From assembly GCA_027448785.1 (NCBI GenBank), contig DAIDMW010000003.1:1-60029 (forward strand): a stretch of DNA of 60,029 nucleotides. Direction: 5' to 3'. The stretch comes from Candidatus Colwellbacteria bacterium (GTDB lineage: Bacteria > Patescibacteriota > Minisyncoccia > UBA6257 > Colwellbacteraceae). The number at the start of each line of letters is the position of its first letter. Positions within the stretch are counted from its first letter, which is position 1. A model generated the notes under the pieces. The model was not told the DNA's origin. It ran no database searches and saw nothing but the letters and a program-made list of their open reading frames with translations. Position numbers and translations under genes: made by a program. Below are positions 1 to 60,029 of the stretch, one piece after another.

Positions 1-252
1 AACCGGCTCGGCTTGCCAGAGCCGTGCCACCGCTCCGTCGCATGTCTTGATGTTAAAGCCGATAATCAATCCGGCGTTCTGCAGCATCGGCCCCAGCTCC
101 GGCAAGCGATCCTCGCGGAATCCGATGAATTTATCCTGGTTGTAAGAGTAAACCCCGACCAGCGAAACCGCTAAGTCGCGCAGCTTGTCCTTTCCGCCGA
201 CGTCGTTGAAGGTATTCTTCGTCTCTAAATCGATAACCAACCTGTCTTTCAT
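1..252 (-). CDS. RNase H-like domain protein (YprB/RNase_H_2-like), truncated by the window edge
   Basis: Not in ORF track. Manual translation from ATG at 252: MKDRLVIDLETKNTFNDVGGKDKLRDLAVSLVGVYSYNQDKF...LIIGFNIK; DLET and GFN motifs fit the family. Confidence 0.7.
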   Translation of the reverse strand, partial: MKDRLVIDLETKNTFNDVGGKDKLRDLAVSLVGVYSYNQDKFIGFREDRLPELGPMLQNAGLIIGFNIKTCDGAVARLWQAEPV

Positions 253-295
253 AGTGCTGCTTTACAAAATAAATTGGCGCGCGGCGTTTGTCTAG

Positions 296-386
296 GAAGC
301 GAAAGAAAGCCCAAAACTAAAAAACGAAAAAGCAATAACGTAGTTCTTTTGCGTTTTGCGTTTTGCGCTTTAAGCTTTTCGCTTTT
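296..386. repeat. Heptamer hairpin repeat, family A
   Basis: GGAAGCG...AATAACGTAGTTCTTTTG...TTTTGCGCTTT; reverse-complement homolog at 40151-40231. Confidence 0.85.
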
Positions 387-396
387 ATTTTTACGC

Positions 397-870
397 TTAA
401 GTATATCTGTCCGCCACGTTGCTGGCGGCGTAGCTTTCCGGCTTGGTCTTCACCTCGAAGTTGTTGGCGCGAACCAGTCCAACCAGTTCTTGCAGAACCG
501 TCTTGGTCTCGCCGTTATAACCGACGTCGACGTGGATTTCGAAATCGAATTTCGGGGCTTCCGCCTCCTTCAGGAACTCAAAAATCTGCTGAGCGATTTC
601 CAAAGAGATCATCGCTTCTTTGATCATCCGGTCGCGCAGGGTATGAAAGTTCTTCAACTCGGAACGCCGCCAAAAATAGCGCGCTCCGTTTCCGACCCGG
701 TGCACGACGACAGCTGTCACGAAGTCGGCGTCAGTCGAGTTGTACAACGCGGAATCAGTGCCGATCATTATCCGATAGGAACGGGCCTCGTTCTCGCGTA
801 TAAAGCCAATTATCTCGCGAACCACCTCGGTTGCATCTAGTTTTTTTCCTTCGTAATCCAAAAAGTCCAT
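397..870 (-). CDS. RNase H-like YkuK/DUF458 family protein
   Basis: IGTDS, EIHVDVG and KPESYAASNVADRY motifs. Confidence 0.85.
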   Translation of the reverse strand: MDFLDYEGKKLDATEVVREIIGFIRENEARSYRIMIGTDSALYNSTDADFVTAVVVHRVGNGARYFWRRSELKNFHTLRDRMIKEAMISLEIAQQIFEFLKEAEAPKFDFEIHVDVGYNGETKTVLQELVGLVRANNFEVKTKPESYAASNVADRYT

Positions 871-962
871 CGAAATTTACTTTAGGATAACCCGCAGCGC
901 TTAACGAAGCAAGCATAAAATTCTAAAAAATTTTTAGTAATCAAATATTAAGAATCTATAAT

Positions 963-1892
963 TTATGGTCTTAATTCCTCCATAACCCTTTCCGCCGCGG
1001 AATCGAACGCCTCCTTAGTGCGCGCCTCCAGATTCAGCCGCAGTAGATTCTCTGTGTTTGCCGGTCGAATATTAAGCCACCAATCGTCGAGCTCCAAAGA
1101 GAGCCCGTCTAATCTGAGCATTGACTTCGCCTCTCCGCGGAATCGACGCTCAACGCGGCGCATGATCTTTTTTTTATCTTCGACTTCGAAACTTGTTTCC
1201 GGAAGGCGATAATATTTTGGCAGAGAGTTTTTCCAAACCGAGAAGTCGTCTTCTAACTTTGAAACAGCTTCCAGGACCTTAGCCGCCGTCATTAATCCCG
1301 AATCGGCATAAAAGAAATCCCGAAAGTAATAATGGCCTGACAGTTCGCAGGCAAGCTCAATTCGCTCGCGGCGCATCGTTTTCTTTATAAAATAATGCCC
1401 GACGCGGCTTTCACTGATGTCGGTTTTAATTATCCCGTCACGCACAGCATCCTTAACTAGCCAACCTATACGCAAATCGATGAGCGCCTTTTTGGGAGCC
1501 ATGCGCTCAAGAAGGAGACGAGAAATAATATTGGCTCCGATTTCCTCCCCGTTGTCGTCGACGAAAACAGCGCGGTCGCCGTCGGCGTCGAAGGCCACAC
1601 CCAGGTCCGCGCGAACTCGACAAACCTCTTTTTTTAACCCATTCAACGCGCCTTCCTTCGTCGGATCCGGACCGTGCGCCGGGAAATCGCCATTGGGTCG
1701 CCCGTTAATGATCGAGAAGCTGATCTGCGGGTGACGATGTAAAGTTTTTTCCACCAATGGTCCGGTCGAGCCGTTGGAACAATCGAAAACGATTCTCATC
1801 GGACGTCTGGAGCGGAAGCGGTCACGGAAAAATTCCGAAGCTAATTCAACCCCGTCAATTTTTTTAATGGGAGAGCAATGAGACGACTTCAT
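963..1892 (-). CDS. Phosphomannomutase/phosphoglucomutase, C-terminal part (domains II-IV)
   Basis: FDADGDR metal loop, SRVGHYFIK, ELSGHYYF; out of frame with the upstream domain I ORF. Confidence 0.8.
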   Translation of the reverse strand: MKSSHCSPIKKIDGVELASEFFRDRFRSRRPMRIVFDCSNGSTGPLVEKTLHRHPQISFSIINGRPNGDFPAHGPDPTKEGALNGLKKEVCRVRADLGVAFDADGDRAVFVDDNGEEIGANIISRLLLERMAPKKALIDLRIGWLVKDAVRDGIIKTDISESRVGHYFIKKTMRRERIELACELSGHYYFRDFFYADSGLMTAAKVLEAVSKLEDDFSVWKNSLPKYYRLPETSFEVEDKKKIMRRVERRFRGEAKSMLRLDGLSLELDDWWLNIRPANTENLLRLNLEARTKEAFDSAAERVMEELRP

Positions 1893-2274
1893 AAATATCC
1901 TTCCCGCTAATAGGGACGGCTCGGGGTCCGACCATTTTCACCCCGTTGTAATTCTTAGGGTCGTGCGAAGCGGTTATTGTTAGGCCTCCGTCGGCTGGCA
2001 GCATATTAACCAGTAAATAAAGTGTCGGCGTAGTAATAAGCCCGGCGGCAAAAACTTCTTTCACCCTCGCGTCGGCGGCCGCCGTCCTTAAAACCTCGCG
2101 ATACAGAGACTGACTACTTTTTCTAGCATCGTGCCCAACGACAATTTTAATTTTCTTTTTTTTAAGTGAAAAACTTGTAATCAACGCTTGAGTGATAATT
2201 CTCACCGCCGGGCGATTTATCTCCAGCGGATACTTTCCACGAATATCATACGCTTTAAATATGTTTTGGTTCAC
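1864..2274 (-). CDS. Phosphomannomutase/phosphoglucomutase, N-terminal domain I
   Basis: IFKAYDIRG start, VGHDARKSS, ITASHDPKNYNGVK phosphoserine loop. Confidence 0.8.
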   Translation of the reverse strand: MNQNIFKAYDIRGKYPLEINRPAVRIITQALITSFSLKKKKIKIVVGHDARKSSQSLYREVLRTAAADARVKEVFAAGLITTPTLYLLVNMLPADGGLTITASHDPKNYNGVKMVGPRAVPISGKDIYEVVSLLSH

Positions 2275-2395
2275 GGAAACGCAAATGTATTGGTTTAATT
2301 GACGATTAGCAATGTATTGACGATATTTTAAATCTCACGCAAAAAAAAGAAAGTTGTTTCAGTCTCTTCTTAAAACTATAATGTGAGGGATAAAA

Positions 2396-4513
2396 ATGGC
2401 TAAGAAAAAAAACAGAAATCGCGGTAACGCAGGAAAATCCAGTAAGCCGACTCCGACAGCAAAGGAACCTTTTTTGCATCCGGAACTTAAATTAAGCATC
2501 TGGGCAATAGTTTCAATGGCTATCGCTCTGGTGTTATTGCTTTCAAGCGCCGGGCAGGCCGGGCCGGCCGGCAGCTTCCTTTTCAACCAATTTTCCTACC
2601 TCTTGGGTTTGGGATACTATCTGCTCCCGCTAATCCTCTTCATTGTCGGCATCGCTCTTGTAACCGACGGGCGGAAAAAGCTGGTAGCGGTTTCTTTCAT
2701 CGGCGCTTTTCTATTCTTACTGTCCGGCTTGGGGCTGTTCGGTATCATCTTCCCGGGCAGAGCCGGCGTTATAGGCGAGTTCCTCGCCGGCATCCAAAAC
2801 ATGTTCGGCTACTGGGCTTCGATTGCCATCAACCTGGCAGTTCTAATCATCGGCCTGCTTGTCTCCCTAAACACACCTCTCAGGCTCCGCGTTGGAAAGA
2901 AATTAGACGAGGATGACAGAAAAGAGGAAAAGAATAAAAAGGAAGTTTTACTCGAGATGCCGAAAATAATAATGCCCGGCGAAGCGGCTCCTTCGCCGTC
3001 AGCCGAGCCGCCGAAGAGAGAAGAGCTAAAAGTTACCGCGCCCGCTGAGGAGGCGAAAGAAAGCCTCGTTTCCTTGAAACAGAGATCCACTCCGCGCCGG
3101 TTGAAGAACTACGTCTTCCCTCCCCTCGCCCTGTTGAAGTCGTCGACCGACAAGCCGACCGTCGGCGACCTGCGAGCTAACGCCAACATCATTAAGCGCA
3201 CCCTGGAGAGCTTCGGCATTCCGGTAGAGATGGGCGAAATAACCATCGGGCCGAAAGTGACTCGGTACACGCTGAAGCCGGCGGAAGGAATCAAGCTGAC
3301 CAGGATCACCGCCTTAGGGCAGGATCTTAGCTTGGCGCTGGCCGCGCACCCAATCAGGATCGAGGCTCCAATCCCTGGAAAGTCGCTGGTCGGAATTGAA
3401 ATCCCCAACAAGATTCCGAGTATCGTCCGCCTCGGCAACCTCTTGTCCTATCGCGAATTCAGCGACTCCCCCGCCCTCTCCGTTCCTTTGGGGAGAGACG
3501 TGGCCGGCGAACCTATTTTTGCCAACTTAGCCAAGATGCCCCACTTGTTAATCGCCGGCGCGACCGGCAGTGGCAAGAGCGTAACCATCCATTCGCTTTT
3601 AATCTCCCTCCTTTATAAAAACTCCCCCGAGACGCTGCGCCTGATCTTGATAGACCCGAAAAAAGTTGAGCTTACGCCATACGAAGGGCTCCCACATCTA
3701 GTCGCCCCGGTTATCACTCAAGGCAAGAAAGCGGTCGCCGCCTTAAGGTTCGGCGTTGAAGAAATGGAGCGGAGGTACGACGTATTGCAGCAGGCCGGGA
3801 AAAGGGATATCGCCAGCTACAACGAAAAGCGCGAGGAGGATGTAATGCCTTACATGGTTATCGTCATCGATGAGCTGGCCGACCTGATGGCCGCTTTCGG
3901 ACGAGAAATCGAAGGCTATATCGTACGTCTGGCCCAGATGGCGCGCGCCACCGGAATACACCTGGTGGTCTCAACCCAGCGCCCCTCGGTCGAGGTTATC
4001 ACCGGCCTCATCAAAGCCAACATTACCGCGAGAATCGCCCTCCAGGTCGCCAGCCAAGTCGACTCTCGGACCATCCTCGATATGGCCGGAGCAGAGAAAC
4101 TCCTTGGAGGAGGCGACATGCTTTTCCTTTCGTCCGACTATTCCAAGCCGAAGAGAATCCAGTCCGCCTTCATCAGCGAAGAGGAGATAAACAAGGTGTC
4201 TCAGTTCATTAAGAAAGAAAATCCGGACGACGGCGGCGCCGCGCAGGAAGACCGGGTAGAAGCGGTGATGGCCAAAGCGGGAAGCGTCGAGGGCGGAGAC
4301 GGTGAGGACGACATGCTCGATGAGGCAATCGGTGTGGTCAAGGAGGCAAAAAAGGCTTCGGCCTCCCTATTGCAACGACGACTCCGTGTAGGCTATGCGC
4401 GAGCCGCCCGTCTTCTCGACTTAATGGAAGACCGCGGAATCATAGGTCCAGGAGAAGGAGCAAAACCCCGGGAAGTTTATATAACCGACGAAGATGGAGC
4501 AGAACAATTATAA
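2396..4513 (+). CDS. ftsK: DNA translocase FtsK/SpoIIIE
   Basis: N-terminal TM helices, GATGSGKS Walker A, IDELADLM, gamma domain LLQRRLRVGYARAARL. Confidence 0.97.
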   Translation: MAKKKNRNRGNAGKSSKPTPTAKEPFLHPELKLSIWAIVSMAIALVLLLSSAGQAGPAGSFLFNQFSYLLGLGYYLLPLILFIVGIALVTDGRKKLVAVSFIGAFLFLLSGLGLFGIIFPGRAGVIGEFLAGIQNMFGYWASIAINLAVLIIGLLVSLNTPLRLRVGKKLDEDDRKEEKNKKEVLLEMPKIIMPGEAAPSPSAEPPKREELKVTAPAEEAKESLVSLKQRSTPRRLKNYVFPPLALLKSSTDKPTVGDLRANANIIKRTLESFGIPVEMGEITIGPKVTRYTLKPAEGIKLTRITALGQDLSLALAAHPIRIEAPIPGKSLVGIEIPNKIPSIVRLGNLLSYREFSDSPALSVPLGRDVAGEPIFANLAKMPHLLIAGATGSGKSVTIHSLLISLLYKNSPETLRLILIDPKKVELTPYEGLPHLVAPVITQGKKAVAALRFGVEEMERRYDVLQQAGKRDIASYNEKREEDVMPYMVIVIDELADLMAAFGREIEGYIVRLAQMARATGIHLVVSTQRPSVEVITGLIKANITARIALQVASQVDSRTILDMAGAEKLLGGGDMLFLSSDYSKPKRIQSAFISEEEINKVSQFIKKENPDDGGAAQEDRVEAVMAKAGSVEGGDGEDDMLDEAIGVVKEAKKASASLLQRRLRVGYARAARLLDLMEDRGIIGPGEGAKPREVYITDEDGAEQL

Positions 4514-5183
4514 TTCGCTTTTTGCCACCTTGCGCTCCGTGCTGGAGCAAAGGGGAGTTAGCGCGGAAAAACTGGCGGCGCTGACCGATGTGCCGAAGAA
4601 GTTCATCCAGTCGGTGCAGAGCAACGAAATCGACAAGCTTCCGTCCCGCCCTTACGTGGTGGGCTATCTGAAGAAAATCGCCGCCGCGCTGGGAATAGAT
4701 GCGGACGAGCTAATCGCCGAATACGACGGTACATCCGGCCGGAAAAATAACAGCGACCGGTTGCCGGTAAACCGCTTTACTTACCAGCCGGGTCTCTGGC
4801 CGCTGCTTTTCGGCGGAATGGTATTCCTGGCTTTTTCCGCTTTCCTCGGCTATCGCTTCAACGATATCACCGGCTACCCGGCTTTTAAGGTGAACCTGCC
4901 GGCCAAGAGTTCTCTTCCGACCCTCGAGATCAACGGCCAACTACGCCCGCGCGACACCTTATCTATAAACGGACAGACGATAAACTCCGACGTCAACGGC
5001 GGGATCAATACGACCCTCTCGCTTAATCCCGGAGGCAATACGCTGATTTTCACCGTGCAGAGATTCCTAGGAAAGGAGGCGGCAGTAACTGAACAGGTCT
5101 TTTACCAGCCACTACTCAGCCAAACCACACCGGCATCCACCAGCACGCCAACCTCCACCACAGCCACATCGACCGGGCAGTAA
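4494..5183 (+). CDS. RodZ-like protein: N-terminal HTH, one TM helix, Ig-like C-terminal region
   Basis: LPSRPYVVGYLKKIAAALG HTH signature, TM about aa 100-120, located between ftsK and recA. Confidence 0.7.
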   Translation: MEQNNYNSLFATLRSVLEQRGVSAEKLAALTDVPKKFIQSVQSNEIDKLPSRPYVVGYLKKIAAALGIDADELIAEYDGTSGRKNNSDRLPVNRFTYQPGLWPLLFGGMVFLAFSAFLGYRFNDITGYPAFKVNLPAKSSLPTLEINGQLRPRDTLSINGQTINSDVNGGINTTLSLNPGGNTLIFTVQRFLGKEAAVTEQVFYQPLLSQTTPASTSTPTSTTATSTGQ

Positions 5184-5308
5184 GCGCAAAGAAAAAAGCG
5201 CAAAACTAAAAGCTAAAAGCGAAAAAATAGCGACAAGTGGTTAGTGGCTAGTCGCCGGTTTTTTGCATTTTGCGCTTTTAGTTTTGCACTTATTTGGTTT
5301 TGCTTTTG
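5184..5308. repeat. Heptamer hairpin repeat, family A
   Basis: AAAGCGCAAAACTAAAAGCTAAAAGCG...TTTTGCGCTTTTAGTTTTGC. Confidence 0.85.
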
Positions 5309-5334
5309 AATAGGCGAAATAATATAATTCCTTT

Positions 5335-6363
5335 ATGCCTAATAAAAAGAAAGCGTTTGTCCCGGCTGGCGGCGACGATTTACAGACACTGCTCCAATCC
5401 CTACGAGAAAAGTTCGGCGAAGAGTCGGTTATGACCCTGGGTGAGGCCAGGAAAGTCGATGTCGACGCCATCCCTTCCGGCTCGTTTTCTCTGGACATCG
5501 CTCTCGGCGTCGGCGGGTTTCCGCGCGGGAGAATCGTCGAGATCTTCGGCCCGGAATCGAGCGGCAAAACAACTTTGGCTTTGAACGTCGTGGCCCAGGC
5601 CCAGAAAAAAGGCGGTCGGGCGGCTTTTATCGACGCCGAGCACGCCCTGGACCCCGTTTACGCCCAGAAGATCGGCGTAAAGCTGGATGAGCTTATAATC
5701 TCGCAGCCAGACAGCGGCGAGGAGGCGCTAAATATCCTGGAAAGTCTGGTGCGCTCGGGAATGATTAGCGTCGTTGTGGTGGACTCGGTAGCGGCTCTAA
5801 CTCCCAAAGCCGAAATCGAGGGCGAGATGGGAGCGCAATTTATCGGACTACAAGCTAGAATGATGTCGCAAGCGCTAAGGAAGCTCACGGCGGTCTCCGC
5901 CAAGAGCGGGACGCTGATTATTTTTATTAACCAGCTGCGCGAAAAAGTTGGCGTCTTTTTTGGTAACCCCGAAACCACACCGGGCGGACGGGCGCTAAAA
6001 TTTTACTCCTCGGTGCGCATAGATATCCGCCGAACGGCGCAGATTAAAAAAGGAGAAGATGTCGTCGGCAATCGCGTTAAAGCCAAGGTGGTTAAAAACA
6101 AGGTAGCTCCTCCGTTCAAAGTGGCTGAATTCGACATTATGTACGGCGAGGGCATCTCGTACGATAACGACGTAATCAACACTGCTTTGCGACTCGGCGT
6201 CATTTCCAAAGCCGGAGCCAGTTATTCGTTCGACGGGGAAAAACTCGGTGTTGGGATGGAAAAGATACGCGAGCGCTTTAAGGAGAATAAGAAAATGTTC
6301 GAAGAGATTAAGAAAAAGACCTTGGCCGCTTCGCAAGAAAACCCATTGGTGGAGGGAGAGTAG
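5335..6363 (+). CDS. recA: Recombinase RecA
   Basis: [31 protein letters not shown]. Confidence 0.99.
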
Positions 6364-6373
6364 AGCTCCCGAT

Positions 6374-6487
6374 AAAGCGCAAAACTCAAAGCTAAAAGCG
6401 AAAAGTGAAAAATACCGACCGGCCGTTAGTCGCTGGTTCTTTTGCATTTTGCGCTTTAAGCTTTGCGTTTATTTCTTTGCGCTTTTT
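6374..6487. repeat. Heptamer hairpin repeat, family A
   Basis: Shares AAAAATACCGACCGGCCGTTAGTCGC with the copy at about 28055-28080. Confidence 0.85.
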
Positions 6488-7386
6488 TATTGTAAATTTG
6501 ACTGTATATAGGCGCGGATGTCTCCATAGTTGTTTATGCCGGCCGCGGGAACCAGAATATACATATCGCCCCCGCCGACTGGCGTGCTGGAACTCACCAG
6601 AAGGCCGGTGCGGAAATCCAAGACAATATTGTTAATCTTAAGGCCGTGCAGATCGGGGGCGTAAGACAAGAGGTCGCCCAAGTTCATATTGGTCTGATCC
6701 TTGGCTAAGGCCGGAAGTATTTTAATGACGAACGCCGTCCTCTGCGCCAAGTTCATCCCCCGCAGATCCTGAATGATGGCTTCGATGACTAGATGCTGGT
6801 TGGCTTCGCGGAAGAAATCGCCCTCGCTCGCATAACGATTCCGGATCAACCAGACCGTGCTCGTGCCATCCAGGTGGCGTTCGCCGGCAGGCATTGTATA
6901 GCCGCTGATACTATCGGTGACTGGGGCCGGTAAATTTACGTTTATCCCGCCCAACGCATCAACCACCTGCTGCACCGTGTTTAGATCGACGACGACATAC
7001 TTGCTGGTTCCGATTCCAGTCATATCGGCTATGCCGGACAAAAGCGCATCCATTTTATTCAATTCAAACGCCTCGTTTATCTTAAATGTTTGGCCGCCCC
7101 AGCTGCCGTAGAGATCCCGAGGTATGGAGATCAGATTCAATACTCCGCTTTTGGGATTAAGGTCGACTAAGATCAGCGTGTCCGTCAGGTTAGGCGCTTG
7201 TTCCCACTCGCCGCCTTGCCCGGCGCCGGCACGACCGAGCACCAAGAACGTAAGATCGCCGTTCCCAGAAGAAGCGCCCTGACCTTTTACGGAATAGGAA
7301 GGTGAGAAGTTTAACAATAAATAGGCGGACGCGGCGGCCGTCGCAACGACGGCCAGTATTAGAACAGTCAGCCGGAACCTTTTCAT
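6487..7386 (-). CDS. LCP (LytR-CpsA-Psr) family protein
   Basis: N-terminal TM, TDTLILV, SIPRDLY, KINEAF, VDALGGI, D-x-x-R-x-x-NQ. Confidence 0.9.
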   Translation of the reverse strand: MKRFRLTVLILAVVATAAASAYLLLNFSPSYSVKGQGASSGNGDLTFLVLGRAGAGQGGEWEQAPNLTDTLILVDLNPKSGVLNLISIPRDLYGSWGGQTFKINEAFELNKMDALLSGIADMTGIGTSKYVVVDLNTVQQVVDALGGINVNLPAPVTDSISGYTMPAGERHLDGTSTVWLIRNRYASEGDFFREANQHLVIEAIIQDLRGMNLAQRTAFVIKILPALAKDQTNMNLGDLLSYAPDLHGLKINNIVLDFRTGLLVSSSTPVGGGDMYILVPAAGINNYGDIRAYIQSNLQ

Positions 7387-7387
7387 A

Positions 7388-8203
7388 TCAGCGCAACTTG
7401 GAGTTGAGAATAAAGAAATTCTCGATCAGCTTGGCAACCAGAACCGGCCCAGTCCCGCCCGGGGTCGGCGTGTAAAAACCGGTTGGGTTTTCTTTCTCGT
7501 CCGGGGGAAGAAAGTCGCCGGAAATTTTTCCACCATGCTCACCGTATCCGAAATCGAGAACCACCGCGCCAGGTTTAACCTTTTGCCCGTCGATTAACCT
7601 AGGAACACCCGCTCCGCTCACTATAAGGTCCGCATTATAAGCTTCCTCGACTCTCCCGCCCTTGTCGACAACCGATATTTCCTTGGCTTTACCCAGTAGC
7701 CAGGTCAAAACCGGCTGTCCTACCAAGAAGCCGGGGCCGACAATCGCCGCTTTTCCGATCTCCTCTCGCCCTAAATGCCGCAGAATCTCCTGGACCGCGC
7801 CGGCGGCTGGCGGAAAAATCGATCCGCGGCCGTTATAAAAAGAACCCAACGAACGTTCGCTTAAGACATCTATGTCCTTGCCGGGCGGAATGGCGTTGAG
7901 AACGTAAAACTTATTTACCGCTTCCGGCAGCGGCAGCTGGACCAAGACTCCGCCGACATTCTTTTGCGCGGCAATCCGCCCGACTTCTTTCCGAAGCTTG
8001 TCTTGGGAAAGATCGGCAGGCAGATTGTAGACGCGGAAGCGCGCTCCCACTCCTTCGGCTGTCTTTCTTTTTTGTTCGATAAACCTGGCCGTCGCCTCGT
8101 CGGATCCGACTTGGATCGCGGCCAGAACTCTGTCCGGAATTTTTCCGGAGCGCAGCCGGTCTAATATTCGCTGAGCAATTTCTTTGCCGGGAATTTTTTG
8201 CAT
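7388..8203 (-). CDS. folD: Bifunctional methylene-THF dehydrogenase/cyclohydrolase (divergent)
   Basis: GVLVQLPLP, KDID, TPTPGGTGP; adjacent to glyA. Confidence 0.9.
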   Translation of the reverse strand: MQKIPGKEIAQRILDRLRSGKIPDRVLAAIQVGSDEATARFIEQKRKTAEGVGARFRVYNLPADLSQDKLRKEVGRIAAQKNVGGVLVQLPLPEAVNKFYVLNAIPPGKDIDVLSERSLGSFYNGRGSIFPPAAGAVQEILRHLGREEIGKAAIVGPGFLVGQPVLTWLLGKAKEISVVDKGGRVEEAYNADLIVSGAGVPRLIDGQKVKPGAVVLDFGYGEHGGKISGDFLPPDEKENPTGFYTPTPGGTGPVLVAKLIENFFILNSKLR

Positions 8204-9411
8204 AACTTGAGAACCTCGCTCCGCGTGGATTTTTCTCCGAGGAGAGCGGAGCGAATAAGACAGGCTACCGTCTTCATCTCACGCTCTTTCAAGCCGCGGG
8301 TGGTCAAGGCTGGCGTCCCCAATCTTACTCCGGAAGGCTTGAAAGGAGAAGAGTCCCCTGGTATGGAGTTGCGATTGGCGATTATTCCCGCTTTCTCCAA
8401 AAGCTTCTCCGCCTCCAAGCCGTTTAATCCAAGCTTCCGGACATCGAGCAGGAGAAGGTGGGTATCGGTTCCCCCGCTGGCCAAATCGAAGCCCAAGACT
8501 CTCAACTCGGCTTCGAGCGCCTTGGCGTTTTTCACCACCTGCGCCGCGTATTTTCTAAACTCCGGACGAGAAGCTTCGTAGAAAGCTTGAGCTTTGGCGG
8601 CGGTTTCATTGTCGTGCGGGCCGCCCTGGACTCCCGGAAATACAGCCCGGTCGATCGCCTCGGAGATGAGCAGCTCACCATCCTCCATCTTTTCTCGCCG
8701 CGAGAAGATGACCGCCCCGCGCGGACCGCGCAGTGTTTTGTGCGTCGTCGTCATAACCGCGTGCGCGTGAGGAAAGGGGCTGGGGTGAGCTCTGCCGGCC
8801 ACCAGTCCGGCGATATGCGAGATATCGGCGACTAGATATGCACCGACCGAATCGGCTATGGCGCGGAACTTTTTAAATTCCACTTTACGAGGATAGGCGG
8901 TGAAGCCGCAAACGATAACCTTAGGTTTGTTCTCCCTCGCTATCCTGCCGATTTCCTCGTAATTCAACCTGCCGGTTCGGGCGTCGACGCCGTACAAAAC
9001 CGAGTTCCAGATCCTTCCCGACGCGGAAACGCCCTGGCCGTGCGTCAGGTGCCCGCCGTCGGCCAGCCTCATCCCCATAATCCTCTCCCCCGGCTTAAGG
9101 AGCGCCAGATATATAGCCAAATTAGCCGGAGATCCGGAATAAGGTTGAACATTGACCGCCCATTTTTTGGAGTTCAATCCGAACAGCTCTAAAGCCCTGC
9201 GCTGAGCCAGTTTTTCAACCTCGTCCGCCAAAGCGTTGCCCGGATAATAACGCCTTTCGGGATACCCTTCGGAGTACTTGTTAGTAAAAACCGACCCTAA
9301 GAAATGACGCACCTCGGGCGAAGAAAAGTTTTCCGAAGCGATAAGATCCAACGTCTCTTCCTGCCTCTTTTCTTCTTTTTGCAAAATGTGCTCCAACTCT
9401 CGGTCTATCAT
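8161..9411 (-). CDS. glyA: Serine hydroxymethyltransferase
   Basis: LIASENF, NKYSEGYP, GGHLTHG, TTTHKTLRGPRG (PLP lysine). Confidence 0.98.
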   Translation of the reverse strand: MIDRELEHILQKEEKRQEETLDLIASENFSSPEVRHFLGSVFTNKYSEGYPERRYYPGNALADEVEKLAQRRALELFGLNSKKWAVNVQPYSGSPANLAIYLALLKPGERIMGMRLADGGHLTHGQGVSASGRIWNSVLYGVDARTGRLNYEEIGRIARENKPKVIVCGFTAYPRKVEFKKFRAIADSVGAYLVADISHIAGLVAGRAHPSPFPHAHAVMTTTHKTLRGPRGAVIFSRREKMEDGELLISEAIDRAVFPGVQGGPHDNETAAKAQAFYEASRPEFRKYAAQVVKNAKALEAELRVLGFDLASGGTDTHLLLLDVRKLGLNGLEAEKLLEKAGIIANRNSIPGDSSPFKPSGVRLGTPALTTRGLKEREMKTVACLIRSALLGEKSTRSEVLKLCKKFPAKKLLSEY

Positions 9412-9516
9412 TATGGATAGAAGTATAACATAACGGCGCTGCGGCGGTTAAAGCGCAAAATGAAAAATTTAAAACAATCTTGTTTAAATGCGTCAGCGGT
9501 GGGATCGCGTGTCAAA

Positions 9517-9861
9517 TCAATTATTCGGATATCCGCTTTCAAATTCGTTCCCATCCGCCTGCCATCCGGCCAATCCGCCAGTGTAATGCTTGATATTCTT
9601 GTAGCCGCCTTTCTCCAGAACTTGTCCGGCCAGTGCGCTTGTTTTGCAGTCTCGGCTGGCGCAATAAACTATTATTTTCGCTTCTTTGTCGGGGGTAATA
9701 TTTTGTGAAAAGTTTTTTAGAAAATAAAGATCGTATGGCAAGCTGATCGAACGCGGGATATGCCGCGCGGAGAAACTGGAAGCATCCAAAACATCGACAA
9801 GAAATATTTTTCCTCCGCCGTTGATTTCGCTCTTCAATTCTTCGGTTGAGATTTCTTTCAC
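9517..9861 (-). CDS. Rhodanese-like domain protein
   Basis: LVDVLD, HIPRSI, IIVYCAS, GGLAGW. Confidence 0.85.
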   Translation of the reverse strand: MKEISTEELKSEINGGGKIFLVDVLDASSFSARHIPRSISLPYDLYFLKNFSQNITPDKEAKIIVYCASRDCKTSALAGQVLEKGGYKNIKHYTGGLAGWQADGNEFESGYPNN

Positions 9862-9868
9862 CTCTTGC

Positions 9869-10312
9869 TTAGATGTCTACCTGGAGATACTCCTCCCGCC
9901 CCGTTTCAGGGTTAAGGCGCATATAGCGCAGCCAGCTTATCTTCACCCTGAACACCTGGAAATCCAGTCCGGGAATCTTAAGGAATGAATCGAAGTAATA
10001 GTTTTTTATATCGCTCCTTTCTTCCAGCCTTTTCGTGAACTCGCTTAAGTGTTCCTGGGAAGTTTCAGCCCTCCCCTGCATCTGCGCGGTCGCAGGTGAG
10101 TGGTCGCCGCCGACGGCGATGCCGATCTTACCGTTGTTTTCCAGGTTAACGTATTTCCTAGTGTGCTTCCTGGTCGCGAAATAGAAATTAAACTCGTCGT
10201 CCAAGCAATAAAGAACTATGGCCACCTGCGGCTCACCGTCGGGCGAAAGTGTTGCGACCGAAGCTAGATAGTTGTTTTGTAAAAATTTTTTAGCTTCTTC
10301 TTTCGGCGTCAT
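9869..10312 (-). CDS. Pyridoxamine 5'-phosphate oxidase-like FMN-binding protein
   Basis: SVATLSPDGEP, FYFATRKHTRKYVNL. Confidence 0.8.
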   Translation of the reverse strand: MTPKEEAKKFLQNNYLASVATLSPDGEPQVAIVLYCLDDEFNFYFATRKHTRKYVNLENNGKIGIAVGGDHSPATAQMQGRAETSQEHLSEFTKRLEERSDIKNYYFDSFLKIPGLDFQVFRVKISWLRYMRLNPETGREEYLQVDI

Positions 10313-10437
10313 AAAATATTTTTTATTATTTTAATGTCCTTGTTTTTAATATTAGCACTAATCTGATCGAAAAATTAGTGGATAAAAGAAAAGCGGAGTA
10401 AGTCATATAGACTCACTCCGCCAAGAGCAGTATAGCC

Positions 10438-10983
10438 TCAGCCTTTCGAGGTTGGGGTTACGTATAACGTAACCCCGGATCCGGTTGCGTTTACTTGGAT
10501 TTGACCGTTTTTCAAGAGCAACCAATAAAGGTCGCCCACCGGCCAATAGGATGTTTGCCCGGAAACGTAAGGCGTTCCGCCGTACGACCCCAGCCAAATC
10601 GGATATACCATCCCGTTATTGATCCGAATGATCCAGTTCTGGCCGGCCACGGCGATCGCGGTCGAGTTGCCGATAGTCATCGACAGCGCAGCGCCGTCTG
10701 AAGACGCGACTGCCGTCCCGCCGTAGAGACCGATAACCTGATTCAACGATTCCGTATCCAGATACAACGTACCACCAACATTCACCAGTGGCGCGTTGAG
10801 CACGAGCTCTTGATGCGCGGGGACTCCGTTGTTCAGCGATATGACGGAAATCGTTGGACTGCCGACATTCATGATTACCGCCGGCTGAATCATGGTCTGC
10901 GCGGGAGAGGCCGCGAACGCGGTTGCCGGCACGAGCAGCAGCACCAAAGAGGACAGCAGAACGACAAAACGGCGAATCTTCAT
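10438..10983 (-). CDS. Secreted protein, possible copper-amine-oxidase N-terminal (stalk)-like domain
   Basis: Start reassigned to ATG 10983 behind AGGAGG; signal peptide MKIRRFVVLLSSLVLLLVPATAFA; hairpin downstream at about 10391-10419. Domain call is by eye. Confidence 0.55.
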   Translation of the reverse strand: MKIRRFVVLLSSLVLLLVPATAFAASPAQTMIQPAVIMNVGSPTISVISLNNGVPAHQELVLNAPLVNVGGTLYLDTESLNQVIGLYGGTAVASSDGAALSMTIGNSTAIAVAGQNWIIRINNGMVYPIWLGSYGGTPYVSGQTSYWPVGDLYWLLLKNGQIQVNATGSGVTLYVTPTSKG

Positions 10984-11121
10984 GGAACACCCTCCTGAGG
11001 AACATAGTTGGCTGGACATGATTATCCAAACCACGAACCTCATCTGAACATTGAAATACAATTCTGTCAATAGAGTCTGAAATTGAAAAGGCCTCGCGTT
11101 GCCGCAAGGCCTATCTCGTGT

Positions 11122-11841
11122 CTATGCTGGTACAAAACCGGTAGGTATGCCGTAGTCGAGATTGGCGCCGGTGTTCCCTTGAAAACTCAACCTTATTCCC
11201 CCATCACGAAAACTGACGGTTGGAACATGATTGAACTTTCGCGGCTCATAAGCCGCTTCGTCTCCGGCGCAGTAGAACCAAAGGTCCTCTCGACACGCCA
11301 AACGTTCGGGAAAAAGGAGAAGTAGAATGACCGTCTCGAAAAGACCGAGGCCGAACTCGCAACGGAACCCCAAGCTTTTTCTGTTTTTCTCCTCCATAAA
11401 TTCGGTCGCCTTGCGCGCCGATATGTCGCGATGGCGATGACCGGATTGGAACGGAAAAATCAGAAAATCGCTTTCGGGTTGCGTGACGGATATCCGCTCG
11501 ACGGCGCGTTTGCTGTACTCGCTCCTCCGCAAATATTCGGGGTCAGCCAATCGGTTGGAGCAACGAATGTTCAACTTCCACTCGCTAACCGCAGACAAAG
11601 CCTCCACAACTCTCGAAATGGAGGCATTGTAGTCTGTAGAAAGCAAGTTCCACTTTGGAACAGCTAAGATCGACTCAGCTTCGCTTAAAACCTCCTCGCT
11701 AAACTTTGGACGCGCAACCTTGGCGTTCTGCAGCTCGGGGAAGATTCTCCGCAGCTCATCAAGCTGCCAATCGATGCCGGAAACAGAGGGCGCGCAAACG
11801 GAAGGAATCGACGCCACAAACCATTCTCCTTTCGGGTGCAA
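11122..11841 (-). CDS. Hypothetical protein, Parcubacteria-type family
   Basis: 239-aa ORF ending at a hairpin (11089-11112); EFGLGLFE, FPERL, CAGDE segments. Confidence 0.7.
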   Translation of the reverse strand: MHPKGEWFVASIPSVCAPSVSGIDWQLDELRRIFPELQNAKVARPKFSEEVLSEAESILAVPKWNLLSTDYNASISRVVEALSAVSEWKLNIRCSNRLADPEYLRRSEYSKRAVERISVTQPESDFLIFPFQSGHRHRDISARKATEFMEEKNRKSLGFRCEFGLGLFETVILLLLFPERLACREDLWFYCAGDEAAYEPRKFNHVPTVSFRDGGIRLSFQGNTGANLDYGIPTGFVPA

Positions 11842-11916
11842 CTGAACCTTCTTTTTAAATTAAAAAACTTGTTTTGTAAATAAACTATCGCCCTGCTTAC
11901 AGTGCGATATTCACTC

Positions 11917-12000
11917 ACAGCCATCCTTCGACGCAGCTCAGGATGTTCCCACCTGTTATTTTTGCATAACCTCGCCGCAAGCGGCGAGGTATTGTGGATG
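11917..12000. repeat. Left copy of 84-bp inverted repeat, containing the CCTCGCCG-CAAG-CGGCGAGG palindrome and a CATCCTTCGAC..GCTCAGGATG unit
   Basis: Reverse complement matches 13696-13835 with 5 mismatches once the extra 28-bp units are collapsed. Confidence 0.9.
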
Positions 12001-12048
12001 AAAATAAAAAAACCGCCTGAGCCGGGTTCGGCTAAGGCGGTTAGACTT

Positions 12049-12513
12049 TCAATAACTGTGGGAGGGGGCTGTTATCCCGGGAATGCGGTAGACGTAAACG
12101 GTCGGATGATCTTCGCCGATCGCCCGTAGAACTTCATTGGTTTCGCACATCCACCTAGAGTCGTAAAAGGTCTTGTCTTCCCAGCGAAAGCACGCCTCCG
12201 CGCGCTGCTTCGAAAAGAAGAGGCCGACGATGGCCGACGTCTGCCCACCGAGATATTTTTTCGTCAGCAGCTCGAAACGGCGCTCGTCAATCTTGGGTCG
12301 GTATGCCGTGATTTGCTCGCCGATGGCGACACAGGTTCCGTTGGGAAGGACTTCCCCAACCGGTATGGAGTCTGGTGTCGTCTTCTCGCAGGCGATTTTC
12401 TTTGCTACAGCGCGGTTGCCCAAATGCCGAACTTGGTAAATTGAGTGCATTGTCACGACAAAAAACATCTGAAGACACTTCGTTCTCGCCGGCTCCTGGG
12501 CGGTTCTGGACAA
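12049..12513 (-). CDS. Hypothetical protein
   Basis: TTG start behind GAGGAGGG; terminator-like hairpin 12006-12042. Confidence 0.7.
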   Translation of the reverse strand: MSRTAQEPARTKCLQMFFVVTMHSIYQVRHLGNRAVAKKIACEKTTPDSIPVGEVLPNGTCVAIGEQITAYRPKIDERRFELLTKKYLGGQTSAIVGLFFSKQRAEACFRWEDKTFYDSRWMCETNEVLRAIGEDHPTVYVYRIPGITAPSHSY

Positions 12514-12630
12514 GCGATCCCCTCCTCTAACTTATTCGGAACGATACGGTACAGGTTATGGGCATTAAGTTATCACATTTTTTGGCCGTGAGGCAAGTGT
12601 TTATAACGCCGAACCCCAAACTTTATAATA

Positions 12631-12661
12631 TTGACAAATAAGTAAACTTATGGTTTATTAT
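12631..12661 (+). promoter_or_regulatory. Sigma70-type promoter
   Basis: TTGACA at 12631-12636, then TGnTTTATTAT 14 nt later. Confidence 0.55.
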
Positions 12662-13098
12662 AGGTGTTGGTCTTCCAGAGGGAGTTGGTTGCCATGCCAG
12701 CCGGCTCCCAAAGGAGGATCCGACGCGACCTGTTCCTCTCAACTAGAGAAAAGAGGAGTGAAAAAAATGAGGCGACATACCTACGGCCTCATCGTCTGAT
12801 ACTACGAGCGGGCTTTTGTGGCGGCAGCGCGCCAACCATCATCAATTCCATTTTTAATGGGGTTGAGCGCAGCTACCGACCGCTGGTTCCATCGTCGCCG
12901 CAGACGCAGCATTTTCATGCGTCATCCGCTACTTCTGCGGCGACCGTCTTTATCCCTCATTTTTTTATTCTCATCACCTCTTTCTCTGTTTGTTCCTTTT
13001 TCCCTTGCGGGGCCAAGAGCATACGCTCTTCGGCTCCGCTTTTCTTTTTAATCTGATATAATTAAGCGAAGGCCGAAAAAACAAAGAATATAAGCGCA

Positions 13099-13254
13099 AT
13101 GAAGTTTGATTGGAAGCAGTGGGCCAATGTTCTACTTGGCTTATTGGTCATAATCTTCGCCTTTACCGGAGGGCACGTTCTAAGATTCGTTATCGTGGGC
13201 GCCATAATCGTCATCCTGGCAGCCTGGGCTGCTTTGGAGAGAAAGAAGTCTTAA
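13099..13254 (+). CDS. Small two-helix membrane protein, 51 aa (SPW-repeat-like)
   Basis: Not in ORF track. MKFDWKQWANVLLGLLVIIFAFTGGHVLRFVIVGAIIVILAAWAALERKKS, followed by a terminator. Confidence 0.7.
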   Translation: MKFDWKQWANVLLGLLVIIFAFTGGHVLRFVIVGAIIVILAAWAALERKKS

Positions 13255-13262
13255 TCTTTTAT

Positions 13263-13298
13263 AAAAACCAGCCTCGCGAAAGCGGGGCTGTTTTTTAT
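13263..13298 (+). terminator. Intrinsic terminator
   Basis: CAGCCTCGC-GAAA-GCGGGGCTG followed by a T tract. Confidence 0.85.
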
Positions 13299-13396
13299 TT
13301 TACGGAGGACTTTGTGTATTTGACGAAATATGAAAATCGTGTAATTTTAAATAACTGCTCTTCTTAGCGCCTGAAGAGCGGTTATCCTCGAGGAGG

Positions 13397-13636
13397 GTGA
13401 TGTCAGTGAGTGAGAAGAACACATTTCTTTGCTGCAGTTGCGGCAAGGCCGAGGTAAGCGAAGGAGGTGTCTGTTCAGCTTGTGGCATTGCCATGCCAAC
13501 CGGAGCCGGATACAGAGATGAGAGTATCCCTCCCGCCAGCATGCGTAATCTGCTGCGACTGAGCGGAGCTGATCCATCCCAACCTCTACGATCTTCTCGC
13601 AGAAACCTGCGTTCGACCCGAGCACACCGCTACTAA
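13397..13636 (+). CDS. Small Cys-rich (zinc-ribbon-like) protein
   Basis: CxxC-x10-CxxC (CSCG...CSAC region), AGGAGG upstream, hairpin ACGGCCGC...GCGGCCGT downstream; exact start uncertain. Confidence 0.55.
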   Translation: MMSVSEKNTFLCCSCGKAEVSEGGVCSACGIAMPTGAGYRDESIPPASMRNLLRLSGADPSQPLRSSRRNLRSTRAHRY

Positions 13637-13695
13637 CCGACGGGCGCTTATCCTATACGGCCGCTTGCTTTACGAGCGGCCGTTTCATTTATTTG

Positions 13696-13835
13696 CATCT
13701 ACAATACCTCGCCGCTTGCGACGAGGTTATGCAAAAATAGCAGGTGGAAACATCCTGAGTCACGTCGAAGGATGGAAACATCCTGAGTCACGTCGAAGGA
13801 TGGAAACATCCTGAGCTGCGTCGAAGGATAGCTGT
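13696..13835. repeat. Right copy of the inverted repeat, with a 28-bp unit triplicated (starts 13747, 13775, 13803)
   Basis: GAAACATCCTGAGTCACGTCGAAGGATG twice plus one variant copy. Confidence 0.9.
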
Positions 13836-14010
13836 AAACAGACGGGAGGTATGAGGGAGCCTTACAAAATTTCCATAGGAAATTTTCTAAAACCACTCGG
13901 TTTTAGTATTTTCTCCATGGGAACGTTCCATTGCCCCCCCGACTCTCTTCGGGTTCGATTCCCCTTAAAGAAACTGCCCTACGCTAAACGCGGGCAGTTT
14001 CTTTTTTAAG

Positions 14011-14082
14011 GGAGGCATGAGGGAATCGAACCCTCGTTGGCAGTGCCACAAACTGCAGTGTTACCGCTACACCAATGCCTCC
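14011..14082 (-). tRNA. tRNA-His(GUG)
   Basis: Cloverleaf, anticodon arm GCAGT-TTGTGGC-ACTGC, G-1:C73. Confidence 0.95.
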
Positions 14083-14200
14083 ATAAATATCGCCTACATA
14101 CTAACCTAAAAGAGCTCTTAAATCAAAAAACTTCACGAAGCTCGACTCCGTGATTTTTTATTTTTTTAATTTTGTGCTTTTAGCTTTTATCTATTATGTG

Positions 14201-14272
14201 TGCCCCCGAGAGGAATCGAACCCCTATTTGGGGATTAGAAGTCCCTCGTTCTATCCATTGAACTACGGGGGC
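14201..14272 (-). tRNA. tRNA-Arg(UCU)
   Basis: GCCCCCG acceptor, loop CTTCTAA, GGTTCGATTCC T arm. Confidence 0.95.
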
Positions 14273-14332
14273 AGGCTACGCTTATCTTAAGAAAAACGGC
14301 CCTCGCTAGCAAGCTAGTGAGGGCCAAAGCCG

Positions 14333-14587
14333 TCAGGCGCGGGCAGGGGTACCGATGATCTTAAACTCGATCTTTTTCTTTTCGGTCCGGAAACCTTGCG
14401 GGTTGCCGGTTGAAATTTCGGTTACGACCTCCGGGCCCATTGATCCATCCTCGTAGACCGGACGATAAATCACCATGCCGCTCCTGGATGACCACTTGAT
14501 ATCGATAACCTTCAAGAGCGCCGCCTCCTGCGATAAATAGTTGGAACAGATACTGGTTCGGTATGCCACAAAATATAATATCTGCAA
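14333..14587 (-). CDS. Hypothetical protein between tRNAs
   Basis: 84-aa ORF followed by hairpin GGCCCTC...GAGGGCC; no recognisable motif. Confidence 0.35.
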   Translation of the reverse strand: MQILYFVAYRTSICSNYLSQEAALLKVIDIKWSSRSGMVIYRPVYEDGSMGPEVVTEISTGNPQGFRTEKKKIEFKIIGTPARA

Positions 14588-14690
14588 TATGTGCCTCTGT
14601 GGGGAAGCTTCCGTTTCCCCGACCTTTTTCCCGTTCGATTCCAGGACAAAAAATAAAATCTCCTGGATTTATCCAGGAGATTTTAATCTG

Positions 14691-14762
14691 TGCCCTCGCG
14701 GGGAATCGAACCTCGATTAGCGCGTTAGGAGTGCGCTGTTCTATCCATTGAACTACGAGGGC
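14691..14762 (-). tRNA. tRNA-Arg(CCU)
   Basis: GCCCTCG acceptor, loop CTCCTAA. Confidence 0.95.
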
Positions 14763-14837
14763 TGGCATGGATAATATACTAAAAAACCGATGATAATTGC
14801 AATTTACCATTGCGCATAGTAAGATTTTTCACAGACA

Positions 14838-14909
14838 GCCGCGGTAGCTCAGTGGTAGAGCGCATCCCTGAAGAGGATGGCGTCGGGGGTCCGATTCCCT
14901 CCCGCGGCA
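14838..14909 (+). tRNA. tRNA-Phe(GAA)
   Basis: CATCC-CTGAAGA-GGATG anticodon arm; T loop reads TCCGATT. Confidence 0.9.
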
Positions 14910-15023
14910 CACTTCGACTCGCTTTGCCTTGGTCTGAGCTAAACGGAAGACTCGCTCAGTGCAGACACCAGACTCCTCGCATTACACTAATAATTAACCT
15001 GTGGTAAATTAAAAAAGTTGATC

Positions 15024-15094
15024 CGGGGTGTCGTATAGTGGTAGTACGCATGCTTTGGGAGCATGTAGTCCCAGTTCGATTCTGGGCACCCCGA
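15024..15094 (+). tRNA. tRNA-Pro(UGG)
   Basis: CGGGGTG acceptor, CATGC-TTTGGGA-GCATG. Confidence 0.95.
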
Positions 15095-15156
15095 CAAAAG
15101 GACTAATAATCTTCAGGACATCGCGCGATAATAAGCGGCGGATGTATAATAAAAAC

Positions 15157-16119
15157 ATGAAGGAAGATATTTTAAATTTTTCTGCGCAATTCTCCTACAA
15201 ACCAAAAATAGAAAACGCCGGCAAACTTCAGACAAGGCGCGAGTTTATTGTCGCCGGAATGGGAGGATCCCATCTGGCTGCCGATCTTTTAAGAACTTGG
15301 CAGCCCGATCTGCCGCTTTTAATCCACAGCGATTACAACCTGCCTAATCTGCCGAAGGGAAAACTAAAGAAATCTCTCGTCATCGCCAACTCCTACTCAG
15401 GCAACACCGAGGAGACGCTCAGCGCGTTCAACGCGGCGCTAAAGGCAAATCTTCCGCTTATCGCCGTCGGCACCGGAGGAAAGCTGATAACCTCCGCGAA
15501 AAAGAACGGAATCCCGTTTATTCAGACTCCGGTGGCACGCGCTGAGCCGCGGGCGGCCATCGGCTACAACTTCGTTGCGCTCCTCAAGGCGATGAACCTG
15601 AGCCGCGACCTCAAAGAGGCCCACGCCCTGGAAAAATCCCTGCGCCCGGAAAAGCTGGAATCTATCGGGAGGAAGATGGCGCAAGAAATCGGCGGGAAAG
15701 CCCTTGTCGCCTATTCTTCCGAACGCAACCGCGCTCTGGCCTACAACTGGAAGATAAACATGAATGAGACCGCGAAATCCCCGGCCTTCGTCAACGTCTT
15801 TCCGGAGCTAAACCACAACGAGATGAACGCCTTCGCTAAAAAAATAAATAAGGGTTCTTCCGATTTTTATTTTCTGATCCTCAAAGGGAAGAATGAACAG
15901 GCGCGCATCGAAAAGCGAATGGCCATCCTGCGCGAAATCCTAAGCCAGAGAAACTGGCCGGTGAAAGAAATGCCGTTCGGCGACTCTGGCGAACTGCAGG
16001 ATATCTTCCATTGTGTCCTGCTCTCGATGTGGACTTCATATTTCGTCGCTGAAAGCCGCGGAGAGGATCCGGATCATACGCCGATAATCGAAGAGTTTAA
16101 AAAGAGGATGGCAGCCTAA
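15157..16119 (+). CDS. Bifunctional phosphoglucose/phosphomannose isomerase (SIS domain)
   Basis: GMGGS, SYSGNTEET, KININETAK-like, PELNHNEM; start reassigned because the track ORF runs through tRNA-Pro. Confidence 0.9.
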   Translation: MKEDILNFSAQFSYKPKIENAGKLQTRREFIVAGMGGSHLAADLLRTWQPDLPLLIHSDYNLPNLPKGKLKKSLVIANSYSGNTEETLSAFNAALKANLPLIAVGTGGKLITSAKKNGIPFIQTPVARAEPRAAIGYNFVALLKAMNLSRDLKEAHALEKSLRPEKLESIGRKMAQEIGGKALVAYSSERNRALAYNWKINMNETAKSPAFVNVFPELNHNEMNAFAKKINKGSSDFYFLILKGKNEQARIEKRMAILREILSQRNWPVKEMPFGDSGELQDIFHCVLLSMWTSYFVAESRGEDPDHTPIIEEFKKRMAA

Positions 16120-16121
16120 AA

Positions 16122-16751
16122 TCAGCTGTTCGTCATCTGGTCGAACTGCTTCATCAAGCTCTGATACTGGGTATTAAGATTATTGATGGATTTCGCCTGA
16201 TCGTTCATCTGCGAGATGACGCTGTTGATCTTCGCGGCTGACGCTGCGGCGGCGCCGTTCTGCAGGCGGCTGCGCAATAGGTCGAGAAGCTGGTAAGTGT
16301 AGTTGTTGTAGCTAATCAGGCCCTCGACGATTTGCGACTCGATGATAATGGCCTGTAGCCCGATCCTCGCCGCGGATTCCGGCTGGACCTGTGAAAGATT
16401 CGAGGCCATAACGTTCAGTTGGTCGGACAACTGCACCGCGCTGGCGCGCGCTTGGTTATTTTGATTTATCTCCTCCAAAACCAAAGTAAGCCCAGCGGTG
16501 TAGTTTCCACTCTTCTCATCGGCCTGTATCTCCTGTAGATTCTTAATAGAGTTGTCGGAAATACCAACGATGACCTGCGATGCGTCCCCACCGGCCGCCC
16601 TGGCCTTCAAAAACTCGGACGGCACGTGCGGCTGGCCGGAACTATTCAAAAGCCTTAACAGAAAAGCCAAAATAAGAGCCGCCACCACGACGGCGACGAT
16701 CCAAACCCAGTTCTTCCTCACAACTCCCAGTCTGGTAATCATTTTGGGCAA
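16122..16751 (-). CDS. Hypothetical membrane-anchored helical protein
   Basis: N-terminal TM followed by Q/N-rich coiled-coil-like sequence. Confidence 0.7.
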   Translation of the reverse strand: MPKMITRLGVVRKNWVWIVAVVVAALILAFLLRLLNSSGQPHVPSEFLKARAAGGDASQVIVGISDNSIKNLQEIQADEKSGNYTAGLTLVLEEINQNNQARASAVQLSDQLNVMASNLSQVQPESAARIGLQAIIIESQIVEGLISYNNYTYQLLDLLRSRLQNGAAAASAAKINSVISQMNDQAKSINNLNTQYQSLMKQFDQMTNS

Positions 16752-16886
16752 TTCTAACCGATTTTTCTTCGACTGTGAAGTTCGGCCTTCATCTGGACTT
16801 TATAACCAGCGGCACCGCTTTTTGATTGGAAAATTATCACCTATAATTTCTTTACGCATCAAAGGTCGCAAAAAAAAATTAAAAAG

Positions 16887-17591
16887 ATGCCTAAAAACAA
16901 GTTCATCATCACGGGAGCGGTTCTGGTCGCCGCTTTCACTGTTTATTTCGGAGTGTCACGAGCAGCGCTCGCCGACGATAGCGGCGGCGATGCTCAGGGG
17001 ACAAGCGCCGTTTCCAATCTGCTGCCAGTCGTCACCACCACCTCATCGGAAGGAGAAAGTTCCAGTCAGTCGAGCAACCTCTACTCCTACGCCAACGCCT
17101 GGCAGAGCCAAGCCAAGAACCTGGAAGATTCTTTTTCCAGCGCCTTCGACAACACGGTGCAATCCGGAATAAAGGCGGAGCAGATGCCTTCAAGCGTCAG
17201 CATCGGCCCCAACGGGCAGATCCGCATGACCGGCGCAAGCCTCACGGCCGTCTCGGGAAACAATGTAACCGTAAACATTTGGGGGTTGACCTTCAACGTT
17301 AACGCTTCCCAGGCGCAGCTCGCCGGCTCCAGCCAGCAGACCATCGCACTCACCGACATGCAAGTCGGCGACAAGCTGACGGTCACCGGAACGATCGACC
17401 CTTCGACCGGAGCGGTTACGGGACAAGTGATCGTCGACTACTCGCTGGCCACCAGGCAGGCTGGCTCAGCTCTGCAGTCTAGAATCAACCAGCTTCTGCA
17501 GCTCATCCAGCAATTGCAAAGCCAGCTGAATCTAATGCAGGGCGGCACCGGAGCCACAACCTCGGCCGCCACTTCGACTGCCGGGCAGTAA
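16887..17591 (+). CDS. Secreted protein with DUF5666-like OB domain
   Basis: Signal peptide, DMQVGDKLTVTG, C-terminal INQLLQLIQQLQSQL; terminator 17610-17638. Confidence 0.65.
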   Translation: MPKNKFIITGAVLVAAFTVYFGVSRAALADDSGGDAQGTSAVSNLLPVVTTTSSEGESSSQSSNLYSYANAWQSQAKNLEDSFSSAFDNTVQSGIKAEQMPSSVSIGPNGQIRMTGASLTAVSGNNVTVNIWGLTFNVNASQAQLAGSSQQTIALTDMQVGDKLTVTGTIDPSTGAVTGQVIVDYSLATRQAGSALQSRINQLLQLIQQLQSQLNLMQGGTGATTSAATSTAGQ

Positions 17592-17699
17592 GAATCCCGC
17601 CAGACTTGGAAAACGCCCCCTCTGCGGGGCGTTTTCTGATGTTGGCAAATCGCGTTTTTTCGCTTAAAATCAATCCTAGTCAGAGTGACAGCTCTGTTA

Positions 17700-17773
17700 G
17701 CGGGATTAGTATAGTGGTAGTACGCCACCTTGCCAAGGTGATGGCGCCAGTTCGATTCTGGTATCCCGCTCCA
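17700..17773 (+). tRNA. tRNA-Gly(GCC), CCA encoded
   Basis: GCGGGAT acceptor, loop TTGCCAA. Confidence 0.95.
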
Positions 17774-17821
17774 CTAAAATAAGACGACCTTTAAGAGTCG
17801 TCTTATTTTGTAGCGGGATAC

Positions 17822-18292
17822 CTATTTTCCCCATCCCTCGCTCATATAAGGCGCGCAGACCAGCGCGCAAACCGGACGGTCTTTACACTTGATGCCTACC
17901 ATTTTGAACTGCACCTCCCCATACTCGTTCTTGCGGTACTGGCGCATATTCTCCAAAGAATCGCGGATCAATCCCTCAACCTCGGACTCCGATCCGCCTT
18001 GGTGCTCGACGAAAAGGCCACGGCCGGTTTTGTCCTGTATCCAGCCCAAGCCGGCCCAAGCCTCTTTCTCCGGCTCAGTCTCGATCCTAGAACTTAAAAC
18101 CGCATAAAGTCGGTGGCCATACTCCGCGGACTGCGGTTCGGCTTTTTTAACTTCCACCACCGCCTCTGGAGGAATAACCGAGCTTAAATGCAGGATGTTG
18201 TAATTAGCAACACCGGCATCGTTTAAAGCGCTGTCGAAAGCGCTTAATTCGGTCGGGCCGCTGCCGATTCCGTAAGTGACTGATATGTTCAT
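17822..18292 (-). CDS. Pyruvoyl-dependent arginine decarboxylase
   Basis: AFDSALNDAGVANYNILHLSSVIP (self-cleavage Ser-Ser), GLFVEH; start set at MNISV. Confidence 0.88.
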   Translation of the reverse strand: MNISVTYGIGSGPTELSAFDSALNDAGVANYNILHLSSVIPPEAVVEVKKAEPQSAEYGHRLYAVLSSRIETEPEKEAWAGLGWIQDKTGRGLFVEHQGGSESEVEGLIRDSLENMRQYRKNEYGEVQFKMVGIKCKDRPVCALVCAPYMSEGWGK

Positions 18293-18372
18293 AAGGATGA
18301 GTTTAACGTCTTGCCGTCTTCTCCGCAATCGGTTGTCAGGAGGTCCTTTGCCCGCTATATTGGTAAGGTACC

Positions 18373-18446
18373 GGGAGCTTAGTTAAGTGGTATAACTGCG
18401 GTCTCCAAAACCGCTGTCGGGGGTTCGATTCCCTCAGCTCCCGCCA
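18373..18446 (+). tRNA. tRNA-Trp(CCA), CCA encoded
   Basis: GCGGT-CTCCAAA-ACCGC anticodon arm. Confidence 0.95.
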
Positions 18447-18447
18447 T

Positions 18448-18528
18448 CCTTCGCCAAGGCTTCGGAGTGACAAAGCTATCCTTCGCTAAAGTTTCGGAGT
18501 GGCAGGCCAACCTTCGCCAAGGCTTTAA
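18448..18528 (+). repeat. About 2.5 tandem copies of a 31-32-bp unit CCTTCGC(C/T)AA(G/A)G(C/T)TTCGGAGTG
   Basis: Directly follows tRNA-Trp. Confidence 0.75.
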
Positions 18529-18639
18529 AATGGCAAATGTCAATATTAAACTTTCTTACCCTTGCTTATTAGGGCATTTTCCAATTCTCCGGTCAGCGTG
18601 TATAGTGACAGTGGTACCAAATAGGATAGGAGGGACCTT

Positions 18640-19290
18640 ATGGAACACCCGCTTATAGTCATCGAAGGCGGAGATGCGGCCGGAAAGAAGACCCAAACCC
18701 AATTGCTTTTCAACGCGCTAGGAGAGAAAGGATTTCCTTGCTCAACGTTTAGCTTCCCCAGATACAACCACTTTTACGGATCTTTGATTCGCAGAAGCCT
18801 AAACGGGGAGTTCGGAGACTTCCTCTCTCTCAACCCGTATATAGCTTCACCGCTATATACTTTGGACAGAGTCGAGGCGAAGAAGGAGCTGCGCAAAGCT
18901 CTTAAGCGCGGGCCTGTCATCTGCGACCGCTATACGCCGTCAAACCTTGCTTTCCAAGGAGCAAAACTCTCCGAGATTGATCGCGAGGAATTCATTATGG
19001 TGACCGAGCAAGCTGAGTACGGCAGCTTAAGACTGCCGCGACCCAGTATCGTCATTTACCTCAAAGTTCCAGTAGAGGTATCGGCAAAACTCTCGCAAGG
19101 CCGGCTCAACCAGGACCAACACGAAGCCGATCTCGATTACCAAAAGCGCGTCGTCGAAGTTTACGAGAAGATGGCTAAGGAAAGGAATGATTGGACGATC
19201 GTCGAGTGTGTTCACGAAGGAAAACTCCGCAGTCCGGAAGATATTCACCAAGATGTACTTTCACTCGTTCTGCCGCTTTTAAACGGCTAA
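18640..19290 (+). CDS. tmk: Thymidylate kinase
   Basis: IEGGDAAGKKTQ P loop, FSFPRY, ICDRYTPSNLAFQG. Confidence 0.88.
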   Translation: MEHPLIVIEGGDAAGKKTQTQLLFNALGEKGFPCSTFSFPRYNHFYGSLIRRSLNGEFGDFLSLNPYIASPLYTLDRVEAKKELRKALKRGPVICDRYTPSNLAFQGAKLSEIDREEFIMVTEQAEYGSLRLPRPSIVIYLKVPVEVSAKLSQGRLNQDQHEADLDYQKRVVEVYEKMAKERNDWTIVECVHEGKLRSPEDIHQDVLSLVLPLLNG

Positions 19291-19333
19291 AACGAGAAGC
19301 GCTCCTAATGGGAGCGCTTTCGCTTTCCTATTT

Positions 19334-20548
19334 TTATTTCTTGCGCACTTTGACGAAGTGCCGCTTGCCGGATTGCACAACGATCTCTTTTCCTGAAGAT
19401 AAGTCGATGACCGCGCGCGGATCAGTTGTTTTTCCCCCGCTAATCCTAACTCCGCCCTGAGCGATCAGGCGGAAGGCGTCGCTTTTACTTCTCGCCAAAC
19501 CCGACAGAAAAAGAAGTTCGGCCGCCATCAACTTGGTTTTCGCGATAAAAATCGTCTTTATCTCGGCCGGAAGCTCTTTCTTTTGAAAGACGCTTAAAAA
19601 CTCCTTCTCCGCCTTAGCGGCCGCGTTTTTCCCATGGTAGATAGTAACGACTTCGCGCGACAAGATGAGTTTGGCGTCGCGGGGATTGGTTTTCTTTTCT
19701 TTGACCTCTTTTTCAAGCGCGCTTATTTTCTCACCCGGCATATCCGTCGCCAGACGCAGATATTTGAAAATCAACTCGTCGCGGACCGACATCAGCTTGC
19801 CAAACATGTCGTTTGGCTCGTCGGAAATATTAATCACATTCCCCCAGCTCGTGGACATTTTGCGCCCGTCGGTACCCTCGAGCATCTCGCAGGTCAAGAT
19901 ATCCTGTTCCTTCTCGCCGTAGTATCTCTGGATGGCGCGCCCGGCCATTAAGTTGAACAATTGGTCGAAGCCGCCGAGCTCAACATCGGACTTAACCGCG
20001 ACGCTGTCGTACCCCTGCATCAATGGATAGAGGAATTCGCGTAGGCTGATATCGACTCCTTTTTCATACCTCTCCTTGAAATTGCGGCGAGCGAGCATCT
20101 GCTGGACGCTAAAGCTTTCCGCCAGCTCCGTCACCTCGGCAAAGGTCAGCTTCTTTAGCCAGGAGCTGTTGTATTTTATCTCCGCCTTGCTCAAATCAAC
20201 TATCTTGCCAAGCTGTTTTTTATAGTCGCGCATGTTCTGCCGGACCTGCGCCGGCGAAAGCCGCGGGCGCTTGGCTAGTTTGTCGGAAGGGTCGCCAATC
20301 AGCGCGGTAAAGTCGCCTACGATGAGCACAACGTGATGTCCCAACTCCTGGAAGGCGCGAAGTTTGCGCAAAACCACCGCCCGGCCCAGGTGAATCTTCG
20401 GGCCGGTTGGATCGATGCCTAATTTGACGCGCAGCTTTTTCTGGGAAAGTAGCGCTTTGCGCAGATGGTCGCGATCGACAACTTCGGTCACGCCGCGCGT
20501 CAAAACCTCCTCAATCGCCTTAGTTTTTGATTTTTTTGATGACTTCAT
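19334..20548 (-). CDS. tyrS: Tyrosine--tRNA ligase
   Basis: [26 protein letters not shown]-terminal S4 domain. Confidence 0.97.
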
Positions 20549-21123
20549 CGATCAAGCCGTATTCCTTCGCCTCATCCGGCGTCAGCCAGAAGTCGCGATC
20601 CGTGTCCCTTTCTATCTTTGCGAGCGGTTGGCCGGTGTTTTTGGCCAGAATCTGGTTAAGTTTCTCCTTGATCTTAAGAATGTGCCTGGCGGTTATTTCG
20701 ATATCCACCGCCTGCCCCTCAGCTCCTCCCATAACCTGGTGAAGCAGAATCTCCGAATTCGGCAGAGCAAATCGCTTGCCCTTCTTTCCGGCGGAGAGCA
20801 GGAAGGCGCCCATCGAGGCGGCGGTTCCGACGCAGATCGTGCTCACATCCGGCTTGATGGCCTGGATCGTGTCATAGATGGCCAAACCGGCGGAAACAAC
20901 CCCGCCCGGAGAGTTTAAGTACAGGTGAATGTCTTTTTTTGGATCCTCGTACTCCAAGAAAAGCAACTGGGCAATGATAGCGTTGGCTACGGCGTCGTTT
21001 AGTGGTCCGCCTAAGAAAATAACGCGATCTTTTAACAAGCGCGAGTAGATGTCGTAGGCGCGCTCTCCGTAATTAGTTTTCTCGATTACGGTCGGAATTA
21101 AAATTTGTCCTGACTCGTCCATT
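20520..21123 (-). CDS. clpP: ATP-dependent Clp protease proteolytic subunit
   Basis: [24 protein letters not shown]; start moved to 21123 to avoid overlap with ppa. Confidence 0.97.
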
Positions 21124-21126
21124 TGT

Positions 21127-21600
21127 TTACTTATTGTTGGCCTCGGCCTTTTTAATGATATCCTCGGCTTCCTGACGTGTTCCCCACCCTTTGGATTCGA
21201 CAAGCTTATTTTCTAGAACTTTATAAGTGACAAAAAACTGTTCGATCTCCTGCCGCAATGGCATAGGAATATCCTCCAGTTCCTTCCAGGAGTCGTAGTA
21301 AAAGTCGTCGACCGGAACGGCGACAACCTTTTCGTCCTCTTCGCCCTTGTCGATCATCTTGAAGAGGGCGACCGGCCTGGCTTTTAGCAGAGATCCGGGC
21401 AGCAGCGGAAAGCGGGCGACGACCATTACGTCCAACGGATCTCCGTCGCTAGACTTCGTATCTGGCATCAGACCGTAATCGGCCGGGTAGCCGACCGAGC
21501 TGCGCAGAACGCGGTCCAGCCTTAAACGACCAGTTTTCTCGTCAAGTTCGTATTTGTTACGCGATCCCCTGGGAATCTCGATTAAAACGTCAATCTCCAT
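21127..21600 (-). CDS. ppa: Inorganic pyrophosphatase (family I)
   Basis: [25 protein letters not shown]; start MEIDV. Confidence 0.95.
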
Positions 21601-21640
21601 ATTGTTTTTCTTTTTTTTAATTAACGATTCAATGATAAGT

Positions 21641-22903
21641 TTATTTTTCTTCGCTTTCAATGTTATCGGCGTTTCCAGCCGCTTCTCCAATCTCCGGCTC
21701 GGCCGCGATATCCGTCTCGGCCTCGGCTTCCGCGCGGATCTCTTCGGTTATCTCCTCTTTTTTCGCCTCTGCATGCTCGCCGGCTACGCCGCCTTCCTGT
21801 TCCTCGTCGGGGCGCGATTCGGAGCGGACGTCGATTTTCCATCCGGTCAGTTTCGCTGCCAGACGGACGTTCTGTCCGCCTTTGCCGATAGCTAAGCTAA
21901 GCTGGTCGTCGGGAACGAAGACTTTGACCTCGCGGTGCTCGGTAACTTCGACGCGGTGAACCCTGGCCGGAGCCAAAGCGTTTTTGACAAAGGCCTCGGT
22001 ATCCGGAGACCAGCCGACCACGTCGATTCTCTCCGGACCTAGCTCGTTGGTAACAGTCATAATCCTCGTTCCGTGCTGTCCGACAACGCTGCCAACCGCG
22101 TCCACCGCCTCATGGTTAGAAGCGACGGCGATCTTAGTGCGCGACCCGGCCTCTCTGGCGATCGCCTTGATTTCCACCGTGCCATCGGCTATTTCCGGAA
22201 CTTCCATTTCGAAAAGCTTGACGATAAATCTCGGGTGCGAACGCGAAAGGACAACCTCGGGGAAGCGAGGCGAGCCTTTCTGCACCGCGACTACGTAGAA
22301 GCGCAGCCGCTCGCCGATGCGGTAGTGTTCGCCCGGGATGGTCTCGTTGTAAAACATAATACCGATGGCGCGGCCGAGGTCGATATAGACGTTCCCGCGC
22401 TCGATGCGCTGCACCGTTCCGCTGACCACCTGGCCTTCTCGGTCTTTGAACTCCTCGACCACCGATTCCTGTTCCGCCTCGCGTAGGCGCTGAATAATCA
22501 CCTGCTTGGCCGTGCCGGCGGCGATGCGTCCGAAGTCGCTGTGCTCCGGAAGAGGAAACTCTATTTCGTCGCCGAGCCGGGCATCCGGCTTCACTTTTCT
22601 CGCCTCTTCCAAAAGAATGTGTCTCTCCTCGTGATAGCGGGGCATTTTGTCTTCGGAGTCGGCAACTTCTTCTTCCCCATCGAATCTGACGACGCTCTCG
22701 TCAACCACCTCTTTCACCTCATAAAACTCCATCTTGCCGGTTTTGACGTCCAATTTCGCGCGAACATTGGCGTTCCGCGAAGAATACTCGCGCTTGTAAG
22801 CGGCGGCCAAAGCCTTCTCGACGACCTCGAATATCTTCTCCGGCTCGATTTTCTTTTCCTGGGCGATTTGATTGGCGGTTTGTACTAGTGCTTTTAAATC
22901 CAT
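21641..22903 (-). CDS. nusA: Transcription factor NusA
   Basis: FGRIAAGTAKQVI, AREAGSRTK, AIGKGGQNVRLAAKLTGWKID. Confidence 0.97.
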   Translation of the reverse strand: MDLKALVQTANQIAQEKKIEPEKIFEVVEKALAAAYKREYSSRNANVRAKLDVKTGKMEFYEVKEVVDESVVRFDGEEEVADSEDKMPRYHEERHILLEEARKVKPDARLGDEIEFPLPEHSDFGRIAAGTAKQVIIQRLREAEQESVVEEFKDREGQVVSGTVQRIERGNVYIDLGRAIGIMFYNETIPGEHYRIGERLRFYVVAVQKGSPRFPEVVLSRSHPRFIVKLFEMEVPEIADGTVEIKAIAREAGSRTKIAVASNHEAVDAVGSVVGQHGTRIMTVTNELGPERIDVVGWSPDTEAFVKNALAPARVHRVEVTEHREVKVFVPDDQLSLAIGKGGQNVRLAAKLTGWKIDVRSESRPDEEQEGGVAGEHAEAKKEEITEEIRAEAEAETDIAAEPEIGEAAGNADNIESEEK

Positions 22904-22930
22904 TGTGTTTTTTATAATTCTTCTTTTATC

Positions 22931-22998
22931 CAAAGACCCGCCGGCGGCGGGTCTTTGATCTGTAAGGCGATGATAACAGTTAGCTCGTTCCGCGTCAA
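22931..22998 (-). promoter_or_regulatory. nusA promoter (TTGACG-17-TATCAT) followed by a 12-bp leader hairpin
   Basis: -35 at 22993-22998, -10 at 22970-22975, hairpin 22931-22957. Confidence 0.7.
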
Positions 22999-23004
22999 GG
23001 AGAT

Positions 23005-24588
23005 TTATGACCCGCTAAGCATCGTCTCGACTTGGCTGATGCCCGCGTAAGACGTGCTAAGAATCAGATAATTTCCAAACCAGCCGTATTCGAAAACGGT
23101 GCCGCGCTGGCTGAAGCGAGCGAAGCGGACGGGCTGCTTGTTGGGCAGGCTGCCGTTCTGCCAGCTGTTAGCCACCAGGTTTCCGGGCGGAAGCAGATAG
23201 AAGTTAGCGAGGTCGGGCGAGGTCTCGATAATCGAAGCGATGCGTGAAGCGAGTGTTTCGGTCGGTACGGTGGAAGTCGGCGAAGTGGTAGCGACTGGCA
23301 CGGCTGCGGAAGAAGCAACGGTGGTCGAAGTCGAAAAGTTGGCCGCTAATTTAAAGATATATCCAGGCCACGCTCTCTGGCCGTCGTAATATGCGTAAGC
23401 GGTAAAATCGTTATCTAGGTACTGTGGCAAGGTGCTGCTGGCTTGCGGCATCAAAGCGGCTATCATTTGCGGCGTCTCCACCGGCTGGCCGGAATAGGAG
23501 AATTGTAGTTCTTTTACGGTTTTAGCCGGAGTCGAGGTGGTCTCGTTCAGAGAGTTGATGGCGAGTGTCAAATCGGAAGCGGTAAGGCCCGAAAGGTTAA
23601 GCGCGACGACGCTAGTCGAGGTGGTAAAAAACGTGTGGTGAACGAAGGGCGGCGGGGTCTGCGCCACCGGCGCGGTCGGAGCCGGGGCCTGTACGACCGG
23701 AGCTGGCGTCGGAGTTGGCATCATTTTAGGTAAGACGAAGAAGTAAAAAACCGCTAAAACAGCGATAACCGCGACCCCGATGCCGGCGACCTCCAGCGTC
23801 CTGCGAGAAACATGGGTGGCCGCTTTTTGGGCTCCGGCGGTGGCTGCCTGCGGGGTAAAGATAGGCCCGCCTTCAAAACCAGAGAGATTTACAACCTCGG
23901 GGCCTTTCGGAGCGGTCGCAGCCGGACCTGTGCTTGGACCGGCAGGCTTAGTGACGGCCTCAGGCTGAACGCCTAGCCCTCCCGATGCTTTTAACGACTC
24001 TAGATCGCCACCAAGCGTTCGAACCGAAACATCGGCCGCGCTCGGTCCCTGAGTAACGGTTCCGCTGGGACGCGTCGAAGGGGCAGCCGGCGGAGGAGTT
24101 GGAATGTTAAAACCGGCCGGGGCCGGAGGAGGCGGAGGAACCGCGCCCGGCATAACCGGAACCGGGGATGGAGGTGGCGGCGGAGTCGAGGCGGCGGATG
24201 GCGTAGGTAAGGGAGAGCCTACGCTGACGCGAGAAACCGGCTCGGCTTGGTCTAGCCCGTAATTAACCACCGCAGGAGTTGATTCTTTAGGAACGGCTGG
24301 CGCGGTAGGAGGCGGGGGGATCGGCACTTCTTTTACCTCTTCGCCAGGCATAGCCGAAGGAGATGGCGCAGCGGGCGGAGTCGGCATCGGAGTCGGAATC
24401 GGAGTCGGAGCTGGAGTTGGAGTTGGAGTTGAAATAGGCTGAGCTGGGACCGCTCCCGGAAAAGGAGCAGGCTGCACCGGCTCGCTTGCGGGTGTGGCGG
24501 AAAAATTAGGAGTTAGCCTTTCGGGATTTTTATTTTTGTCGTTCGGGTCGTATTGGGGAACGCCGCCAAAATTAGTATTTGGTTCCAT
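23005..24588 (-). CDS. Proline-rich single-pass membrane protein
   Basis: About 260 aa of P/A/T-rich sequence, TM about aa 268-287, globular C-terminus. Confidence 0.8.
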   Translation of the reverse strand: MEPNTNFGGVPQYDPNDKNKNPERLTPNFSATPASEPVQPAPFPGAVPAQPISTPTPTPAPTPIPTPMPTPPAAPSPSAMPGEEVKEVPIPPPPTAPAVPKESTPAVVNYGLDQAEPVSRVSVGSPLPTPSAASTPPPPPSPVPVMPGAVPPPPPAPAGFNIPTPPPAAPSTRPSGTVTQGPSAADVSVRTLGGDLESLKASGGLGVQPEAVTKPAGPSTGPAATAPKGPEVVNLSGFEGGPIFTPQAATAGAQKAATHVSRRTLEVAGIGVAVIAVLAVFYFFVLPKMMPTPTPAPVVQAPAPTAPVAQTPPPFVHHTFFTTSTSVVALNLSGLTASDLTLAINSLNETTSTPAKTVKELQFSYSGQPVETPQMIAALMPQASSTLPQYLDNDFTAYAYYDGQRAWPGYIFKLAANFSTSTTVASSAAVPVATTSPTSTVPTETLASRIASIIETSPDLANFYLLPPGNLVANSWQNGSLPNKQPVRFARFSQRGTVFEYGWFGNYLILSTSYAGISQVETMLSGS

Positions 24589-24635
24589 GCCTAAATTATA
24601 TCACAAGAAACCAAGCCGGAACTGTGGATAACAAG

Positions 24636-24881
24636 AAAATACAAAAACGAAAAGCACAAAGTAACGCAAATCCGAAACACGAAATCCTAAATCCCAAACA
24701 AATTCCAATTTACAAATCATAAATGCGAAACACATTTGTGTTTGGAGTTTGTAGTTTGGTATTTCGAATTTGTTTCGGATTTCGATATTAGGATTTAGGG
24801 AGCGCAAAACTAAAAGCGCAAAAGAACTAACGACTGGAGACTTGCCGTTGTTTTTCGCTTTTAGCTTTTAGTTTTGCGTTT
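24636..24881. repeat. Composite heptamer hairpin repeat (family B then family A)
   Basis: AAATCCGAAACAC...TTTCGGATTT arms, then GGAGCGCAAAACTAAAAGCG hairpin. Confidence 0.85.
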
Positions 24882-26981
24882 TTAGCTGCTTAGCTGTTTG
24901 ATCGACAAGCCCACCTTGCCGTTCTCTAGCTTGATGACTTTGGCGCGGACGTGGTCGCCCACCTTCAGCACGTCGGTCACTTTCTCCACATATCCATTTT
25001 TCAGCTCGGAAACGTGGATCATTCCGCTTTTTCCGCCGCCCAGATTGACGATGGCGCCGAAGTCGAGGATTTTCTCCACCTCGCCCTCGACGATCTCCCC
25101 GATCTCGAATTCGCGCAGCAAGTTTTTAATCTCGTTAGCCGCGGCATCGGCGGTAGCTCGGTCGGGAGCGGAAATAAAAACTTTCCCGTCGTCGTCTATG
25201 TCGATCGACGTGGCTCCGGTTTTCTCAATAATGCCGTTAATCACCTTACCGCCGGCGCCGATCACCTCGCCGATGCGCGATGGATCGATGGTGAAGGAGA
25301 CGATTTGCGGCACTCCCGGTTTTAGTTCTGAGCGCGGAGCCGAGATGGCGCCTTTCATAACCTGCAATATTTTCAGCCTGGCCTCGCGGGCCTGAGACAT
25401 CGCCTGGCGCAAGACGTCCACTCCGACGCCGTCTATTTTTACATCCATCTGCAAAGCGTTGATTCCGTCCTCGGTTCCAGCCGCTTTAAAATCCATATCG
25501 CCGTAGTGGTCCTCCGGGCCTTGAATGTCGGTCAAGACGCGGTACCTGCCGTCGTGGGCGCTCATTAAGCCCATAGCAATACCCGCCGCCGGCTTCTTCA
25601 AGGGAACGCCGGCCTCCATCAACGACATTACCGAAGCGCAGACCGTAGCCATCGAACTCGATCCGTTAGAGGAAAGTATCTCGGAAACAACGCGGATAAC
25701 GTAAGGAAACTCTTCTCTCGAGGGAATAAGCGGCGCGACAGCTTTTTCCGCCAGAGCACCGTGCCCGATCTCCCGGCGACCAGGACCCTTGAATCCGCCG
25801 ATTTCTCCCGTGGAGAAGGGCGGAAAGTTGTAATGCAGAAAGAAACGGTCCTTTTTGGCGCCGTCCAGCGTTTCAGAAAGGCGCTCTGCTCCGGGAGCGG
25901 CCAGAGTAGTAACGGCTAAGGCTTGGGTGTTGCCGCGAACGAAAAGCGCGGAGCCGTGCACTATCGGCAGGACGCCGGCTTCGGCGTATAGATCGCGCAG
26001 CTCGTCGAAAGCACGGCCGTCGGGGCGGACGCCCTCGTCGAGCAGTTTACGGTGGACCAGCGCGTCAACCTCGTCGTCGAACATAAGGGAGGCCAGCTCG
26101 ATTTCCTTTTCGAGGAACTGTTCTTCGGACAAAGCGCGCAGCAGATCGGCGCGCAGCTCCTCCATCTTTAACCCGCGCTCTTGTTTTTCTTTAATATAAA
26201 CGGCGGCCTCTAATTTGCCTTTTAAGAATTCTGAAACTGACGATTGGAGCTTTTCGCTCGGCATAGGTACCGGGACATCCGTCTTCGGACGGCCTAACGC
26301 CTTCACCGCTTCATTTTGGAAATCGATCAGCTGGGCGATCGGCTGGAGCGCGGTCTCGAAAGCTTTGGCGACATCCTCCTCTTTAGCATCGAGGCCGCCG
26401 AGTTCGATCATGTTGATTTTTCCTCCCAATCCGGCGATGAAAGTGGAAAACTCGACATCGTCCGCAGCCAGCTCCGAGTTGGTCGGATTAACGACAAAGC
26501 CGCTGCGGTTCTTTAGCAAACGAACGCCGGAAATCGGGCCGTTCCACGGGATGTCGGACATAGCCAGAGCGGTTGAAGCGGCGACCAGCCCAACGAAATC
26601 TGGGTCGTTCTGCCCGTCGTAAGAAAGGACGGTTACCACGACTTGGATCTCGCGGCGGATCCGCTGATCGAAAAGCGGACGAATGGCGCGGTCGATGAGT
26701 CGACCGGAAAGTATCGCTTCGTCCGACGGCTTGCTTTCGCGGCGCAGAAAGCGGCTGCCTAGAATGTGGCCTCCGGCGTAAAACTTCTCTTCGTAATTGA
26801 CAGTCAAAGGAAGGTAATCGACGTCGCGGTCGGTCTTAGCCATTACCGCCGTCGCCAAGACGGTCGTCTCGCCGTAGCTCGCAAGGACGGCGGCGTTCGC
26901 CTGCTCCGCTAATTTTGATACCTCTAACTTCAAAGTCCGGCCGCCGATCTCCAGACTAAACTGCTTTCTTTGTAAATCCAT
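24882..26981 (-). CDS. pnp: Polyribonucleotide nucleotidyltransferase
   Basis: RREIGHGALAE, SNGSSSMA, GDMDFK, KH and S1 domains; start MDLQRK. Confidence 0.98.
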   Translation of the reverse strand: MDLQRKQFSLEIGGRTLKLEVSKLAEQANAAVLASYGETTVLATAVMAKTDRDVDYLPLTVNYEEKFYAGGHILGSRFLRRESKPSDEAILSGRLIDRAIRPLFDQRIRREIQVVVTVLSYDGQNDPDFVGLVAASTALAMSDIPWNGPISGVRLLKNRSGFVVNPTNSELAADDVEFSTFIAGLGGKINMIELGGLDAKEEDVAKAFETALQPIAQLIDFQNEAVKALGRPKTDVPVPMPSEKLQSSVSEFLKGKLEAAVYIKEKQERGLKMEELRADLLRALSEEQFLEKEIELASLMFDDEVDALVHRKLLDEGVRPDGRAFDELRDLYAEAGVLPIVHGSALFVRGNTQALAVTTLAAPGAERLSETLDGAKKDRFFLHYNFPPFSTGEIGGFKGPGRREIGHGALAEKAVAPLIPSREEFPYVIRVVSEILSSNGSSSMATVCASVMSLMEAGVPLKKPAAGIAMGLMSAHDGRYRVLTDIQGPEDHYGDMDFKAAGTEDGINALQMDVKIDGVGVDVLRQAMSQAREARLKILQVMKGAISAPRSELKPGVPQIVSFTIDPSRIGEVIGAGGKVINGIIEKTGATSIDIDDDGKVFISAPDRATADAAANEIKNLLREFEIGEIVEGEVEKILDFGAIVNLGGGKSGMIHVSELKNGYVEKVTDVLKVGDHVRAKVIKLENGKVGLSIKQLSS

Positions 26982-27030
26982 AATTTTCCCAATATATGCC
27001 AAACCGCCTCGGTGGTCAAAGACGCGCGAG

Positions 27031-27558
27031 CTATTTTTTTCTGCTCCGCGGCGAACGGAAAACCAATCCGCTCATCTCTTCCAGATCATAGAAGTGGTCG
27101 GCTGCCTCGCGTAATCTAGCCGACGAGGTGCGTCCGAAGGCGGCCACTTCGACGCTACGTCCCAAGCCCCACTTCAAATACTCGACAAGAGGAACAAAGT
27201 CGCCGTCGCCGGTTACGAGAACCACGACGTCGGCCAGGGTGGCCATACGGATGGAGTCGACCGCCATGCCGACATCCCAGTCCGCCTTCTTCGCTCCGCT
27301 GGAAAAGACCTGTATATCCTTGAGTCTCAGCTCGATGCCCTCCTTCTCCAGCGCCTCAAAAAAAGTCTCCTCCCCGGTCGCGGGATCGCTGCGAACGACG
27401 TAGGCTAGGGCGCGAATAAGCTTGCGGTCTCCGACCACATTCTCCATCAGCACCTTATAGTTGACCCGGCCACCATAGAGATTCTTGGCCGAATGATAAA
27501 GATTTTGAATATCAATGAAAACGCAGACTCGCTGTTCGGAGTGCGAAACAACGGCCAT
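27031..27558 (-). CDS. NYN domain protein (LabA/DUF88)
   Basis: FIDIQNLY, KADWDVGMAVD, TGDGDFVPL. Confidence 0.92.
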   Translation of the reverse strand: MAVVSHSEQRVCVFIDIQNLYHSAKNLYGGRVNYKVLMENVVGDRKLIRALAYVVRSDPATGEETFFEALEKEGIELRLKDIQVFSSGAKKADWDVGMAVDSIRMATLADVVVLVTGDGDFVPLVEYLKWGLGRSVEVAAFGRTSSARLREAADHFYDLEEMSGLVFRSPRSRKK

Positions 27559-27824
27559 TACTTCTTAAGCCCCAGCTTCTTAATGGTTTTTTGGTAGCTG
27601 ACTGGGGAAGTCGCGGCTAGATAGTTTAAGAGCTTGCGCCGTTTGCTGACCATCTTTAAAAGGCCGCGGCGCGAGTGATTATCCTTTGGATGCTGCTTTA
27701 GATGAGCCGCCAGTTCGTCGATTTGGCGCGAAACTAAAGCCACCTGGACCTCAGCCGATCCGGTATCTGTCTCATGCTTCTTAGAAGCTGTAATCACGTT
27801 TTTCTTTACGCGGGAAGATAACAT
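27558..27824 (-). CDS. rpsO: 30S ribosomal protein S15
   Basis: DTGSAEVQVA, HPKDNHSRRGLLKMVSKRRKLLNYL. Confidence 0.98.
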   Translation of the reverse strand: MLSSRVKKNVITASKKHETDTGSAEVQVALVSRQIDELAAHLKQHPKDNHSRRGLLKMVSKRRKLLNYLAATSPVSYQKTIKKLGLKK

Positions 27825-27832
27825 TTGCCACA

Positions 27833-27861
27833 ATGGTAGCAGGAAACGGCCGAGGTGTCAA
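27833..27861 (-). promoter_or_regulatory. rpsO promoter TTGACA-17-TACCAT
   Basis: -35 at 27856-27861, -10 at 27833-27838, 8 nt before the ATG. Confidence 0.75.
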
Positions 27862-27887
27862 AAACTGGCTTAAATAAAGGAGATTTG

Positions 27888-28116
27888 AAGCGCAAAGCGA
27901 AAAGCGCAAAATGCAAAAGAATGAAAATTCGAAATCTGAAACAAGGGAAAATTCGAAATTCTAAATCCGAAATCCTAAACAAATCACAAACTACAAATTC
28001 CAAATACGAAACACGAACGGGTTTAGGAAGCGTAAAACGCAAAGCTAAAAGCTAAAAAATACCGACCGGCCGTTAGTCGCCGTCTCTTTTGCGCTTTGCG
28101 CTTTTAATTTTGCGCT
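27888..28116. repeat. Composite heptamer repeat (A-B-A)
   Basis: AAATTCG/AAATCCG/AAATCCT run flanked by AAAGCGC units; ends TTTTGCGCTCCTAG. Confidence 0.85.
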
Positions 28117-28139
28117 CCTAGTGTCGTATAATGTAGGCA

Positions 28140-29033
28140 ATGTCCGCGATCGAAATCACACTGAAAGAGTACCTAGACTACCTAGAGATCGAGAAAAACC
28201 GCTCTCCCAGGACCCGCTCCAGCTACGAACGCTGTTTGAGGAGGTTTGTCGCGGAAGAGAACATAACCTCTCCCAAAGAGATCACCGAGGAAAGGATCCG
28301 CGACTTCCGCCTGCGCCTATCCCGCGACGGCAGGCTAAAAAAATCCACCCAGGCCTACTTTATCATCGCCATCCGCAACTTCCTAAAGTACCTGGTAAAG
28401 CGCGGGACGGAGACGGTCTCTCCCGACCGCGTCGAGCTGCCGAAGGTTCCCGAGAGGCAGATCCGTCCGTTGGAGTATTCCGACCTGGAAAGGCTGCTCG
28501 CTGCGCCAAAAGGCGGCGAGCCGCGACCCGTCCGGGACCGAGCGATACTCGAAACTCTCTTCTCCACCGGCCTGCGCGTCTCCGAGCTTTGCGCTCTAAA
28601 TAAAGACATAAACCTTGAGCGCGGGGAGTTCACCGTCCGAGGAAAGGGAGAAAAGCTGCGTGTCGTCTTCCTCTCGGAGAGAGCGAAAAAAGCAATCAAG
28701 GAGTATCTCGCCAAGCGCGAGGATCTAGAACCGGCGCTTTTTATAAGTCTCAGCGCCGGAAAAAAACCGAAGGTGACGGGGAGAATGATCCCCAGGACGG
28801 TGGAAAGATTGGTTGATCATTACGCAAAAAGCGCGGGGATACCCCGAAGGATAACCCCGCACCAATTGCGTCACCAGTTCGCCACCGACCTGCTGCTAAA
28901 CGGAGCCGACCTGCGCTCCGTCCAGGAGCTCTTGGGCCACAGCAACATCTCCACCACGCAAATCTATACGCACATCACCAACAAGGAGCTGCGCGAAGTG
29001 CACCAGGCCTTCCATGGAAAAAGAAGAAAATAA
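28140..29033 (+). CDS. XerC/XerD-like tyrosine recombinase
   Basis: SAM-like N-terminus; catalytic R (TGLRVSEL), K (GKGEK), HQLRH, LGH, Y (TQIYTH) all intact. Confidence 0.93.
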   Translation: MSAIEITLKEYLDYLEIEKNRSPRTRSSYERCLRRFVAEENITSPKEITEERIRDFRLRLSRDGRLKKSTQAYFIIAIRNFLKYLVKRGTETVSPDRVELPKVPERQIRPLEYSDLERLLAAPKGGEPRPVRDRAILETLFSTGLRVSELCALNKDINLERGEFTVRGKGEKLRVVFLSERAKKAIKEYLAKREDLEPALFISLSAGKKPKVTGRMIPRTVERLVDHYAKSAGIPRRITPHQLRHQFATDLLLNGADLRSVQELLGHSNISTTQIYTHITNKELREVHQAFHGKRRK

Positions 29034-29046
29034 TTTAGACGAGGAC

Positions 29047-29439
29047 CTAAGCTCCAGTAGTTAAGAATCCGCTAAGAATAGTCTTTAAGCCAGTCGATAG
29101 CAAGGCGATAACGACTGCGATAACGGCGTAAATCAGCTTGTTTTTGGCGCTTTCCGTCTTTTTCGGATCTCCGCCGGCCATCAGATAATCAAAGGCTGCC
29201 CACAGTATAAAAACGCCAACCAGCATCCAGAAAATGTAAAAGACCCAGTTCACGATCAACTGAAGCAGTCCAACGGCTTGGCCGACCGAGGTAATCGGGG
29301 CTGTTCCTTGCACCGAAGAACCGGGAGCGGGAACGGGCGTTATTGGTTGAGCTTGTTGAGCCATAGCAGAGCCCTGCCCCGCAAGAACCATGCCCAACAT
29401 AGCTCCGATCGACGCTAGCATTAATTTTGCTTTTTTCAT
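29047..29439 (-). CDS. Pilin-like protein (TrbC/VirB2-type)
   Basis: Signal peptide, YLMAGGDPKKTESAKNKLIYAVI two-helix motif. Confidence 0.8.
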   Translation of the reverse strand: MKKAKLMLASIGAMLGMVLAGQGSAMAQQAQPITPVPAPGSSVQGTAPITSVGQAVGLLQLIVNWVFYIFWMLVGVFILWAAFDYLMAGGDPKKTESAKNKLIYAVIAVVIALLSTGLKTILSGFLTTGA

Positions 29440-29566
29440 CTTTTATTTCTTCTCAAGTATTTTAAACAGTGCGACCATGCACCCACTTGATTGCTTTTTT
29501 ATAATGGTAGCACCAAAAAAACCGAACGCAAGTGTGGATAAATACGATACTAGCGCTCCCGACTAG

Positions 29567-29648
29567 TGCTCCCGAGAGGAGTCGAACCTCCAACCCTTGC
29601 GGGACATGGTCCTAAGCCATGCGCGTATGCCATTTCCGCCACGGGAGC
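29567..29648 (-). tRNA. tRNA-Leu(UAG)
   Basis: CATGG-CTTAGGA-CCATG, long variable arm. Confidence 0.95.
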
Positions 29649-29753
29649 CGGACACTGTTTAATACTATACTATCTATTGACAAAAATCCAAAAATGTGCT
29701 TTATTTAAAGCAGTTTCTGAAAAGACTGCACCTATACACAGGAGGTTTGAAAT

Positions 29754-30329
29754 ATGAGTCTCTTTTCGTGGGTTGGCAACACCGCCACCAGTGCGCTACT
29801 GGATGCCGGGTTTCTTAAGCTCTACGAGAGGTTCTCGGCGAACGAGGGTATTCGAAAGGGTGTCGCAAACGTTACCAACTGGCTGACAAAAGACAATTCC
29901 CGAGACAAGGTCTGGTCTTTTGTCTTGGTTGACTTGCCAGCAGCGTCAGAAAGCGGGGAAGCCGCTTCGAAGAAAATTGTCGCGAGACAGAAGCTGCGAC
30001 AGCACACGGCAAACAGAACCTACGGGTCCCACTCACCATACCGACATGGGGATGAGGACAAGCTTCTTGAGATCCTGGCCGTTATCTACGCCTCGTGCGC
30101 AGACGAAAAGGGCCAAGTGAAGAAAGAGGAGCTAACCAAAGTCCTGACTGCTCTCGGAAACATGGCCGACGAATCGTTTGATACCGTAATCGAGGGATTT
30201 GACAACGATCGAGCGCTTCAAATGATTCTCCGCGTCTGGAACGAGGCCACCGCTCTTTACCAGCGTTTCAACAAATCTGGTGAGCGCCAGCGCGACCAAC
30301 TTCTCCGACACTGGGATTACCGCATATGA
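29754..30329 (+). CDS. Hypothetical protein
   Basis: 191-aa ORF with AGGAGG SD and TTGACA at 29677. Confidence 0.7.
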   Translation: MSLFSWVGNTATSALLDAGFLKLYERFSANEGIRKGVANVTNWLTKDNSRDKVWSFVLVDLPAASESGEAASKKIVARQKLRQHTANRTYGSHSPYRHGDEDKLLEILAVIYASCADEKGQVKKEELTKVLTALGNMADESFDTVIEGFDNDRALQMILRVWNEATALYQRFNKSGERQRDQLLRHWDYRI

Positions 30330-30340
30330 GGAGGGATACC

Positions 30341-31246
30341 ATGGCTTGGTTAGATATCATTCTGATGTATCTCGTCCGCCCTATACGCAAGGCGGCACTG
30401 ATGCGGGCACGGAAGATCGATTCCAACGTGCCCGTTGCTGAGCAGGCCCTCGGCATATACGTCGCTGCCCTAAAGCGGCTTATGCTGTATGTCGTCCTGT
30501 TCCTCGTCGTTTGGGTGACAGCACTAATGCTGGGAAAGTTACTGCCAATCGAGGCAGCAACAATCCTCTTGGTGTCGTCAACCCTGCTTCTTGGAATGGC
30601 AGCCTGGCCGATAGCGTTCGTGTTCTTTGAGCACGAACACTACCAGAAGATAGCGGCTGCCATAGTCGCAGCTGAACTCGGCGTCGGGCTGGTGGGAATG
30701 TTCATACACATCCCGCTCAACGACGTGGTCGTGCTGCAGGTCACTGGACTATACCTCATCTTCTCGAGTTATCTTGGGAAGGCGAAAGGAATTCGACTCT
30801 GGGGCAACCGTTTTGCAGCGGCGGTTATGACTTTCATAGTCCTAAGCGCCGTCGCTCCGGCCTTTGCTGGAGCGCTCAGGGCCATCCCATCGGCGCTGGA
30901 TAACGCCGCGGCTAGGGTAACAACTAACGCGGTAAGTGCCATAAAAAGCGCGGGCACGGCTGGCAATACGCAGAGCCAGTCTGGAGCGGTAACCATTCAG
31001 GTGGTTATCCCACCCAGTGGGCCTTCGGCGGTTTTCAATCCGCTTACGACAGTCCCTGCGGGCTGGTCGTACCGGATTGACAACGCTCCTATTGGGACCA
31101 TGATCTGCTGGACATCGGGAGCTTCGCCAGTCTCCTACAAGGAGATGGCGGACTATCCGGCCCAGCCCTTCTCGCTCTCGCATGAGGGCGGGGGTATAGC
31201 CACGATATCGTGGCAGCCATACCCGTTCACCTCCACCGGCCAATAG
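30341..31246 (+). CDS. Hypothetical multi-pass membrane protein with a soluble C-terminal domain
   Basis: GAGGAGG upstream of ATG 30341; about 5 TM segments; terminator 31261-31298. Confidence 0.7.
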   Translation: MAWLDIILMYLVRPIRKAALMRARKIDSNVPVAEQALGIYVAALKRLMLYVVLFLVVWVTALMLGKLLPIEAATILLVSSTLLLGMAAWPIAFVFFEHEHYQKIAAAIVAAELGVGLVGMFIHIPLNDVVVLQVTGLYLIFSSYLGKAKGIRLWGNRFAAAVMTFIVLSAVAPAFAGALRAIPSALDNAAARVTTNAVSAIKSAGTAGNTQSQSGAVTIQVVIPPSGPSAVFNPLTTVPAGWSYRIDNAPIGTMICWTSGASPVSYKEMADYPAQPFSLSHEGGGIATISWQPYPFTSTGQ

Positions 31247-31371
31247 CCGAACTGCACCTCAAACCCCGCGGACAAGCGATTGTCAGCGGGGTTTTTTCTT
31301 CTTTTAGAAAACATCCCGTAATTGCGGCTATGTTTAAGCAGCCAACTTGGGGGACGTCCGCCGTATCTTTA

Positions 31372-31917
31372 TCAAATAATTCGTCCCGAATAAATCTTCG
31401 CAGCCGCAATATTAACAGCTCCGGTGGTCGTTGAAGACGGAACGGACTGTAGGAAATTTTGAATTATATAAACTATACCCTGGCCGATGAGGATTATTAT
31501 CGTCCCGATCACCGCGTATAAAAGCGCTTGTTTGGCTTTTTCTATATTTTTAGGATTACCTCCGGCAGTCAAAAACATGAACGCGGCCCAGATTACAACC
31601 AGCGCTATAAGCGGAGGCGCAACGTCAACCGTCAAAAAGTTGATCACCGCCTTCAACAAATCCATCGCGTTACTTGGCAGATTCTTTCCCCCGAGGGACG
31701 GAGGGTTTATCTTGATCGTGCCGCCGCTGCCTGGAGAAACCTGAGAGCCGGACGCCCCTCCGCCTGGGGATGTTTGAGAATTAGAAGCCCCTCCTCCAAT
31801 ACTGTTACCCGGACCAGTTTGACTAGCTAATGCTCGCCCGCTTATTGCAATTACGATAAAAGGAACAACAAGACCTAATATAAGCAAAGCCTTTCTTCTT
31901 TTTAAAAAAAGTTTCAT
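31372..31917 (-). CDS. Pilin-like protein with a Gly/Ser repeat linker
   Basis: FLTAGGNPKNIEKAKQALLYAVIG motif. Confidence 0.8.
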   Translation of the reverse strand: MKLFLKRRKALLILGLVVPFIVIAISGRALASQTGPGNSIGGGASNSQTSPGGGASGSQVSPGSGGTIKINPPSLGGKNLPSNAMDLLKAVINFLTVDVAPPLIALVVIWAAFMFLTAGGNPKNIEKAKQALLYAVIGTIIILIGQGIVYIIQNFLQSVPSSTTTGAVNIAAAKIYSGRII

Positions 31918-31935
31918 TTTTTTATTTTAGCATTT

Positions 31936-32235
31936 TCATCCGCCAAGAGCGCTTTTGATTAGATTTACTATCGCTAGCGCTCCAAACACGATAACGACCC
32001 CTACCACTGCCGCGGTAATGATATTCCTACCCTGAGATATTTTTTTTGCGTCACCGCCCGACGTTAAAAGAATAAACCCGCCATAAATAATCATCACCGC
32101 CGCCAAAGGTATGGCGATAGTCAACATGAAGTTCAAAATATTTGATATCAAAGTATTAAAGTCTCCCCATCCGCAGTGGAAAGGATCGTTGACGCAACTC
32201 TGTGGAACGATTTGAGCCAGCAGGCTTTTATTCAT
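31936..32235 (-). CDS. Pilin-like protein
   Basis: LLTSGGDAKKISQGRNIITAAVVG motif; Cys pair CVNDPFHC. Confidence 0.8.
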   Translation of the reverse strand: MNKSLLAQIVPQSCVNDPFHCGWGDFNTLISNILNFMLTIAIPLAAVMIIYGGFILLTSGGDAKKISQGRNIITAAVVGVVIVFGALAIVNLIKSALGG

Positions 32236-32239
32236 TAAT

Positions 32240-33523
32240 TTATTGGATGGGCATCAACGCCGTTACCGCTGATTCCGCCTGACTAATGGCGTTGTAAACG
32301 CTCGTTTGGCCGCTCGTTACAGATTTTATCATCGTATCGAAGATTCCGCTAACGGCGGCCGGATTGGGCTGCGTCCAATCTCTTGCGGTCAAGGCCTGCG
32401 AGGCGAACACCCCCATCGGCGAGGCGGGGCTGGTCGAATCCTGGGCGATGAGCGTGCGCAAGGCCGGCGGGAGGGAGGTGGCGGCCGAGTAGTTTTGGGC
32501 GCTGATCGCATCGGTCGCGGCAAAATAGGCGAAGTTCCAGGCCATCTGCGGATCGATCGCCGTTCGCGTAACCGCGATTCCCCAGTAGTTGGGGAAGTTC
32601 ACGGCGTTGGTCGGATCGACCTGCGGCACCGGAGCCACGCCGACGTTCAAGTTCGGAGCGGCGGTCTCGGTGCCGGCCAAGTCGGCGGCATAGCCAATGA
32701 TCATCCCGACATTCCCGTTTTCAAAATTGCTCAAATCGTTTCCCAAGGAATCATTCCAGGTATAGTACCCGCTGCCAGGCGTGGCGAACTGCGTATAAAG
32801 TGTTACCGCCTGATTGCCGCCGGCGGTTGAAAAATCGGCGGAACCACCGTTAATCATCGGCGCGCCATACTGCATCATAAGCAAGCTGACGATGTCGGCG
32901 GCGTCAGGAATGCTTGCGCTCGTTCCGCCCAGAGCCGTTCCCGCTCTCACGATGCCCCTAGCTCCCAGGATGCGCATCCGCAAAGCATCCGACGTGAAAG
33001 CCGACCAGGTTTTCGGGGGCAGGGCGATGCCAGCCTGGTTAAAAAGGCTGCGATTATAAATCAAAGCCAGGGTATCCATCGAAAGCGGCAGCGCGTAAAC
33101 CTTACTGTTGCTCACAAAATCATTGACCGCCGCTTGCGGAAAAAGATTCAACATCTGCGCCGAGGTGATTAACGTCGACGGAGCGGGCGTCAGTATCGGC
33201 TGACGCTGATAGAGCCACTTGTTGTCGATGACTGCAATGTCCGGCCCTGTACCGGCCGCCAGGGCGTTAATAAGATTGGTTTGATAATTGCTCTCCGCAA
33301 CCTGGATATAATTAATCTTCACGCCCGGATGCAGCTTGGTGAAGGCGGAGATGGTCGGTGCCCAATCCGAAGATGGGTCAATTCCCCAAAACGTCAGCGT
33401 TTCGGTTTTTCCGCTTTGGCGCAACCCGGGAAGTATTCCCAAAAAAACCAAGAGAAAAAACAAGATAACGAAGCCGACAACTCCGAGAATGATAAGCTGC
33501 TGTTTTGTGAACTGCGTGGGCAT
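32240..33523 (-). CDS. Extracellular solute-binding protein, family 1 (sugar ABC type), membrane-anchored
   Basis: LTFWG, GTGPDI, YALPLSMDTLALIYN, FENGNVGM. Confidence 0.88.
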   Translation of the reverse strand: MPTQFTKQQLIILGVVGFVILFFLLVFLGILPGLRQSGKTETLTFWGIDPSSDWAPTISAFTKLHPGVKINYIQVAESNYQTNLINALAAGTGPDIAVIDNKWLYQRQPILTPAPSTLITSAQMLNLFPQAAVNDFVSNSKVYALPLSMDTLALIYNRSLFNQAGIALPPKTWSAFTSDALRMRILGARGIVRAGTALGGTSASIPDAADIVSLLMMQYGAPMINGGSADFSTAGGNQAVTLYTQFATPGSGYYTWNDSLGNDLSNFENGNVGMIIGYAADLAGTETAAPNLNVGVAPVPQVDPTNAVNFPNYWGIAVTRTAIDPQMAWNFAYFAATDAISAQNYSAATSLPPALRTLIAQDSTSPASPMGVFASQALTARDWTQPNPAAVSGIFDTMIKSVTSGQTSVYNAISQAESAVTALMPIQ

Positions 33524-33610
33524 ATGGGTAATATTAGAACAAAATTCGCGAAGCGTTAAATTAAATACGGTGGCGTTTGCACTTTATCACCATCTTTATT
33601 CCTGTCGGCA

Positions 33611-33710
33611 TTTTGCCTTTTGCGCTTTTTAATCCCAAATTCGAAACACGTTTATATTTAGGGTTTGATATTTCGTATTTCGAATTTGGGATTTTCTATT
33701 ATTTTACGCT
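33611..33710. repeat. Heptamer hairpin repeat, mostly family B
   Basis: AATCCCAAATTCGAAA pairs with TTTCGAATTTGGGATT. Confidence 0.75.
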
Positions 33711-36146
33711 TTATAAGAGCGCTGTTCCCGCGATACTATCCCCCTCTTCCACGCGCATAATGCGCACGCCTTGGGCGGAGCGCCCGGTCATGCGTATGCT
33801 CTTTAAATCGGTACGGATAATCTGCCCCTTTTCCGAGATGGCCAGAAGCTCTTTCTCGTCCACCACGACGTGGGAAGAAACTACCGCTCCGGTCTTGGGA
33901 GTAACTTTTGCTGTGAGTATTCCTTTGCCGCCGCGGGTCTGCAGGCGATACTCCGAGATCGGAGTAAACTTGGCGAATCCGTTAGCCATTACCACCAGGA
34001 AGTTGCCGTCCTTGTTTTCCGAGGTGATGACGTCGCAGGAGCTGACGCGGTCTCCCGCTTTTAAGCTCATGCCGCGCACGCCGGCGGCGGCACGCCCCAT
34101 CGGCCTGACGTCTTTCTCTTTAAAGCGAATCGCTTGCCCTTGGTTGGTAGTCAGAATCAACTCGTCTCCCGTCTTGGTCAACTTAACCCAGCTTAATTCG
34201 TCGCCTTTCTTCAAATTAATGGCAATGATTCCGCTTTTACGGACGTTGCTAAAATCTTCTAAAGGGGTCTTCTTCACGACGCCGGCGGCCGTGACCATAG
34301 TCAGAAATCCGTCGTTTTTTTTGCGCTCGTTTCCGTAAGCGATAATGGCGCTGACTTTCTCGCTGGAGGGTATCTCCAGGAAGTTGTGGATTGCCTTCCC
34401 CTTGCTGGTGCGGCTCGAGACCGGCACCTCGTAAACCTTGGTTTGGAAGACCTTCCCGCCCGAAGCGAAGAAAAGGATATTGTCGTGAGTGTTGGCCATA
34501 AGGAAGTGCGCCAGCTCGTCGCTCTCGTCGAATGATCCGCCAGTAATCCCTTTTCCACCCCTCTTCTGCGCCTTAAAGGTGTTCGGCGGCAGGCGCTTGA
34601 TGTAACCATCGCGCGACATCGTGATAATCGTCTCCTCCTGTGGCACCAGGTCCTCGACGGTGAACTCCTTCAGTCCGCCTTCTATTACCTTGGTTCTGCG
34701 CTCATCGCCGAACTTTTCCCGTATCTCTTTCATCTCGTCCTCGATCACCCCGTCGATTTTTTCCGGGCTGCGCAGCAAAAGCTCCAGCTCCTTAATGAGC
34801 TTCAACTTCTCTTTAAGCTCATCCTCGATCTTCTGCCTTTCCAAGGCCGCCAAAGTCTGCAGCCGCATCTCGAGGATGGCGGTAGCCTGCAGATCGCTCA
34901 AGTCGAACTTCTTCACCAAGTTGTTGTGCGCATCCTCCTTGTCCTCCGATTTCTTGATCGTCTCGATGATCTTGTCGATGACCGAGAGCGCCTTGGCTAG
35001 ACCCTCCAAAATGTGGGCGCGGGCCTTGGCCTGCTTTAAATCAAATTCGGCGCGACGGCGCACCACCACGCGGCGATGGGAGATAAAAACTTCAAGCGCG
35101 TCCTTCACCGACATAATCTGCGGGCGCAATCCGTCGATCAGCGCCAAAAAATTCATATGGAAATCCTTCTGCAAATCGGTATAGTTCCAAAGCTGGTTTA
35201 AAACTTTCTGCGGAATAGCGTCGCTTTTCAAGTCGATGGCGATCCTCAGACCATCCTTATCTGATTCGTCGCGCAAATCCTTAATACCCTCGAGCCGCTT
35301 GTCCTGCACCAGCTCGGCGATTTTGGTAATCAACTCCGCCTTGTTAACCTGATAGGGAATTTCGGTGATGACAATCTTCTTCTCGTCCACCTCGGCCAAA
35401 GCGCGAACCGTTATCGCGCCGCGCCCGGTGGCGTAAGCCTCGTTGATCTTGGCATGATCATAAATTACCCCGCCGGTCGGAAAGTCCGGCCCTTTGATGA
35501 ACTTCATCAACTCCTCGGAAGTAGCATCGGGATGCTTAATAAGGTAGGCCGCCGCTTCCAAAACCTCGCCGAGGTTGTGCGGCGGAATGCGGGTAGCCAT
35601 TCCGACTGCAATGCCGTCCGAGCCGTTGATCAGCAGATTAGGGATCTTGGCCGGCAGCACCACTGGCTCGTCGCGCGTCCCGTCGTAGTTCGGCATGAAG
35701 TCGACGGTCTCTTTTTCAATATCGGTCAGAAGCTCTTCGGCGATCTTTGAGAGCCGGCACTCGGTGTAGCGCATCGCGGCCTGCGAATCGCCGTCGATAG
35801 AACCCCAGTTGCCCTGGCCGTTGATGAGCGGGTACCTCAAGCTAAAGTCCTGCGCCATGCGCGCCAAAGAGTCGTAAACCGCCATGTCGCCGTGTGGGTG
35901 GTACCTGCCTAAGACCGAACCGACGACGTTCGCCGATTTGCGGAATTTGGCGCTGTGCGTCAGACCGTCATCCCACATCGCCCACATTATGCGGCGGTGT
36001 ACCGGTTTCATCCCGTCCCTAGCGTCGGGCAGGGCGCGGCCGACGATGACCGACATTGCATAATCCAAATAAGACTCGCGCAGCTCGGCGGTGATCTCCC
36101 TTTCCTTTATATTCTCGCCCTTGGCGTTGAGTTTTTCCTCGTCCAT
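33711..36146 (-). CDS. gyrA: DNA gyrase subunit A
   Basis: YHPHGD, AAMRYTE, GyrA-box QKRGGKG. Confidence 0.98.
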
Positions 36147-36163
36147 AATACTTTAATTAGTGA

Positions 36164-36721
36164 TTAAGCGGCCTGCATGATGAGAAGCCTCAAAGCGCTC
36201 TCGCTTAAGTCTTTGCGCTTGGCCGTGAACTTCTCAACCATTTCCGGGGTTTTCCCGAGCGCCGCGGCTAGCGCCTTGCTGTCCTTGCAGGCGGTGAAGA
36301 TTGCGACTTTTGGCTCCATCTCCTTGATAAGCGCCGCTGCTTTCTTTTCATCTAAGCCGTGCTCGCCGGTTGATAGGAATAAGACGTCGATCTCGCCCAG
36401 CCGATCCATCGTCTCACTGGAAAGCGCGGAAGAAAGCTCGCCCAAGAAACACAGCGACATCTCGTCCAGTTTAGCCACGTAAACCGTGCGGATTTCCTTC
36501 TCCGAGGACTCCTCTTTTATTTGGACCCCACGGATGCGCACACCGCTGATCTCGTATTCGCCGGCAGTGTTAATAGTTTCGTCCGCCGTGAGCGGAAGAG
36601 GCAGGACTACGTGCGTATATAAGGTAATATCGCCGCGGGCCGAGATCGGTGGATCAATGAGAAGCGCGAAATCGGAAACCTGGCATTTTAACCCGCCATT
36701 TTTCAAAGGGGTGACAACCAT
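36164..36721 (-). CDS. MBL-fold protein (Lactamase_B_3-like), metal motif apparently degenerate
   Basis: LLIDP, GEYEISGV, GEIDVLF; no HxHxDH visible. Confidence 0.65.
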   Translation of the reverse strand: MVVTPLKNGGLKCQVSDFALLIDPPISARGDITLYTHVVLPLPLTADETINTAGEYEISGVRIRGVQIKEESSEKEIRTVYVAKLDEMSLCFLGELSSALSSETMDRLGEIDVLFLSTGEHGLDEKKAAALIKEMEPKVAIFTACKDSKALAAALGKTPEMVEKFTAKRKDLSESALRLLIMQAA

Positions 36722-36782
36722 ACCTATTTAGTATAATTCGGAAACAGTTGATTTTCAACCGCGTTTATATATAATGAGGGCC

Positions 36783-37883
36783 ATGCAACAAACGGTTTCC
36801 CCCAAAAAATCCGAGACTTACGAGCTTAAGCTATTGAAGTCCGAGCCCGGCCTGATGCCGCTTTTAAAGGTTGGCGATATTGTCGAGGCGAGGCTCATCG
36901 AGAAATCCGGACGCGGCGGAGTTTATTTCGACATCCCACGGGTAGGCCTGGGAGTCATCTATGGCTCCGAGCTTTCCAACTCTAGGGAAATCGTCAAAAA
37001 ATTGAATGTGGGGGATACTGTCAGCGCAAAAGTTGCCGTGCGCGAGAACGCCGAAGGAATGGTCGAGCTGTCTCTGTCCGAAGCCACCAAGCAGAAGGCT
37101 TGGCAGGAGATCAAAGACCTGCGCGAGGAAGGCAAACCTACCAAGGTTAAGATTGTGGCCGCCAACAGCGGCGGATTGATCGCCGACCTTCTGGGTGTTC
37201 AGGCCTTTCTGCCTGCTTCACAGCTTTCTCCGGAACACTACCCTCAGGAGGTCGAGGGGAATAAGACTAAGATCCTCGAGGCCTTGAAACAGTTCGTCGG
37301 CCAGGAACTGACGGTCAAAGTCATCAATTTTACGCCGCGAACCAACAAGCTTATCATCTCGGAAAGAGAAGTTTTGTCAGAGGGAGCTAAAGAGGCGCTC
37401 GCCAAGTATAAGCCGGGCGACGTCGTAAACTGCATCGTTTCTGGCGTGGCTAACTTCGGGGCCTTCGTCAGGTTTGCCGACGACCCGAGCATCGAGGGAT
37501 TGATTTACATTAGCGAATTGAGTCACAGCATCATCGACAATCCGAAAGAGGTGGTGAAAGTCGGCGACATGGTCAAAGCAAGCATCCTGGAGATAAAGGA
37601 TGGACGCGTTTCCCTGTCAATCAAAAGCCTGGAAGAGAATCCTTGGGAAAAAGTTGGAGAAAAGTTCAAGGAGGGCGGTATCGTCCCTGGAACCGTCTAT
37701 CGCATCACTCCCTTCGGAGCTTTCGTCAAGCTGGACCAACAAATCTCCGGGTTGATCCACGTCTCCGAGTTCGGCAGCCTCGAAGAGCTGAAGAAGAACC
37801 TGGAACTCAATCAGAGCTACCAATTCTTCATCGCCTCGGTCAAGCCGGACGTCAAGCGAATCATCTTGAAGCTGGCGAAGTAG
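36783..37883 (+). CDS. rpsA: S1-domain protein (short ribosomal protein S1)
   Basis: Four S1 repeats (NSGGL, AFLPASQL, FGAFV, GLIHVSE); start set at MQQTV. Confidence 0.8.
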   Translation: MQQTVSPKKSETYELKLLKSEPGLMPLLKVGDIVEARLIEKSGRGGVYFDIPRVGLGVIYGSELSNSREIVKKLNVGDTVSAKVAVRENAEGMVELSLSEATKQKAWQEIKDLREEGKPTKVKIVAANSGGLIADLLGVQAFLPASQLSPEHYPQEVEGNKTKILEALKQFVGQELTVKVINFTPRTNKLIISEREVLSEGAKEALAKYKPGDVVNCIVSGVANFGAFVRFADDPSIEGLIYISELSHSIIDNPKEVVKVGDMVKASILEIKDGRVSLSIKSLEENPWEKVGEKFKEGGIVPGTVYRITPFGAFVKLDQQISGLIHVSEFGSLEELKKNLELNQSYQFFIASVKPDVKRIILKLAK

Positions 37884-37890
37884 TACGAAT

Positions 37891-37965
37891 AAGCGCAAAG
37901 GGTAAAAGAAATACGTTGTTATTTTACCCTTTGCGTTTTTATTTTTTTGCTTGCTTCTGCGCTTT
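37891..37965. repeat. Heptamer hairpin repeat, family A (short)
   Basis: AAGCGCAAAGGGTAAAA pairs with TTTTACCCTTTGCGTTT. Confidence 0.75.
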
Positions 37966-38016
37966 ATTGCAATCTACGAGCCGAAACATTATGTTAAATA
38001 CGAATAAGTAATATAT

Positions 38017-39849
38017 ATGAAGGGATTAACAAAAAACATCTTAATAACGCTTCTCTTGATTTTGAGCTTCGCGCTGGCGGCCTCGTTTATCTACCAGGCG
38101 CAAACTCAACCGAAAAACATCAGCCTTTCTGATCTAGCGAGCCAGATCACGAACGGCCAGATCAAGAAGATCGACATAAGCGGCAACAGTCTCACCGTTA
38201 CCGGGACTAACGGGCAGATTTATCAGGGAGAAAAAGAGGCGGAGTCGGGATTAGTGGAAACGATGAAAAACTACGGCGTGACTCCGGAAGAATTAGCCAA
38301 GGTGAACCTTACCGTCTCTCCCTCCAGCTCCTCCAGCTTCTGGCTGACCGTTGTCCTGCCTAATCTGCTTTTTATCCTCCTTATCGGTTTCGCTTTTTAT
38401 TATTTCATGCGCCAGGCCCGGCAGGGAGTGAACCAGGCCTTTAACTTCGGCCGCGCCAACTTGCGCCTCTTCGCTAGTTTTAAAGATAAGATAACCTTCG
38501 CCGACGTAGCCGGCCTTAAAGAGGTCAAGGAGGAGATGCACGAGGTCGTCGATTTTTTGAAGAGTCCGAAAAAATATTTGGATATGGGCGCGAAAATCCC
38601 GCGCGGCGTTCTTTTGATCGGTCCTCCCGGTTCTGGAAAAACCCTTCTGGCTCGCGCGGTTGCCGGAGAAGCGAACGTCCCGTTCTTCCACATTTCCGCC
38701 TCGGAATTCGTGGAGATGTTCGTCGGAGTTGGCGCAGCGAGAACGCGCGACGCTTTCGCCACCGCGAAACGCTCGGCGCCGTCGATACTGTTTATCGACG
38801 AAATTGACGCCGTCGGACGCGAGCGAGGAGCCGGCGTCGGCGGAGGGCACGACGAGAGAGAGCAGACCTTAAACCAGATACTAGTGGAGATGGACGGCTT
38901 CGACCGCAATACGCAGGTTATTGTTTTGGCCGCCACCAACCGTCCCGACATTCTTGACCCAGCCTTACTTCGTCCTGGAAGATTCGACCGCCGCATCATG
39001 CTCGATTTTCCCGACATCAGCGAGCGTGAATCGATACTGAAGCTGCATGCCAAGGACAAGCCGCTGGATTCCGGCGTCGATTTTCGCAAGGTGGCCACCC
39101 GCACGCCCGGATTTTCCGGAGCCGACTTAGCCAACTTAGTAAACGAAGCGGCGATTCTCGCCGTGCAGGAGGGGCAGCAAAAAATAAGCCAGCAGAACCT
39201 CTACGACTCGATCGAAAAAATATTACTAGGGCCAGCGCGCAAGAGTCGCGTTGTCTCGGAAAAAGAGCGGGAGATTACAGCCTATCACGAGGCGGGGCAC
39301 GCGCTGGTCGCAGCCGGACTGAGAGACTCCGATCCGGTGCATAAGGTTTCCATCGTCTCGCGCGGCATCGCCGGCGGATATACATTAAAGCTGCCGACCG
39401 AGGAACATCATCTCACAACTCGCGCGCAGTTCTTGTCCGATCTGGCCGTCATGCTTGGCGGATATTCGGCTGAAGAAAAAACTTTCGGCGACATCACCAC
39501 CGGAGCTAGTAGCGACTTAAAAGAAGCTTCGAGCTTGGCGCGGATGATCGTAACCAGGTTCGGCATGAGCGAACTTGGGCCGATCACTTTCGGCAAGACT
39601 GAAGAACTGCTCTTTTTAGGCAAGGAGATCACCACCGAGAAGAACTACTCGGAAGCCACCGCAGTCAAAATAGACGAAGAGGTAGCCAGCTTAATAAACC
39701 GCGCTCACCAAACCGCAAAGAAGGTAATCTCCTCCTACCAGGATGTTTTAAAGAAAGTGGCTGACGCTTTAATGGAGAAAGAGACTCTGGAAGGCGAGGA
39801 GTTCTACGAGTTGATCAAGGAGTTTAACATCAAGCCGATAGAGGCCTAG
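38017..39849 (+). CDS. ftsH: ATP-dependent zinc metalloprotease FtsH
   Basis: Two TMs, [23 protein letters not shown]. Confidence 0.98.
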
Positions 39850-39850
39850 G

Positions 39851-39930
39851 AAAGCGCAAAGCGAAAAGCTAAAAGAGAAAAACAGCGACTAGGTAAGCAC
39901 AAAGATAAAAGCGCAAAGTTCAAAATAAAA
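39851..39930. repeat. Heptamer repeat, family A, left arms only
   Basis: CTAGGAAAGCGCAAAGCGAAAAGCTAAAAG... Confidence 0.75.
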
Positions 39931-40075
39931 TACGGGCTGGCCAGAACAATGGCCGGCCTTGATTTTATTTTTATCCGCGATACCTACCGCTCGTGCGGCA
40001 ACAGGAGATGAGAATATTTCGGGGCGGTTTTGCACTTTTCCAGTTTTCTCCTAATATATTGGAAGCCGGCTTCCC

Positions 40076-40148
40076 GCGCCCATAGCTCAGTGGTTAGAGC
40101 ATGCGACTTATAATCGCAGGGTCCTTGGTTCAAATCCAAGTGGGCGCA
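40076..40148 (+). tRNA. tRNA-Ile(UAU)
   Basis: TGCGA-CTTATAA-TCGCA anticodon arm, intact cloverleaf, A73. Confidence 0.9.
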
Positions 40149-40150
40149 CT

Positions 40151-40473
40151 AAAGAAACGCAAATCTTAAAGCGCAAAGCACAAAAGAACTACGTTATTGT
40201 TTTTCGCTTTTAGTTTTTCGCTTTGCGCTTCCTGGTCCCGTCCGTGTTTGTAATTTAGGATTTATAGTTTGTGATTTGTTTAGGGTTTAGTATTTAAGAT
40301 TTCGGATTTCCAATATCGGCTAGTCCCTAACCTCTATTCCCTAGTAAGTGTTTTTCGCTTTTAGTTTTTCGCTTTGCGCTTTAATCTTTGCGCTTTCACA
40401 TTTGTTTCGGATTTCGATATTAGGATTTGGAATTTCAGTTATTTTAAATTTTGCGCTTTAAGTTTTGCGCTTC
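40151..40473. repeat. Long composite heptamer repeat between tRNA-Ile and tRNA-Val
   Basis: Contains a 29-nt exact match (40400-40428) to 24768-24796. Confidence 0.85.
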
Positions 40474-40538
40474 ATGTCTCTCGTATTAAATTACGAGACC
40501 TGCTAGAATGATTGAAAGATTTCTGTCTCGCCCGGAGT

Positions 40539-40612
<74 letters not shown>

Positions 40613-40662
40613 CCCCGTGCAAGACGCTTAAACTTTGATACTCAAATTTTACCGAAAGATAA

Positions 40663-41193
40663 ATGGCCAAACCGTATTCCGACAACATAATCTTCTTCGA
40701 TACCGAGTTTACCGACCTCGACCCGTATAAAGGCGAGTTGTTATCCGTCGGCATGATCAAGCCGTCGGGAGAGGAACTTTATCTAGAACTCGAACACCAG
40801 GGCGAGACGAGCGACTGGGTGAAGAAGATCGTCCTCCCTACTCTTACCGACAGGAAGGTTTCGCGAGAAGAGGCAAAAGAGAAAATCCGTGAGTTCATCG
40901 GCAATTCGATGCCCTACCTAGTTTCGTACGTTAATCAGTTCGATGCAATTTATTTTTATAAACTATTCGGAACCGAAAACCAGCCGGCCTATTACATCCC
41001 CATCGACTTTGCCTCTATCCTTTTCGGGCTCGGAATCGACCCCAAGGATTACGGAAATAGGTATTCGCGTCTCGTAAATATTCTCGATATCGACCTAACC
41101 AAGTTCCAAAAACATCACGCGCTAAATGACGCGCGTCTGTTGCGCGAGATGTACTTAAAGTTCTACGAGCGCATTAGCCAATTGGAGAGCTAG
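40663..41193 (+). CDS. DEDDh 3'-5' exonuclease/exoribonuclease
   Basis: FFDTEFT, SYVNQFD, HHALNDA. Confidence 0.88.
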   Translation: MAKPYSDNIIFFDTEFTDLDPYKGELLSVGMIKPSGEELYLELEHQGETSDWVKKIVLPTLTDRKVSREEAKEKIREFIGNSMPYLVSYVNQFDAIYFYKLFGTENQPAYYIPIDFASILFGLGIDPKDYGNRYSRLVNILDIDLTKFQKHHALNDARLLREMYLKFYERISQLES

Positions 41194-41218
41194 AAATAAG
41201 CAAAACTGGTTTAATGAA

Positions 41219-41440
41219 CCGGCTTTTAGATTAATCCGGCAATCGGCATTGCCGGAACCTTCCGGAAACGAATCCGGAAACGATAATCCGGCAAGCAAAA
41301 CTTAATGCCGGAATCCGGCAATAATCCGGAAACGGTAATCCGGAAATCTAATCCGGAAATGCGATTGCCGGATTGCCGCGGAAAACCGCATAAATACTAC
41401 TTCTGAAAATAATCCGGCAAAGGATTGTCGGATTACCGGA
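41219..41440. repeat. Irregular cluster of AATCCGG(A/C)A / ATTGCCGGA motifs
   Basis: 14 CCGG tetramers counted in about 220 bp. Confidence 0.85.
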
Positions 41441-41544
41441 TTTCCAAGCGTAAAACATTTTGATTAAAGTGTAAAACATTTATTTTACGGTGTTTTTGGA
41501 AAATATAGTGTTTTACTGACTTTTTCGTAATTTTGCTATTTTAT

Positions 41545-41752
41545 TGTTTCACGTGAAACATTTTTGTTAAAAAGGCCGGTTTTGGGGTAATTTGTTTCAC
41601 GTGAAACATTTTCACCTAAAACCAGGGTTTTTGTCGATTTTGTTTCACGTGAAACATTTTTTCTTAAAAGGCATATTTTAGAATAATTTGTTTCACGTGA
41701 AACATTTTTGTTAAAAAGGCCGGTTTTGGGGTAATTTGTTTCACGTGAAACA
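41545..41752. promoter_or_regulatory. parS array: 5 x TGTTTCACGTGAAACA at a 48-bp period
   Basis: Copies start at 41545, 41593, 41641, 41689 and 41737; exact match to the canonical bacterial parS consensus; about 15 kb from dnaA. Confidence 0.92.
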
Positions 41753-41824
41753 TTTTTTTAATAAACCGCCGCGCCGCAAGCGGTAAGGTGTTGTAGAATG
41801 AAATAAAAATATAAAATATAAGCG

Positions 41825-42247
41825 ATGACCGATCGTAAAATTTTAGGGATAGCTGGGGAAAAATTAGCTGCAGCTTATTTGAGGTTAAAAGGGTACAAAA
41901 TAATAACTAGGAATTTCCGCAAGCCCTGGGGAGAGATTGATCTTATCTCAACCTCACCAGATGGGATTTTGGTTTTTACCGAAATTAAGTCCGCACTTAT
42001 CGAGGAGTTGGACAAGGCTCCATCTCCAGCTGACCATATGAATTTTAAAAAGATCGGAAACTTGCGCCGATCAGCGGAGTTTTTTTCCAATAAGTTTCCC
42101 GAGTTAAGCGAGCGCGGCTGGAGAATTGATTTCATCTCTATCCGTATTCCGGAAAAATCGGTTCGGAGGGTGAGAATTTACCCATCTCTGCTATTGACAG
42201 AATTATTAAAATGTTGCGAAGTGGATCTTTGTGAGAATGCCGTTTAA
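41825..42247 (+). CDS. YraN/UPF0102 family endonuclease-like protein
   Basis: GIAGEKLAAAYL, NFRKPWGEIDLI, FTEIK. Confidence 0.88.
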   Translation: MTDRKILGIAGEKLAAAYLRLKGYKIITRNFRKPWGEIDLISTSPDGILVFTEIKSALIEELDKAPSPADHMNFKKIGNLRRSAEFFSNKFPELSERGWRIDFISIRIPEKSVRRVRIYPSLLLTELLKCCEVDLCENAV

Positions 42248-42381
42248 TTTTCCCTTTTGCCCCGACGAACAGTTTTTGTTTTTATAGCAATACTTCGCCG
42301 CTTGTGGAGAGACGGTTTATTTTTATTTAACCTAGCCGGCCTCTTGCCGAAGAGTTTTGTCTATGCTTAAATACTTGCGAT

Positions 42382-42639
42382 ATGCCTAAGATTAAATCTG
42401 CGAAAAAGGCTTTACGGCAGAACGTACGCCGGAAGAAGCTTAATTTGGAAACGAAGAAAAAAATACGCCGCTCGGTTAAGGCCTACCAAGGATCCCTGAA
42501 AGCGGGAAGCAAAGAGGAGGCGAAAAAATCTCTCGCCTCGGTTTATCAGTCGCTGGACAAAGCCGCTAAGCGCGGAACTATTAAAAAGAATACCGCCAGC
42601 CGCTTAAAATCGCGATTGGCCAGGAAAATTAATAAGTAG
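42382..42639 (+). CDS. rpsT: 30S ribosomal protein S20
   Basis: MPKIKSAKKALRQ, KKNTASRLKSRL. Confidence 0.97.
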   Translation: MPKIKSAKKALRQNVRRKKLNLETKKKIRRSVKAYQGSLKAGSKEEAKKSLASVYQSLDKAAKRGTIKKNTASRLKSRLARKINK

Positions 42640-43411
42640 AGGAAAGAACGTAACTAAGCAGCGCTTCCTCGTACTCCAAGCCACCGCGCTTGACCGAAAG
42701 GTCATAACCAGCCAGCTTTTTTAGTTGGCTGGTTTCTTTAACGCCGAAGCTAAGCATATTGAAAACGTACGCCGAGTCGTCTCCTCTTTCGTCCAGGAGC
42801 CGCTCCAAAGCGATTATTTTTTTCTTCAAATCTCCTCCGTATTTTATGGCACTGACTAAGCTGTAAAAATCTCCGCCCACCGCTTCTTTCCGAACTGATC
42901 CCCCGAGCGCGATTCTTTCTATTTCAGTCGATAACCCCCAGAGATCCTCGCCCCAATTTTCTTTTAAATCGACGATCGCCTCGCGCGTTAAATTAACGTT
43001 CTGCCTGGCCGCCTCACTTTTTATGAATTCGTCCAACTGCTTATCCGTAAGCTCCTCGAAGGATTGGCTGAGCTTGGAATTTTTTAAAAGGAAGGCAAAT
43101 GGCGCTGGAGGCTTCGTCGCTTCGTTTAGAACCACCACCGCCTCCTCGTCGGCAACGATCTCGCCTTTTAAAAAATTTTTTACCAGTTTGTCGTCGGGAG
43201 AGGCGTAGGTGCCGCTCGCCACCGCCAGCTTTTTCGCCGCAAAGAGTGACTGGCTCCGGCAAAAATCCGAGAGCGCCGCCACAGCTCCGGGCGCAGTTAA
43301 ATCGAAAGATTCGCGGCCAAGTCCGCCGTTCTTCCTTTCGAACTCAGTTATTATCTCGCGCATCTTCTTTTGACGAAGGTAGGAGTTCGGGCCGTAAAGA
43401 AGAATAATCAT
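42629..43411 (-). CDS. holA: DNA polymerase III delta subunit (short)
   Basis: MIILLYGPNSY, EIERIAL; typical position next to rpsT. Confidence 0.75.
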   Translation of the reverse strand: MIILLYGPNSYLRQKKMREIITEFERKNGGLGRESFDLTAPGAVAALSDFCRSQSLFAAKKLAVASGTYASPDDKLVKNFLKGEIVADEEAVVVLNEATKPPAPFAFLLKNSKLSQSFEELTDKQLDEFIKSEAARQNVNLTREAIVDLKENWGEDLWGLSTEIERIALGGSVRKEAVGGDFYSLVSAIKYGGDLKKKIIALERLLDERGDDSAYVFNMLSFGVKETSQLKKLAGYDLSVKRGGLEYEEALLSYVLSSTY

Positions 43412-45018
43412 TATCTTCTTTTGCTAAGTGAAGCTTTAATAAACTCCAAAAAGAGCGGGTGCGGACGCATCGGATTAGAGGTAAATTCCGGGTGAAACTG
43501 CGTCCCCAGGAAGAAAGGATGAACCTTCTTCGAAAGCTCCATGATTTCCATCAGCCTACCGTCGGGCGAGGTTCCGGAAAAGACGACTCCGGCCTTCTGC
43601 AAATCCGCAATATATTCGGGATTAACTTCGTAGCGATGGCGGTGTCGTTCGCTAATCTCCTTTTTTCCGTAAGCCTTATAAGCGATCGTCCCCGGCTGCA
43701 GTTTGGCGGGATAGGCGCCGAGCCGCATGCTTCCGCCCATTTCTTTCGCGGCGATTTTTTGCTTCTGCTCCGGCATGACGTCAATGACGGGATACTTGGT
43801 TTTGGAATCCACCTCGACGGTATTAGCCGCCTTCCAGCCGAGCCGCGAACGGCTCAGCTCCACGACCGCCAACTGCATTCCGTAACACAAGCCGAAGAAA
43901 GGAATCTTCCTCTCGCGGCAGTACTTGATCGTCTTTATCTTACCCTCTACACCCCGGGCTCCGAAGCCGCCGGGGACGATTATTCCGTCAAAGCGATCAA
44001 GGTTTCCGGGGTTTTCTGCGTCCACCCACTCGATGAGCGGCTTAGCTTTCAAAGCGTAAGCTGCGTGTTTAACCGCCTCGATGACTGAGATGTAAGAGTC
44101 GGCCAGCACATAATCTCCGCTGCCGAAATATTTGCCGACGACGCCAATATGCACCGTCTTGGCGGCGGAATGGATTTCGCGGCTAAGCCTGCGGAACTCC
44201 TTTAAATCCTTTCGCCGCGGGCGAAGGTTTAGCTTCTTTAGAAGGCGACCGCTGATGTTATCGTTCTCGAAATTAATCGGGATGTCATAAATGCTCTCGG
44301 CGTCGGGAGCGGAGATGACGTCTTCCGTCTGGATGTTGCAGTTAAAAGAGATCTTCTCGCGGCGCTTCTGGTCGATCGGCACGCTCGCGCGGGCAATAAT
44401 AATGTCCGGCTGTAATCCTGCCGAATTTAGGGTGCGGACCGCATACTGCGTCGGCTTGGTTTTTAACTCACTGTCCTTGTTTAAGAATGGAAGGTAACTA
44501 ATTAAGGCCAGCACGACGCTCTTAGGATCCTTCAGTTTCAACATGCGGATTGCCTCCAAAAACAATATATTCTGGTACTCGCCAACCGTGCCTCCGATTT
44601 CCACGATGGCAATCTCGGCGTCGGCCAGTTTAGCGGCGCGATTAATGCGGTCGATGACCTCGAGGGGTATATGCGGCACCACTTCAACACACTTTCCGCC
44701 GTAATACAACTGCCTCTCTTTGTTAATAACCGACAGATAAACGCTGCCGGTGGTCATATAATTGGCGCTTGTTAGGTCGCGGCCCAGGAAACGCTCATAG
44801 TTTCCTAAGTCTTGGTCGCACTCCGTTCCATCGTTTAAAACAAAGACTTCGCCGTGCTCCACGGGATTCATCGTGCCCGCATCGACGTTGACATAAGGGT
44901 CGATCTTAATAGCCGTCACCTTGAATCCTCGTGACTGCAAAATGGCCCCAATCGAGGCTGAGGCCACTCCTTTTCCGACTCCGGACATCACTCCGCCAAC
45001 CACAAAAATATACTTCAT
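43411..45018 (-). CDS. pyrG: CTP synthase
   Basis: GGVMSGVGKG, KTKPTQ, GLCYGMQ, ERHRHRYE, QFHPEF. Confidence 0.98.
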   Translation of the reverse strand: MKYIFVVGGVMSGVGKGVASASIGAILQSRGFKVTAIKIDPYVNVDAGTMNPVEHGEVFVLNDGTECDQDLGNYERFLGRDLTSANYMTTGSVYLSVINKERQLYYGGKCVEVVPHIPLEVIDRINRAAKLADAEIAIVEIGGTVGEYQNILFLEAIRMLKLKDPKSVVLALISYLPFLNKDSELKTKPTQYAVRTLNSAGLQPDIIIARASVPIDQKRREKISFNCNIQTEDVISAPDAESIYDIPINFENDNISGRLLKKLNLRPRRKDLKEFRRLSREIHSAAKTVHIGVVGKYFGSGDYVLADSYISVIEAVKHAAYALKAKPLIEWVDAENPGNLDRFDGIIVPGGFGARGVEGKIKTIKYCRERKIPFFGLCYGMQLAVVELSRSRLGWKAANTVEVDSKTKYPVIDVMPEQKQKIAAKEMGGSMRLGAYPAKLQPGTIAYKAYGKKEISERHRHRYEVNPEYIADLQKAGVVFSGTSPDGRLMEIMELSKKVHPFFLGTQFHPEFTSNPMRPHPLFLEFIKASLSKRR

Positions 45019-45119
45019 ATCTCCAGTTTATACGGAAGCGAATAAAAACAAAAATGAACCAAAAACGCTTTCATACAGAGGCTTTATCGACCTTCTCCCC
45101 AAAAGTATTTTGAATAGAT

Positions 45120-45986
45120 CTACTTCTGGCAAACCGGGCAGAAAGAAGAGGTTCGTCCTCCGATTTTTATGGAAACGATTGGCGTGCGGCAGCGACGGCA
45201 GGGCGTGTTGGATAGGCCGTATACCAACCTCCGCTCCCCGTATCCGCCCCTCCTGCCTCGAAGATCCCTGAAGTCGGAGAAGGACGTTCCGCGTACCTTG
45301 ACAGCCTCGCGTAATATCAAGCGCATCGCTTTGTAGATCCGCCCCGCCTCCTCCTCGGTCAGCTCCGCGGCTCGGCGGCGCGGGTCGATCCCGGCCGCAT
45401 AAAGTATCTCGTCGGAGTAGATGTTTCCAATACCTGAGACGATTGCCTGATCCAGCAAAACCGCCTTGATCGGCTTATTTTTGGGGATTCGCCGTCGAAA
45501 CTCGGGGAGCGTCAGCGAGGGCGAGAGGGCGTCGGGACCGAGCCCGCCAAAGTACTCCAACGCGCTAACTTCTTTCTCCGGGCCAAAAAGCAGTTTTGAA
45601 AATTTCCTGGCGTCGGACAAGCCAAGCATCCCGCCGTCGGCGAAAGCCAGGATGAGATGGAGGTAGGAGTTAACTTTTTCAGCCAGCGGCCCGGAAGGAG
45701 CGAGCGGGCGCGGGCGTGAGTTTTTCGAGAGTGCCCAACGGCCCAGAAGGAAGTGTCCGGTCATTCGCGGATGGACGACAAACAAAAATTTTTTTCCTGA
45801 GCGCGAAAGTAAAAATAAAATGTTCTTTCCGCGGCGCGAAACCGCCTCGATTCTGGCGCCGGCCAGTCCATCTAGCTCTGGCAATTTTCTCTTGGGAAGG
45901 TCGGACCAGACGAAGGAGATTCTCCGGCCGACAACGGCCCGGCGGAGGTCGTTGACCATCGTTTGCACCTCTGGCAACTCCGGCAT
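45120..45986 (-). CDS. mutM: Formamidopyrimidine-DNA glycosylase
   Basis: MPELPEV start, GIGNIYSDE, C4 zinc finger. Confidence 0.96.
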   Translation of the reverse strand: MPELPEVQTMVNDLRRAVVGRRISFVWSDLPKRKLPELDGLAGARIEAVSRRGKNILFLLSRSGKKFLFVVHPRMTGHFLLGRWALSKNSRPRPLAPSGPLAEKVNSYLHLILAFADGGMLGLSDARKFSKLLFGPEKEVSALEYFGGLGPDALSPSLTLPEFRRRIPKNKPIKAVLLDQAIVSGIGNIYSDEILYAAGIDPRRRAAELTEEEAGRIYKAMRLILREAVKVRGTSFSDFRDLRGRRGGYGERRLVYGLSNTPCRRCRTPIVSIKIGGRTSSFCPVCQK

Positions 45987-45994
45987 GAAAAAAT

Positions 45995-47311
45995 CTACAC
46001 CAAGTTAATCGTTTCTTTCGGCGGAATAAGGTTTGGGTCGGTCGGCAACGTGAAGGAGAAAGTGGTTCCGCGGCCTAAAGTCGACTCGGCCCAGATCTTT
46101 CCGCCGTGCCTCTCGATTATGCCTTTAGTCATATACAAACCCAGTCCCGTTCCTTCGGTGTGTTGGCTTATGGCGTTCGGTGCCCGGAAGAATTTGGTGA
46201 ACAGTTTGTTTAAAGCGTCGGCCGGAACGCCGATTCCCGTGTCGCTGACGCTCACCAAAAGATATGGCTTGTCTTTTTGCCGCTCGATTTTAACCGTCAC
46301 GCTGCCGTTCGGCGTATTGTACTTGATGGCGTTATCCACTAGGTTGGTCAGCGCCAAGCCGAGGCGGTTCGGATCGATGCGCGCCGGGACAGACTGCTCC
46401 GCCCCGTGGTCAAAATAAAGGCTGACGCCATAAGTCTTCGCAACCGGCAGCATTGCATTAAGCTGCGTGTTGATAAAAGCCACCATATTAACGTCCTCGA
46501 AAGAGTAGCCCAACGCCCCGCTCTCCATCTTAGAGACGTTCAGGAGATCGTCGACGGTCTTTAACAGCTTCCCCGAGACCTGCATCGCGGTAGAGGCCAA
46601 AGCCTTGGCGTTTTCGCCGGCCTCCGGGTCGGAAGCGATGCTCTGTAGGGACCAATTAATGCCAGTGAGGGGCGTACGCAGCTGGTGGGCGGTAACGGTC
46701 GCGAATTCCGATTCGGTTTTAGCTAAAGAGATCTCTGCGGTGCGATTATGCACGATTTTTATGAAGCCAATTATCTGCCCGGATACGTCAAATAGCCGGT
46801 CGGTAGTGACCCGCAAGTCCAAGTTGGGATCGGTAAAGGAAACATCGACCACCTGGGGATAGGTGCCGACCTCCGATCGCCAAACGACCAGCGGCGCCAG
46901 CGAAGGGAAGATGGTTTGCGCCAACACGCGCCACTGTGGCTCGCCGGCCAATTCAGGTCCAAAAATTTTGTTCAAAACATCCTCTTTCTTAACATTGAAT
47001 ATTGCCTCGGCCGAGCGGTTGAATATTCTTATACGGAACTGCTCGTCGTAAAAAATAACGCCGTCGCGCAAATTGGAAATAATGTTTTCCATTCTCCGCG
47101 AAGAGGCGGAAATCTCCAGGTTCAGCTTCGTCGATTGGTAGCTGCTCAGAAAAACCACCAGCCAAATAACGAAGGTTACGAAAAAAACCGCCCAGTCCGA
47201 GGAGTTAGATAAAGCAAGGGCCGCGGAAACGACCAGTAAAATCAGCGCTAGCCAAGTGATGCGCATTCCGGGCAAGCGCAAATATTTCTTTAACTCGTTC
47301 AGTTTATCCAT
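45995..47311 (-). CDS. PAS-domain sensor histidine kinase
   Basis: Two TMs, PAS, AHQLRTPL, NAIKY, DTGIG, GTGLGL; no response regulator adjacent. Confidence 0.92.
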   Translation of the reverse strand: MDKLNELKKYLRLPGMRITWLALILLVVSAALALSNSSDWAVFFVTFVIWLVVFLSSYQSTKLNLEISASSRRMENIISNLRDGVIFYDEQFRIRIFNRSAEAIFNVKKEDVLNKIFGPELAGEPQWRVLAQTIFPSLAPLVVWRSEVGTYPQVVDVSFTDPNLDLRVTTDRLFDVSGQIIGFIKIVHNRTAEISLAKTESEFATVTAHQLRTPLTGINWSLQSIASDPEAGENAKALASTAMQVSGKLLKTVDDLLNVSKMESGALGYSFEDVNMVAFINTQLNAMLPVAKTYGVSLYFDHGAEQSVPARIDPNRLGLALTNLVDNAIKYNTPNGSVTVKIERQKDKPYLLVSVSDTGIGVPADALNKLFTKFFRAPNAISQHTEGTGLGLYMTKGIIERHGGKIWAESTLGRGTTFSFTLPTDPNLIPPKETINLV

Positions 47312-47368
47312 CGACTAAAAATCCTTAAATCAGTTTAAGGCTTATTTAAAAATACATAAAGGCTCGCG

Positions 47369-48247
47369 CTACTCGCTGCCAAGGCGCGAAACGAGGCTGG
47401 CAAATCCGAGACGATTTAAATATTCGGTGATATTTTTTCTGTCTAATTTAAAAAAGAGATCGTTGAGGCTGGCATCGAGTTCGATCTCTTCCAGTTTGGC
47501 CAGTTTTTTGGAAAGCAGCGCTTGCTCCTCGTTCCCTTTTAGCTTTTCCGCAATCTTACTTTCGCTAATTCCCATCTCGCGGAACTGCTGAATTAGATTT
47601 TCGACCGAACCGTACTTCGCGATAAGCTGAGCCGCGGTTTTTGGGCCGATCCCCGGAACCCCGGGAATATTGTCCGACTGGTCGCCGACCAACCCTTTAT
47701 AATCGGGAATCTTCTGCGGCGGAACGCCGAACTTCTCCTCCACTTTAGCCGCGTCATAAACGACGGTGTTGCTGATCCCTTTAATCGGCGCCTCTACCCG
47801 GATTTTATCTCCCTCCACTAGCTGAAAAAGGTCTTGATCGCTCGAGAGCACTAGGATTTTGAGGTCGACGCCGCTACGAAACTTCCCGACCAGGGAGGCG
47901 ATGAGATCATCGGCCTCGTATCCGGGTTTCTCGAAATAAGCGATTCCGAAGCTTTGGAAAAGTCCGCGCGCCGCGATAAGCTGGTCGACCAACTCTTCCT
48001 CGACTTTGGGACGAGTCGCTTTGTAAGCGGCGTATTCACGGCTGCGGCGCGTCGGTTCTGGGCGGTCGAAAGCCGCGGCTAGGTACTCGGGATGGCGCTC
48101 TTTGATGATCTTCAGCAGGGCTCCGGACAATCCGTAGAGCGCGCCGGCCGGACTGCCGTCTTTGGCGGTAAGGGGCGGTAAAGCGTGGTAGGCGCGATGC
48201 AGAAGCGAGTTGGCGTCAATCAGGAGAAGAAGTTTTTCGTTTTCCAT
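47369..48247 (-). CDS. Stand-alone 5'-3' exonuclease (PolA N-terminal / flap endonuclease)
   Basis: LIDANSLLHRAYHA, YEADD, GDQSDNIPGVPGIGPKTA. Confidence 0.92.
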   Translation of the reverse strand: MENEKLLLLIDANSLLHRAYHALPPLTAKDGSPAGALYGLSGALLKIIKERHPEYLAAAFDRPEPTRRSREYAAYKATRPKVEEELVDQLIAARGLFQSFGIAYFEKPGYEADDLIASLVGKFRSGVDLKILVLSSDQDLFQLVEGDKIRVEAPIKGISNTVVYDAAKVEEKFGVPPQKIPDYKGLVGDQSDNIPGVPGIGPKTAAQLIAKYGSVENLIQQFREMGISESKIAEKLKGNEEQALLSKKLAKLEEIELDASLNDLFFKLDRKNITEYLNRLGFASLVSRLGSE

Positions 48248-48701
48248 TTTTAATATTGATTTTTATTATTCTCTCATTTTCCCTTTTCCCGTGGTAAAAA
48301 TCCAGGCGAATCCCGTTTTTAGGGAGTGCACCTTTCACTCGATCAGCCCATTCGATGAGCACTAGATTGCCGGGATCGGAAAATATCTCTGAAAAACCCA
48401 AAGCGGCCAACTCCTCCTTATTCTTCAGTCGGTAAGCGTCCAGGTGGTAGAGTTTCTTAAAAGGAAAATTTGGGTCGCGTAGTTTGAACGAGCGCAGTAG
48501 AAGAAAGGTCGGGCTGGAAACGCGGGCGCGCACCCCGAGCGCCGCGGCCAGCTGCTTGACGAAAGTCGTTTTGCCGGAACCGAGGTCGCCGATCAAAGAG
48601 ATGACGGCAGCCCGCCTGCCTCGCGGGCGCTTCCGCAAAGCCTCGGCCAAGAATCGCGCCGCCGCCCCGGTGTCGCTAAGGCTGTTCGAATGGAAAATCA
48701 T
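48216..48701 (-). CDS. tsaE: tRNA threonylcarbamoyladenosine biosynthesis ATPase
   Basis: GDLGSGKTT, SSPTF, HLDAYRL, IEWAD. Confidence 0.95.
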   Translation of the reverse strand: MIFHSNSLSDTGAAARFLAEALRKRPRGRRAAVISLIGDLGSGKTTFVKQLAAALGVRARVSSPTFLLLRSFKLRDPNFPFKKLYHLDAYRLKNKEELAALGFSEIFSDPGNLVLIEWADRVKGALPKNGIRLDFYHGKRENERIIKINIKNGKRKTSSPD

Positions 48702-49677
48702 TATCTTCTTGTCTGGCCAGATGGTCGAGCGCCGCCTCTTCCAGGACGCGGCCGGCCGGCGTCCGTTTTAAAAATCCCAGCTTCATCAGGTAAGGTTCGT
48801 AAACCTCTTCGATTGCCCCTTGTTCCTCGCCGCTGGCCGCGGCTAACGTCTTTATCCCGACCGGACCTTTTTTAAACTTGTCGGCCAGAAGCTCTAGGAG
48901 CCGCCTTTCCACCGGCTCCAATCCAAGTTCGTCCAGCTCCAGCATCCGCAAAACCGCGCGGGCGGTGGCAGCGTCGATTTCATCCGAATGGTTGACTGCC
49001 GCGTAATCGCGCGCTCTCTTTAAGAGCCGGTTGGCGGTGCGCGGAGTAAAGCGCGAAGCCCTAGCTAAGATTTTTAAGCCAGCTTGATCCGCCTTGACGC
49101 CTAAAATCTTGGCCGACCTTTTTAAAATATCTTCGATCTCGTTCTCGCCGTAAAAATCCAGGCGGAAGATTGCGCCGAAGCGGGAGCGTAGAGGGGCGGA
49201 GAGCATATTGAAATGCGTGGTCGCCGCTACCAGAGTGAACGGAGGCAGGTCGATCGAGACCGCGTGCGCTCCGGTGCCCTTACCGATCAAAATATGCAGC
49301 CGGCGGCTCTCCATCGCCGGATAAAGAATCTCCTCGGCGACGGGGTTCAGGCGGTGCGCCTCGTCCACAAATAAAATCTCTCCCTCCTCCAATCCGCTTA
49401 AGAGCGCGGCGAGGTCTCCGGGTTTTTCGATCGACGACCCGGTGATTACCCTGAGCGGCGCGCCCATCTCCTTCGCCACCAGGGTCGCGAGCGTCGTTTT
49501 ACCTAAGCCCGCCTGGCCGTAGAATAAAAGGTGGTCTATCGCCTCGCCGCGCAGCTTGGCCGCCTTGATAATCAGCTGTAAGTTCTCTTTAATCTTCTCC
49601 TGGCCGACATACTCCCCCCATTGACCGGGACGGAGCGCCGAATCCACCGCCCGCTCGTCGATCTCCTTCTTTTTCAC
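48676..49677 (-). CDS. ruvB: Holliday junction branch migration helicase
   Basis: LRP..EYVGQ, GQAGLGKTT, FVDEAHRL, RTPAGR. Confidence 0.97.
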   Translation of the reverse strand: MKKKEIDERAVDSALRPGQWGEYVGQEKIKENLQLIIKAAKLRGEAIDHLLFYGQAGLGKTTLATLVAKEMGAPLRVITGSSIEKPGDLAALLSGLEEGEILFVDEAHRLNPVAEEILYPAMESRRLHILIGKGTGAHAVSIDLPPFTLVAATTHFNMLSAPLRSRFGAIFRLDFYGENEIEDILKRSAKILGVKADQAGLKILARASRFTPRTANRLLKRARDYAAVNHSDEIDAATARAVLRMLELDELGLEPVERRLLELLADKFKKGPVGIKTLAAASGEEQGAIEEVYEPYLMKLGFLKRTPAGRVLEEAALDHLARQEDNDFPFEQP

Positions 49678-49725
49678 GCTTATAGCTTACGCTATCCGCC
49701 GTTAAATCGCCACCACTTACCCCCC

Positions 49726-49754
49726 TTGACAGAAAATTGATAATATGTTAGCTT
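49726..49754 (+). promoter_or_regulatory. Sigma70 promoter TTGACA-17-TAGCTT with extended -10 TG
   Basis: -35 at 49726-49731, -10 at 49749-49754; no conserved CDS downstream on this strand. Confidence 0.7.
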
Positions 49755-49760
49755 ACAAAC

Positions 49761-49900
49761 GTAAGAGCATAAGTCTGCGGGTTATGGAGATGGTCTTAGC
49801 TCTAGGACGGATTGGCTCCGGCTGGGCCGCTCCTCGGAACATCTCCTAACTTCTTCTTTATGAAGATCTATACCCAATAGCCCGCAGGCTTATGCTCTTA
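49761..49900 (+). ncRNA. Candidate structured ncRNA of unknown family
   Basis: 24-bp closing stem (49762-49785 with 49877-49900) enclosing further helices; starts 7 nt after the -10 box. Confidence 0.55.
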
Positions 49901-51232
49901 TACTTTCCACTCGATCGGGCCGGTTATTCTTTCCACCTCCTCGATCGTCGTCTCTCCCGCTAAAACCTTTAGCAGTCCGTCGGCTTGCAATCCGATCATT
50001 CCCGCCGCCTTGGCGGCTTTTTCCATTTCGCCCTCGGTCGCCCCTTTGTTGACCAGTTCCTCAAACGCGTCATCGACTTCCAAAAACTCGAAGATTCCGA
50101 TCCTTCCCTTATATCCGCCCTCACACTCGCCGCAGCCGGTGGCGGAAAAGACCTTCATCCCTTCCAACGATGGTTTGTCCACCTTTGCGGGCACCGTTGA
50201 GAGGAAGGCGGAAATCTTATTTTTCTCCTCCTCGCTTAATTGGCGCTCGGCCTTACACTTCGGGCAAAGGAGGCGAACCAGTCGCTGCGCCACGACTAAA
50301 TCCAAGGCCGGACCGATAATGCGTGGATTGACGCCGAGATCGATTAGACGGGGGACGGCACCGGCGGCATCATTGGTGTGCAGCGTGGAAAAAACCAGAT
50401 GGCCGGTTAAAGAGGCGTGCAAGCTCGTCTCAGCCGTCTCTTGGTCGCGGATCTCGCCCACCAGGATTACGTCCGGGTCCTGCCTAAGGATGGATTTTAG
50501 TCCGTTATTGAAATCGTAATTTCCGGCCTTATCGACCTGGGTTTGTTCGATTCCCGCCAAGCGGTACTCGATCGGATCCTCGATGGTGATAATTTTCAGC
50601 TCCGGATTTTGTACTTCCTTCAAGAAGGCGTAGAGACTGGTCGTCTTGCCGCTACCGGTCGGGCCGGTCACGAGGATCATCCCGTTAGGCTTCTTCAACT
50701 CTTGATTGATCAGCTCGCGGTCGTCCGCCCGTAATCCCAAATCGTCCAACTTCAACGCGATCGTCTTTGGATTTAGTATTCTCACCACCACCATCTCGCC
50801 GAACTCAGCCGGAATGGTGGAAACGCGGGCGTCGATCGTCGTGTCCGCTCTTTTCATGGAAAACCGCCCGTCCTGAGGGGAGTTGACGACGTTTATCTTC
50901 AGTCCGGAGATAAGCTTGATTCTGCTTAAAATCAGGTCGTAGATATGGCTTGGGACGACTATTAGATCGTAAAGGAGTCCGTCTAAGCGGAAGCGAAGCC
51001 GCGCCCCTTCGCGGCTGGTTTCAAAATGGACGTCGCTCGCATCCAACTCAGTGGCCAGAGAAAAGATGAGTTCGGCGGTCGAGGTAGTTGAGTAGCCGCT
51101 TCCGCTCCAGCTCGCCGCTTCCGCCTTGAGCTTTTCCTGGGCCTGGGCCAGGGTAGAAACTCCGAGCTTCTGGATCGGCAGCTCGTTTATAAGATCGCGT
51201 TCCCCTGGATTATTCTTCCCCGCCTCGGTCAT
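49898..51232 (-). CDS. GspE/PilB-family secretion/pilus ATPase
   Basis: GPTGSGKTT, TIEDPIEY, LRQDPDVILVGEIRD, tetra-Cys zinc motif. Confidence 0.93.
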   Translation of the reverse strand: MTEAGKNNPGERDLINELPIQKLGVSTLAQAQEKLKAEAASWSGSGYSTTSTAELIFSLATELDASDVHFETSREGARLRFRLDGLLYDLIVVPSHIYDLILSRIKLISGLKINVVNSPQDGRFSMKRADTTIDARVSTIPAEFGEMVVVRILNPKTIALKLDDLGLRADDRELINQELKKPNGMILVTGPTGSGKTTSLYAFLKEVQNPELKIITIEDPIEYRLAGIEQTQVDKAGNYDFNNGLKSILRQDPDVILVGEIRDQETAETSLHASLTGHLVFSTLHTNDAAGAVPRLIDLGVNPRIIGPALDLVVAQRLVRLLCPKCKAERQLSEEEKNKISAFLSTVPAKVDKPSLEGMKVFSATGCGECEGGYKGRIGIFEFLEVDDAFEELVNKGATEGEMEKAAKAAGMIGLQADGLLKVLAGETTIEEVERITGPIEWKV

Positions 51233-51309
51233 TTGTTATATAATACGCGCGAAAAAAGATTTTAGAAAATAGCAGCCGCCTTTGCGGATGAATTAATCTC
51301 TCAAAACCC

Positions 51310-51831
51310 ATGTCCGGACACAGCAAATGGTCTCAAATCAAGCACAAAAAAGAGGCGACCGACAAGAAAAGGGGCGCCTTATTCTCCAAGCTTGTGCACA
51401 ACATCCGCGTAGCCGCCAAAAGCGACCCTAACCCGGAGTTTAACCCCAGGCTGCGCACAGCGATATTGAAAGCTAAGAACGAAGGCATGCCCCAGGAAAA
51501 CATCGAGCGGGCGATCAAGAATGCCTCCGAGGCCGACGAGCTGGAGGATGTTTTAATCGAAGCTTACGGTCCGGAGGGATCGGGGATAATCATTGAGGGC
51601 GTCACCGACAATAAAAACCGTACGATTAACGAGCTGAAGTCTGTCTTCAAAGATTTCGAGGTTAAGCTCGCTCCGCAAGGAAGCTTGTTGTGGTCTTTCG
51701 AGCGCGCCGACGACGGATACAAGCCGAAATTCCCGGTCCCCGTTTCCGAACAAGCCAGGGAAAAAATAAACAAGCTGGCGGAGGAGCTGCGGGAAAGGGA
51801 GGATATAAACGAGGTTTACATCAATATTTAA
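51310..51831 (+). CDS. YebC/PmpR family protein (short form)
   Basis: MSGHSKWSQIKHKK, EAYGPEG, VTDNKNRT. Confidence 0.93.
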   Translation: MSGHSKWSQIKHKKEATDKKRGALFSKLVHNIRVAAKSDPNPEFNPRLRTAILKAKNEGMPQENIERAIKNASEADELEDVLIEAYGPEGSGIIIEGVTDNKNRTINELKSVFKDFEVKLAPQGSLLWSFERADDGYKPKFPVPVSEQAREKINKLAEELREREDINEVYINI

Positions 51832-51834
51832 AAT

Positions 51835-52323
51835 ATGGTGATTTTGGGACTCGACCCCGGGACCAGCCGCATCGGCTACGGGGTTATTGAAAAAGAGGGT
51901 CGGTTTTTGCGCTATCTGGATTGCGGCGTATTCGAAATAAAGGATTCGGGGCGCGGAGAAAAACTGGAGAAGCTGGAAAAGCTGCTACTACGCCTGATTA
52001 AAAAATACCGCCCAGGGCTGGCGGTTGTTGAATCACTTTTTTTCTCGAAAAATAAAAAAACCGCTATTGCCGTCGCCGAAGCCCGAGGCGTCATTCTCTT
52101 GTCGCTAGTCAAGCAAAAGGTAGAATTCTTAGAGGTGACGCCCAACGAAGCAAAATTAACTGTTTCCGGCTGGGGCGGAAGCGGAAAAGAAGCGGTCAAG
52201 AAAGCAGTCTTTCTTCTTTTAAAAATCAAGAAAATGAAGGTCTTAGACGACGCCACGGATGCGCTGGCCATAGCTATAACCGGGGCAATCCATTACCGGA
52301 AGCCGGTTATTGACAGAATATAA
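51835..52323 (+). CDS. ruvC: Holliday junction resolvase
   Basis: ILGLDPG, VESLFF, DDATDALAIA. Confidence 0.95.
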   Translation: MVILGLDPGTSRIGYGVIEKEGRFLRYLDCGVFEIKDSGRGEKLEKLEKLLLRLIKKYRPGLAVVESLFFSKNKKTAIAVAEARGVILLSLVKQKVEFLEVTPNEAKLTVSGWGGSGKEAVKKAVFLLLKIKKMKVLDDATDALAIAITGAIHYRKPVIDRI

Positions 52324-52387
52324 ATGTCTTTTATACTTGCCTTGTTAAATTAAATAATAAAAAGGTCGCTAAAAAACGATCCAACCA

Positions 52388-52684
52388 ATGACCGTCGAAC
52401 TTAAAAAATCGGAAGAGAAGATCTACTCTTTTTTAAATGATGATTCGGAAGACGAGGAGTTATTAAACGAGGAGGAGTGGGATGAAGAGGAAGAGGAAGA
52501 GGATGGAGATGAAGATGGAGAAGGAGACTCTTTTGAAGAAGAGGAGGAAAAGGATTTAAACGAAGACGAGTTAGGCTCCTTGGACGGCGATGAGGAGGAA
52601 GAGGAAGACGAAGACGAAGACGAAGAGTTCCCCTACGGCCGCGAGACAGGAGAAGAGGAGGAAGAGGAAGACGAAGAGTTATAA
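52388..52684 (+). CDS. Hyper-acidic small protein
   Basis: 98 aa, about 58 Asp/Glu; own promoter (TTGACA 52310, TATACT 52332) and hairpin 52703-52734. Confidence 0.7.
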   Translation: MTVELKKSEEKIYSFLNDDSEDEELLNEEEWDEEEEEEDGDEDGEGDSFEEEEEKDLNEDELGSLDGDEEEEEDEDEDEEFPYGRETGEEEEEEDEEL

Positions 52685-52786
52685 TCAACTAAACGATTTA
52701 GGAAGGAACGCTCCGCCAACACGGAGCGTTCCTTGGTTTTCATCTGCCCTTAATCGTTAAAATGAGATAATATTAAAAAGCAAATT

Positions 52787-55228
52787 ATGTGGTTTAAAAA
52801 AGCGGCTAAAATCAGCCTCTTAGTAATCATCGGGTTGGTCGCCTTGGGCTACGGCCTCTTCTTATACCTGGCGCAAGGCCTGCCGGACGTCAACGCCATT
52901 TCCTCTAATGTTATCGGCCAATCGACCAAAATATACGACCGGACCGGCACGGTTCTTTTGGCGGATATAAACGCCAACAATAATCGGGCCATAGTCTCCG
53001 GCAGCGAAATCTCTCCTTACATTAAAAACGCCACGGTGGCGATCGAAGACCAAACTTTTTATACCAGTCCGGCCTTTGATTTAAAAGGAACGATCCGCGC
53101 TCTGGTGGTCGATGTCGTCGAGGGGCGGCCGGCCGAGGGAGGGTCAACCATTACTCAGCAACTGGCGAGGAATCTTTTTCTCACCCGGCAGAAGGATATT
53201 TTAAGAAAACTGAAAGAGCTGATCCTGGCGCTGCGTCTGGAGCGCCGCTATTCAAAGAGTCAAATCTTGGATATGTACCTGAATTATGTCCCCTACGGCC
53301 CAAACATCTACGGAGTCGAGATGGCCGCCAAGGATTATTTCGGCGTCGACGCTAAAGATTTGACGGTAAACCAAGCCGCCACCCTGGCGGCAATGCCTCA
53401 GGCCCCGAGCTACTACTCACCATGGGGCAGCCACCTGAGCGATCTCCAGGCCAGGAAAAACCTAGTTCTGAAAAATATGGAGCAGCAAGGGTATATCACC
53501 TCGTCCCAGCTAACCCAGGCGGGGAGCGGGCTCCCAACCTTTCTACCGCCGATTCAAACCGGCAAGGCGCCGAACTTCGTTAATTATGTCGAGAACTACC
53601 TGACCCAGGAGTACGGGGCGAACGCTCTGGAGGTTGGTGGATTGAATGTTGTTACCACCCTCGACTGGAACGTGCAACAGATCGCCGAGACGGCGATTAA
53701 AAACGGCGTTACTCGCGACAGCCAGCTTTACGGGGGAAATAACGGCGCTCTGATAGCTGAAGATCCAAAAACAGGACAGATCCTGGCGATGGTCGGCTCG
53801 AAGGATTATTACGCGCCTTCTTACCCGACGGGATGTTCCGGATTGAGCTGCGAATTTCAAGGGCAGTTCAACGTAGCCACCCAAGGCCTGCGCCAGCCGG
53901 GTTCTTCTTTAAAGCCGTTTATCTACATGGCTCTCTTCGAGCAAGGATTCACTCCGCAGACCGTTCTCTGGGATGTTCCGACCGAGTTTACTACCGGAAA
54001 TTCCTCCTGTCCGCCGGTGGTTAATTTCAACGTTAAAAATTCCGCTTGTTACCACCCGGTCGACTTTGAAAATTACTTTTCCGGACCGGTCAGCATCGCC
54101 TACGCCCTAGCTAACTCCATCAACGTTCCGGCAGTCAAGGCTTTATATTTGCTCGGCATACCCAACGCCATCAAAACCCTCGACACTTTCGGCATCCACA
54201 CTTTAGACAACCAGCCTAATCTCGGCTTGTCTCTCGTCTTGGGCGGAGGCGAAGTCCGATTAATAGATATGGTCAACGCCTACTCGGCGCTGGCGGACAA
54301 CGGCGTTCTGCATACTCCGACCGCCATTTTGAAAGTCACCGATTCTCAAGGAAATGTTTTGGAACAATATACCAACAATGGAACACAAATTGTTAATCCG
54401 GAGTATCCGGAACTTATAAATAATATTTTATCCAATCCATCCCTGCGCGCCCCTCTCTTTGGAGCAAGTTTGGACCAAACGACGGTTTCCGGGTACCAGG
54501 TGGCCTTAAAAACCGGAACGACCAATAATTATGCTGACGCTTGGGCTTTCGGCTATACGCCGGACCTGGTCGCCGGAGTGTGGGCCGGAAATAATAATCA
54601 CCAGCCGATGCACAGCCAAGGAAGTAGTATTTTGGCGGCTGTCCCGATGTGGCACGATTTTATATCACAGGCTTTGCAATATTTTCCTCCCGACACCTTT
54701 ACCCGGCCGCAACCACAATTCATCAGTAACCCGATTCTTAAGGGCAATCTTGTTTCCGGGCAATATCACAGCATTCTTTATTATTTAGGCAGGGTAAACG
54801 ATCCTGAATTCGTTAACTGGGAGACTGGAATAAACGTTTGGCTCCAGACACACACGGTCGACACCACCAAGTTTACCTTTATAAGTCCCAGCGAATTAAA
54901 TAACCCCGCCCCTGTTCAAACCCAACCGTCTCCGTCCAATCAACAGAGCAATATTCAAATAAAGTTGGATAATCCGCAAAACGGAGTTTTTGTCAGCCAG
55001 CCACTTAGCATCACCGCCCAAATCTCCTCCCAATTACCTCTGGAGAAGATAGAAGTCTACTTAAATAATAATTTAATTGACAGCCGGTATAACAACCTTG
55101 GAAACAACTATACTTATACCGCCCAGTTGAATAATTTAACCCTTAACCAACAGAACCTACTGGTAATACGCGCGACCGACTCGACTGGAAACTACTCCGA
55201 CCAACAGGTGATCATTTTCACTAAATAG
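52787..55228 (+). CDS. Class A penicillin-binding protein with C-terminal Ig-like domain
   Basis: EDQTF, GGSTITQQL, RQPGSSLKPF, SIN, KTGT. Confidence 0.95.
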   Translation: MWFKKAAKISLLVIIGLVALGYGLFLYLAQGLPDVNAISSNVIGQSTKIYDRTGTVLLADINANNNRAIVSGSEISPYIKNATVAIEDQTFYTSPAFDLKGTIRALVVDVVEGRPAEGGSTITQQLARNLFLTRQKDILRKLKELILALRLERRYSKSQILDMYLNYVPYGPNIYGVEMAAKDYFGVDAKDLTVNQAATLAAMPQAPSYYSPWGSHLSDLQARKNLVLKNMEQQGYITSSQLTQAGSGLPTFLPPIQTGKAPNFVNYVENYLTQEYGANALEVGGLNVVTTLDWNVQQIAETAIKNGVTRDSQLYGGNNGALIAEDPKTGQILAMVGSKDYYAPSYPTGCSGLSCEFQGQFNVATQGLRQPGSSLKPFIYMALFEQGFTPQTVLWDVPTEFTTGNSSCPPVVNFNVKNSACYHPVDFENYFSGPVSIAYALANSINVPAVKALYLLGIPNAIKTLDTFGIHTLDNQPNLGLSLVLGGGEVRLIDMVNAYSALADNGVLHTPTAILKVTDSQGNVLEQYTNNGTQIVNPEYPELINNILSNPSLRAPLFGASLDQTTVSGYQVALKTGTTNNYADAWAFGYTPDLVAGVWAGNNNHQPMHSQGSSILAAVPMWHDFISQALQYFPPDTFTRPQPQFISNPILKGNLVSGQYHSILYYLGRVNDPEFVNWETGINVWLQTHTVDTTKFTFISPSELNNPAPVQTQPSPSNQQSNIQIKLDNPQNGVFVSQPLSITAQISSQLPLEKIEVYLNNNLIDSRYNNLGNNYTYTAQLNNLTLNQQNLLVIRATDSTGNYSDQQVIIFTK

Positions 55229-55263
55229 ACTATCTAACCACTTGTAGTGCGGTAGTTTATTTT

Positions 55264-56373
55264 TTATTCTCCTCCTTTGAGCGGGGCGAGAATGTACGAA
55301 TATTGTTTATCTTCGGGAGAAGAGATTAACGCTGGCCTGTTCAATCCACTTAATTTGATGACTATTTTGGTTCCATCACAGGCTTTTACTCCGTCTAGTA
55401 AAAATCGCCAATTAAATCCTATTTTAAACTCTCCAGCAACTTCTGCGGGTATTAAATAATTATTTTCTCCTAAATTACTACTTGCGGAATAAATTTCAAG
55501 ATGTTTGTCATCTTTATCCCTAATTCGTATATCATTGGTTTTAGCGGTAAAAACACTAGCTAATTTCAGGGCATTTATTAATTCATTCTTCTCCACCACC
55601 GCCTGGGATTCAATATTTTTCGGAATAATAGCCTCATAATCAGGATAAGTTCCCTCTATTAGGCGGGAAATTATTTCCACTTCTCCGGTTTTTACTAAAA
55701 CCTGATTATTTTCGATGTAAATCTTAGCTGTTTGGTCATCTTTGATGATTCTAATAATTTCATCGGCGGTTTTCAGGGGAATAATAATTCTAAACCCCTG
55801 ATTAAAAGCATTCTTAAACTGATTTTTTCCTATTATCGCTTCCGCCAAGCGAAAACTGTTGGTAGCCACCAGTTTCATTTGGTCAATCTCGGCGATGAGT
55901 AAAACCCCGCTGATTTCAGGCCTGATCTCTGAAATTTCGGCGGCTATAACCACCTTGCTTAGATTTTCTTTTAGGATACTGGAGTTTATCTCTAAATAAT
56001 TATCTTCTTCTTTTATTTTCGGAAAGATAGGAAACTCCTCCTCGCCCATACCTTGAATATTTGCTTCATAATTATCGGTTTTAATTTCGAGGTTGTTACC
56101 GGTTGATTCTAAACTTACCCTTTCGGTGGCTAAATTATTGACCAATCCGGAAAAGATAGAGTAGGGGACCGCTATTCCACCGACCTCGGTAACTTTGCCG
56201 GGGACAGCCGCGGTAATAGCTAACTCCAGATTAGTAGCCATCATTCTGATCTCCCCGTCGCTAGCCTTTAAAAGGACATTATTCAACGCTGGAAGGTTTG
56301 AGTTAGCCGTGATGGCCCGGCTTAAATAATCGAGACCTATTTTTAAATTGTTTTTTAAAGCTATTAATTTCAT
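55264..56373 (-). CDS. dnaN: DNA polymerase III beta clamp
   Basis: ATNLE, ATNSFRLAE, SRLIEGTYPDY; next to dnaA. Confidence 0.97.
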   Translation of the reverse strand: MKLIALKNNLKIGLDYLSRAITANSNLPALNNVLLKASDGEIRMMATNLELAITAAVPGKVTEVGGIAVPYSIFSGLVNNLATERVSLESTGNNLEIKTDNYEANIQGMGEEEFPIFPKIKEEDNYLEINSSILKENLSKVVIAAEISEIRPEISGVLLIAEIDQMKLVATNSFRLAEAIIGKNQFKNAFNQGFRIIIPLKTADEIIRIIKDDQTAKIYIENNQVLVKTGEVEIISRLIEGTYPDYEAIIPKNIESQAVVEKNELINALKLASVFTAKTNDIRIRDKDDKHLEIYSASSNLGENNYLIPAEVAGEFKIGFNWRFLLDGVKACDGTKIVIKLSGLNRPALISSPEDKQYSYILAPLKGGE

Positions 56374-56581
56374 TACAATATCTAATATATATATTTTTGT
56401 AGTTGTAGTTAATGGTGTTAATTTTGTGGATGAATCTATTTTTCCCTTTATTTTAAACCATTTTTCCGAAAAATTTAATTTTTATTTCCTGGGAATAAAC
56501 TGTGGAAGAAAATAACCATTTTTCTCATTGTTTGTTATTTATCATTTTTTTATTCCATTTTTTCCACAGCTTATAACTTAC
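56374..56581. other. Putative oriC (dnaA-dnaN intergenic region)
   Basis: Very AT-rich; DnaA-box-like 9-mers at 56425-56433, 56501-56509 and 56560-56568, another at 58009-58017; gene orientation switches around dnaA. Confidence 0.75.
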
Positions 56582-57940
56582 TTATTCCGCTTTATTAACC
56601 AGCTCTTTTATCATCATTATTTTTTGGTGAAGGTTAGGATTTTTTGTAAGGTCATTATCTATTTTTTTATAAGCGTAAATAGCCGTGCTATGGTCTCTTT
56701 TTCCGACTTTGCTGGCAATGTAGGGAAAAGACATATCGAGCATGTCTCTTAATAGGTAAATAGCGATCTGACGCGGTTCGACCAGCTCTTTGCTGCGCGA
56801 CCGGCCGGTCAGGTCGTTCGGCATTATTTCGAAGAAATCGGAAACGGATTTTATAATTTGGTTTGGAGAAATATTACTAACCCCTTTGTCAGTTAAATCG
56901 GCGATTATTTTTTCCAAATCATCCTGCCCCAATATTTTTCCTTTCGCAGATTGGTAAAAAACTATTTTATTTAGAATTCCCTCTATTTCTCTGACATTTC
57001 GCTGAGCTTTCTTAGCTATCAATTCCACTACTTTTTGTTCCAGTTCCAACTCTTTTTCCTGTAGTTTAGTCTTGATGATAGCCACCCGCGACTCATACTC
57101 GGGGTAGGTTATATCGGCGATCATTCCCCCTTCAAACCTGGAACGCAGCCTTTCTTCTAAGACGGGCAGGGCTTTGGGAGGGCGGTCGGAGGAGATAATT
57201 ATTTGTTTGTTATTCTCGTAGAGTGAGTTGAAAGTATAAAAAAATTCCTCTTCAGTCTTTTCTTTTCCGCCGATAAACTGAATGTCATCGATAATTAAGA
57301 CATCAACGCTGCGGTAAACTGATTTGATGTCGTCCACTCTTCGGTTGCGTATAGCCCAAATAACCTCGTTGGTGAATTTTTCGGAGGTGACGTACTTTAT
57401 TTTTACTTTATTCTTGTAAACGCTTTTTATCTCGTTGCCAATACCTTGGATGAGGTGGGTTTTCCCCAAACCGACGCCTCCGTAGATGAACAAGGGATTG
57501 TACTTAGTGCCGATGTTGTTAATTACCGCCTCGGCGGCCGAATAAGCTAGCTCATTAAAAGGCCCGACGATAAACGAGTTAAAACTGTATTTAGGATTAA
57601 GGTTGGTCTCCGGATCGATTTTTGTTTCTTGGAGAAGGAGCTGTTTTTCCGAGACTTTTTGTTCCGCCTCTTTCGACAAGACCGACGGTTTAGGAGAGGA
57701 TTCGACGATATATTCCACCCGCTTTATGGAATAATCTATGTTTTTTAAAGAGGAGATTATTAATTTATTGTATTTGTTCTCCACCCATTCCTTTGTGAAA
57801 TAATTGGGAAGGGAAACTATAACCCCGTCCTCTTTTATTTCCACCAAGCGGCTGCTCTTCAGCCAAGTAAGAAAATTAGGACGGGAAATTTGTATTTCTA
57901 ACTCGGATAAAACAGATTTCCACAGCTCCTCCTTTTCCAT
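56582..57940 (-). CDS. dnaA: Chromosomal replication initiator
   Basis: NPLFIYGGVGLGKTHL, IDDIQF, RLRSRFEGG, RDHSTAIYA. Confidence 0.99.
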   Translation of the reverse strand: MEKEELWKSVLSELEIQISRPNFLTWLKSSRLVEIKEDGVIVSLPNYFTKEWVENKYNKLIISSLKNIDYSIKRVEYIVESSPKPSVLSKEAEQKVSEKQLLLQETKIDPETNLNPKYSFNSFIVGPFNELAYSAAEAVINNIGTKYNPLFIYGGVGLGKTHLIQGIGNEIKSVYKNKVKIKYVTSEKFTNEVIWAIRNRRVDDIKSVYRSVDVLIIDDIQFIGGKEKTEEEFFYTFNSLYENNKQIIISSDRPPKALPVLEERLRSRFEGGMIADITYPEYESRVAIIKTKLQEKELELEQKVVELIAKKAQRNVREIEGILNKIVFYQSAKGKILGQDDLEKIIADLTDKGVSNISPNQIIKSVSDFFEIMPNDLTGRSRSKELVEPRQIAIYLLRDMLDMSFPYIASKVGKRDHSTAIYAYKKIDNDLTKNPNLHQKIMMIKELVNKAE

Positions 57941-58111
57941 ATGACTTAATCTTAGTCGGTCGAAAAACTAAGTCAAACACGAGCAAAAAGAGGGGTTGTC
58001 GAACAACCTGTGGATTACCTGTTAATAACCTCACGGAGCTGGAAATTTAGCCGCGGAGATGTTATAGTGACGGGCGTAGAAGTAAAAAAAGTCGCACTAA
58101 CAACCTAAATT

Positions 58112-58246
58112 ATGTCTAGGACTTATCAGCCGAAAAAGAAGAAGAGAGCCAGAACCCACGGCTTTTTGGCCAGAAAAAGCACTCCAGGCGGGCGCCGAGT
58201 ACTGCAGAGGCGGAGAACCGCCGGTCGGAAGAAGCTGGCGGTTTAA
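58112..58246 (+). CDS. rpmH: 50S ribosomal protein L34
   Basis: Not in ORF track. [44 protein letters not shown], stop overlaps the rnpA ATG. Confidence 0.97.
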
Positions 58247-58563
58247 TGATTCCTAAAAAACTCCGGTTAAACGTCGCCGAGTTTCCAAGAGAGGCTCCGG
58301 TAGCGGCCAACACGGAGTATTTTTTATTGAAAGTAAAAAATAACACTCTTGATAAGTTTCGGATCGGTGTGGTGGTGAGTTTAAAAGTTTCTAAATCCGC
58401 GGTCGAAAGAAACCGGCTGCGGCGCATGGCTTTCGACGGATTGTTTTCCGCCGCTTCACACTCTTCTAAACTAAAAAATGCCGATGTTCTTTTAATCTTC
58501 AAACCGGCGGCCGCCGGCTTGTCAAAAGAAAAGCTACAAACTATTCTCCATAGATATGTCTAA
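58246..58563 (+). CDS. rnpA: RNase P protein component
   Basis: VSKSAVERNRLRR (RNR motif); conserved synteny. Confidence 0.93.
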   Translation: MIPKKLRLNVAEFPREAPVAANTEYFLLKVKNNTLDKFRIGVVVSLKVSKSAVERNRLRRMAFDGLFSAASHSSKLKNADVLLIFKPAAAGLSKEKLQTILHRYV

Positions 58564-59290
58564 TTTATTTAACCAAATACTTTTTCTGCCGCTATTTAAT
58601 TTTCTGATAATTCTTTACAACTCGGTCGCCTTCCATGACCTGGGCTTGGCGGTGGTAATACTGACGGTCATAATCCGGATTATCATCTTTCCCGTTTTCC
58701 ATCGTTCGCTTAAGCACCAGCGCAAGCTGCAGAAGCTTGGCCCACATATTAAGCGCATCCAGGAGGAGCATAAAAATGACAAAGAAAAGCAGGCACAGGC
58801 GATCATGGAACTGTATAAAGAGCACGGCGTAAATCCGTTTTCGCAGTTCTATCTACTCCTAATTCAGTTTCCAATCCTTTATGCCCTCTATCGCGTCGTT
58901 CTGGCCGGAATAAACTCGTCCAACCTAAAGAGCTTTCTTTATCCTTCGGTTGTCGCTCCGGCGGCTTTCTCTCCTTATTTTCTGGGAATTGTCGATTTAA
59001 ACAGCCGCAGCCTGCTTATCGCGGTCGTTGCCGGCGTCGTCCAATATCTACAAGCCACAACCTCCATTCCTAAGCCTCCTCCGGGCACGAAGCTAAGCCC
59101 GGCTGAGGAGGCGGGGCGTAAAGCGCTGCTTTTTATGGTCGGATTTATGTTTATTTTTGCCTACACTCTGCCGGCCGCAATCGGGCTTTATTTGATCACA
59201 ACCACCTTGTTTACTTTGGTGCAGCAGGTTATAGTAAACAGACAAACCGAGGAAGATCTGGAAAGAGAACAAGATGGAAGAGGACATTAA
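58556..59290 (+). CDS. yidC: Membrane protein insertase YidC/Oxa1 (short)
   Basis: LTVIIRII, QAIMELYKEHGVNP, LPAAIGLY. Confidence 0.94.
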   Translation: MSNLFNQILFLPLFNFLIILYNSVAFHDLGLAVVILTVIIRIIIFPVFHRSLKHQRKLQKLGPHIKRIQEEHKNDKEKQAQAIMELYKEHGVNPFSQFYLLLIQFPILYALYRVVLAGINSSNLKSFLYPSVVAPAAFSPYFLGIVDLNSRSLLIAVVAGVVQYLQATTSIPKPPPGTKLSPAEEAGRKALLFMVGFMFIFAYTLPAAIGLYLITTTLFTLVQQVIVNRQTEEDLEREQDGRGH

Positions 59291-59699
59291 AAAGATAGTA
59301 GAGCTCTTGGGATTTAAGAATTTTAGCGTGGAGCCCGGAGACGAACAGAGGTTTTTTTCCATTCATATTAACGACGAATCTGTTTCCAAAGAAAAACTTC
59401 CGGGATTCATTGCCGACCTTAATAAGGTGGTGCGGCTGTTTGCTAAGAAGAAGGGGTATTCTCCGGTTGTGGTTGACGTCAATAACTACAGGCGGGAAAG
59501 GGAAAGATTAATCGTGGAGCTGGCTAGGGCGGCGGCAAGGCAGGCCGCTGCCACCAAGTCCGCGGTCCAGCTGCCGGCGATGAACGCCTACGAGAGGAGA
59601 TTAATCCACTCGGAGCTGAGTATTCGGCCGGATGTGCGGACCGAAAGCGTCGGCGAAGGCAAGGAGCGCCGCGTAGTAATAACCTTCATCGAGGAGTAG
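59274..59699 (+). CDS. Jag/KhpB-like KH-R3H protein (short)
   Basis: VDVNNYR, MNAYERRLIH, SVGEGKERRV. Confidence 0.88.
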   Translation: MEEDIKKIVELLGFKNFSVEPGDEQRFFSIHINDESVSKEKLPGFIADLNKVVRLFAKKKGYSPVVVDVNNYRRERERLIVELARAAARQAAATKSAVQLPAMNAYERRLIHSELSIRPDVRTESVGEGKERRVVITFIEE

Positions 59700-59720
59700 T
59701 TTTATATTATTACTTGAAAT

Positions 59721-60029
59721 CTATTTGCCCGTGCTTATCGGGGCGGACGGTAGCAGGGACCGGTTTATCCTTAATAACGCCGGGTTAATCGTATTCAAAA
59801 GGATGTAGGCGAATACCAATATCGCTATCCCTTCCAAAGCCGCCATAATCCATCTTTTTCCCTCCTCAGCCAAAGATTTACTTCCTCCGGAGGCGGTGTA
59901 CAAAAGGCCGCCGTAAATGATTATTCCCACCGCCAATCCGGTGGCTATTCCCATCGCCCAACCTAAAATATTTCCAAAACTGCTTATTCCAAGTACGGCG
60001 GTGATAGCTGTTATTATCGGATCGGTCAT
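59721..60029 (-). CDS. Pilin-like protein, possibly 5'-incomplete
   Basis: IIYGGLLYTASGG...EGKRWIMAALEG motif. Confidence 0.75.
   Translation of the reverse strand: MTDPIITAITAVLGISSFGNILGWAMGIATGLAVGIIIYGGLLYTASGGSKSLAEEGKRWIMAALEGIAILVFAYILLNTINPALLRINRSLLPSAPISTGK

Follow-up and report, generated by a model that had tools for sequence, protein, structure and literature searches.

Do the heptamer-rich hairpins that recur between the genes of this 60,029-nt stretch of DNA (the window) form a true repeat family and, if so, of what kind? The host is a Parcubacteria-type Patescibacterium, with mine-drainage and groundwater metagenomes as the sources, and the initial annotation had proposed a dispersed MITE- or REP-like element. 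We found a real family, here Family A, of intergenic ~95-base hairpin repeats in this tiny uncultured Patescibacteria/CPR bacterium, comprising six full-length hairpins and a short variant, along with several arrays of arms only, in nine intergenic spacers (294-40472).

Architecture and distribution of Family A

In Family A, an array of A-rich 7-nt units (AAAGCGC, AAAACTA, AAAGCTA and AAAGCGA) leads into a GC-rich mini-hairpin tip with the asymmetric core CGTTAGTCG, followed by a mirror array of the complementary T-rich units. Copies measure ~95-125 nt and the consensus ~95 nt; the arms had a period of 7 or 14 according to Tandem Repeats Finder, and the A arm preceded the T arm 42 times, against three times for the opposite order. 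A degenerate 22-nt arm pattern with at most one mismatch gave 15 matches versus 0.00 expected from shuffles, all 15 of them inside the listed spacers. The eight spacers originally singled out all carried the described arms, which faced their reverse complement at most sites but had no facing partner nearby at 39851. All eight sites were real, although 37891 held only the short variant (27 bits), and more arm arrays lengthened the list (33600-33715, 40346-40400 and 40441-40472). A companion family, Family B (AAATCCG, AAATCCT and AAATTCC units), nests with Family A and is interleaved in most of its spacers.

Word depth in the assembly was 48-124 across the elements and 9-13 across the flanking genes. 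Elements are present in about one quarter of the spacers of the first 41 kb; the final 19 kb has no element-bearing spacer, with no Family A copy beyond 40.5 kb of the 60-kb window. The 3' end of a gene or tRNA precedes eight of the nine element-bearing spacers; elements start 0-11 nt past stop codons and adjoining proteins retain their C-termini, in agreement with the annotated placement next to stop codons without gene disruption.

Individual elements in the window

The shared central cores proposed earlier were borne out in two pairs of copies. E1 (294-387, plus strand) is a full hairpin flanked by the minus-strand gene RNase_H_2, which starts at 252, and by the RNaseH_like stop codon (397); it has the left end CTAGGAAGCG and the loop core AATAACGTAGTTC, whose reverse complement occurs in E8 (40150-40235, minus strand). 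E8 is a full, E1-type hairpin that points the other way, begins one base past tRNA-Ile(UAU) and has the right end GCGCTTCCTGG; its right arm is repeated exactly, over 33 nt, at 40349-40381, and a variant allele of E8 was present in DNA run X1. Both were recovered by a covariance model as non-seed copies, E1 at 300-380 (41 bits, E 1e-7) and E8 at 40152-40233 on the minus strand (65.6 bits, E 1e-13). The second pair, E3 (6374-6485, plus strand) and E5b (28022-28124, plus strand), has the identical 21-nt core TACCGACCGGCCGTTAGTCGC. E3 is a full hairpin between the convergent genes recA and lytR, extends to the lytR stop codon and has a tip that is terminator-like on both strands (model match 6379-6473, 94.5 bits; fold z -4.3). 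E5b, a full hairpin with inverted ends TAGGAAGCG...GCGCTCCTA in the divergent spacer of rpsO and the xer-like recombinase gene, has a tip that fits a simple terminator pattern (model match 28025-28120, 85.6 bits; fold z -3.2). The same spacer holds E5a (27888-27920, plus strand), an A-rich arm array with no partner arm that is followed by a Family B left arm.

Two further full hairpins are E2 (5184-5305, plus strand), running from the HTH_25 stop codon to just before the recA promoter-like region, and E4 (24797-24887, minus strand), which has a minus-oriented core, lies immediately past the pnp (PNPase) stop codon and adjoins a Family B hairpin (24640-24796). A T run follows the E2 tip GCGAC...GTCGC, which was flagged as terminator-like. 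Model matches were 84 bits for E2 (5193-5294; fold z -4.5) and 71 bits for E4 (24800-24884, minus strand; fold z -3.9). The short variant E6 (37888-37941, plus strand; GCGCAAAGGGTAAAA / TTTTACCCTTTGCG) lies between an S1-domain gene and ftsH and is followed by a long T run; its model match is weak (27 bits; fold z -3.8), a strain SNP (A>G) turns a U-A pair into U-G, and it reads like a plain intrinsic terminator. E7 (39848-39931, plus strand) consists of A-rich arm arrays only, starting with CTAGGAAAGCGC immediately past the ftsH stop codon, and an ordinary GC-rich terminator-like hairpin comes after them (39922-39971). Finally, T-rich arm arrays occupy 40346-40472 on the minus strand (40346-40400 and 40441-40472, separated by a Family B piece), and T-rich arm pieces at 33600-33715 (33600-33630 and 33695-33715) surround a Family B hairpin (33631-33693). 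More Family B arms were found at 27920-28018 and 40238-40345.

Comparison with strains and other species

Window copies and those of the MAGs SKS1.bin112 and SKS5.bin41 align colinearly over ~95 nt, including the non-repetitive core, and the model found many copies in SKS1.bin112 at 70-86 bits. This cross-species consensus and the two non-seed matches uphold the annotation of a dispersed sequence family. In four independent assemblies with 99.4-99.5% identical genes, two spacers were entirely exchanged and carried different element mosaics; synonymous SNPs concentrated at gene ends and left the protein C-termini unaltered. E1 was swapped for another mosaic in strains L002, L005 and L008 and E3 was swapped out in L002, L005 and L010, while E2 was kept in 10 strain contigs and E4 in strains L127-L131. 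In L133 (RecA 97%), the outer A arms of E3 are retained and a discrete ~155-nt B hairpin is inserted in the loop, beside GTTAG. When run on the orthologous 15-kb loci of L135 (RecA 88%) and L137 (RecA 87%), the model detected no Family A copy: L135 has three element-free spacers of 69-102 nt, including the E3 site, and in L137 S1 carries B-type arms and S3 a different hairpin. Close strains differ and a related species has element-free spacers, both in support of the initial annotation. The B/A junction ACGGGTTTAGGAAGCG of E5b is common to two loci of another species (L017 and L078), where this composite recurs at unrelated positions with 82-85% identity over 154-171 nt.

Element ends and search for mobility signs

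We detected (C)TAGGA(A)GCG-like ends at 293, 24796, 28024, 28116 (reverse complement), 39847 and 40226 (reverse complement). The TAGGAAGCG end marks six element borders (five copies or arrays) and is absent from E2, E3 and E6. Allowing one mismatch, this 9-mer was not enriched in the window (10 found versus 18.7 expected), so that the defined end claimed for the family has its basis only in border position and recurrence in another species (L017, L061 and L078). No target-site duplication was seen: the longest word shared by the flanks averaged 3.73 nt versus 3.77 nt in controls, and none reached 6 nt. Among the genes of the 60-kb window we found no transposase, RAYT (REP-associated tyrosine transposase) or reverse transcriptase, the sole recombinase being Xer-like. 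Of the mobile-element proposal, the dispersed family and the variable spacers stood; the classical MITE picture fails on the lack of target duplication, the lack of a transposase in 60 kb and the inconstant end.

Folding and terminator features

In six out of eight stretches the fold surpassed that of almost every shuffle (z -3.2 to -4.5; 0-1 of 200 shuffles equal). One of the six is 39848-39980, where the ordinary terminator-like hairpin carries the fold and the A arms are unpaired; E1 and E8 were marginal (z about -2). In the alignment, 82.9% of stem cells were paired, versus 32-49% with the partner columns slid. Several results count against the explanation favoured below: the covariation looked for in the stems stayed within the range of shuffles by every measure, cognate arms paired no better than arms from other copies (-24.4 versus -25.5 kcal/mol), and sense and antisense strands folded about equally. 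A simple terminator pattern was matched by the tips of E2, E3 (both strands) and E5b, its frequency in the region being no higher than in shuffles. Because about three quarters of the spacers up to 41 kb, and all of those in the final 19 kb, lack an element, Family A cannot constitute the general terminators of the genome. In the related Patescibacteria L037 and L090, such hairpins lie between ribosomal-protein genes with no space for a promoter, which is evidence against efficient termination there.

Link to PF05635 gene cassettes

The A-type arm vocabulary was found around PF05635 (four-helix-bundle/IVS protein) genes among 80 metagenomic loci and in Omnitrophota. The five PF05635 genes at pattern-hit loci each lie within a heptamer inverted repeat; the gene of L082 has A-type arms and that of L069 is located within a 16S rRNA gene. 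Complementary flanks (z below -3) occurred at 53 of the 77 metagenomic loci of that PF05635 gene subfamily, most with a lag-7 excess, and A-type arrays stood on both sides of the gene at 24 out of 71 loci versus 0 out of 148 control windows, which substantiates the association with four-helix-bundle genes that had been noted for other bacteria. In the Patescibacterium L104, the order is tRNA-Met, gene cassette, tRNA-Met, gene-less twin and tRNA-Asp, and cassette and twin have the same AATAG...CTATT ends. As noted initially, the window has no PF05635 gene, nor have the examined loci of this lineage; this counts against the favoured explanation, and descent within the genome from a gene-bearing cassette is therefore something we can only infer. 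The simplicity of the arm vocabulary counts against it as well, since the likeness to cassette stems could be partly convergence.

Likeness to known systems

The rRNA IVSs with an S23p/PF05635 ORF (Leptospira, Coxiella, Xanthomonas, CPR) resemble Family A in their long inverted-repeat stem around a loop and in the heptameric units of the stem region; in Coxiella these repeats stand ahead of the S23p ORF in strain-variable number, and RNase III cuts the stem (PMC4990558). CPR rRNA genes contain 23S_rRNA_IVP ORFs and also short ORF-less inserts (PMC11270868), comparable to gene-less Family A, and PF05635 genes of Omnitrophota and of many metagenomic contigs lie between Family A-type arms. The window copies differ in lying between protein genes and beside tRNAs and not within rRNA, in their ~25-nt GC-rich mini-hairpin loop with no ORF, and in being many per genome and nested; RNase III excision has been shown only for the rRNA elements. 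REP/BIME, ERIC, RUP and Correia elements likewise are imperfect palindromes present in many intergenic copies at gene 3' ends, in strain-variable mosaic clusters of several families, and REP units have roles in mRNA 3'-end stabilisation and termination. Family A has much longer, A·T-rich stems of 7-nt units, no RAYT or transposase partner seen and a tie to a four-helix-bundle gene instead of a transposase; it also lacks a target duplication, whereas Correia elements make a TA duplication.

Cyanobacterial STRR and the heptamer hairpins of Geobacter and Beggiatoaceae are tandem 7-nt intergenic units, often in inverted arrays, scattered phylogenetically and with no established mechanism (PMC4679880, PMC2700814), as in Family A; the 'class 3' sites of PMC2700814 are five tandem heptanucleotides looping back. 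They differ in unit sequences and hosts, and in the reports they figure as simple repeats or regulator sites, with no conserved core, nesting or tie to PF05635 cassettes described. Bidirectional intrinsic terminators share the arrangement in which a GC-rich hairpin separates an A tract from a T tract on whichever strand is read, and like the RNase III sites of phage T7 they lie between convergent or tandem genes. The early RNA of T7 has long imperfect intercistronic hairpins. In Family A, a homologous repeat family, the A and T tracts span 30-45 nt, have GC every 7 nt and pair mutually.

Origin and possible role of the elements

An unlikely reading is that the hairpins are home-grown bidirectional intrinsic terminators, shaped in place by 7-nt slippage and hairpin-templated repair and kept similar by selection, neither mobile nor related to IVSs. 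Their polarity is what two-way termination requires, their tips fit the terminator pattern at gene 3' ends, and their arms are exchangeable, as expected if the generic unit alone matters; among the longer simple repeats of bacteria, heptanucleotides are also reportedly the most abundant, for which polymerase slippage is a possible cause (work cited in PMC4679880), and Coxiella strains vary in unit number (PMC4990558). This origin is at odds with non-repetitive loop cores that are (near-)identical between distant copies and species, the composite junction ACGGGTTTAGGAAGCG in another species, the B element as a discrete insert, the dozens of unrelated contigs where the same arms enclose a gene, the roughly three in four spacers that bear no element, and a terminator pattern no commoner than in shuffles. 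Improbable, too, is a neutral drift of AT-rich spacers into heptamer arrays, with low complexity and frequent inter-spacer gene conversion mimicking a family. The absent covariation, the common partnerless arrays (27888, 39851, 40346) and the replacement of whole spacers between strains agree with drift; the conserved asymmetric core, the high pairing of stem cells compared with slid columns, the strict polarity, the L135 spacers free of such arrays, the lack of Family A copies in L135 and L137, and the last 19 kb, element-free despite its AT-rich spacers, all speak against it.

We also hold it improbable that a transposase or RAYT encoded elsewhere in the genome moves these elements as classical non-autonomous DNA transposons (MITEs) or REP-like palindromes. 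They are small, gene-less, multi-copy and intergenic, several copies and another species have the inverted ends AGGAAGCGC...GCGCTTCCT, orthologous sites differ in presence, and nesting occurs near hairpin loops, as IS1397 nests in E. coli REP units; however, the mobility signs sought in the 60-kb window were missing, the ends vary, and an element of ~95 nt with heptamer arrays differs from REP units, which measure 20-40 nt. Very doubtful is the idea that the elements are binding-site arrays, with the hairpin secondary, for a 7-nt-unit reader that acts either on DNA (as a nucleoid or recombination protein would) or on single-stranded RNA (e.g. a hairpin-melting cold-shock-domain protein). The strict 7-nt register and a unit vocabulary conserved across phyla suit such an array, and B. 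subtilis CspB reportedly binds one heptamer per molecule and prefers T-rich units (review: PMC4679880). Against it, we identified no candidate for such a protein, one arm is always the mirror image of the other, and many unit sequences (CTAGGGA, GATGAGT, CGTATCT, GGTGGGA) share the architecture, which argues against a single sequence-specific reader.

On balance, we favour, with some reserve, the explanation that the window hairpins are related to IVS-type heptamer palindrome cassettes but have no gene and turn over fast. Family A would be the gene-less form, possibly derived through gene loss, of a widespread class of heptamer-periodic palindromic cassettes, those inside rRNA genes being the elements known as IVSs. 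Gene-less copies, Family B and a small GC palindrome would settle just past stop codons and beside tRNAs, insert into one another near the loops and turn over rapidly, after which homologous recombination may swap spacer alleles among lineages. Transcribed from either strand, a copy would run from an A-rich 5' arm through a GC-rich tip to a U-rich 3' arm, forming a 30-50 bp imperfect stem with the build of a bidirectional terminator and a predicted resemblance to the RNase III substrates of IVS stems and T7 intercistronic sites. Judged from these sequence features, Family A copies probably serve as, or are at least tolerated as, 3'-end or processing hairpins.

Sequence and copies of Family A

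The intergenic hairpins of Family A are repeats of about 95 nt in which 7-nt A-rich units face T-rich complements. The initial annotation had described such arms in a series of intergenic spacers, and the sequence agreed with it: the A-rich units AAAGCGC, AAAACTA, AAAGCTA and AAAGCGA face T-rich mirrors across a short GC-rich centre, and the two shared cores and the TAGGAAGCG-like ends that it had reported were all present at their places. The copies comprise E1 (294-387), E2 (5184-5305), E3 (6374-6485), E4 (24797-24887), E5b (28022-28124), the short variant E6 (37888-37941), the A-arm arrays of E7 (39848-39931) and E8 (40150-40235). A degenerate 22-nt arm pattern gave 15 matches in the window at no more than one mismatch, all within the spacers of that annotation, against 0.00 in shuffled sequences, and Tandem Repeats Finder assigned periods of 7 and 14 to the arms. 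The A-rich arm preceded the T-rich arm 42 times, and the opposite order occurred 3 times. The fold energy was equalled by only 0-1 of 200 shuffles in 6 of the 8 stretches, while E1 and E8 were marginal (z about -2); the fold of 39848-39980 was due to an ordinary terminator-like hairpin in which the A arms were not involved. E3 and E5b have an identical 21-nt loop in common, and the right arm of E8 is repeated exactly over 33 nt at 40349-40381. In one DNA run, the word depth of the assembler reached 48-124 over the elements versus 9-13 over neighbouring genes.

A colinear alignment of 12 hairpins, drawn from the window and two further MAG species (SKS1.bin112 and SKS5.bin41), gave the consensus AAGCGCAAAACTAAAAGCTAAAAGCGAAAAACAACGAC.GGTCGTTAGTCG.CGGTTCTTTTGC.CTTTGCGCTTTTAGCTTTGCGCTT, and the orientation of each copy can be read from the asymmetric core CGTTAGTCG. 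A covariance model built from this alignment, a check that the initial annotation had proposed, recovered the 4 window seeds as well as two copies outside the seed, E8 with 65.6 bits (E 1e-13) and E1 with 41 bits (E 1e-7); E6 scored weakly (27 bits), and many non-seed copies of SKS1.bin112 scored 70-86 bits. The many copies of Family A are homologous to one another and make up a polar palindromic repeat whose core is conserved, beyond mere low complexity. The loci of SKS1.bin112 and of the window's species had no orthologous genes in common, so that the family may have come to be shared by horizontal transfer or by vertical descent.

In SKS1.bin112 (L022, L028, L099 and L111), telomere-like heptamers (CTAGGGA / TTAGGGG ... 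CCCTAAT / CCCCAGC) form long inverted arrays within the Family A loops, so that the same architecture is built there from a different unit. Other unit types were CAACCGT (L101), GATACTA (L110), TAGCGTA (L095, L097) and CACCAAT (L091).

Stem architecture in common with PF05635 gene cassettes

Scanning with the arm pattern identified more than 106 genome contigs, from many Patescibacteria, Omnitrophota, Atribacterota, Bacteroidota and other groups. The Campylobacter matches were discarded as spurious, as they came from one conserved non-hairpin sequence, most likely coding, that was present in every contig. When the small ORFs of the pattern-hit loci were clustered, one recurrent family emerged, the four-helix-bundle family PF05635 (23S_rRNA_IVP; E 1e-24 to 1e-38), and each of its five genes occupies the loop between the arms of a heptamer-periodic inverted repeat. 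The gene of L082 has A-type arms and sits in an Omnitrophota MAG with a housekeeping gene on either side, the one of L104 has GATGAGT arms and lies between tRNAs, and the genes of L091 and L108 have CGTATCT and B-like arms, respectively. The fifth, L069 (4560-5460, GGTGGGA/AGTGTGA arms), interrupts a Saccharibacteria 16S rRNA gene near its 5' end; it is an intervening sequence (IVS) of the same architecture, in 16S instead of 23S rRNA. The L104 locus carries a gene-bearing cassette and a gene-less twin in successive tRNA spacers, with identical AATAG...CTATT ends, and this tRNA-adjacent placement matches that of E8, which begins one base after tRNA-Ile.

We then scanned metagenomes with a two-sequence alignment of the L082/L108 subfamily, the five-sequence PF05635 alignment being too diverse, so that the 80 loci obtained represent one subfamily. 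The upstream and downstream flanks paired far better than shuffled controls in 53 of 77 PF05635 loci, and most of the scanned loci were enriched in matches at lag 7. The cassette arms (AAAGCGTAAAGCTTAAAGCGCAAAG...[ORF]...TAAACTTTAAGTTTTAGTTTTACGC) use the Family A vocabulary. Under a strict pattern, A-type arrays were found on both sides of the gene in 24 of 71 distinct PF05635 loci, against none of 148 control windows, which turns the link between heptamer arrays and four-helix-bundle genes, stated for other bacteria in the initial annotation, into a measured one. Its statement that no such gene is present here also held, since hmmsearch over six-frame segments of the window and the compared loci located PF05635 only in the five genes outside the window's lineage. 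The stem architecture of Family A is the same as that of the PF05635 gene cassettes.

Comparison with transposons and known repeat families

The family had been read as a possible mobile element of the MITE or REP kind, with a defined end, TAGGAAGCG. This end was present at six element borders belonging to five copies or arrays; ends of the type AGGAAGCG(C)...(G)CGCTTCCT were seen in E1, E4 (as a variant), E5b, E7 and E8, and also in contigs L017, L061 and L078. They were absent from E2, E3 and E6, and the 9-mer was not enriched in the window. Target duplication, a mark of MITEs, was not found: among 22 full copies, the longest word common to both flanks averaged 3.73 nt versus 3.77 nt in random pairs, and none reached 6 nt. 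The 60-kb window contained no transposase (including Y1-transposase-like), RAYT or reverse transcriptase gene, its sole recombinase being Xer-like. The elements did not fit the REP/RAYT type either, in which units of 20-40 nt with a conserved 5' tetranucleotide accompany a RAYT (TnpA-REP) gene; those of the window measure about 95-125 nt and carry heptamer arrays. Searches of Rfam 15 at gathering and E-value thresholds returned only tRNAs and no family for the elements, whose best matches were plant-miRNA hairpins at chance level (E 0.5-0.75; 25-26 bits against gathering scores of 100-102). A phage link was rejected, since none of the five IMG/VR matches to the arm pattern had a hairpin or arm-array context.

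The rRNA IVS associated with the S23p (PF05635) protein is among the closest known systems. It has a long inverted-repeat stem with heptameric units, as do the window copies and the gene-bearing cassettes. The IVS, however, sits in a helix of 16S or 23S rRNA and carries an ORF in its loop, whereas the window copies lie between protein or tRNA genes in a window without rRNA and have no PF05635 ORF.

Family B, nesting and polymorphism among strains and relatives

Family B, a companion of heptamer/octamer hairpins (AAATCCGAAATCCTAAACAAATTCCAAA... facing its complement), was found at 24640-24796, 27920-28018, 33631-33693, 40238-40345 and 40400-40440; most A-bearing spacers have the two families interleaved. 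For comparison, contigs of the same species were gathered by exact-protein look-ups, and more distant ones as graded RecA homologues with conserved gene order. In four independent assemblies (L002, L005, L008 and L010), the genes were 99.4-99.5% identical to those of the window, but two spacers were wholly different, the RNase H spacer (193 nt versus 144 nt in the window) and the recA-lytR spacer that holds E3 (267 nt versus 123 nt). In the replaced spacers, A and B hairpins were combined differently. The C-termini of the flanking proteins were unchanged, with synonymous differences concentrated in the last few codons, which points to homologous recombination having brought in a diverged spacer allele. 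E2, E4, E6 and the mosaic at 39.8-40.5 kb were stable among strains except for point changes; two stem SNPs (G-C to G-U and U-A to U-G) were too few to weigh.

Among the relatives, L133 (RecA 97% identical) kept the outer arms of E3 and had a discrete B hairpin of about 155 nt right after GTTAG in the loop, which itself contains a small GC palindrome, TCCGCCAGCCGGCGGA. The converse nesting was seen in the window and in SKS1.bin112, where the loop of a B element leads into a Family A hairpin via a common junction, ACGGGTTTAGGAAGCG. The corresponding spacers of L135 (88% RecA) were short (69, 102 and 83 nt) and free of any such element, while L137 (87% RecA) had other hairpins, and a covariance-model search of both loci gave no Family A match. 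The search for empty sites suggested in the initial annotation thus uncovered polymorphism at orthologous sites, in the form of empty spacers (L135), a B insert (L133) and mosaics (the L002 group); among the near-identical strains compared, no clean pair of a filled and an empty site was seen for Family A itself. Taken together, L133, L135, SKS1.bin112 and the strain comparisons indicate gain, loss and nesting of the elements, with a preference for sites beside hairpin tips.

GC palindromes of 16-17 nt (TCCGCCAGCCGGCGGA / TCCGCCAGCTGGCGGA) make up a third nesting family, located in the Family B arms of relatives (L133:8029-8301, L133:6750-7001, L133:1094-1306 and L137:3104-3239); with their flanking A and T runs they resemble a compact bidirectional terminator. 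Comparison of L133:1094-1939 with window 1-396 and L002:3973-5063 showed that the RNase_H_2 gene is inverted in L133. A/B hairpins stand at both borders of this inversion, 1872-1939 being a flipped copy of the E1/E8 type, which suggests that it arose between inverted element copies. At the left edge of the window, positions 1-52 match strain contigs L002 and L004 in reverse orientation, at a stretch some 1.6 kb more upstream, which reflects either a rearrangement breakpoint or an assembly join.

Folding, transcripts and possible RNA roles

The alignment of the 12 hairpins gave no sign of the stem covariation that the initial annotation had looked to as a test: all measures, computed on a structure given by hand, were within the range of shuffles, and RNAalifold returned no consensus structure from the sequence alignment. 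Stem cells were paired in 82.9% of cases versus 32-49% when the partner columns were slid, but shuffling partners among copies gave the same values, and arms of different copies paired as stably as cognate arms. The stem is held by the family consensus, and these results have no bearing, for or against, on selection for structure. Plus and minus strands folded about equally well regardless of the direction of the flanking genes, with the sense strand not favoured. A simple terminator pattern (GC-rich stem-loop followed by a U run) was matched by the hairpin at 39934 and, at their tips, by E2, E3 (on both strands) and E5b (on the minus strand), and it was no commoner than in shuffles. Three metatranscriptomes from the same mine-drainage study had no contig of this organism over 36.7-41.3 kb.

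In Saccharibacteria / Patescibacteria POMEDNA-B22 (contigs L037 and L090), a sister subfamily with the loop ACGAATTCGT occupies nearly every gap between ribosomal-protein genes, running from the stop codon to the next ATG and leaving no space for a Shine-Dalgarno sequence or a promoter. This arrangement hints at processing into mRNAs with short leaders, and it fits processing better than termination. Any specific RNA role of Family A is tentative, and on these analyses we hold it rather doubtful.

Host and genomic setting

The RecA protein of the window was 97-98% identical to proteins labelled 'Patescibacteria group bacterium' and about 80% identical to homologues of Candidatus Tyrphobacter, Harrisonbacteria and Colwellbacteria; the source genome belongs to the Patescibacteria (CPR). 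DNA runs containing the stretch came from metagenomes of mine drainage, sediment and groundwater. Element-bearing spacers were sorted by hand, since a greedy ORF map mis-called some spacers. They made up about one quarter of the spacers in the first 41 kb and were absent beyond 40.5 kb, and 8 of the 9 follow the 3' end of a gene or tRNA. The last third of the window, around dnaN and dnaA, had no Family A or B element. These two genes are adjacent (55264-57940), with spacers at 56374-56581 and 57941-58115 and a GC content of 0.23 in the spacer between them, and this very AT-rich region is probably the replication origin region.

The largest A/B mosaic surrounds a tRNA-Ile gene with the rare anticodon UAU (40076-40149), with A-rich arm arrays 150-225 nt upstream and T-rich arrays 50-320 nt downstream. 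A 33-nt arm at 39851 is complementary to 40350-40382 at 30 of 33 positions, as if the tRNA lay in the 'loop' of an outer inverted repeat, although this pairing may be meaningless because the arms are generic. Two tandem repeats were also found. About 4.6 copies of a 48-nt unit, each with the perfect palindrome TGTTTCACGTGAAACA, lie at 41544-41761 between the gene of a 176-aa protein and a UPF0102/NERD gene, preceded by arrays of AATCCGGAAA(C/T)-like units (41260-41440); strain contig L117 lacks 144 nt (3 units) of this array, so the copy number differs among strains. Three near-exact 28-nt units (TGGAAACATCCTGAGTCACGTCGAAGGA, 94% matches) at 13745-13829, in a 384-nt stretch before a tRNA cluster, are unrelated to Families A and B.

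Proposed origin and significance

We consider it somewhat probable, taking the statement as a whole, that Family A is a real family of gene-less derivatives of PF05635-type cassettes. Its copies would derive from such cassettes by loss of the gene, as MITEs do from transposons, and would have spread by a route favouring hairpin tips and the bases immediately downstream of stop codons, with diverged spacer alleles subsequently shuffled by homologous recombination. RNA from either strand would run from an A-rich arm through a GC-rich tip to a U-rich arm, and might be expected to undergo 3'-end formation or protection together with RNase III processing, by analogy with IVS stems and the intercistronic sites of phage T7. 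A broader reading, which we regard as unlikely, is that heptamer palindromes and the PF05635 (Avd-like) gene form one cross-phylum element class that spreads without a recognisable transposase, the gene-less CPR hairpins being its MITE-like offspring. If that class were real, the rRNA 'IVS' would be merely its best-known landing site, and the 7-nt register would be the footprint of copying or insertion, for example at hairpin tips, possibly with the pentameric protein on the stem.

The heptanucleotide is the commonest longer simple repeat in bacteria. To our knowledge, neither a function nor a mode of spread has been established for the PF05635 (S23p) protein and rRNA intervening sequences since about 1990. 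Several components of the present elements have been described: the Coxiella IVS has tandem heptamers (GACAGAT), variable in number among strains, before the S23p ORF, and its stem is cut by RNase III (PMC4990558); CPR rRNA genes carry 23S_rRNA_IVP ORFs and many short ORF-less inserts (PMC11270868); PF05635 is homologous to Avd, an accessory protein of retroelements (PMC10053308); heptanucleotide repeats are abundant and unexplained in bacteria (PMC4679880); and for Geobacter, hairpins of heptamer repeats have been catalogued as putative regulator sites (PMC2700814). We found no description in the literature of dispersed gene-less heptamer hairpins in CPR spacers, nor of a tie to PF05635 cassettes. 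IVS stems, extragenic palindromes and heptamer repeats are known kinds, and, as far as we found, what is new is their combination: a gene-less form that abounds in the spacers and tRNA gaps of CPR, the nesting of elements in one another, allele replacement at the strain level and a measurable tie to PF05635.

The window joins two puzzles, PF05635/IVS and heptanucleotide repeats, through one stem architecture with and without a gene. The gene-bearing form occurs in rRNA, between tRNAs and between protein genes, and the gene-less form is an abundant, fast-changing repeat in a streamlined CPR genome. Testable handles are the pair of cassette and gene-less twin in L104, the spacer alleles of the strains and the nesting sites beside a conserved loop motif. 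In practice, Family A hairpins break metagenome assemblies, and in the cell they probably influence where transcripts end, in organisms about whose gene regulation hardly anything is known.

Follow-up and report, generated by a model that had tools for sequence, protein, structure and literature searches.

Two tRNA trailers in a Candidatus Colwellbacteria genome that are antisense to their own tRNA were found to belong to two decayed mini-element copies, of which they are the outer ends; the module family is widespread in Patescibacteria (CPR). The sequence data suggest that this is probably a gene-less miniature element which integrated site-specifically at the T loop of tRNA genes, and whose conserved module would be a folded-DNA attachment site that is moved in trans. 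The window, a 60,029-nt stretch of contig DAIDMW010000003.1, had previously been interpreted from its letters alone. That sequence-only reading reported inverted copies of tRNA segments behind three tRNA genes. The 13-nt copy of the T arm behind tRNA-His and the 10-nt copy behind tRNA-Arg(CCT) were present at the positions given, and the copy behind tRNA-Gly was located as claimed, with a measured length of 11 nt instead of 10. The underlying premise that att-like direct repeats are lacking was wrong, as 13844-13865 is a degenerate direct repeat of a tRNA 3' end and 14590-14604 the remnant of one. The proposal that the trailers are the footprint of a tRNA-targeting element is supported by the multi-copy nature of the element, the direct repeats, tandem arrays and a pair of filled and empty sites.

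Copy 1 lies behind the gene for tRNA-His(GTG) (14010-14081, minus strand). Its left arm (13844-13865, minus strand) is a displaced and degenerate direct repeat of the tRNA-His 3' end, identical to 14010-14031 at 17 of 22 positions and containing the acceptor 3' strand, the T-stem 3' strand and a mutated T loop. The ortholog of this arm in the sister genome G001 is an exact 18-nt repeat. The module then continues on the plus strand. Hairpin 1, AAAATTTCC-ATA-GGAAATTTT (13866-13886), keeps its pairing though its sequence differs among copies, and the helix of hairpin 2, CTAAAACC-ACTC-GGTTTTAG (13887-13906), shows changes on both sides at eight of eight pairs in covariance model R1. A conserved linker (13907-13918) reads TATTTTCTCCAT here and TATTTCCGCCAC in the family consensus. 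Hairpin 3 (13919-13940) is decayed, with two mismatches relative to intact copies. It is followed by linker 2 (13941-13950; family consensus GACCCCYTTC) and by the T-loop box, T' (13951-13964), which repeats in inverted orientation the T loop of tRNA-His and the first part of its T-stem 3' strand. The 13-nt inverted match, GGGTTCGATTCCC, relates 13951-13963 to 14021-14033. A bidirectional terminator hairpin (13967-14004) occupies the locus-specific 'V' segment between the module and tRNA-His, and is kept in G001 with compensatory changes.

Copy 2 is found behind tRNA-Arg(CCT) (14690-14762, minus strand) and is truncated. A remnant of the displaced tRNA 3' end (TGTGCCTCTGTGGGG vs TGTGCCCTCGCGGGG) was identified at 14590-14604 on the minus strand, together with hairpin 3, GGGGAAGC-TTCC-GTTTCCCC, and linker 2 at 14601-14632 on the plus strand. 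The T-loop box, GTTCGATTCC (14633-14642, plus strand), is the 10-nt inverted match to 14702-14711, and a bidirectional terminator (14655-14684) lies in the interval between copy 2 and the tRNA. These 10 nt comprise only the T-loop core, which is common to many tRNAs. The ortholog of copy 2 in G001 has retained a 19-nt exact repeat and the complete module, so about 75 nt, corresponding to hairpins 1 and 2, have been deleted from copy 2. Even in its truncated form, copy 2 scores 40.9 bits with covariance model R1. The motif which the sequence-only reading saw in both trailers is real, as the His and Arg(CCT) trailers can be aligned over about 60 nt; 'GTCGGGG..GGAA..TTCCC' is hairpin 3 and the next linker read on the opposite strand. 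Both copies in the window are decayed.

The layout was the same in all copies inspected, from 12 genomes. On the tRNA strand, an intact tRNA or tmRNA gene is followed by a short spacer, mostly a terminator, and then by the T' box, an inverted copy of the T loop and the T-stem 3' strand. Three conserved hairpins come next, followed by an element-type T loop (GTGAGAT or GTTCGAT) and, at the distal end, by a direct repeat running from about tRNA position 60 to the 3' end, after which the native downstream flank begins. The spacer that separates tRNA and box shows no conservation among copies. Displaced tRNA 3' end, three hairpins and T-loop box make up the conserved module of about 125 nt; with the locus-specific spacer, the full unit comes to about 0.2 kb and holds no ORF.

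Matches to the covariance model were observed in 58 of the 151 genomes of the order, with a maximum of 15 per genome, and an exact-pattern scan of the species genomes gave at least 120 matching stretches. Labels among the matches listed were Liptonbacteria, Colwellbacteria, Jorgensenbacteria, Harrisonbacteria, Uhrbacteria and similar groups. Where enough flank was available (48 copies), a tRNA or tmRNA gene was located within 260 nt of 43 copies, and the host genes were of at least 24 types by anticodon, tmRNA counted in. Two more copies face tmRNA genes, the identity of which was confirmed by Rfam. Sequence identity between modules was 72.7% at the same tRNA in different genomes, 72.6% at different tRNAs and 76.3% within one genome; the near equality of the first two values indicates that relatedness of the modules is independent of tRNA type. 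In Rfam, at E values up to 10, the module had no match, and only tRNA and tmRNA passed the gathering threshold. A full-text literature search did not find a description of the family. The module is outside every catalogued RNA or mobile-element family checked. A missed tRNA, tmRNA, SRP RNA or 5S RNA was ruled out, as the module is multi-copy and has neither an acceptor stem nor an Rfam match.

Both the box and the repeat match the neighbouring tRNA. An inverted match of at least 9 nt, no more than 130 nt downstream, was found at 6 of the 41 tRNAs of this genome, compared to 3% with the flank of another tRNA and 0% with the tRNA's own upstream flank. Across relatives the box tracks the T-loop and T-stem variants of its neighbour. 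The exact prefix match after GTTC was 5.7 nt to the own tRNA and 1.7 nt to others, and the observed co-variation was reached in 0 of 10,000 permutations. Self-complementarity of 3' flanks beyond chance and co-variation of trailer and T arm, both raised by the sequence-only reading, were thus confirmed. The motif is neither fixed regardless of the adjacent tRNA nor equally common elsewhere, since the box co-varies and about 90% of the copies adjoin a tRNA or tmRNA. Among 72 copies, the exact direct repeat begins at tRNA positions 59-61 in 49, and in 53 it stops no more than 2 nt from the tRNA end; the commonest lengths are 15-16 nt. The repeats hold the genomic trailer and not CCA, and can extend 4-35 nt beyond the tRNA. 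The repeat partner is found about 50 nt off, inside the tRNA, and the flanks of the module's inverted T-loop-like ends are inverted copies of each other.

The third trailer, at tRNA-Gly(GCC), is of another kind. The tRNA 3' strand, the terminator and the inverted copy span 17760-17822 on the plus strand, and the 11-nt match (17760-17770 vs 17812-17822) sits within a near-perfect palindrome of about 27 nt around the terminator. The conserved module was not found here, the palindrome is not a family member by the covariance model, and neither G001 nor the variant contig C45 preserves the complementarity. The palindrome is only an extended terminator, which reaches over the acceptor strand; an inverted duplication of the same type may have left it behind.

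Differences between related genomes bear on the history of the insertions. The tRNA-Trp site is occupied in the sister species G001, where a 16-nt repeat is present and its distal copy is followed by the native flank, and empty in the window. The empty site could equally well be due to deletion between the repeats. Tandem arrays of the element are present, and in one genome a composite with a nested 280-nt transposon is found at two different tRNAs. The only adjacency of a serine recombinase and the module was found in genome G130, and this looks like accretion of two elements, in which the recombinase arrived later and landed between the tRNA and a mini-element already in place.

The module is conserved as a fold. 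Of all helix cells, 98.7% pair, and 16 of 16 pairs have changes on both sides, a level of pairing and compensation reached by 0 of 500 shuffles. Folding of the intact contig-7 copy as single-stranded DNA resulted in a closing stem with the hairpins (z = -6.9), compared to only z = -2.8 for the single-strand fold of copy 1. G:U (12) and A:C (11) were equally rare among about 1,200 cells, a hint that the fold acts as DNA, given by 23 informative cells in an alignment fitted to the model. The sequence of the unpaired linkers is conserved. In several copies a terminator hairpin directly adjoins the left arm, which leaves no room for a promoter.

The architecture would be that of site-specific integration, with a crossover inside the T loop. 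The element would provide a new tRNA 3' end and the native end would be pushed outward. T' box and displaced arm would then be the inverted repeats that close the three-hairpin module into one folded unit, and this unit may be the attachment (recombination) site, acting as folded DNA and not as RNA. An enzyme would move this unit in trans. The presence of one module at more than 20 tRNA types, with arms matched to the target, is unexplained by classical fixed-attP integration. Retargeting or concerted evolution between copies must be assumed. Fixed-stagger target duplication, fold-back synthesis, template switching and target-primed reverse transcription were also considered, and each misses features, notably the non-conserved spacer and the inverted box. 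It is possible, though rather doubtful, that insertion takes place without any recombinase gene, a folded nucleic acid homing in on the T loop of tRNA and tmRNA genes of any type and having its arms rewritten per target. The rewriting, of T' box and rebuilt 3' end, might occur e.g. through templated synthesis during insertion, and such a target-copying element would be a new class of mobile element.

Several known systems share features with the mini-element. Genomic islands and prophages reportedly integrate in tRNA and tmRNA genes, with a sublocation in the T loop, at the att sites of tyrosine integrases. The mini-element has several traits of these islands: a junction within the T loop; an identity block that reaches the tRNA 3' end and so rebuilds the gene; displacement of the native 3' end, present as a direct repeat; use of tmRNA as a target; and tandem arrays that arise by repeated insertion. 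Unlike the islands, it encodes neither an integrase nor anything else, its length is only about 0.2 kb, and members of one module family are found at 24 or more tRNA types. It also has an additional inverted copy of T loop and T stem, and a conserved three-hairpin module at the distal junction. The attP site of phage CTX is folded, single-stranded and Xer-dependent, and the attC sites of integrons, which have R''/R' boxes and recombine as a folded single strand, go with gene cassettes. The mini-element resembles both: its imperfect inverted arms would close the module into a fold of DNA, its pairing is kept by compensatory changes without G:U preference, a mismatched bubble lies at the putative crossover and the unit holds no recombinase. 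In contrast to attC, IntI is absent, there is no second tyrosine recombinase and the single one looks like a housekeeping Xer; the centre of the mini-element is highly conserved instead of variable, and its target is a tRNA gene. Its core is the T loop GTTCGAW, with C at the first R position of GTTRRRY, and is not dif.

MITEs and palindrome-associated elements are non-autonomous IS derivatives. The mini-element shares with them its small size, the lack of a protein, multiple copies, many hairpins and inverted ends that are T-loop-like, and its presence also varies among relatives. It differs in that the duplication is not a simple direct repeat at both ends, one flank being an inverted target copy, and in that no matching transposase was found, with Y1, IS110 and TnpB absent in this genome. 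The bridge RNA of IS110 and the omega RNAs of IscB/TnpB are likewise structured modules of about 100-150 nt with target-matching segments. The cognate enzyme gene, for IS110 a DEDD/Tnp recombinase next to the RNA, was not found here, however; the arms of the mini-element measure 13-35 nt, with the native target itself as one arm, and its helices show no sign of RNA-type wobble tolerance. IS200/IS605 elements insert 3' of a short motif without duplication, whereas the mini-element shows duplications and Y1 and TnpB are absent. The complementarity of tRNA-primed retroelements to the mature 3' end with CCA is not seen here.

A search for an enzyme was performed. In this genome, Y1 transposase (PF01797), IS110 (PF01548), TnpB (PF07282), serine recombinase (PF00239) and Cas1 were not found; one Xer-like tyrosine recombinase and a reverse-transcriptase fragment were present. 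The tyrosine recombinase is single-copy almost everywhere in the order, element-rich genomes included. Reverse transcriptase occurs in 75 of the 151 genomes, 34 of the 58 with the module and 41 of the 93 without (odds ratio about 1.8). It was not found in 24 of the 58 module genomes, among them near-complete assemblies with 3-5 matches. For serine recombinase (PF00239), the counts were 29 of 58 module genomes and 42 of the 93 others. None of these three distributions discriminates the module genomes. The module was absent from 30 serine-recombinase loci and 10 wider ones. An element carrying the serine recombinase was rejected as the autonomous parent: it lies at tRNA ends in relatives, but without module or tRNA-end repeats. 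No recombinase tied to the element was found.

Alternatively, the module could be a structured RNA gene on the strand opposite the tRNA, encoding an anti-tRNA regulator or an RNA that serves RNA-guided insertion as guide or bridge, with a 5' arm antisense to the tRNA 3' end and a 3' end that mimics the T loop. The strongly conserved helices with compensatory changes, the conserved unpaired linkers, the match of both arms to the target and, after copy 1, a good terminator with a T run on the strand opposite the tRNA are all consistent with this. However, G:U is preferred on neither strand, and what would be the 5' arm is the tRNA's own displaced end, which runs on into the native flank, and not a guide borne by the element. 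The terminator hairpins at the arm, the absence of IS110, TnpB and Cas1 in this genome and the many element-bearing genomes without reverse transcriptase further make an RNA gene unlikely.

Control of pre-tRNA folding or 3' maturation by a cis-acting trailer, as suggested by the sequence-only reading, is a possibility in silico only. Pairing of the box with the T arm in read-through transcripts is indeed predicted: minimum-energy folds of tRNA plus trailer replace the cloverleaf (z = -5.3 to -6.2), the inverted copy pairing with the T arm at His and Arg and with the acceptor strand at Gly, and the box co-varies with the tRNA. Yet a terminator precedes the box, with strong tRNA-strand T runs at Arg(CCT) and Gly, few tRNAs of this genome have the inverted copy, and sister species differ in occupancy. 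Copy 2 has lost its 75 nt and hairpin 3 of copy 1 is broken, the helices have no G:U preference, and the three conserved hairpins and the distal direct repeat are left unexplained. A regulatory role is therefore improbable. A SINE-like retroelement is very improbable. In it, the arm that can pair with the 3' end of the tRNA would serve as primer-binding site, and priming of reverse transcription by the tRNA would set the boundaries of the repeat, just 3' of A58 and at the tRNA end. The repeat from position 60 or so to the tRNA 3' end resembles the 18-nt primer-binding sites of LTR elements, and half of the genomes of the order have reverse transcriptases, but the repeats carry genomic trailer, run past the tRNA and lack CCA, and the enzyme is only slightly associated with the element and often missing.

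If a gene-less element at the T loop is the true explanation, up to about one third of the tRNA genes in some ultra-small bacteria hold a tiny folded insert, which rebuilds the tRNA end and fits each target without an enzyme of its own. How a 0.2-kb element finds and adapts to more than 20 tRNA genes is a testable question, and the answer may be a guide of a new kind or a new recombination route, based on a host Xer-type system or on replication. The model accounts for many stray 3' fragments of tRNAs and many 'antisense' pieces of tRNA that are seen in CPR genomes, and the covariance model can be used by annotators for masking such pieces.

The tRNA-His (14010-14081, minus strand), tRNA-Arg(CCT) (14690-14762, minus strand) and tRNA-Gly(GCC) (17700-17773, plus strand) genes of the window were identified with both ARAGORN and Rfam. 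A sequence-only reading had described inverted copies of each tRNA in its own 3' trailer, and these were confirmed: 13 nt of the T arm at tRNA-His (13951-13963 vs 14021-14033), 10 nt at tRNA-Arg(CCT) (14633-14642 vs 14702-14711) and 11 nt, one more than first read, at tRNA-Gly (17760-17770 vs 17812-17822). The motif said to be shared by the two minus-strand trailers was also found, with about 60 nt alignable between them. Self-complementarity of 3' flanks was above control in the 597-kb genome as a whole. An inverted match of at least 9 nt within 130 nt downstream was observed for 6 of 41 tRNAs, compared to 3% when the flanks of other tRNAs were used and 0% for the upstream flank of the same tRNA.

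Comparison with relatives showed that the conserved unit, or module, is the stretch from the inverted T-loop copy (the box) to about 110 nt past it. Read antisense to the tRNA, every copy has the same order of parts: the reverse complement of the neighbouring tRNA 3' end (acceptor and T-stem 3' strands, often with a few trailer bases), a T-loop-like heptamer in which TCTCAC often replaces TCGAAC, hairpin 1, hairpin 2 (CTAAAACC-nnnn-GGTTTTAG), a linker (TATTTCCGCCAC), hairpin 3 (GGGGAAAC-TYCC-GTTTCCCC), a further linker (GACCCCYTTCCC), and the box, GTTCGAWTCC extended by several T-stem 3'-strand bases. A locus-specific spacer follows, with a terminator in most cases, and then the genuine tRNA in convergent orientation. 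The shared motif of the sequence-only reading corresponds to hairpin 3 and its linker, read on the other strand. From this layout it follows that, on the tRNA's own strand, the tRNA end is directly repeated beyond the module. This repeat had been missed; it was found at 13844-13865 for tRNA-His (17 of 22 positions identical to the tRNA end) and as a remnant at 14590-14604 for tRNA-Arg(CCT).

Both window copies are decayed. In the copy at tRNA-His, hairpin 3 contains two mismatches and the closing stem is missing (fold z = -2.8). The copy at tRNA-Arg(CCT) has lost about 75 nt, hairpins 1 and 2, compared to G001, a sister genome whose ortholog is intact. A third copy (contig 7, 33740-33814), behind tRNA-Arg(TCG), is intact with a perfect 16-nt box, and a fourth is located behind tRNA-Met (contig 2, 29119-29193).

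Other features were observed around tRNA genes of the source genome. Three head-to-tail copies of a 29-nt unit, GGATGGAAACATCCTGAGTCACGTCGAA, are present at 13740-13830 of the window, and relatives of the unit are dispersed on contigs 3, 4, 6, 7, 26 and 45, often close to tRNAs. Between the tRNA-Arg(CCT) module and tRNA-Arg(TCT) there is a 47-codon open reading frame, MVIYRPVYEDGSMGPEVVTEISTGNPQGFRTEKKKIEFKIIGTPARA (14333-14476, minus strand), with AGGAG as its ribosome-binding site and a terminator of its own. Downstream of tRNA-Asn (contig 18, about 690-830) a module-less hairpin, TAGGATTCGAAC-TTA-GTTCGAGTCGTA, consists of an inverted T-loop copy, TTA and a direct but degenerate copy of the tRNA's end, and may have arisen by deletion or represent a precursor. 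The same locus has a 39-nt direct repeat of tRNA end and trailer. At tRNA-Pro(GGG) (contig 9, about 3580-3720) the 3' half is repeated downstream on the same strand over about 28 nt, a classical att-type duplication in which the conserved module is absent.

The box was found to co-vary with its neighbour, tracking both the T-loop variants (ATT, AAT, ACT, ATC, TCCGACT, TTCAAAT) and the T-stem 3' strand. The exact prefix after GTTC was 5.7 nt for the own tRNA vs 1.7 nt for other tRNAs, and 8.1 vs 6.0 of the next 12 nt were identical; neither value was reached in 10,000 permutations. The source of the box is the T-stem 3' strand and not the 5' strand: the tRNA-Arg(TCG) box reads CCTGG, and a 5'-strand complement would give CCCGG. 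Among 72 copies, the exact direct repeat started at tRNA positions 59-61 in 49 and ended no more than 2 nt from the tRNA end as called in 53, with 15-16 nt as the most frequent lengths.

A covariance model built on the box and hairpins 2 and 3 detected the module in 58 of the 151 genomes sampled within the order; the highest number of matches in one genome was 15. When one genome per species was scanned with an exact pattern, at least 120 stretches matched, and the matches listed include Liptonbacteria, Colwellbacteria, Jorgensenbacteria, Harrisonbacteria, Moraniibacteria, Uhrbacteria, Paceibacteria and similar groups. Among these listed matches, an independent sample, 43 of the 48 copies with sufficient flank had a facing tRNA or tmRNA gene no more than 260 nt away, representing 24 gene types by anticodon, tmRNA counted. 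Two further copies abut Rfam-confirmed tmRNA genes, and most copies without a called tRNA have a partner repeat immediately downstream.

Occupancy of individual sites was found to vary. The tRNA-Trp site is filled in G001 and empty in the window (18373-18446); the repeat in G001 is TTCCCTCAGCTCCCGC, and its distal copy is followed by native flank. A second direct repeat at this G001 locus (L030), 42 nt of tRNA end and flank, lies distal to the mini-element and encloses a 68-nt insert; it is probably the trace of an earlier insertion or of a different one. A copy at tRNA-Asp is present in the relative G004, and that site is unoccupied in the source genome. Tandem arrays of the module were also seen. 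In another relative, G139, the hairpin 2 loop contains a nested 280-nt transposon whose inverted ends, GGACCCTATCGCAATTCTT, are 19 nt long, and the composite is present at two tRNA genes, tRNA-Pro(GGG) and tRNA-Ile(TAT) (L080, L081). Module identity was 72.7% for the same tRNA across genomes vs 72.6% for different tRNAs, and slightly higher (76.3%) inside one genome. Since similarity is independent of tRNA type, module lineages are not bound to one tRNA; the element may change its target, or else copies that share a genome homogenise each other.

The fold itself is strongly conserved. In 79 distinct copies, pairing was present in 98.7% of cells with both-side changes in 16 of 16 pairs, and none of 500 shuffles approached this pairing or covariation. 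An intact copy is predicted to fold as a single strand into hairpins and a closing stem, in which the displaced arm pairs with the box (z = -6.9). The sequence-only reading had suggested that the precursor tRNA adopts an alternative long hairpin controlling maturation. The pairing part of this suggestion agrees with fold predictions: in read-through RNAs, the T arm or the acceptor strand is predicted to pair with the inverted copy, replacing the cloverleaf (z = -5.3 to -6.2). A regulatory role is disfavoured, however, because the terminator precedes the box, copies decay and occupancy differs among sister species. Functional RNA is normally far more tolerant of G:U than of A:C, and the wobble count was without strand signal, with 12 G:U vs 11 A:C cells among about 1,200. 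In several copies a terminator hairpin abuts the left arm, so that space for a promoter is absent. This lack of promoter room and the G:U/A:C symmetry lend moderate support to a function of the fold at the DNA level. The tRNA-Gly palindrome is absent from G001 and from a variant contig of the source genome (C45); it was treated as an extended bidirectional terminator and is perhaps a relic. Compared to window positions 17770-17830, C45 carries a variant junction of tRNA-Gly and arginine decarboxylase with a REP-like palindrome in place of the palindromic terminator; this points to strain heterogeneity within the assembly.

The source genome contains a single, Xer-like tyrosine recombinase (window 28470-28982) and the C-terminal part of a reverse transcriptase at the start of contig 12 (8-190); the latter lies about 580 nt upstream of tRNA-Gly(CCC). 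No Y1 transposase, IS110, TnpB, serine recombinase or Cas1 was found in this genome. Within the order, reverse transcriptase was present in 34 of 58 module-bearing vs 41 of 93 module-less genomes, and serine recombinase in 29 of 58 vs 42 of 93. The tyrosine recombinase is single-copy almost everywhere in the order, including the element-richest genomes. Large serine recombinase genes in relatives adjoin tRNA or tmRNA 3' ends, and neither the module nor tRNA-end repeats were found at their loci. Ten such loci inspected over a wider range (L255-L264) encode recombinases of 450-620 aa convergent with the tRNA or tmRNA gene, and in most the reading frame overlaps the tRNA 3' end; no tRNA-end repeat of at least 12 nt was found within 4 kb except one chance match of adjacent tRNAs. 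In the relative G130, a serine-recombinase element appears to have entered between tRNA-Ala and a mini-element that was already in place.

The favoured explanation, with which all fixed features agree, is site-specific integration by a crossover near T-loop positions 58-60. The functional tRNA would retain its own T loop and receive its 3' end from the element, and the distal copy would consist of an element-type T loop (GTGAGAT) joined to native positions 60-76 and native flank. The repeat would stop at the tRNA end because selection acts only on that part. The box and the displaced arm would constitute inverted half-sites with the structured module between them, resembling the folded attachment sites of integrons (attC) and of phage CTX (single-stranded attP). 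Such integration does not account for the way in which a single module family obtains arms for over 20 targets. No family in Rfam 15 matched the module, and no description of it was found in a literature search. The element is filed as a tRNA-gene integrative element, new in being miniature and gene-less and in carrying a folded module.

Follow-up and report, generated by a model that had tools for sequence, protein, structure and literature searches.

In the window, by which we mean the whole analysed stretch of 60,029 bp, a 630-bp intergenic region hosts a tandem array of five copies of the palindrome TGTTTCACGTGAAACA. Upstream it is flanked by the gene of an RNase T-like 3'-5' exonuclease, and downstream by yraN, after which rpsT, a 260-aa gene without Pfam match, pyrG and fpg follow in this order. 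The features discussed below are as follows (those marked unstranded have no strand assigned):

40663-41193, + strand: RNase T-like 3'-5' exonuclease gene, upstream flank, homologues with Patescibacteria names (Paceibacterota, Magasanikbacteria, Yanofskybacteria)
41233-41442, unstranded: AATCCGG[C/A]AA boxes, core CGG[CA]AA / TT[GT]CCG, in both orientations, same intergenic region as the array
41450-41516, unstranded: three isolated parS half-sites, GTAAAACA at 41450 and 41471 (21 bp apart) and inverted TGTTTTAC at 41509
41545-41752, unstranded: whole array, five perfect 16-bp parS palindromes and four spacers of 32 nt, unit order A, B, C, A, terminal parS
41545-41560, unstranded: parS 1, 0 mismatches to TGTTTCACGTGAAACA
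41569-41583, unstranded: mid-spacer element of unit A (A-tract, GC-rich core, T-tract), AAAAAGGCCGGTTTT, identical copy at 41713-41727
41593-41608, unstranded: parS 2, exact TGTTTCACGTGAAACA
41618-41632, unstranded: mid-spacer element of unit B, AAAACCAGGGTTTTT
41641-41656, unstranded: parS 3, exact TGTTTCACGTGAAACA, counterpart degenerate (GAAAGG) in the same-species contigs L125 and L123
41666-41679, unstranded: mid-spacer element of unit C, AAAAGGCATATTTT, core degenerate
41689-41704, unstranded: parS 4, exact TGTTTCACGTGAAACA
41713-41727, unstranded: mid-spacer element of the second A unit, AAAAAGGCCGGTTTT
41737-41752, unstranded: parS 5, exact TGTTTCACGTGAAACA
41825-42247, + strand: yraN (UPF0102), downstream flank
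55264-56373, - strand: dnaN
56582-57940, - strand: dnaA, origin marker
58113-59699: rpmH, rnpA, yidC, jag

Pfam scans of the window and precomputed domains of related contigs revealed housekeeping genes and T4SS-like pilin genes. As the flanking housekeeping genes stand in conserved order, we regard this DNA as chromosomal and not as a mobile element. The leftward extension adds an aminotransferase gene, htrA, clpB, an RNase Y gene and an HU gene, and the rightward one, beyond jag, a T4SS-like cluster and ksgA. The pilin genes are situated at 29047-29439 and 31372-31917, and a TraC/VirB4-PrgI-TrbL cluster (L133, 10448-18010) is found immediately past jag, adjoining the presumed origin. To the left of the exonuclease gene, AAAGCGCAAAG / CTTTGCGCTTT motifs and short tandem repeats occupy 39850-40480, around and between tRNA-Ile and tRNA-Val genes (TRF rows 40254-40472). 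The tRNA-Ile, detected by ARAGORN at 40076-40149, has the anticodon TAT (UAU); a tRNA-Ile of this kind is an uncommon bacterial means of reading AUA.

The five copies of TGTTTCACGTGAAACA, a number taken from a single assembly, start at 41545, 41593, 41641, 41689 and 41737, the start-to-start distance being always 48 bp and the spacers 32 nt, and all of them are exact matches to the parS consensus tGTTtCACGTGAAACa. Beyond these five sites the window contains zero matches to TGTTTCACGTGAAACA even with up to 3 mismatches, and no parS-like site was present in the 10-kb extensions on both sides, which leaves the array sites alone in about 80 kb. In 100 dinucleotide-preserving shuffles the mean number of TGTTTCACGTGAAACA matches was 0.21, and none of the 100 reached five. 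Tandem Repeats Finder reported a period of 48 bp with 4.6 copies, and no exact repeat inside the array exceeds about 70 bp. Spacers 1 and 4 have the same sequence (TTTTTGTTAAAAAGGCCGGTTTTGGGGTAATT), which reflects recent duplication or recombination; spacers 2 and 3 diverge in sequence and retain the T runs of the unit at positions 17-20 and about 36-39 and its A run at about 26-29. The array is a real, statistically unambiguous feature. The first-pass annotation, made from the sequence of the window, had described five perfect sites at an exact 48-bp period, with identical outer spacers and with inner ones that had diverged under the same length and T-tract/A-tract layout, and our exact and mismatch-tolerant searches, together with Tandem Repeats Finder, reproduce this description. 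It had also named the 16-mer a canonical parS; the same sequence serves as the chromosomal parS probe in PMC3597684, in agreement with that identification.

The end of the array lies 14.8 kb from dnaA, with dnaN and the rpmH-rnpA-yidC-jag genes nearby, an origin-type cluster that upholds the earlier placement of these sites near oriC, about 15 kb from dnaA; oriC itself is placed here from gene order only. GC skew was uninformative and located no origin within the window, and only three DnaA boxes, each with one mismatch, flank dnaA. Boxes of the CGG[CA]AA type reach 13 in 351 bp upstream of the array, i.e. 37/kb as compared to 2.8/kb in the window, and their enrichment upstream of the array locus is conserved in contigs L144, L270, L148 and L229. 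We considered them as DnaA boxes, yet they are unlike TTATCCACA and their motif is absent from the dnaA promoter, and for this reason the reading of this intergenic region as oriC was dropped. Between these boxes and the array are the three half-sites, of which the direct GTAAAACA pair is conserved in both sister species and also in L148 and L229; altogether 13 of the 14 GTRAAACA half-sites in the window fall inside 41450-41752. A promoter and terminator scan gave nothing above chance that would account for the array.

For the partition proteins, HMMs were built from 57 ParB and 65 ParA sequences adjoining parS pairs in other phyla. Searched in six frames, the 60-kb window, the 10-kb extensions on each side and the related and sister-species contigs contained no ParB, and the only ParA signal in the same search was the weak CbiA-like N-terminus of PyrG. 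Pfam and domain scans of the window and related contigs likewise detected no parA, parB, cas or Nop/tas genes, so that the earlier remark on the lack of parA and parB in the window was right. Among the matches listed, parB was present in the locus of 0 of 10 probable Patescibacteria arrays (L150, L187, L199, L201, L206, L209, L219, L229, L244 and L268) and of 54 of 110 others (Fisher p = 0.002), a comparison between loci that differ in length and whose taxonomy was assigned by blastp and gene order only. In model bacteria it is normal for parS to be far from parB. A literature search returned no paper joining parS, ParB and Patescibacteria, and nothing usable for CPR segregation, Saccharibacteria or Parcubacteria. 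The gene pyrG (43411-45018), 1.7 kb away from the array, encodes CTP synthase; ParB uses CTP, but the proximity is probably coincidental.

In other samples, contigs of this species show almost the same flanks around different arrays, and both sister species, in which the exonuclease is about 80% identical, carry arrays at the same locus:

L126 and L128: 2 parS sites, spacing 48 bp
window: 5 parS sites, units A, B, C, A
L125: 6 parS sites, spacing 48, 48, 52, 48, 48 bp, one site degenerate
L127: 7 parS sites, spacing 48, 48, 54, 48, 48, 48 bp
L131: at least 4 parS sites, spacing 48, 48, 52 bp
L144/L145, sister species: 6 parS sites, spacing 48, 151, 46, 76, 48 bp
L270, sister species: 6 parS sites, spacing 48, 48, 48, 87, 48 bp

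MAGs with this locus are GCA_027423965.1, GCA_027423985.1 and GCA_021841375.1 and, for the sister species, GCA_027423945.1 and GCA_023474185.1. The metagenomic contig L229, with a related yraN, has 6 parS sites, the final three at 48 and 48 bp. In L148 (exonuclease identity 66%) the gene order is kept and half-sites with one three-mismatch site are found, with no perfect parS, and parS is absent from the locus in relatives at 63-65% identity. In L125, L127, L131, L144, L270 and L229 the 16-mer remains perfect while the surrounding non-coding DNA changes, spacers dropping to 40-75% identity or to the random level. In the sister species contig L144 (11453-20435) yraN is followed by a dksA-like gene, comM, uvrD and ksgA instead of the genes from rpsT to dnaA, which points to a rearrangement whose breakpoint lies on the downstream side of yraN, close to the parS array.

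The array unit of 48 bp is roughly dyad-symmetric and consists of parS and a mid-spacer A4-(CCCGGG-like)-T4 element, whose centre is about 24 bp from each adjacent parS centre. In the window species, the two sister species and a more distant relative we collected 16 distinct 32-nt spacers; other lengths are represented by single spacers of 30, 36, 38, 60 and 71 nt and by a few long ones. Most of the 32-nt spacers align without gaps, with 14-25 identities over 32 positions versus 9.3 ± 2.6 in shuffles, and the conserved unit columns are T17-20, A26-29, the GC-rich core 30-35 and T36-39. In the sister species L144 and L270 the consensus of the mid-spacer element is the perfect palindrome AAAACCCGGGTTTT. 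Four spacers, X2, X3, Y1 and Y2, are without the element and have near-random similarity to the rest, and are still exactly 32 nt long. Within every species the two outermost spacers match or resemble one another (A...A, S1...S5, X1...X1'), which fits unequal recombination and explains the two-site alleles.

Taking the clade as a whole, 48 bp is by far the modal interval (exact in 16 of 19 short intervals), and intervals of 46, 52, 54, 76, 87 and 151 bp occur at the same locus. The earlier proposal that spacing is under selection, for which a table of distances in relatives had been suggested, is therefore borne out in part: the modal interval, kept in 16 distinct 32-nt spacers of which some are similar at the random level only, speaks for it, and the other intervals together with the variation from 2 to 7 units speak against it. 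As these deviating intervals exist, selection on the 48-bp spacing within the clade is, judging from sequence comparison, plausible and not more. The exact period in the window is mainly due to unit duplication, and the two-site alleles in L126 and L128 mean that five phased sites are not required. The array had also been called phased, a term that should be abandoned in the helical sense, since 48 bp corresponds to 4.57 turns at 10.5 bp/turn and neighbouring sites, about 206 degrees apart, are not on the same helix face. In a wedge model with Bolshoy-Trifonov parameters, predicted curvature over 208 bp is highest for the array plus about 60 bp upstream (top 0.17% of the window), and its peaks, at about 15 degrees per turn, fall in the spacers; these values are indicative only. 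AT-rich intergenic DNA often scores as curved. The modelled end-to-end distance and shape of the array were the same as in spacer-shuffled controls, which fits alternating bends.

Close and tandem perfect parS sites are widespread, and no universal preference for 48 bp is seen among them. Two perfect sites 33-63 bp apart occur in at least 120 loci (one genome per species), and three perfect sites with 40-60 bp periods in at least 120 metagenome loci, some contigs having up to 17 perfect sites. Regular arrays among the matches listed include Collinsella with 3 sites at 39 bp, Lachnospiraceae with 7 sites at 46-47 bp and further genome arrays at 34-37, 44 and 48/47 bp; in metagenomes, regular periods of 39-40, 44, 54, 58-59 and 66 bp were noticed among the matches listed. 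Once duplicates are removed, the matches listed show no preference for 48 bp, which accounts for 1 of 111 intervals in one data set and 8 of 189 in the other. We also looked for helical periodicity of parS-parS distances; the Rayleigh statistic hardly changed from one trial period to the next and the two data sets differed in phase, giving no evidence of phasing across bacteria. Only 3 triple-parS arrays were present in 2.9 million viral contigs, hence such arrays are not a phage feature. The first-pass contrast with the scattered parS sites of model bacteria is not supported by these counts, at least 120 loci per scan, nor by the M. xanthus cluster (PMC3899335). The 10 probable Patescibacteria contigs have other unit lengths, with arrays beside nusA, clpP or dnaA. 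A 58-59-bp tandem parS array of at least 11 units with well conserved spacers (L268, 1461-2271, and L189, 1-438), beside clpP/nusA homologues, is a separate lineage-specific array type. In three of the probable Patescibacteria contigs (L199, L244 and L201) the spacers hold a permuted palindrome with reversed half-sites (GTGAAACATGTTACAC, GTGAAACTGTTTCAC), which suggests additional half-site arrangements around CPR centromeres.

Taken together, the array is best explained, with a probability of roughly 0.75, as the chromosomal centromere on which ParB loads in a Patescibacteria (Paceibacteria-like) genome, a tandem parS cluster changing by unequal recombination in which the 48-bp distance is preferentially kept. 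A functional chromosomal centromere is the most likely role because of the exact consensus, the lack of other sites in about 80 kb, the origin-proximal position and the conservation of the 16-mer while spacers diverge. Anatomy, locus, polymorphism and cross-species conservation are direct observations; we infer, by analogy, that ParB binds and loads in a CTP-dependent manner, and any advantage from the spacing is putative. ParB dimers would bind the origin-near cluster of consensus parS and, as characterised ParB proteins do, would bind CTP, close to clamps and slide off, which would free the site for reloading. With several sites side by side, ParB would load faster locally, and the partition complex that ParA and/or SMC use would be nucleated there. 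Unequal recombination between the similar first and last units would expand and contract the array to 2 to 7 sites. Within the genus-level clade the 48-bp centre-to-centre distance would also be preferentially kept, with neighbouring sites probably placed on roughly opposite helix faces and separated by a spacer predicted to be intrinsically curved.

The main challenge concerns the spacing. With a likelihood that we put somewhat below even, the sites are functional parS and the period has no function of its own, being simply the length of a tandem-duplicated, VNTR-like unit. Identical units 1 and 4, copy numbers of 2-7 among strains, tolerance of other intervals at the same locus, lineage-own unit lengths elsewhere (39, 44, 46, 58-59 and 66 bp) and, among the matches listed, the lack of a global 48-bp peak and of helical periodicity all agree with it. 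With the indel-to-substitution ratio set to 0.05, a length of 32 nt would persist in about 40-60% of moderately diverged spacers; unless indels are frequent, such a simple neutral estimate covers most of the observed constancy in length. The near-random X2, X3, Y1 and Y2 are nevertheless exactly 32 nt long, with a chance of no indel at their level of divergence of 0.01-0.09 each, and the 48-bp interval prevails despite slippage-prone A/T runs in the spacers. A different cause of the period would be a composite centromere, where the mid-spacer palindrome AAAACCCGGGTTTT, by binding a second protein as a dimer or by acting as an intrinsic bend or hinge, fixes the distance. Three species share the A4 / GC-rich 6 / T4 block at mid-spacer, as a perfect palindrome in L144 and L270; its central place is kept even in the 46-bp unit, and predicted curvature peaks in the spacers. 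Against this, several units have a degenerate core (GGCATA, CCCCTG, GCTCAT), four 32-nt spacers have no such element, the motif is absent from the window outside the array, no candidate binding protein was identified and the conservation may only mean common descent of the units. We consider this explanation unlikely. Slightly better odds, although still low ones, go to a bolder model, of a clade with a fixed-geometry, sopC-like chromosomal centromere, in which parS would alternate with a second palindrome at a 24-bp offset on curved spacers, 48 bp (about 4.5 turns, alternating faces) would be selected for a defined complex of ParB or of ParB with a partner, and the array would be far from parB or served by an unusual partition apparatus.

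Other alternatives question the array itself. It seems improbable to us that a hard-to-assemble repeat gave the window a false count or arrangement of units: several independent short-read contigs (L121-L124, L129-L131) terminate at or within the array, the exact order A, B, C, A is in no other contig and two-site versions could be collapsed assemblies, but independent assemblies of different samples contain the unique spacers D, E, F, G and H, which collapse or expansion cannot produce and which make the multi-unit structure real. Besides, L123 and L131 independently match the two ends of L125, sister species have arrays too, and exact internal repeats reach only the mentioned 70 bp or so. 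Much less credible still is the idea that the genome is without ParB and that the palindromes are operators of some other CACGTG-binding regulator of yraN and rpsT. The lack of ParB and ParA in about 80 kb and the absence of parB from the probable Patescibacteria loci (0 of 10, against 54 of 110 others among the matches listed) would suit it; every copy in several species, however, is the exact 16-bp ParB consensus, the position is origin-proximal, arrays of the same 16-mer adjoin parB in many other phyla, and parS remote from parB is, as stated above, usual in model bacteria. We give practically no weight to an RNA-guide array, CRISPR or TIGR, which the regular alternation of repeats and 32-nt spacers might bring to mind. 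TIGR arrays are common in CPR bacteria and have 36-nt units with dual repeats or stem-loops and box C/D motifs, beside a Nop-domain tas gene (PMC12045711). Here the unit is 48 bp, box C/D motifs are missing and no Nop-domain gene is in the neighbourhood, either in the window or in related loci. As to CRISPR, the repeat is only 16 bp, equal to parS (vs about 23 nt or more), spacers are mutually homologous with one of them duplicated, and no cas genes or domains were detected in the same loci. No Rfam family reached the gathering score, the only matches being sub-threshold hairpins of miRNA type caused by the inverted repeats, and the strong single-strand folding z-score of the array is a trivial consequence of repeated palindromes.

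If the array is read as a ParB-loading centromere, natural tandem arrays of perfect parS offer test material for the number and spacing of loading sites that ParB-CTP clamps need, their value coming from lineage-specific, internally constant spacing and from strain-level variation in copy number. They also break short-read assemblies close to the origin. Should the spacing be neutral, the array is simply an ordinary centromere cluster.

Compared with the chromosomal parS of B. subtilis Spo0J/parS type (consensus TGTTTCACGTGAAACA), the palindrome, origin-proximal position and multiple copies are the same, whereas here the sites are arranged head-to-tail at 48 bp in one intergenic region and not spread over the origin domain, no parAB is nearby and copy number varies between strains. 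Clusters in M. xanthus, Caulobacter, Corynebacterium and Pseudomonas resemble the array in having many origin-near parS acting as one centromere. M. xanthus has 22 parS in 3 kb (PMC3899335), roughly 140 bp on average, and the present array is tighter and regular; unlike in such dense clusters, all its sites are perfect consensus and its spacers are recognisable copies of one unit. P. aeruginosa ParB binds half-parS sites (PMC5961200, PMC10419367), and in the window isolated GTRAAACA half-sites also accompany the full ones, although only three candidates exist, directly beside the array and not genome-wide. F-plasmid sopC consists of 12 tandem 43-bp repeats, each with a SopB-bound 16-bp inverted repeat (PMC3597684); it and the present array are both tandem direct repeats with one 16-bp palindrome of the ParB family per unit and a variable number of units. 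A plasmid centromere of sopC type beside parA-parB (sopAB) was nevertheless rejected, given the chromosomal housekeeping neighbours and no parAB in about 80 kb. The array differs from sopC in its chromosomal location and chromosomal parS sequence, in the unit of 48 bp (about 4.6 turns) instead of 43 bp (about 4.1 turns), and in lying apart from its partition operon. We read it as a canonical parS centromere whose tandem form is uncommonly tidy, one case of a widespread, little-described arrangement.

Follow-up and report, generated by a model that had tools for sequence, protein, structure and literature searches.

Does the gap between ruvB and the gene for a T2SSE/PilB-type ATPase specify an RNA of its own, and, if so, of which kind? 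In the window (the whole 60,029-nt stretch of DNA that was analysed), the initial annotation had described at this place a promoter followed by a strongly folded segment, for which it had offered three readings: a divergent 6S-like RNA, a folded mRNA resembling those of type I toxin-antitoxin systems, or a new class of small RNA. Judged from sequence comparison, positions 49761 to ~49903 of the plus strand appear to encode a promoter-driven structured non-coding RNA, which would be the window's copy of a family found in Paceibacteria-type members of the ultra-small CPR bacteria (Patescibacteria). It is very probable that this is a real family of trans-acting non-coding RNAs. Among the three original readings, that of a new family is retained and 6S RNA provides the best functional analogy, while the toxin reading has to be given up.

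Promoter, neighbouring genes and fold of the element

The features of the locus, with coordinates in the window, are as follows.

48676-49677, minus strand: ruvB (ORF table; Pfam RuvB_N, AAA_lid_4 and RuvB_C).
49726-49731, plus strand: -35 hexamer TTGACA, read from the sequence; a perfect copy lies at the equivalent site in 16/16 homologous loci.
49746-49754, plus strand: extended -10 element TGtTAGCTT, following the -35 hexamer after a 17-nt spacer; TGN-TANNNN in 16/16 loci.
49761-49903, plus strand: predicted mature RNA of ~141-145 nt, its 5' end placed from the promoter and its 3' end from the end of P1.
49761-49785, plus strand: 5' arm of the closing helix P1, pairing with 49877-49901; inner motif CUGCGGG at 49775-49781.
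49784-49849, plus strand: 21-codon ORF inside the RNA, not conserved and judged non-coding.
49786-49795, plus strand: 5' strand of P2, GGAGAUGGUC, pairing with 49837-49846 with one G-A mismatch (49793/49839).
49796-49804, plus strand: conserved asymmetric bulge UUAGCUCUA; the U and G of its 'UAG' are invariant (alignments A2 and A4).
49805-49833, plus strand: apical hairpin, comprising the invariant P3 (GGA/UCC), the covarying P4 (5-6 bp) and a GC-UCCG-GC tip with a UYCG-type loop.
49837-49846, plus strand: 3' strand of P2, GAACAUCUCC, covarying with the 5' strand.
49847-49852, plus strand: single-stranded -10-like hexamer UAACUU, which opens the 3' central loop; putative -10 mimic.
49852-49866, plus strand: hairpin P5 (UCUUC-UUUAU-GAAGA) inside the 3' loop; all five pairs compensated, 98.7% of cells paired.
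49867-49876, plus strand: linker J5/1, UCUAUACCCA, with a conserved YCYA motif whose C and A are nearly invariant in alignment A2.
49877-49901, plus strand: 3' arm of P1, with the conserved CCCGCAG at 49881-49887.
49898-51232, minus strand: gene for a T2SSE/PilB-type ATPase (ORF table; Pfam T2SSE, E 6.5e-115).

The near-consensus promoter reported in the initial annotation (TTGACA, 17 nt and TGnTAGCTT, about 7 nt before the folded segment) agrees with the sequence, and the same promoter type is present in 16/16 homologous loci. The predicted start, G49761, lies ~7 nt 3' of the -10 element and is the first base of P1. A scan of both strands of the 60-kb window for the strict pattern TTGACA-N14-TGN-TANNNT yielded two copies, the other of which belongs to the same promoter class and is located upstream of an S15-like (rpsO) gene; the promoter of the RNA is one of the two strongest-looking in the window.

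Both flanking genes had been correctly named, as their Pfam domains attest. Because both are encoded on the minus strand, the RNA is divergent from ruvB, whose start codon lies 48 nt from the -35 hexamer, and convergent with the ATPase gene. The overlap of the 3' end of the RNA with the stop codon of the convergent gene, which had also been claimed, is borne out: the stop codon at 49898-49900 of the minus-strand ORF falls within the last four bases of the stem. A scan for a promoter-like site for ruvB on the minus strand here found none; transcription of ruvB therefore probably continues from the ATPase gene and crosses the antisense of the RNA. The RNA gene probably sits, in antisense orientation, inside one ATPase-ruvB transcription unit.

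The covariance model built from the homologues (R1) matches the window at 49755-49911 (+) with 147.7 bits (E 1e-41), as compared with 41.5 bits for the reverse strand. The predicted folding energy of the plus strand is -72.7 kcal/mol (z = -8.35 against dinucleotide shuffles), and that of the minus strand is -57.8 kcal/mol (z = -4.97). The closing stem formed by the two ends had been recognized from the start, but as 24 bp with two G-U pairs; P1 in fact comprises 25 bp, including three G-U pairs (49761/49901, 49774/49888 and 49782/49880). The 20-nt arm sequence of P1 occurs in the window only at the two arm sites, with 0.01 chance matches expected. Within a 19-nt stretch of P1, the 3' arm reads AUAGCCCGCAGGCUUAUGC and the perfect complement of the 5' arm would read 5'-AUAACCCGCAGACUUAUGC, the two differing at two G-U positions. 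In the window copy, the stem is followed by no U-run on either strand.

P1 encloses a span of 91 nt in the window (about 85-125 nt across the homologues), and its 5' strand is separated from P2 by 0-2 nt. Two of the inner helices drawn in the initial annotation, GGAGAUG/CAUCUCC (49786-92 with 49840-46) and the 3' UCUUC-UUUAU-GAAGA hairpin (49852-49866), are present and supported by covariation. As for the two small hairpins placed between them, the apical one (~49805-49833) is supported, but that at 49793-49808 is seen in the single-sequence fold only; in the comparison, it is replaced by an extension of P2 (49786-49795 with 49837-49846) and the bulge UUAGCUCUA. The description of the RNA as more branched than a 6S rod was therefore an artefact of single-sequence folding, and the comparative structure is a rod with a one-sided central loop. 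A pseudoknot between CCCAAU of the linker and AUUGG of the apical arm, noticed by eye, can pair in the window and in L002 but fails in L031, L033 and L046 and was rejected.

Homologous loci and covariation

Homologous loci were collected with RuvB as the anchor, through scans of genome and metagenome contigs and through the contigs of RuvB homologues found by protein search (59-78% identity). An equivalent element was found at ruvB in every Patescibacteria/Paceibacteria-type locus collected, and it adjoins ruvB in 16 lineages of Paceibacteria-like CPR bacteria, whose RuvB proteins are 57-96% identical (loci L001; L002/3/17/18/19; L004; L031/32; L033/34; L035-37; L038-41, Colwellbacteria-like; L042; L043/44; L045, Harrisonbacteria-like; L046/47; L048-50; L051; L052). 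R1 gave no match in 25 ruvB loci from outside the Paceibacteria, those of Actinobacteria and Acidobacteria included (L005-L016 and L020-L030). R1 finds one copy per locus, and exactly one in the window.

In all 16 lineages, the promoter combines a perfect TTGACA with a TANNNN -10 element, and the 17-nt spacer between them ends in TGN. The position of the element is syntenic in 15 of the 16 lineages, in which it is flanked by the ATPase gene and ruvB and runs on the strand opposite to theirs; across lineages, only 5-50 nt separate the -35 hexamer from the ruvB start codon. Because the whole gene block is syntenic, little weight attaches to this conserved position. The L042 element has been inverted with respect to ruvB, and another gene lies between it and the ATPase gene. 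It is intergenic there, co-oriented with ruvB and antisense to nothing, and it keeps a U-run, its own promoter (TTGACA-17-TGcTATACT) and the full structure, which scores 99 bits. Strains of the L002 group have a co-oriented downstream gene that differs between them and an RNA that is nearly identical.

The length of the RNA ranges from 135 to 175 nt across the relatives with constant arm lengths, and some lineages carry a 40-70-nt leader ahead of P1. Of the 14 distinct homologues aligned with the model, a set that does not include L004, 10 have a U-run of four or more U after the closing helix. L004 has the same promoter, position and plan, with an extra small hairpin in the 5' junction. Because R1 does not find it, L004 was left out of the covariation statistics and treated as a divergent relative.

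A single consistent fold was obtained when the homologues were analysed with MAFFT and RNAalifold, followed by the covariance model R1 and realignment (A4). Its consensus order is P1, P2, the asymmetric bulge, P3 (GGA/UCC), P4 (5-6 bp) and a GC-UYCG-GC tip. The 5' junction between P1 and P2 is 0-8 nt long, and 0-2 nt in about half of the lineages. A loop of 25-55 nt, which consists of a UAnnnU-type hexamer, hairpin P5 and the YCYA linker, is present on the 3' side only. P1 measures 20-26 bp across the relatives; its outer part varies with compensation, and its inner part is conserved as CUG(C/G/U)GGG paired with CCC(G/C/A)CAG, with the innermost GGG/CCC invariant. Changes on both sides were found in 18 of the 22 modelled pairs of P1, and compensatory changes in nine of the ten pairs of P2, a 10-bp helix that often contains one mismatch. 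The aligned hexamer reads UAUAAU in two lineages, UUUAAU in two, UAAACU in one, UAUCCU in two, and UAACUU in the W group and L004. Its first and last U are nearly always kept across lineages, and it fits poorly in two of them (L038 and L042).

Both-side, compensatory changes affect 37 of the 48 pairs in total. Standard pairs account for 93.6% of cells, compared with 75.2 ± 0.9% in shuffles and 40-52% when the partners are slid by 1-3 columns, and none of 500 shuffles reached any of the observed measures. The comparison of the ruvB-adjacent region among relatives, which the initial annotation had proposed as a check, thus bears out a conserved fold, and the rod-like shape predicted from the alignments is established by covariation. 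G-U cells outnumber A-C cells in the alignment (87 versus 17), which indicates that the plus strand is the RNA. The R1 scores, 97-148 bits on the forward strand and 24-43 bits on the reverse strand, likewise point to the strand divergent from ruvB as the functional RNA.

A variant contig of the window's own lineage shows only wobble-compatible substitutions in P1 (49761 G>A, 49768 C>U and 49897 C>U), and the change 49793 G>U turns the G-A mismatch of P2 into a U-A pair; the remaining changes affect loops (49818; 49859-61), including the apical loop, where UCCG becomes UUCG. In an L002-type variant, one change was found in the 173-nt RNA versus 25 in the next 190 nt (spacer and ruvB). On these sequence comparisons, the RNA is under purifying selection.

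Possible identities and roles

Searches for known families gave no assignment. Rfam 15 yielded no match at the gathering score in the whole window, no 6S-type match at E <= 10 in 49600-50000, and, in nine homologous loci at E <= 5, no match to any family, with 6S, 6S-Flavo and Ms1 included. The Rfam check suggested in the initial annotation, run on the window and nine relatives, thus matched the RNA to no described family. A single chance match to a plant miRNA (E 4.8) appeared in the permissive Rfam search. ARAGORN found no tRNA or tmRNA and nothing tRNA-like. The earlier statement that the SRP motif and tRNA-like tmRNA ends are lacking is in accord with both searches and with the UYCG tetraloop at the tip, and SRP RNA, tmRNA, RNase P RNA and Y RNA were rejected on the same grounds. 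A riboswitch or 5' leader was rejected as well, because the downstream gene is convergent in most loci and variable between strains in the L002 group. A MITE/REP-type or other mobile repeat was discarded in view of the single copy in 60 kb and the syntenic position in 15/16 lineages. A blastn search of phages and plasmids gave no match to the element, and three loci obtained from a core-motif scan of viral contigs were, according to the model, chance matches to the tip hairpin only.

In the three metatranscriptomes of the window's own mine-drainage study, no contig was found on the region. Four RNA-type runs (wastewater and soil) contained short contigs on the L002-type element and not on the flanking genes, with the promoter included and no strand information. 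These contigs reach into the promoter or the downstream gene; because they contain the promoter, they may represent DNA carry-over or antisense mRNA. The runs of study P7, which are of unknown type, show DNA-like, even and low coverage that includes ruvB.

The housekeeping-type promoter, the conserved fold and nucleotides, the constant arm lengths and the relocation in L042 together suggest a stable trans-acting RNA that is recognized by a protein. The most likely mechanism, which we propose tentatively from the architectural analogy, would be that of a 6S-like decoy of sigma-A RNA polymerase. In this mechanism, the RNA would act in trans on the holoenzyme: the apical arm (~21-23 stacked bp) would stand in for the promoter duplex upstream (-35 to -12), the single-stranded UAnnnU hexamer and the 3' loop would mimic the non-template -10/bubble strand, and P1 (20-26 bp) would mimic the downstream duplex. 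In length, the apical arm would correspond to the span from -35 to -12 of a promoter complex, and P1 to that of the downstream duplex. The conserved inner P1 (CUGCGGG/CCCGCAG) could template a short G+C-rich product RNA or contact the polymerase. As a likely by-product of the antisense position of the gene, its strong convergent transcription should also dampen or punctuate read-through into ruvB. Against the decoy mechanism stands the near absence of the 5' bubble strand that canonical 6S RNA requires, and the likeness of the hexamer to a -10 element could be coincidental, the hexamer being short and A/U-rich.

A protein partner other than the polymerase is possible and almost as likely as the decoy. 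The RNA would then be a trans-acting subunit or sponge of a CPR protein, for which the CUGCGGG/CCCGCAG helix, the UAG bulge, the GGA/UCC pairs and the YCYA linker could form the binding surface, and RNase III might process the long perfect P1. The clustering of the invariant nucleotides in helices and bulges with no two-sided bubble, the almost absent 5' junction and the lack of an Rfam 6S match would all fit such a partner. The maintenance of P1 at 20-26 bp would suit a dsRNA-binding protein or RNase III, and the 40-70-nt leader of some lineages suggests 5' processing. However, apart from the general synteny of the block, no candidate partner gene accompanies the RNA consistently, no known family has such an architecture, and both the -10-like hexamer and the promoter-footprint arm lengths would be left unexplained. 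It is unlikely that the RNA serves mainly as a cis-antisense regulator or insulator of the ATPase-ruvB operon, in which convergent transcription and a sense-antisense duplex of ~140 bp would uncouple or lower ruvB through transcriptional interference and cleavage by RNase III. Given the antisense location of the gene, convergent transcription and a duplex with read-through mRNA are expected side effects, which could amount to a secondary function. In favour of a main role of this kind, the antisense arrangement is found in 15/16 lineages, the -35 hexamer comes within 5-50 nt of the ruvB start codon, and ruvB, which lacks a promoter-like site on the minus strand here, is probably transcribed from the ATPase gene onwards. 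Antisense action, however, requires no inner structure, yet P2, P4 and P5 covary, and the G-U pairs reveal selection on the plus-strand fold. The full element is also kept in L042, where it is antisense to nothing, and the L002-group RNA is nearly identical despite differing downstream genes.

Two further explanations would deny the locus a functional RNA of this kind. That it gives rise to no RNA of its own, and is only a bidirectional terminator of the ATPase gene, at the DNA or RNA level, or a repeat of palindromic or mobile type, is very unlikely. The stem does abut the ATPase stop codon, and an A-run and a U-run flank P1 in the L031, L033 and L035 lineages in the manner of bidirectional terminators, but the 'loop' of this stem (91 nt in the window) holds ~100 nt of covarying structure, and the minus-strand stem has A-C mismatches, folds worse and lacks a U-run. 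A terminator scan found no terminator-like site at the locus, the window copy has no U-run on either strand, and the promoter is conserved in 16/16 loci. The scenario named in the initial annotation as refuting, in which the stem serves only as the ATPase terminator, is contradicted by the covarying inner helices and the 87 G-U versus 17 A-C cells, and further by the dedicated promoter in 16/16 loci and by the L042 element, which is kept away from the ATPase gene. Against a repeat stand the single copy in the window and the lack of matches in phages, plasmids and viral contigs. The least credible explanation is an mRNA that would encode a 21-amino-acid toxin or peptide and would be folded like those of type I toxin-antitoxin systems; its probability appears minimal. 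The 21-codon ORF exists at 49784-49849 as had been claimed, and it starts with ATG within a highly folded RNA; in most homologues, however, it is absent, cut to 2-6 codons or shifted in frame, so that ATG, frame or length is lost. No ATG is present in L046 and L048, the ATG at the equivalent position is missing in L002/L003, L038, L045, L051, L052 and L004 (in the last, the sole ATG is located at another site and begins a 3-codon ORF), the frame is terminated after 2-6 codons in L035, L042 and L043, and that of L031 runs on. No Shine-Dalgarno sequence precedes the ORF, its ATG is formed by the P1/P2 junction, and no conserved hydrophobic peptide was found among the homologues.

Neither Rfam 15 nor the searchable literature yielded a description of this RNA or of a 6S RNA from CPR bacteria. 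In the searchable literature, we found no paper that pairs 6S RNA with CPR, Parcubacteria, Patescibacteria or Saccharibacteria, and no report of a lineage-specific structured sRNA for CPR/Patescibacteria. It is rather likely that the RNA represents an undescribed housekeeping class restricted to Paceibacteria-type CPR bacteria, acting either as a polymerase decoy with a one-sided bubble or with a CPR-protein partner. Very few regulatory RNAs are known from CPR/Patescibacteria, whose genomes are tiny, and the RNA is kept across lineages whose RuvB proteins are only ~60% identical. It would thus be either the missing global transcription regulator of the group, of unusual and minimal form, or a ribonucleoprotein of an entirely new kind; a divergent 6S analogue would fill a gap in the CPR literature, and either version, if true, would mean that organisms whose genomes are among the smallest in bacteria possess a further conserved ribonucleoprotein. 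The alignment can seed a new Rfam family and improve the annotation of CPR genomes.

Comparison with known RNA systems

The Y RNA YrlA resembles the present RNA in its long stem formed by the ends, which contains a conserved protein-binding segment and carries a multi-helix module on top. It differs in that the RNA here has no Rfam match and no rsr/Ro gene nearby and ARAGORN finds nothing tRNA-like in it; because its tip is a UYCG tetraloop, it has no T-loop or tRNA-like module. Cis-antisense or 'excludon' arrangements are similar with respect to the location on the opposite strand in a probable ATPase-ruvB unit, the strong promoter and the full complementarity to the intergenic mRNA; the difference is that the fold of the RNA described here is under selection and persists where it is antisense to nothing (L042). 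Ms1 of Actinobacteria, which is related to 6S RNA, is likewise a lineage-specific rod missed by the standard 6S models and is reported to have been found by synteny and not by sequence (PMC9130861). However, Ms1 is ~300 nt long, binds core RNA polymerase, belongs to a different phylum and has no sequence or model similarity to the RNA here.

The closest parallel in architecture and proposed function is 6S RNA, a rod whose 5' and 3' ends pair in a closing stem, whose apical stem carries small bulges and whose central region is unpaired; the 3' strand of this central bubble contains a hairpin and a '-10'-like region (PMC8876501, PMC8414754). The RNA described here is likewise a rod, of 135-175 nt, with a closing stem formed by its ends and a bulged apical stem, as seen in the RNAalifold and model consensus. 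It is preceded by a sigma-70 promoter of the type found at abundant RNAs. The 3' strand of its central region contains a covarying hairpin (P5) and a -10-like stretch; four lineages have UAUAAU or UUUAAU at this site, and most of the others have UAACUU, UAAACU or UAUCCU. Conserved G-C pairs lie on both sides of the central loop, and conserved sequence occupies the 5' strand of the closing stem, where 6S RNA encodes its product RNA. An incidental parallel is that the 6S gene of Firmicutes adjoins rarA, an AAA+ relative of ruvB.

In contrast to these likenesses, the RNA matches neither covariance model (RF00013, 6S-Flavo), and it is somewhat shorter than 6S RNA. The 5' strand of its bubble is 0-8 nt long, compared with ~15 nt in 6S RNA, and the large 5' central bulge of the canonical molecule, which holds the start site of the product RNA, is nearly absent. 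Its closing helix is almost perfect, whereas the arms of 6S RNA carry bulges. Because of the missing model match and a 5' bubble strand of 0-2 nt in the window, we file the RNA under a 6S-like mechanism and not as a member of the 6S family. If the decoy version is true, this RNA would be a minimal mimic of the promoter fork junction and, as such, a new solution to the 6S problem.

Sequences flanking the RNA in relatives

In the strains of L002, L003, L017 and L018, four ruvB loci of the Paceibacteria type, the RNA is nearly identical although the genes downstream of it differ; a hypervariable spot thus adjoins a highly conserved RNA. The differing genes are small, lie immediately after the RNA on the same strand, at approximately 30-40 nt, and are apparently membrane-protein genes. 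No terminator is present between the RNA and the downstream small gene.

On the other side of the RNA, tsaE (48216-48701) overlaps the end of ruvB (48676-49677) by 26 nt in the window. A lamin-tail-domain (LTD) gene lies between ruvB and tsaE in most relatives with approximately 60% RuvB identity, and is missing from the window and its close relatives. In L042, where the RNA element is inverted relative to ruvB and lies away from the ATPase gene, a further non-coding stretch of approximately 170 nt (1320-1495, plus strand) separates the relocated element from ruvB. It contains strong hairpins, GTCGGGGTTCGTCC...GACCCGACA and GCCGTTGCACGGC, the latter followed by a T-run, and could represent either the leader of ruvB or an additional small RNA.

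Promoter class and tRNA genes in the window

Besides the promoter of the RNA, a single further perfect copy of TTGACA-N14-TGN-TANNNT was found in the window, preceding an rpsO-like ORF:

27833-27861, minus strand: second perfect promoter (pattern match)
27558-27833, minus strand: 91-aa ORF, ribosomal protein S15 (rpsO)-like (sequence resemblance)

Because the sole other perfect copy precedes this S15-like ORF, the analysis shows that promoters of this type are a hallmark of strongly expressed genes in the organism.

The 60 kb also carry 10 tRNA genes, seven of them grouped at 14.0-18.4 kb on both strands:

14011-18443: tRNA gene region
29567-29648: tRNA gene region
40076-40612: tRNA gene region

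PilB-like ATPase and YebC/TACO1-family genes

The PilB-like ATPase (49898-51232) has 444 aa in the lineage of the window and 430-447 aa in L031-L037, a short form without the N-terminal MshEN-type domain. In the remaining lineages (L038-L052), it has 556-561 aa, and the MshEN-type region is present. Approximately 300 additional non-coding bases, including A/T-rich direct repeats (GATCTTAGATCGTGGATCTTAAATTTAATATCTAAA...), lie between the terminator of the RNA and the ATPase gene in L035-L037:

1990-2200, minus strand of the loci: additional non-coding region, L035-L037 lineage

The window also contains a YebC/TACO1-family ORF:

51310-51831, plus strand: YebC/TACO1-family ORF, 173 aa (Pfam match)

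The match spans the whole of the N-terminal domain but only a portion of the second one. The ORF is below the usual family length, and its counterparts in relatives are of similar size (173-175 aa).
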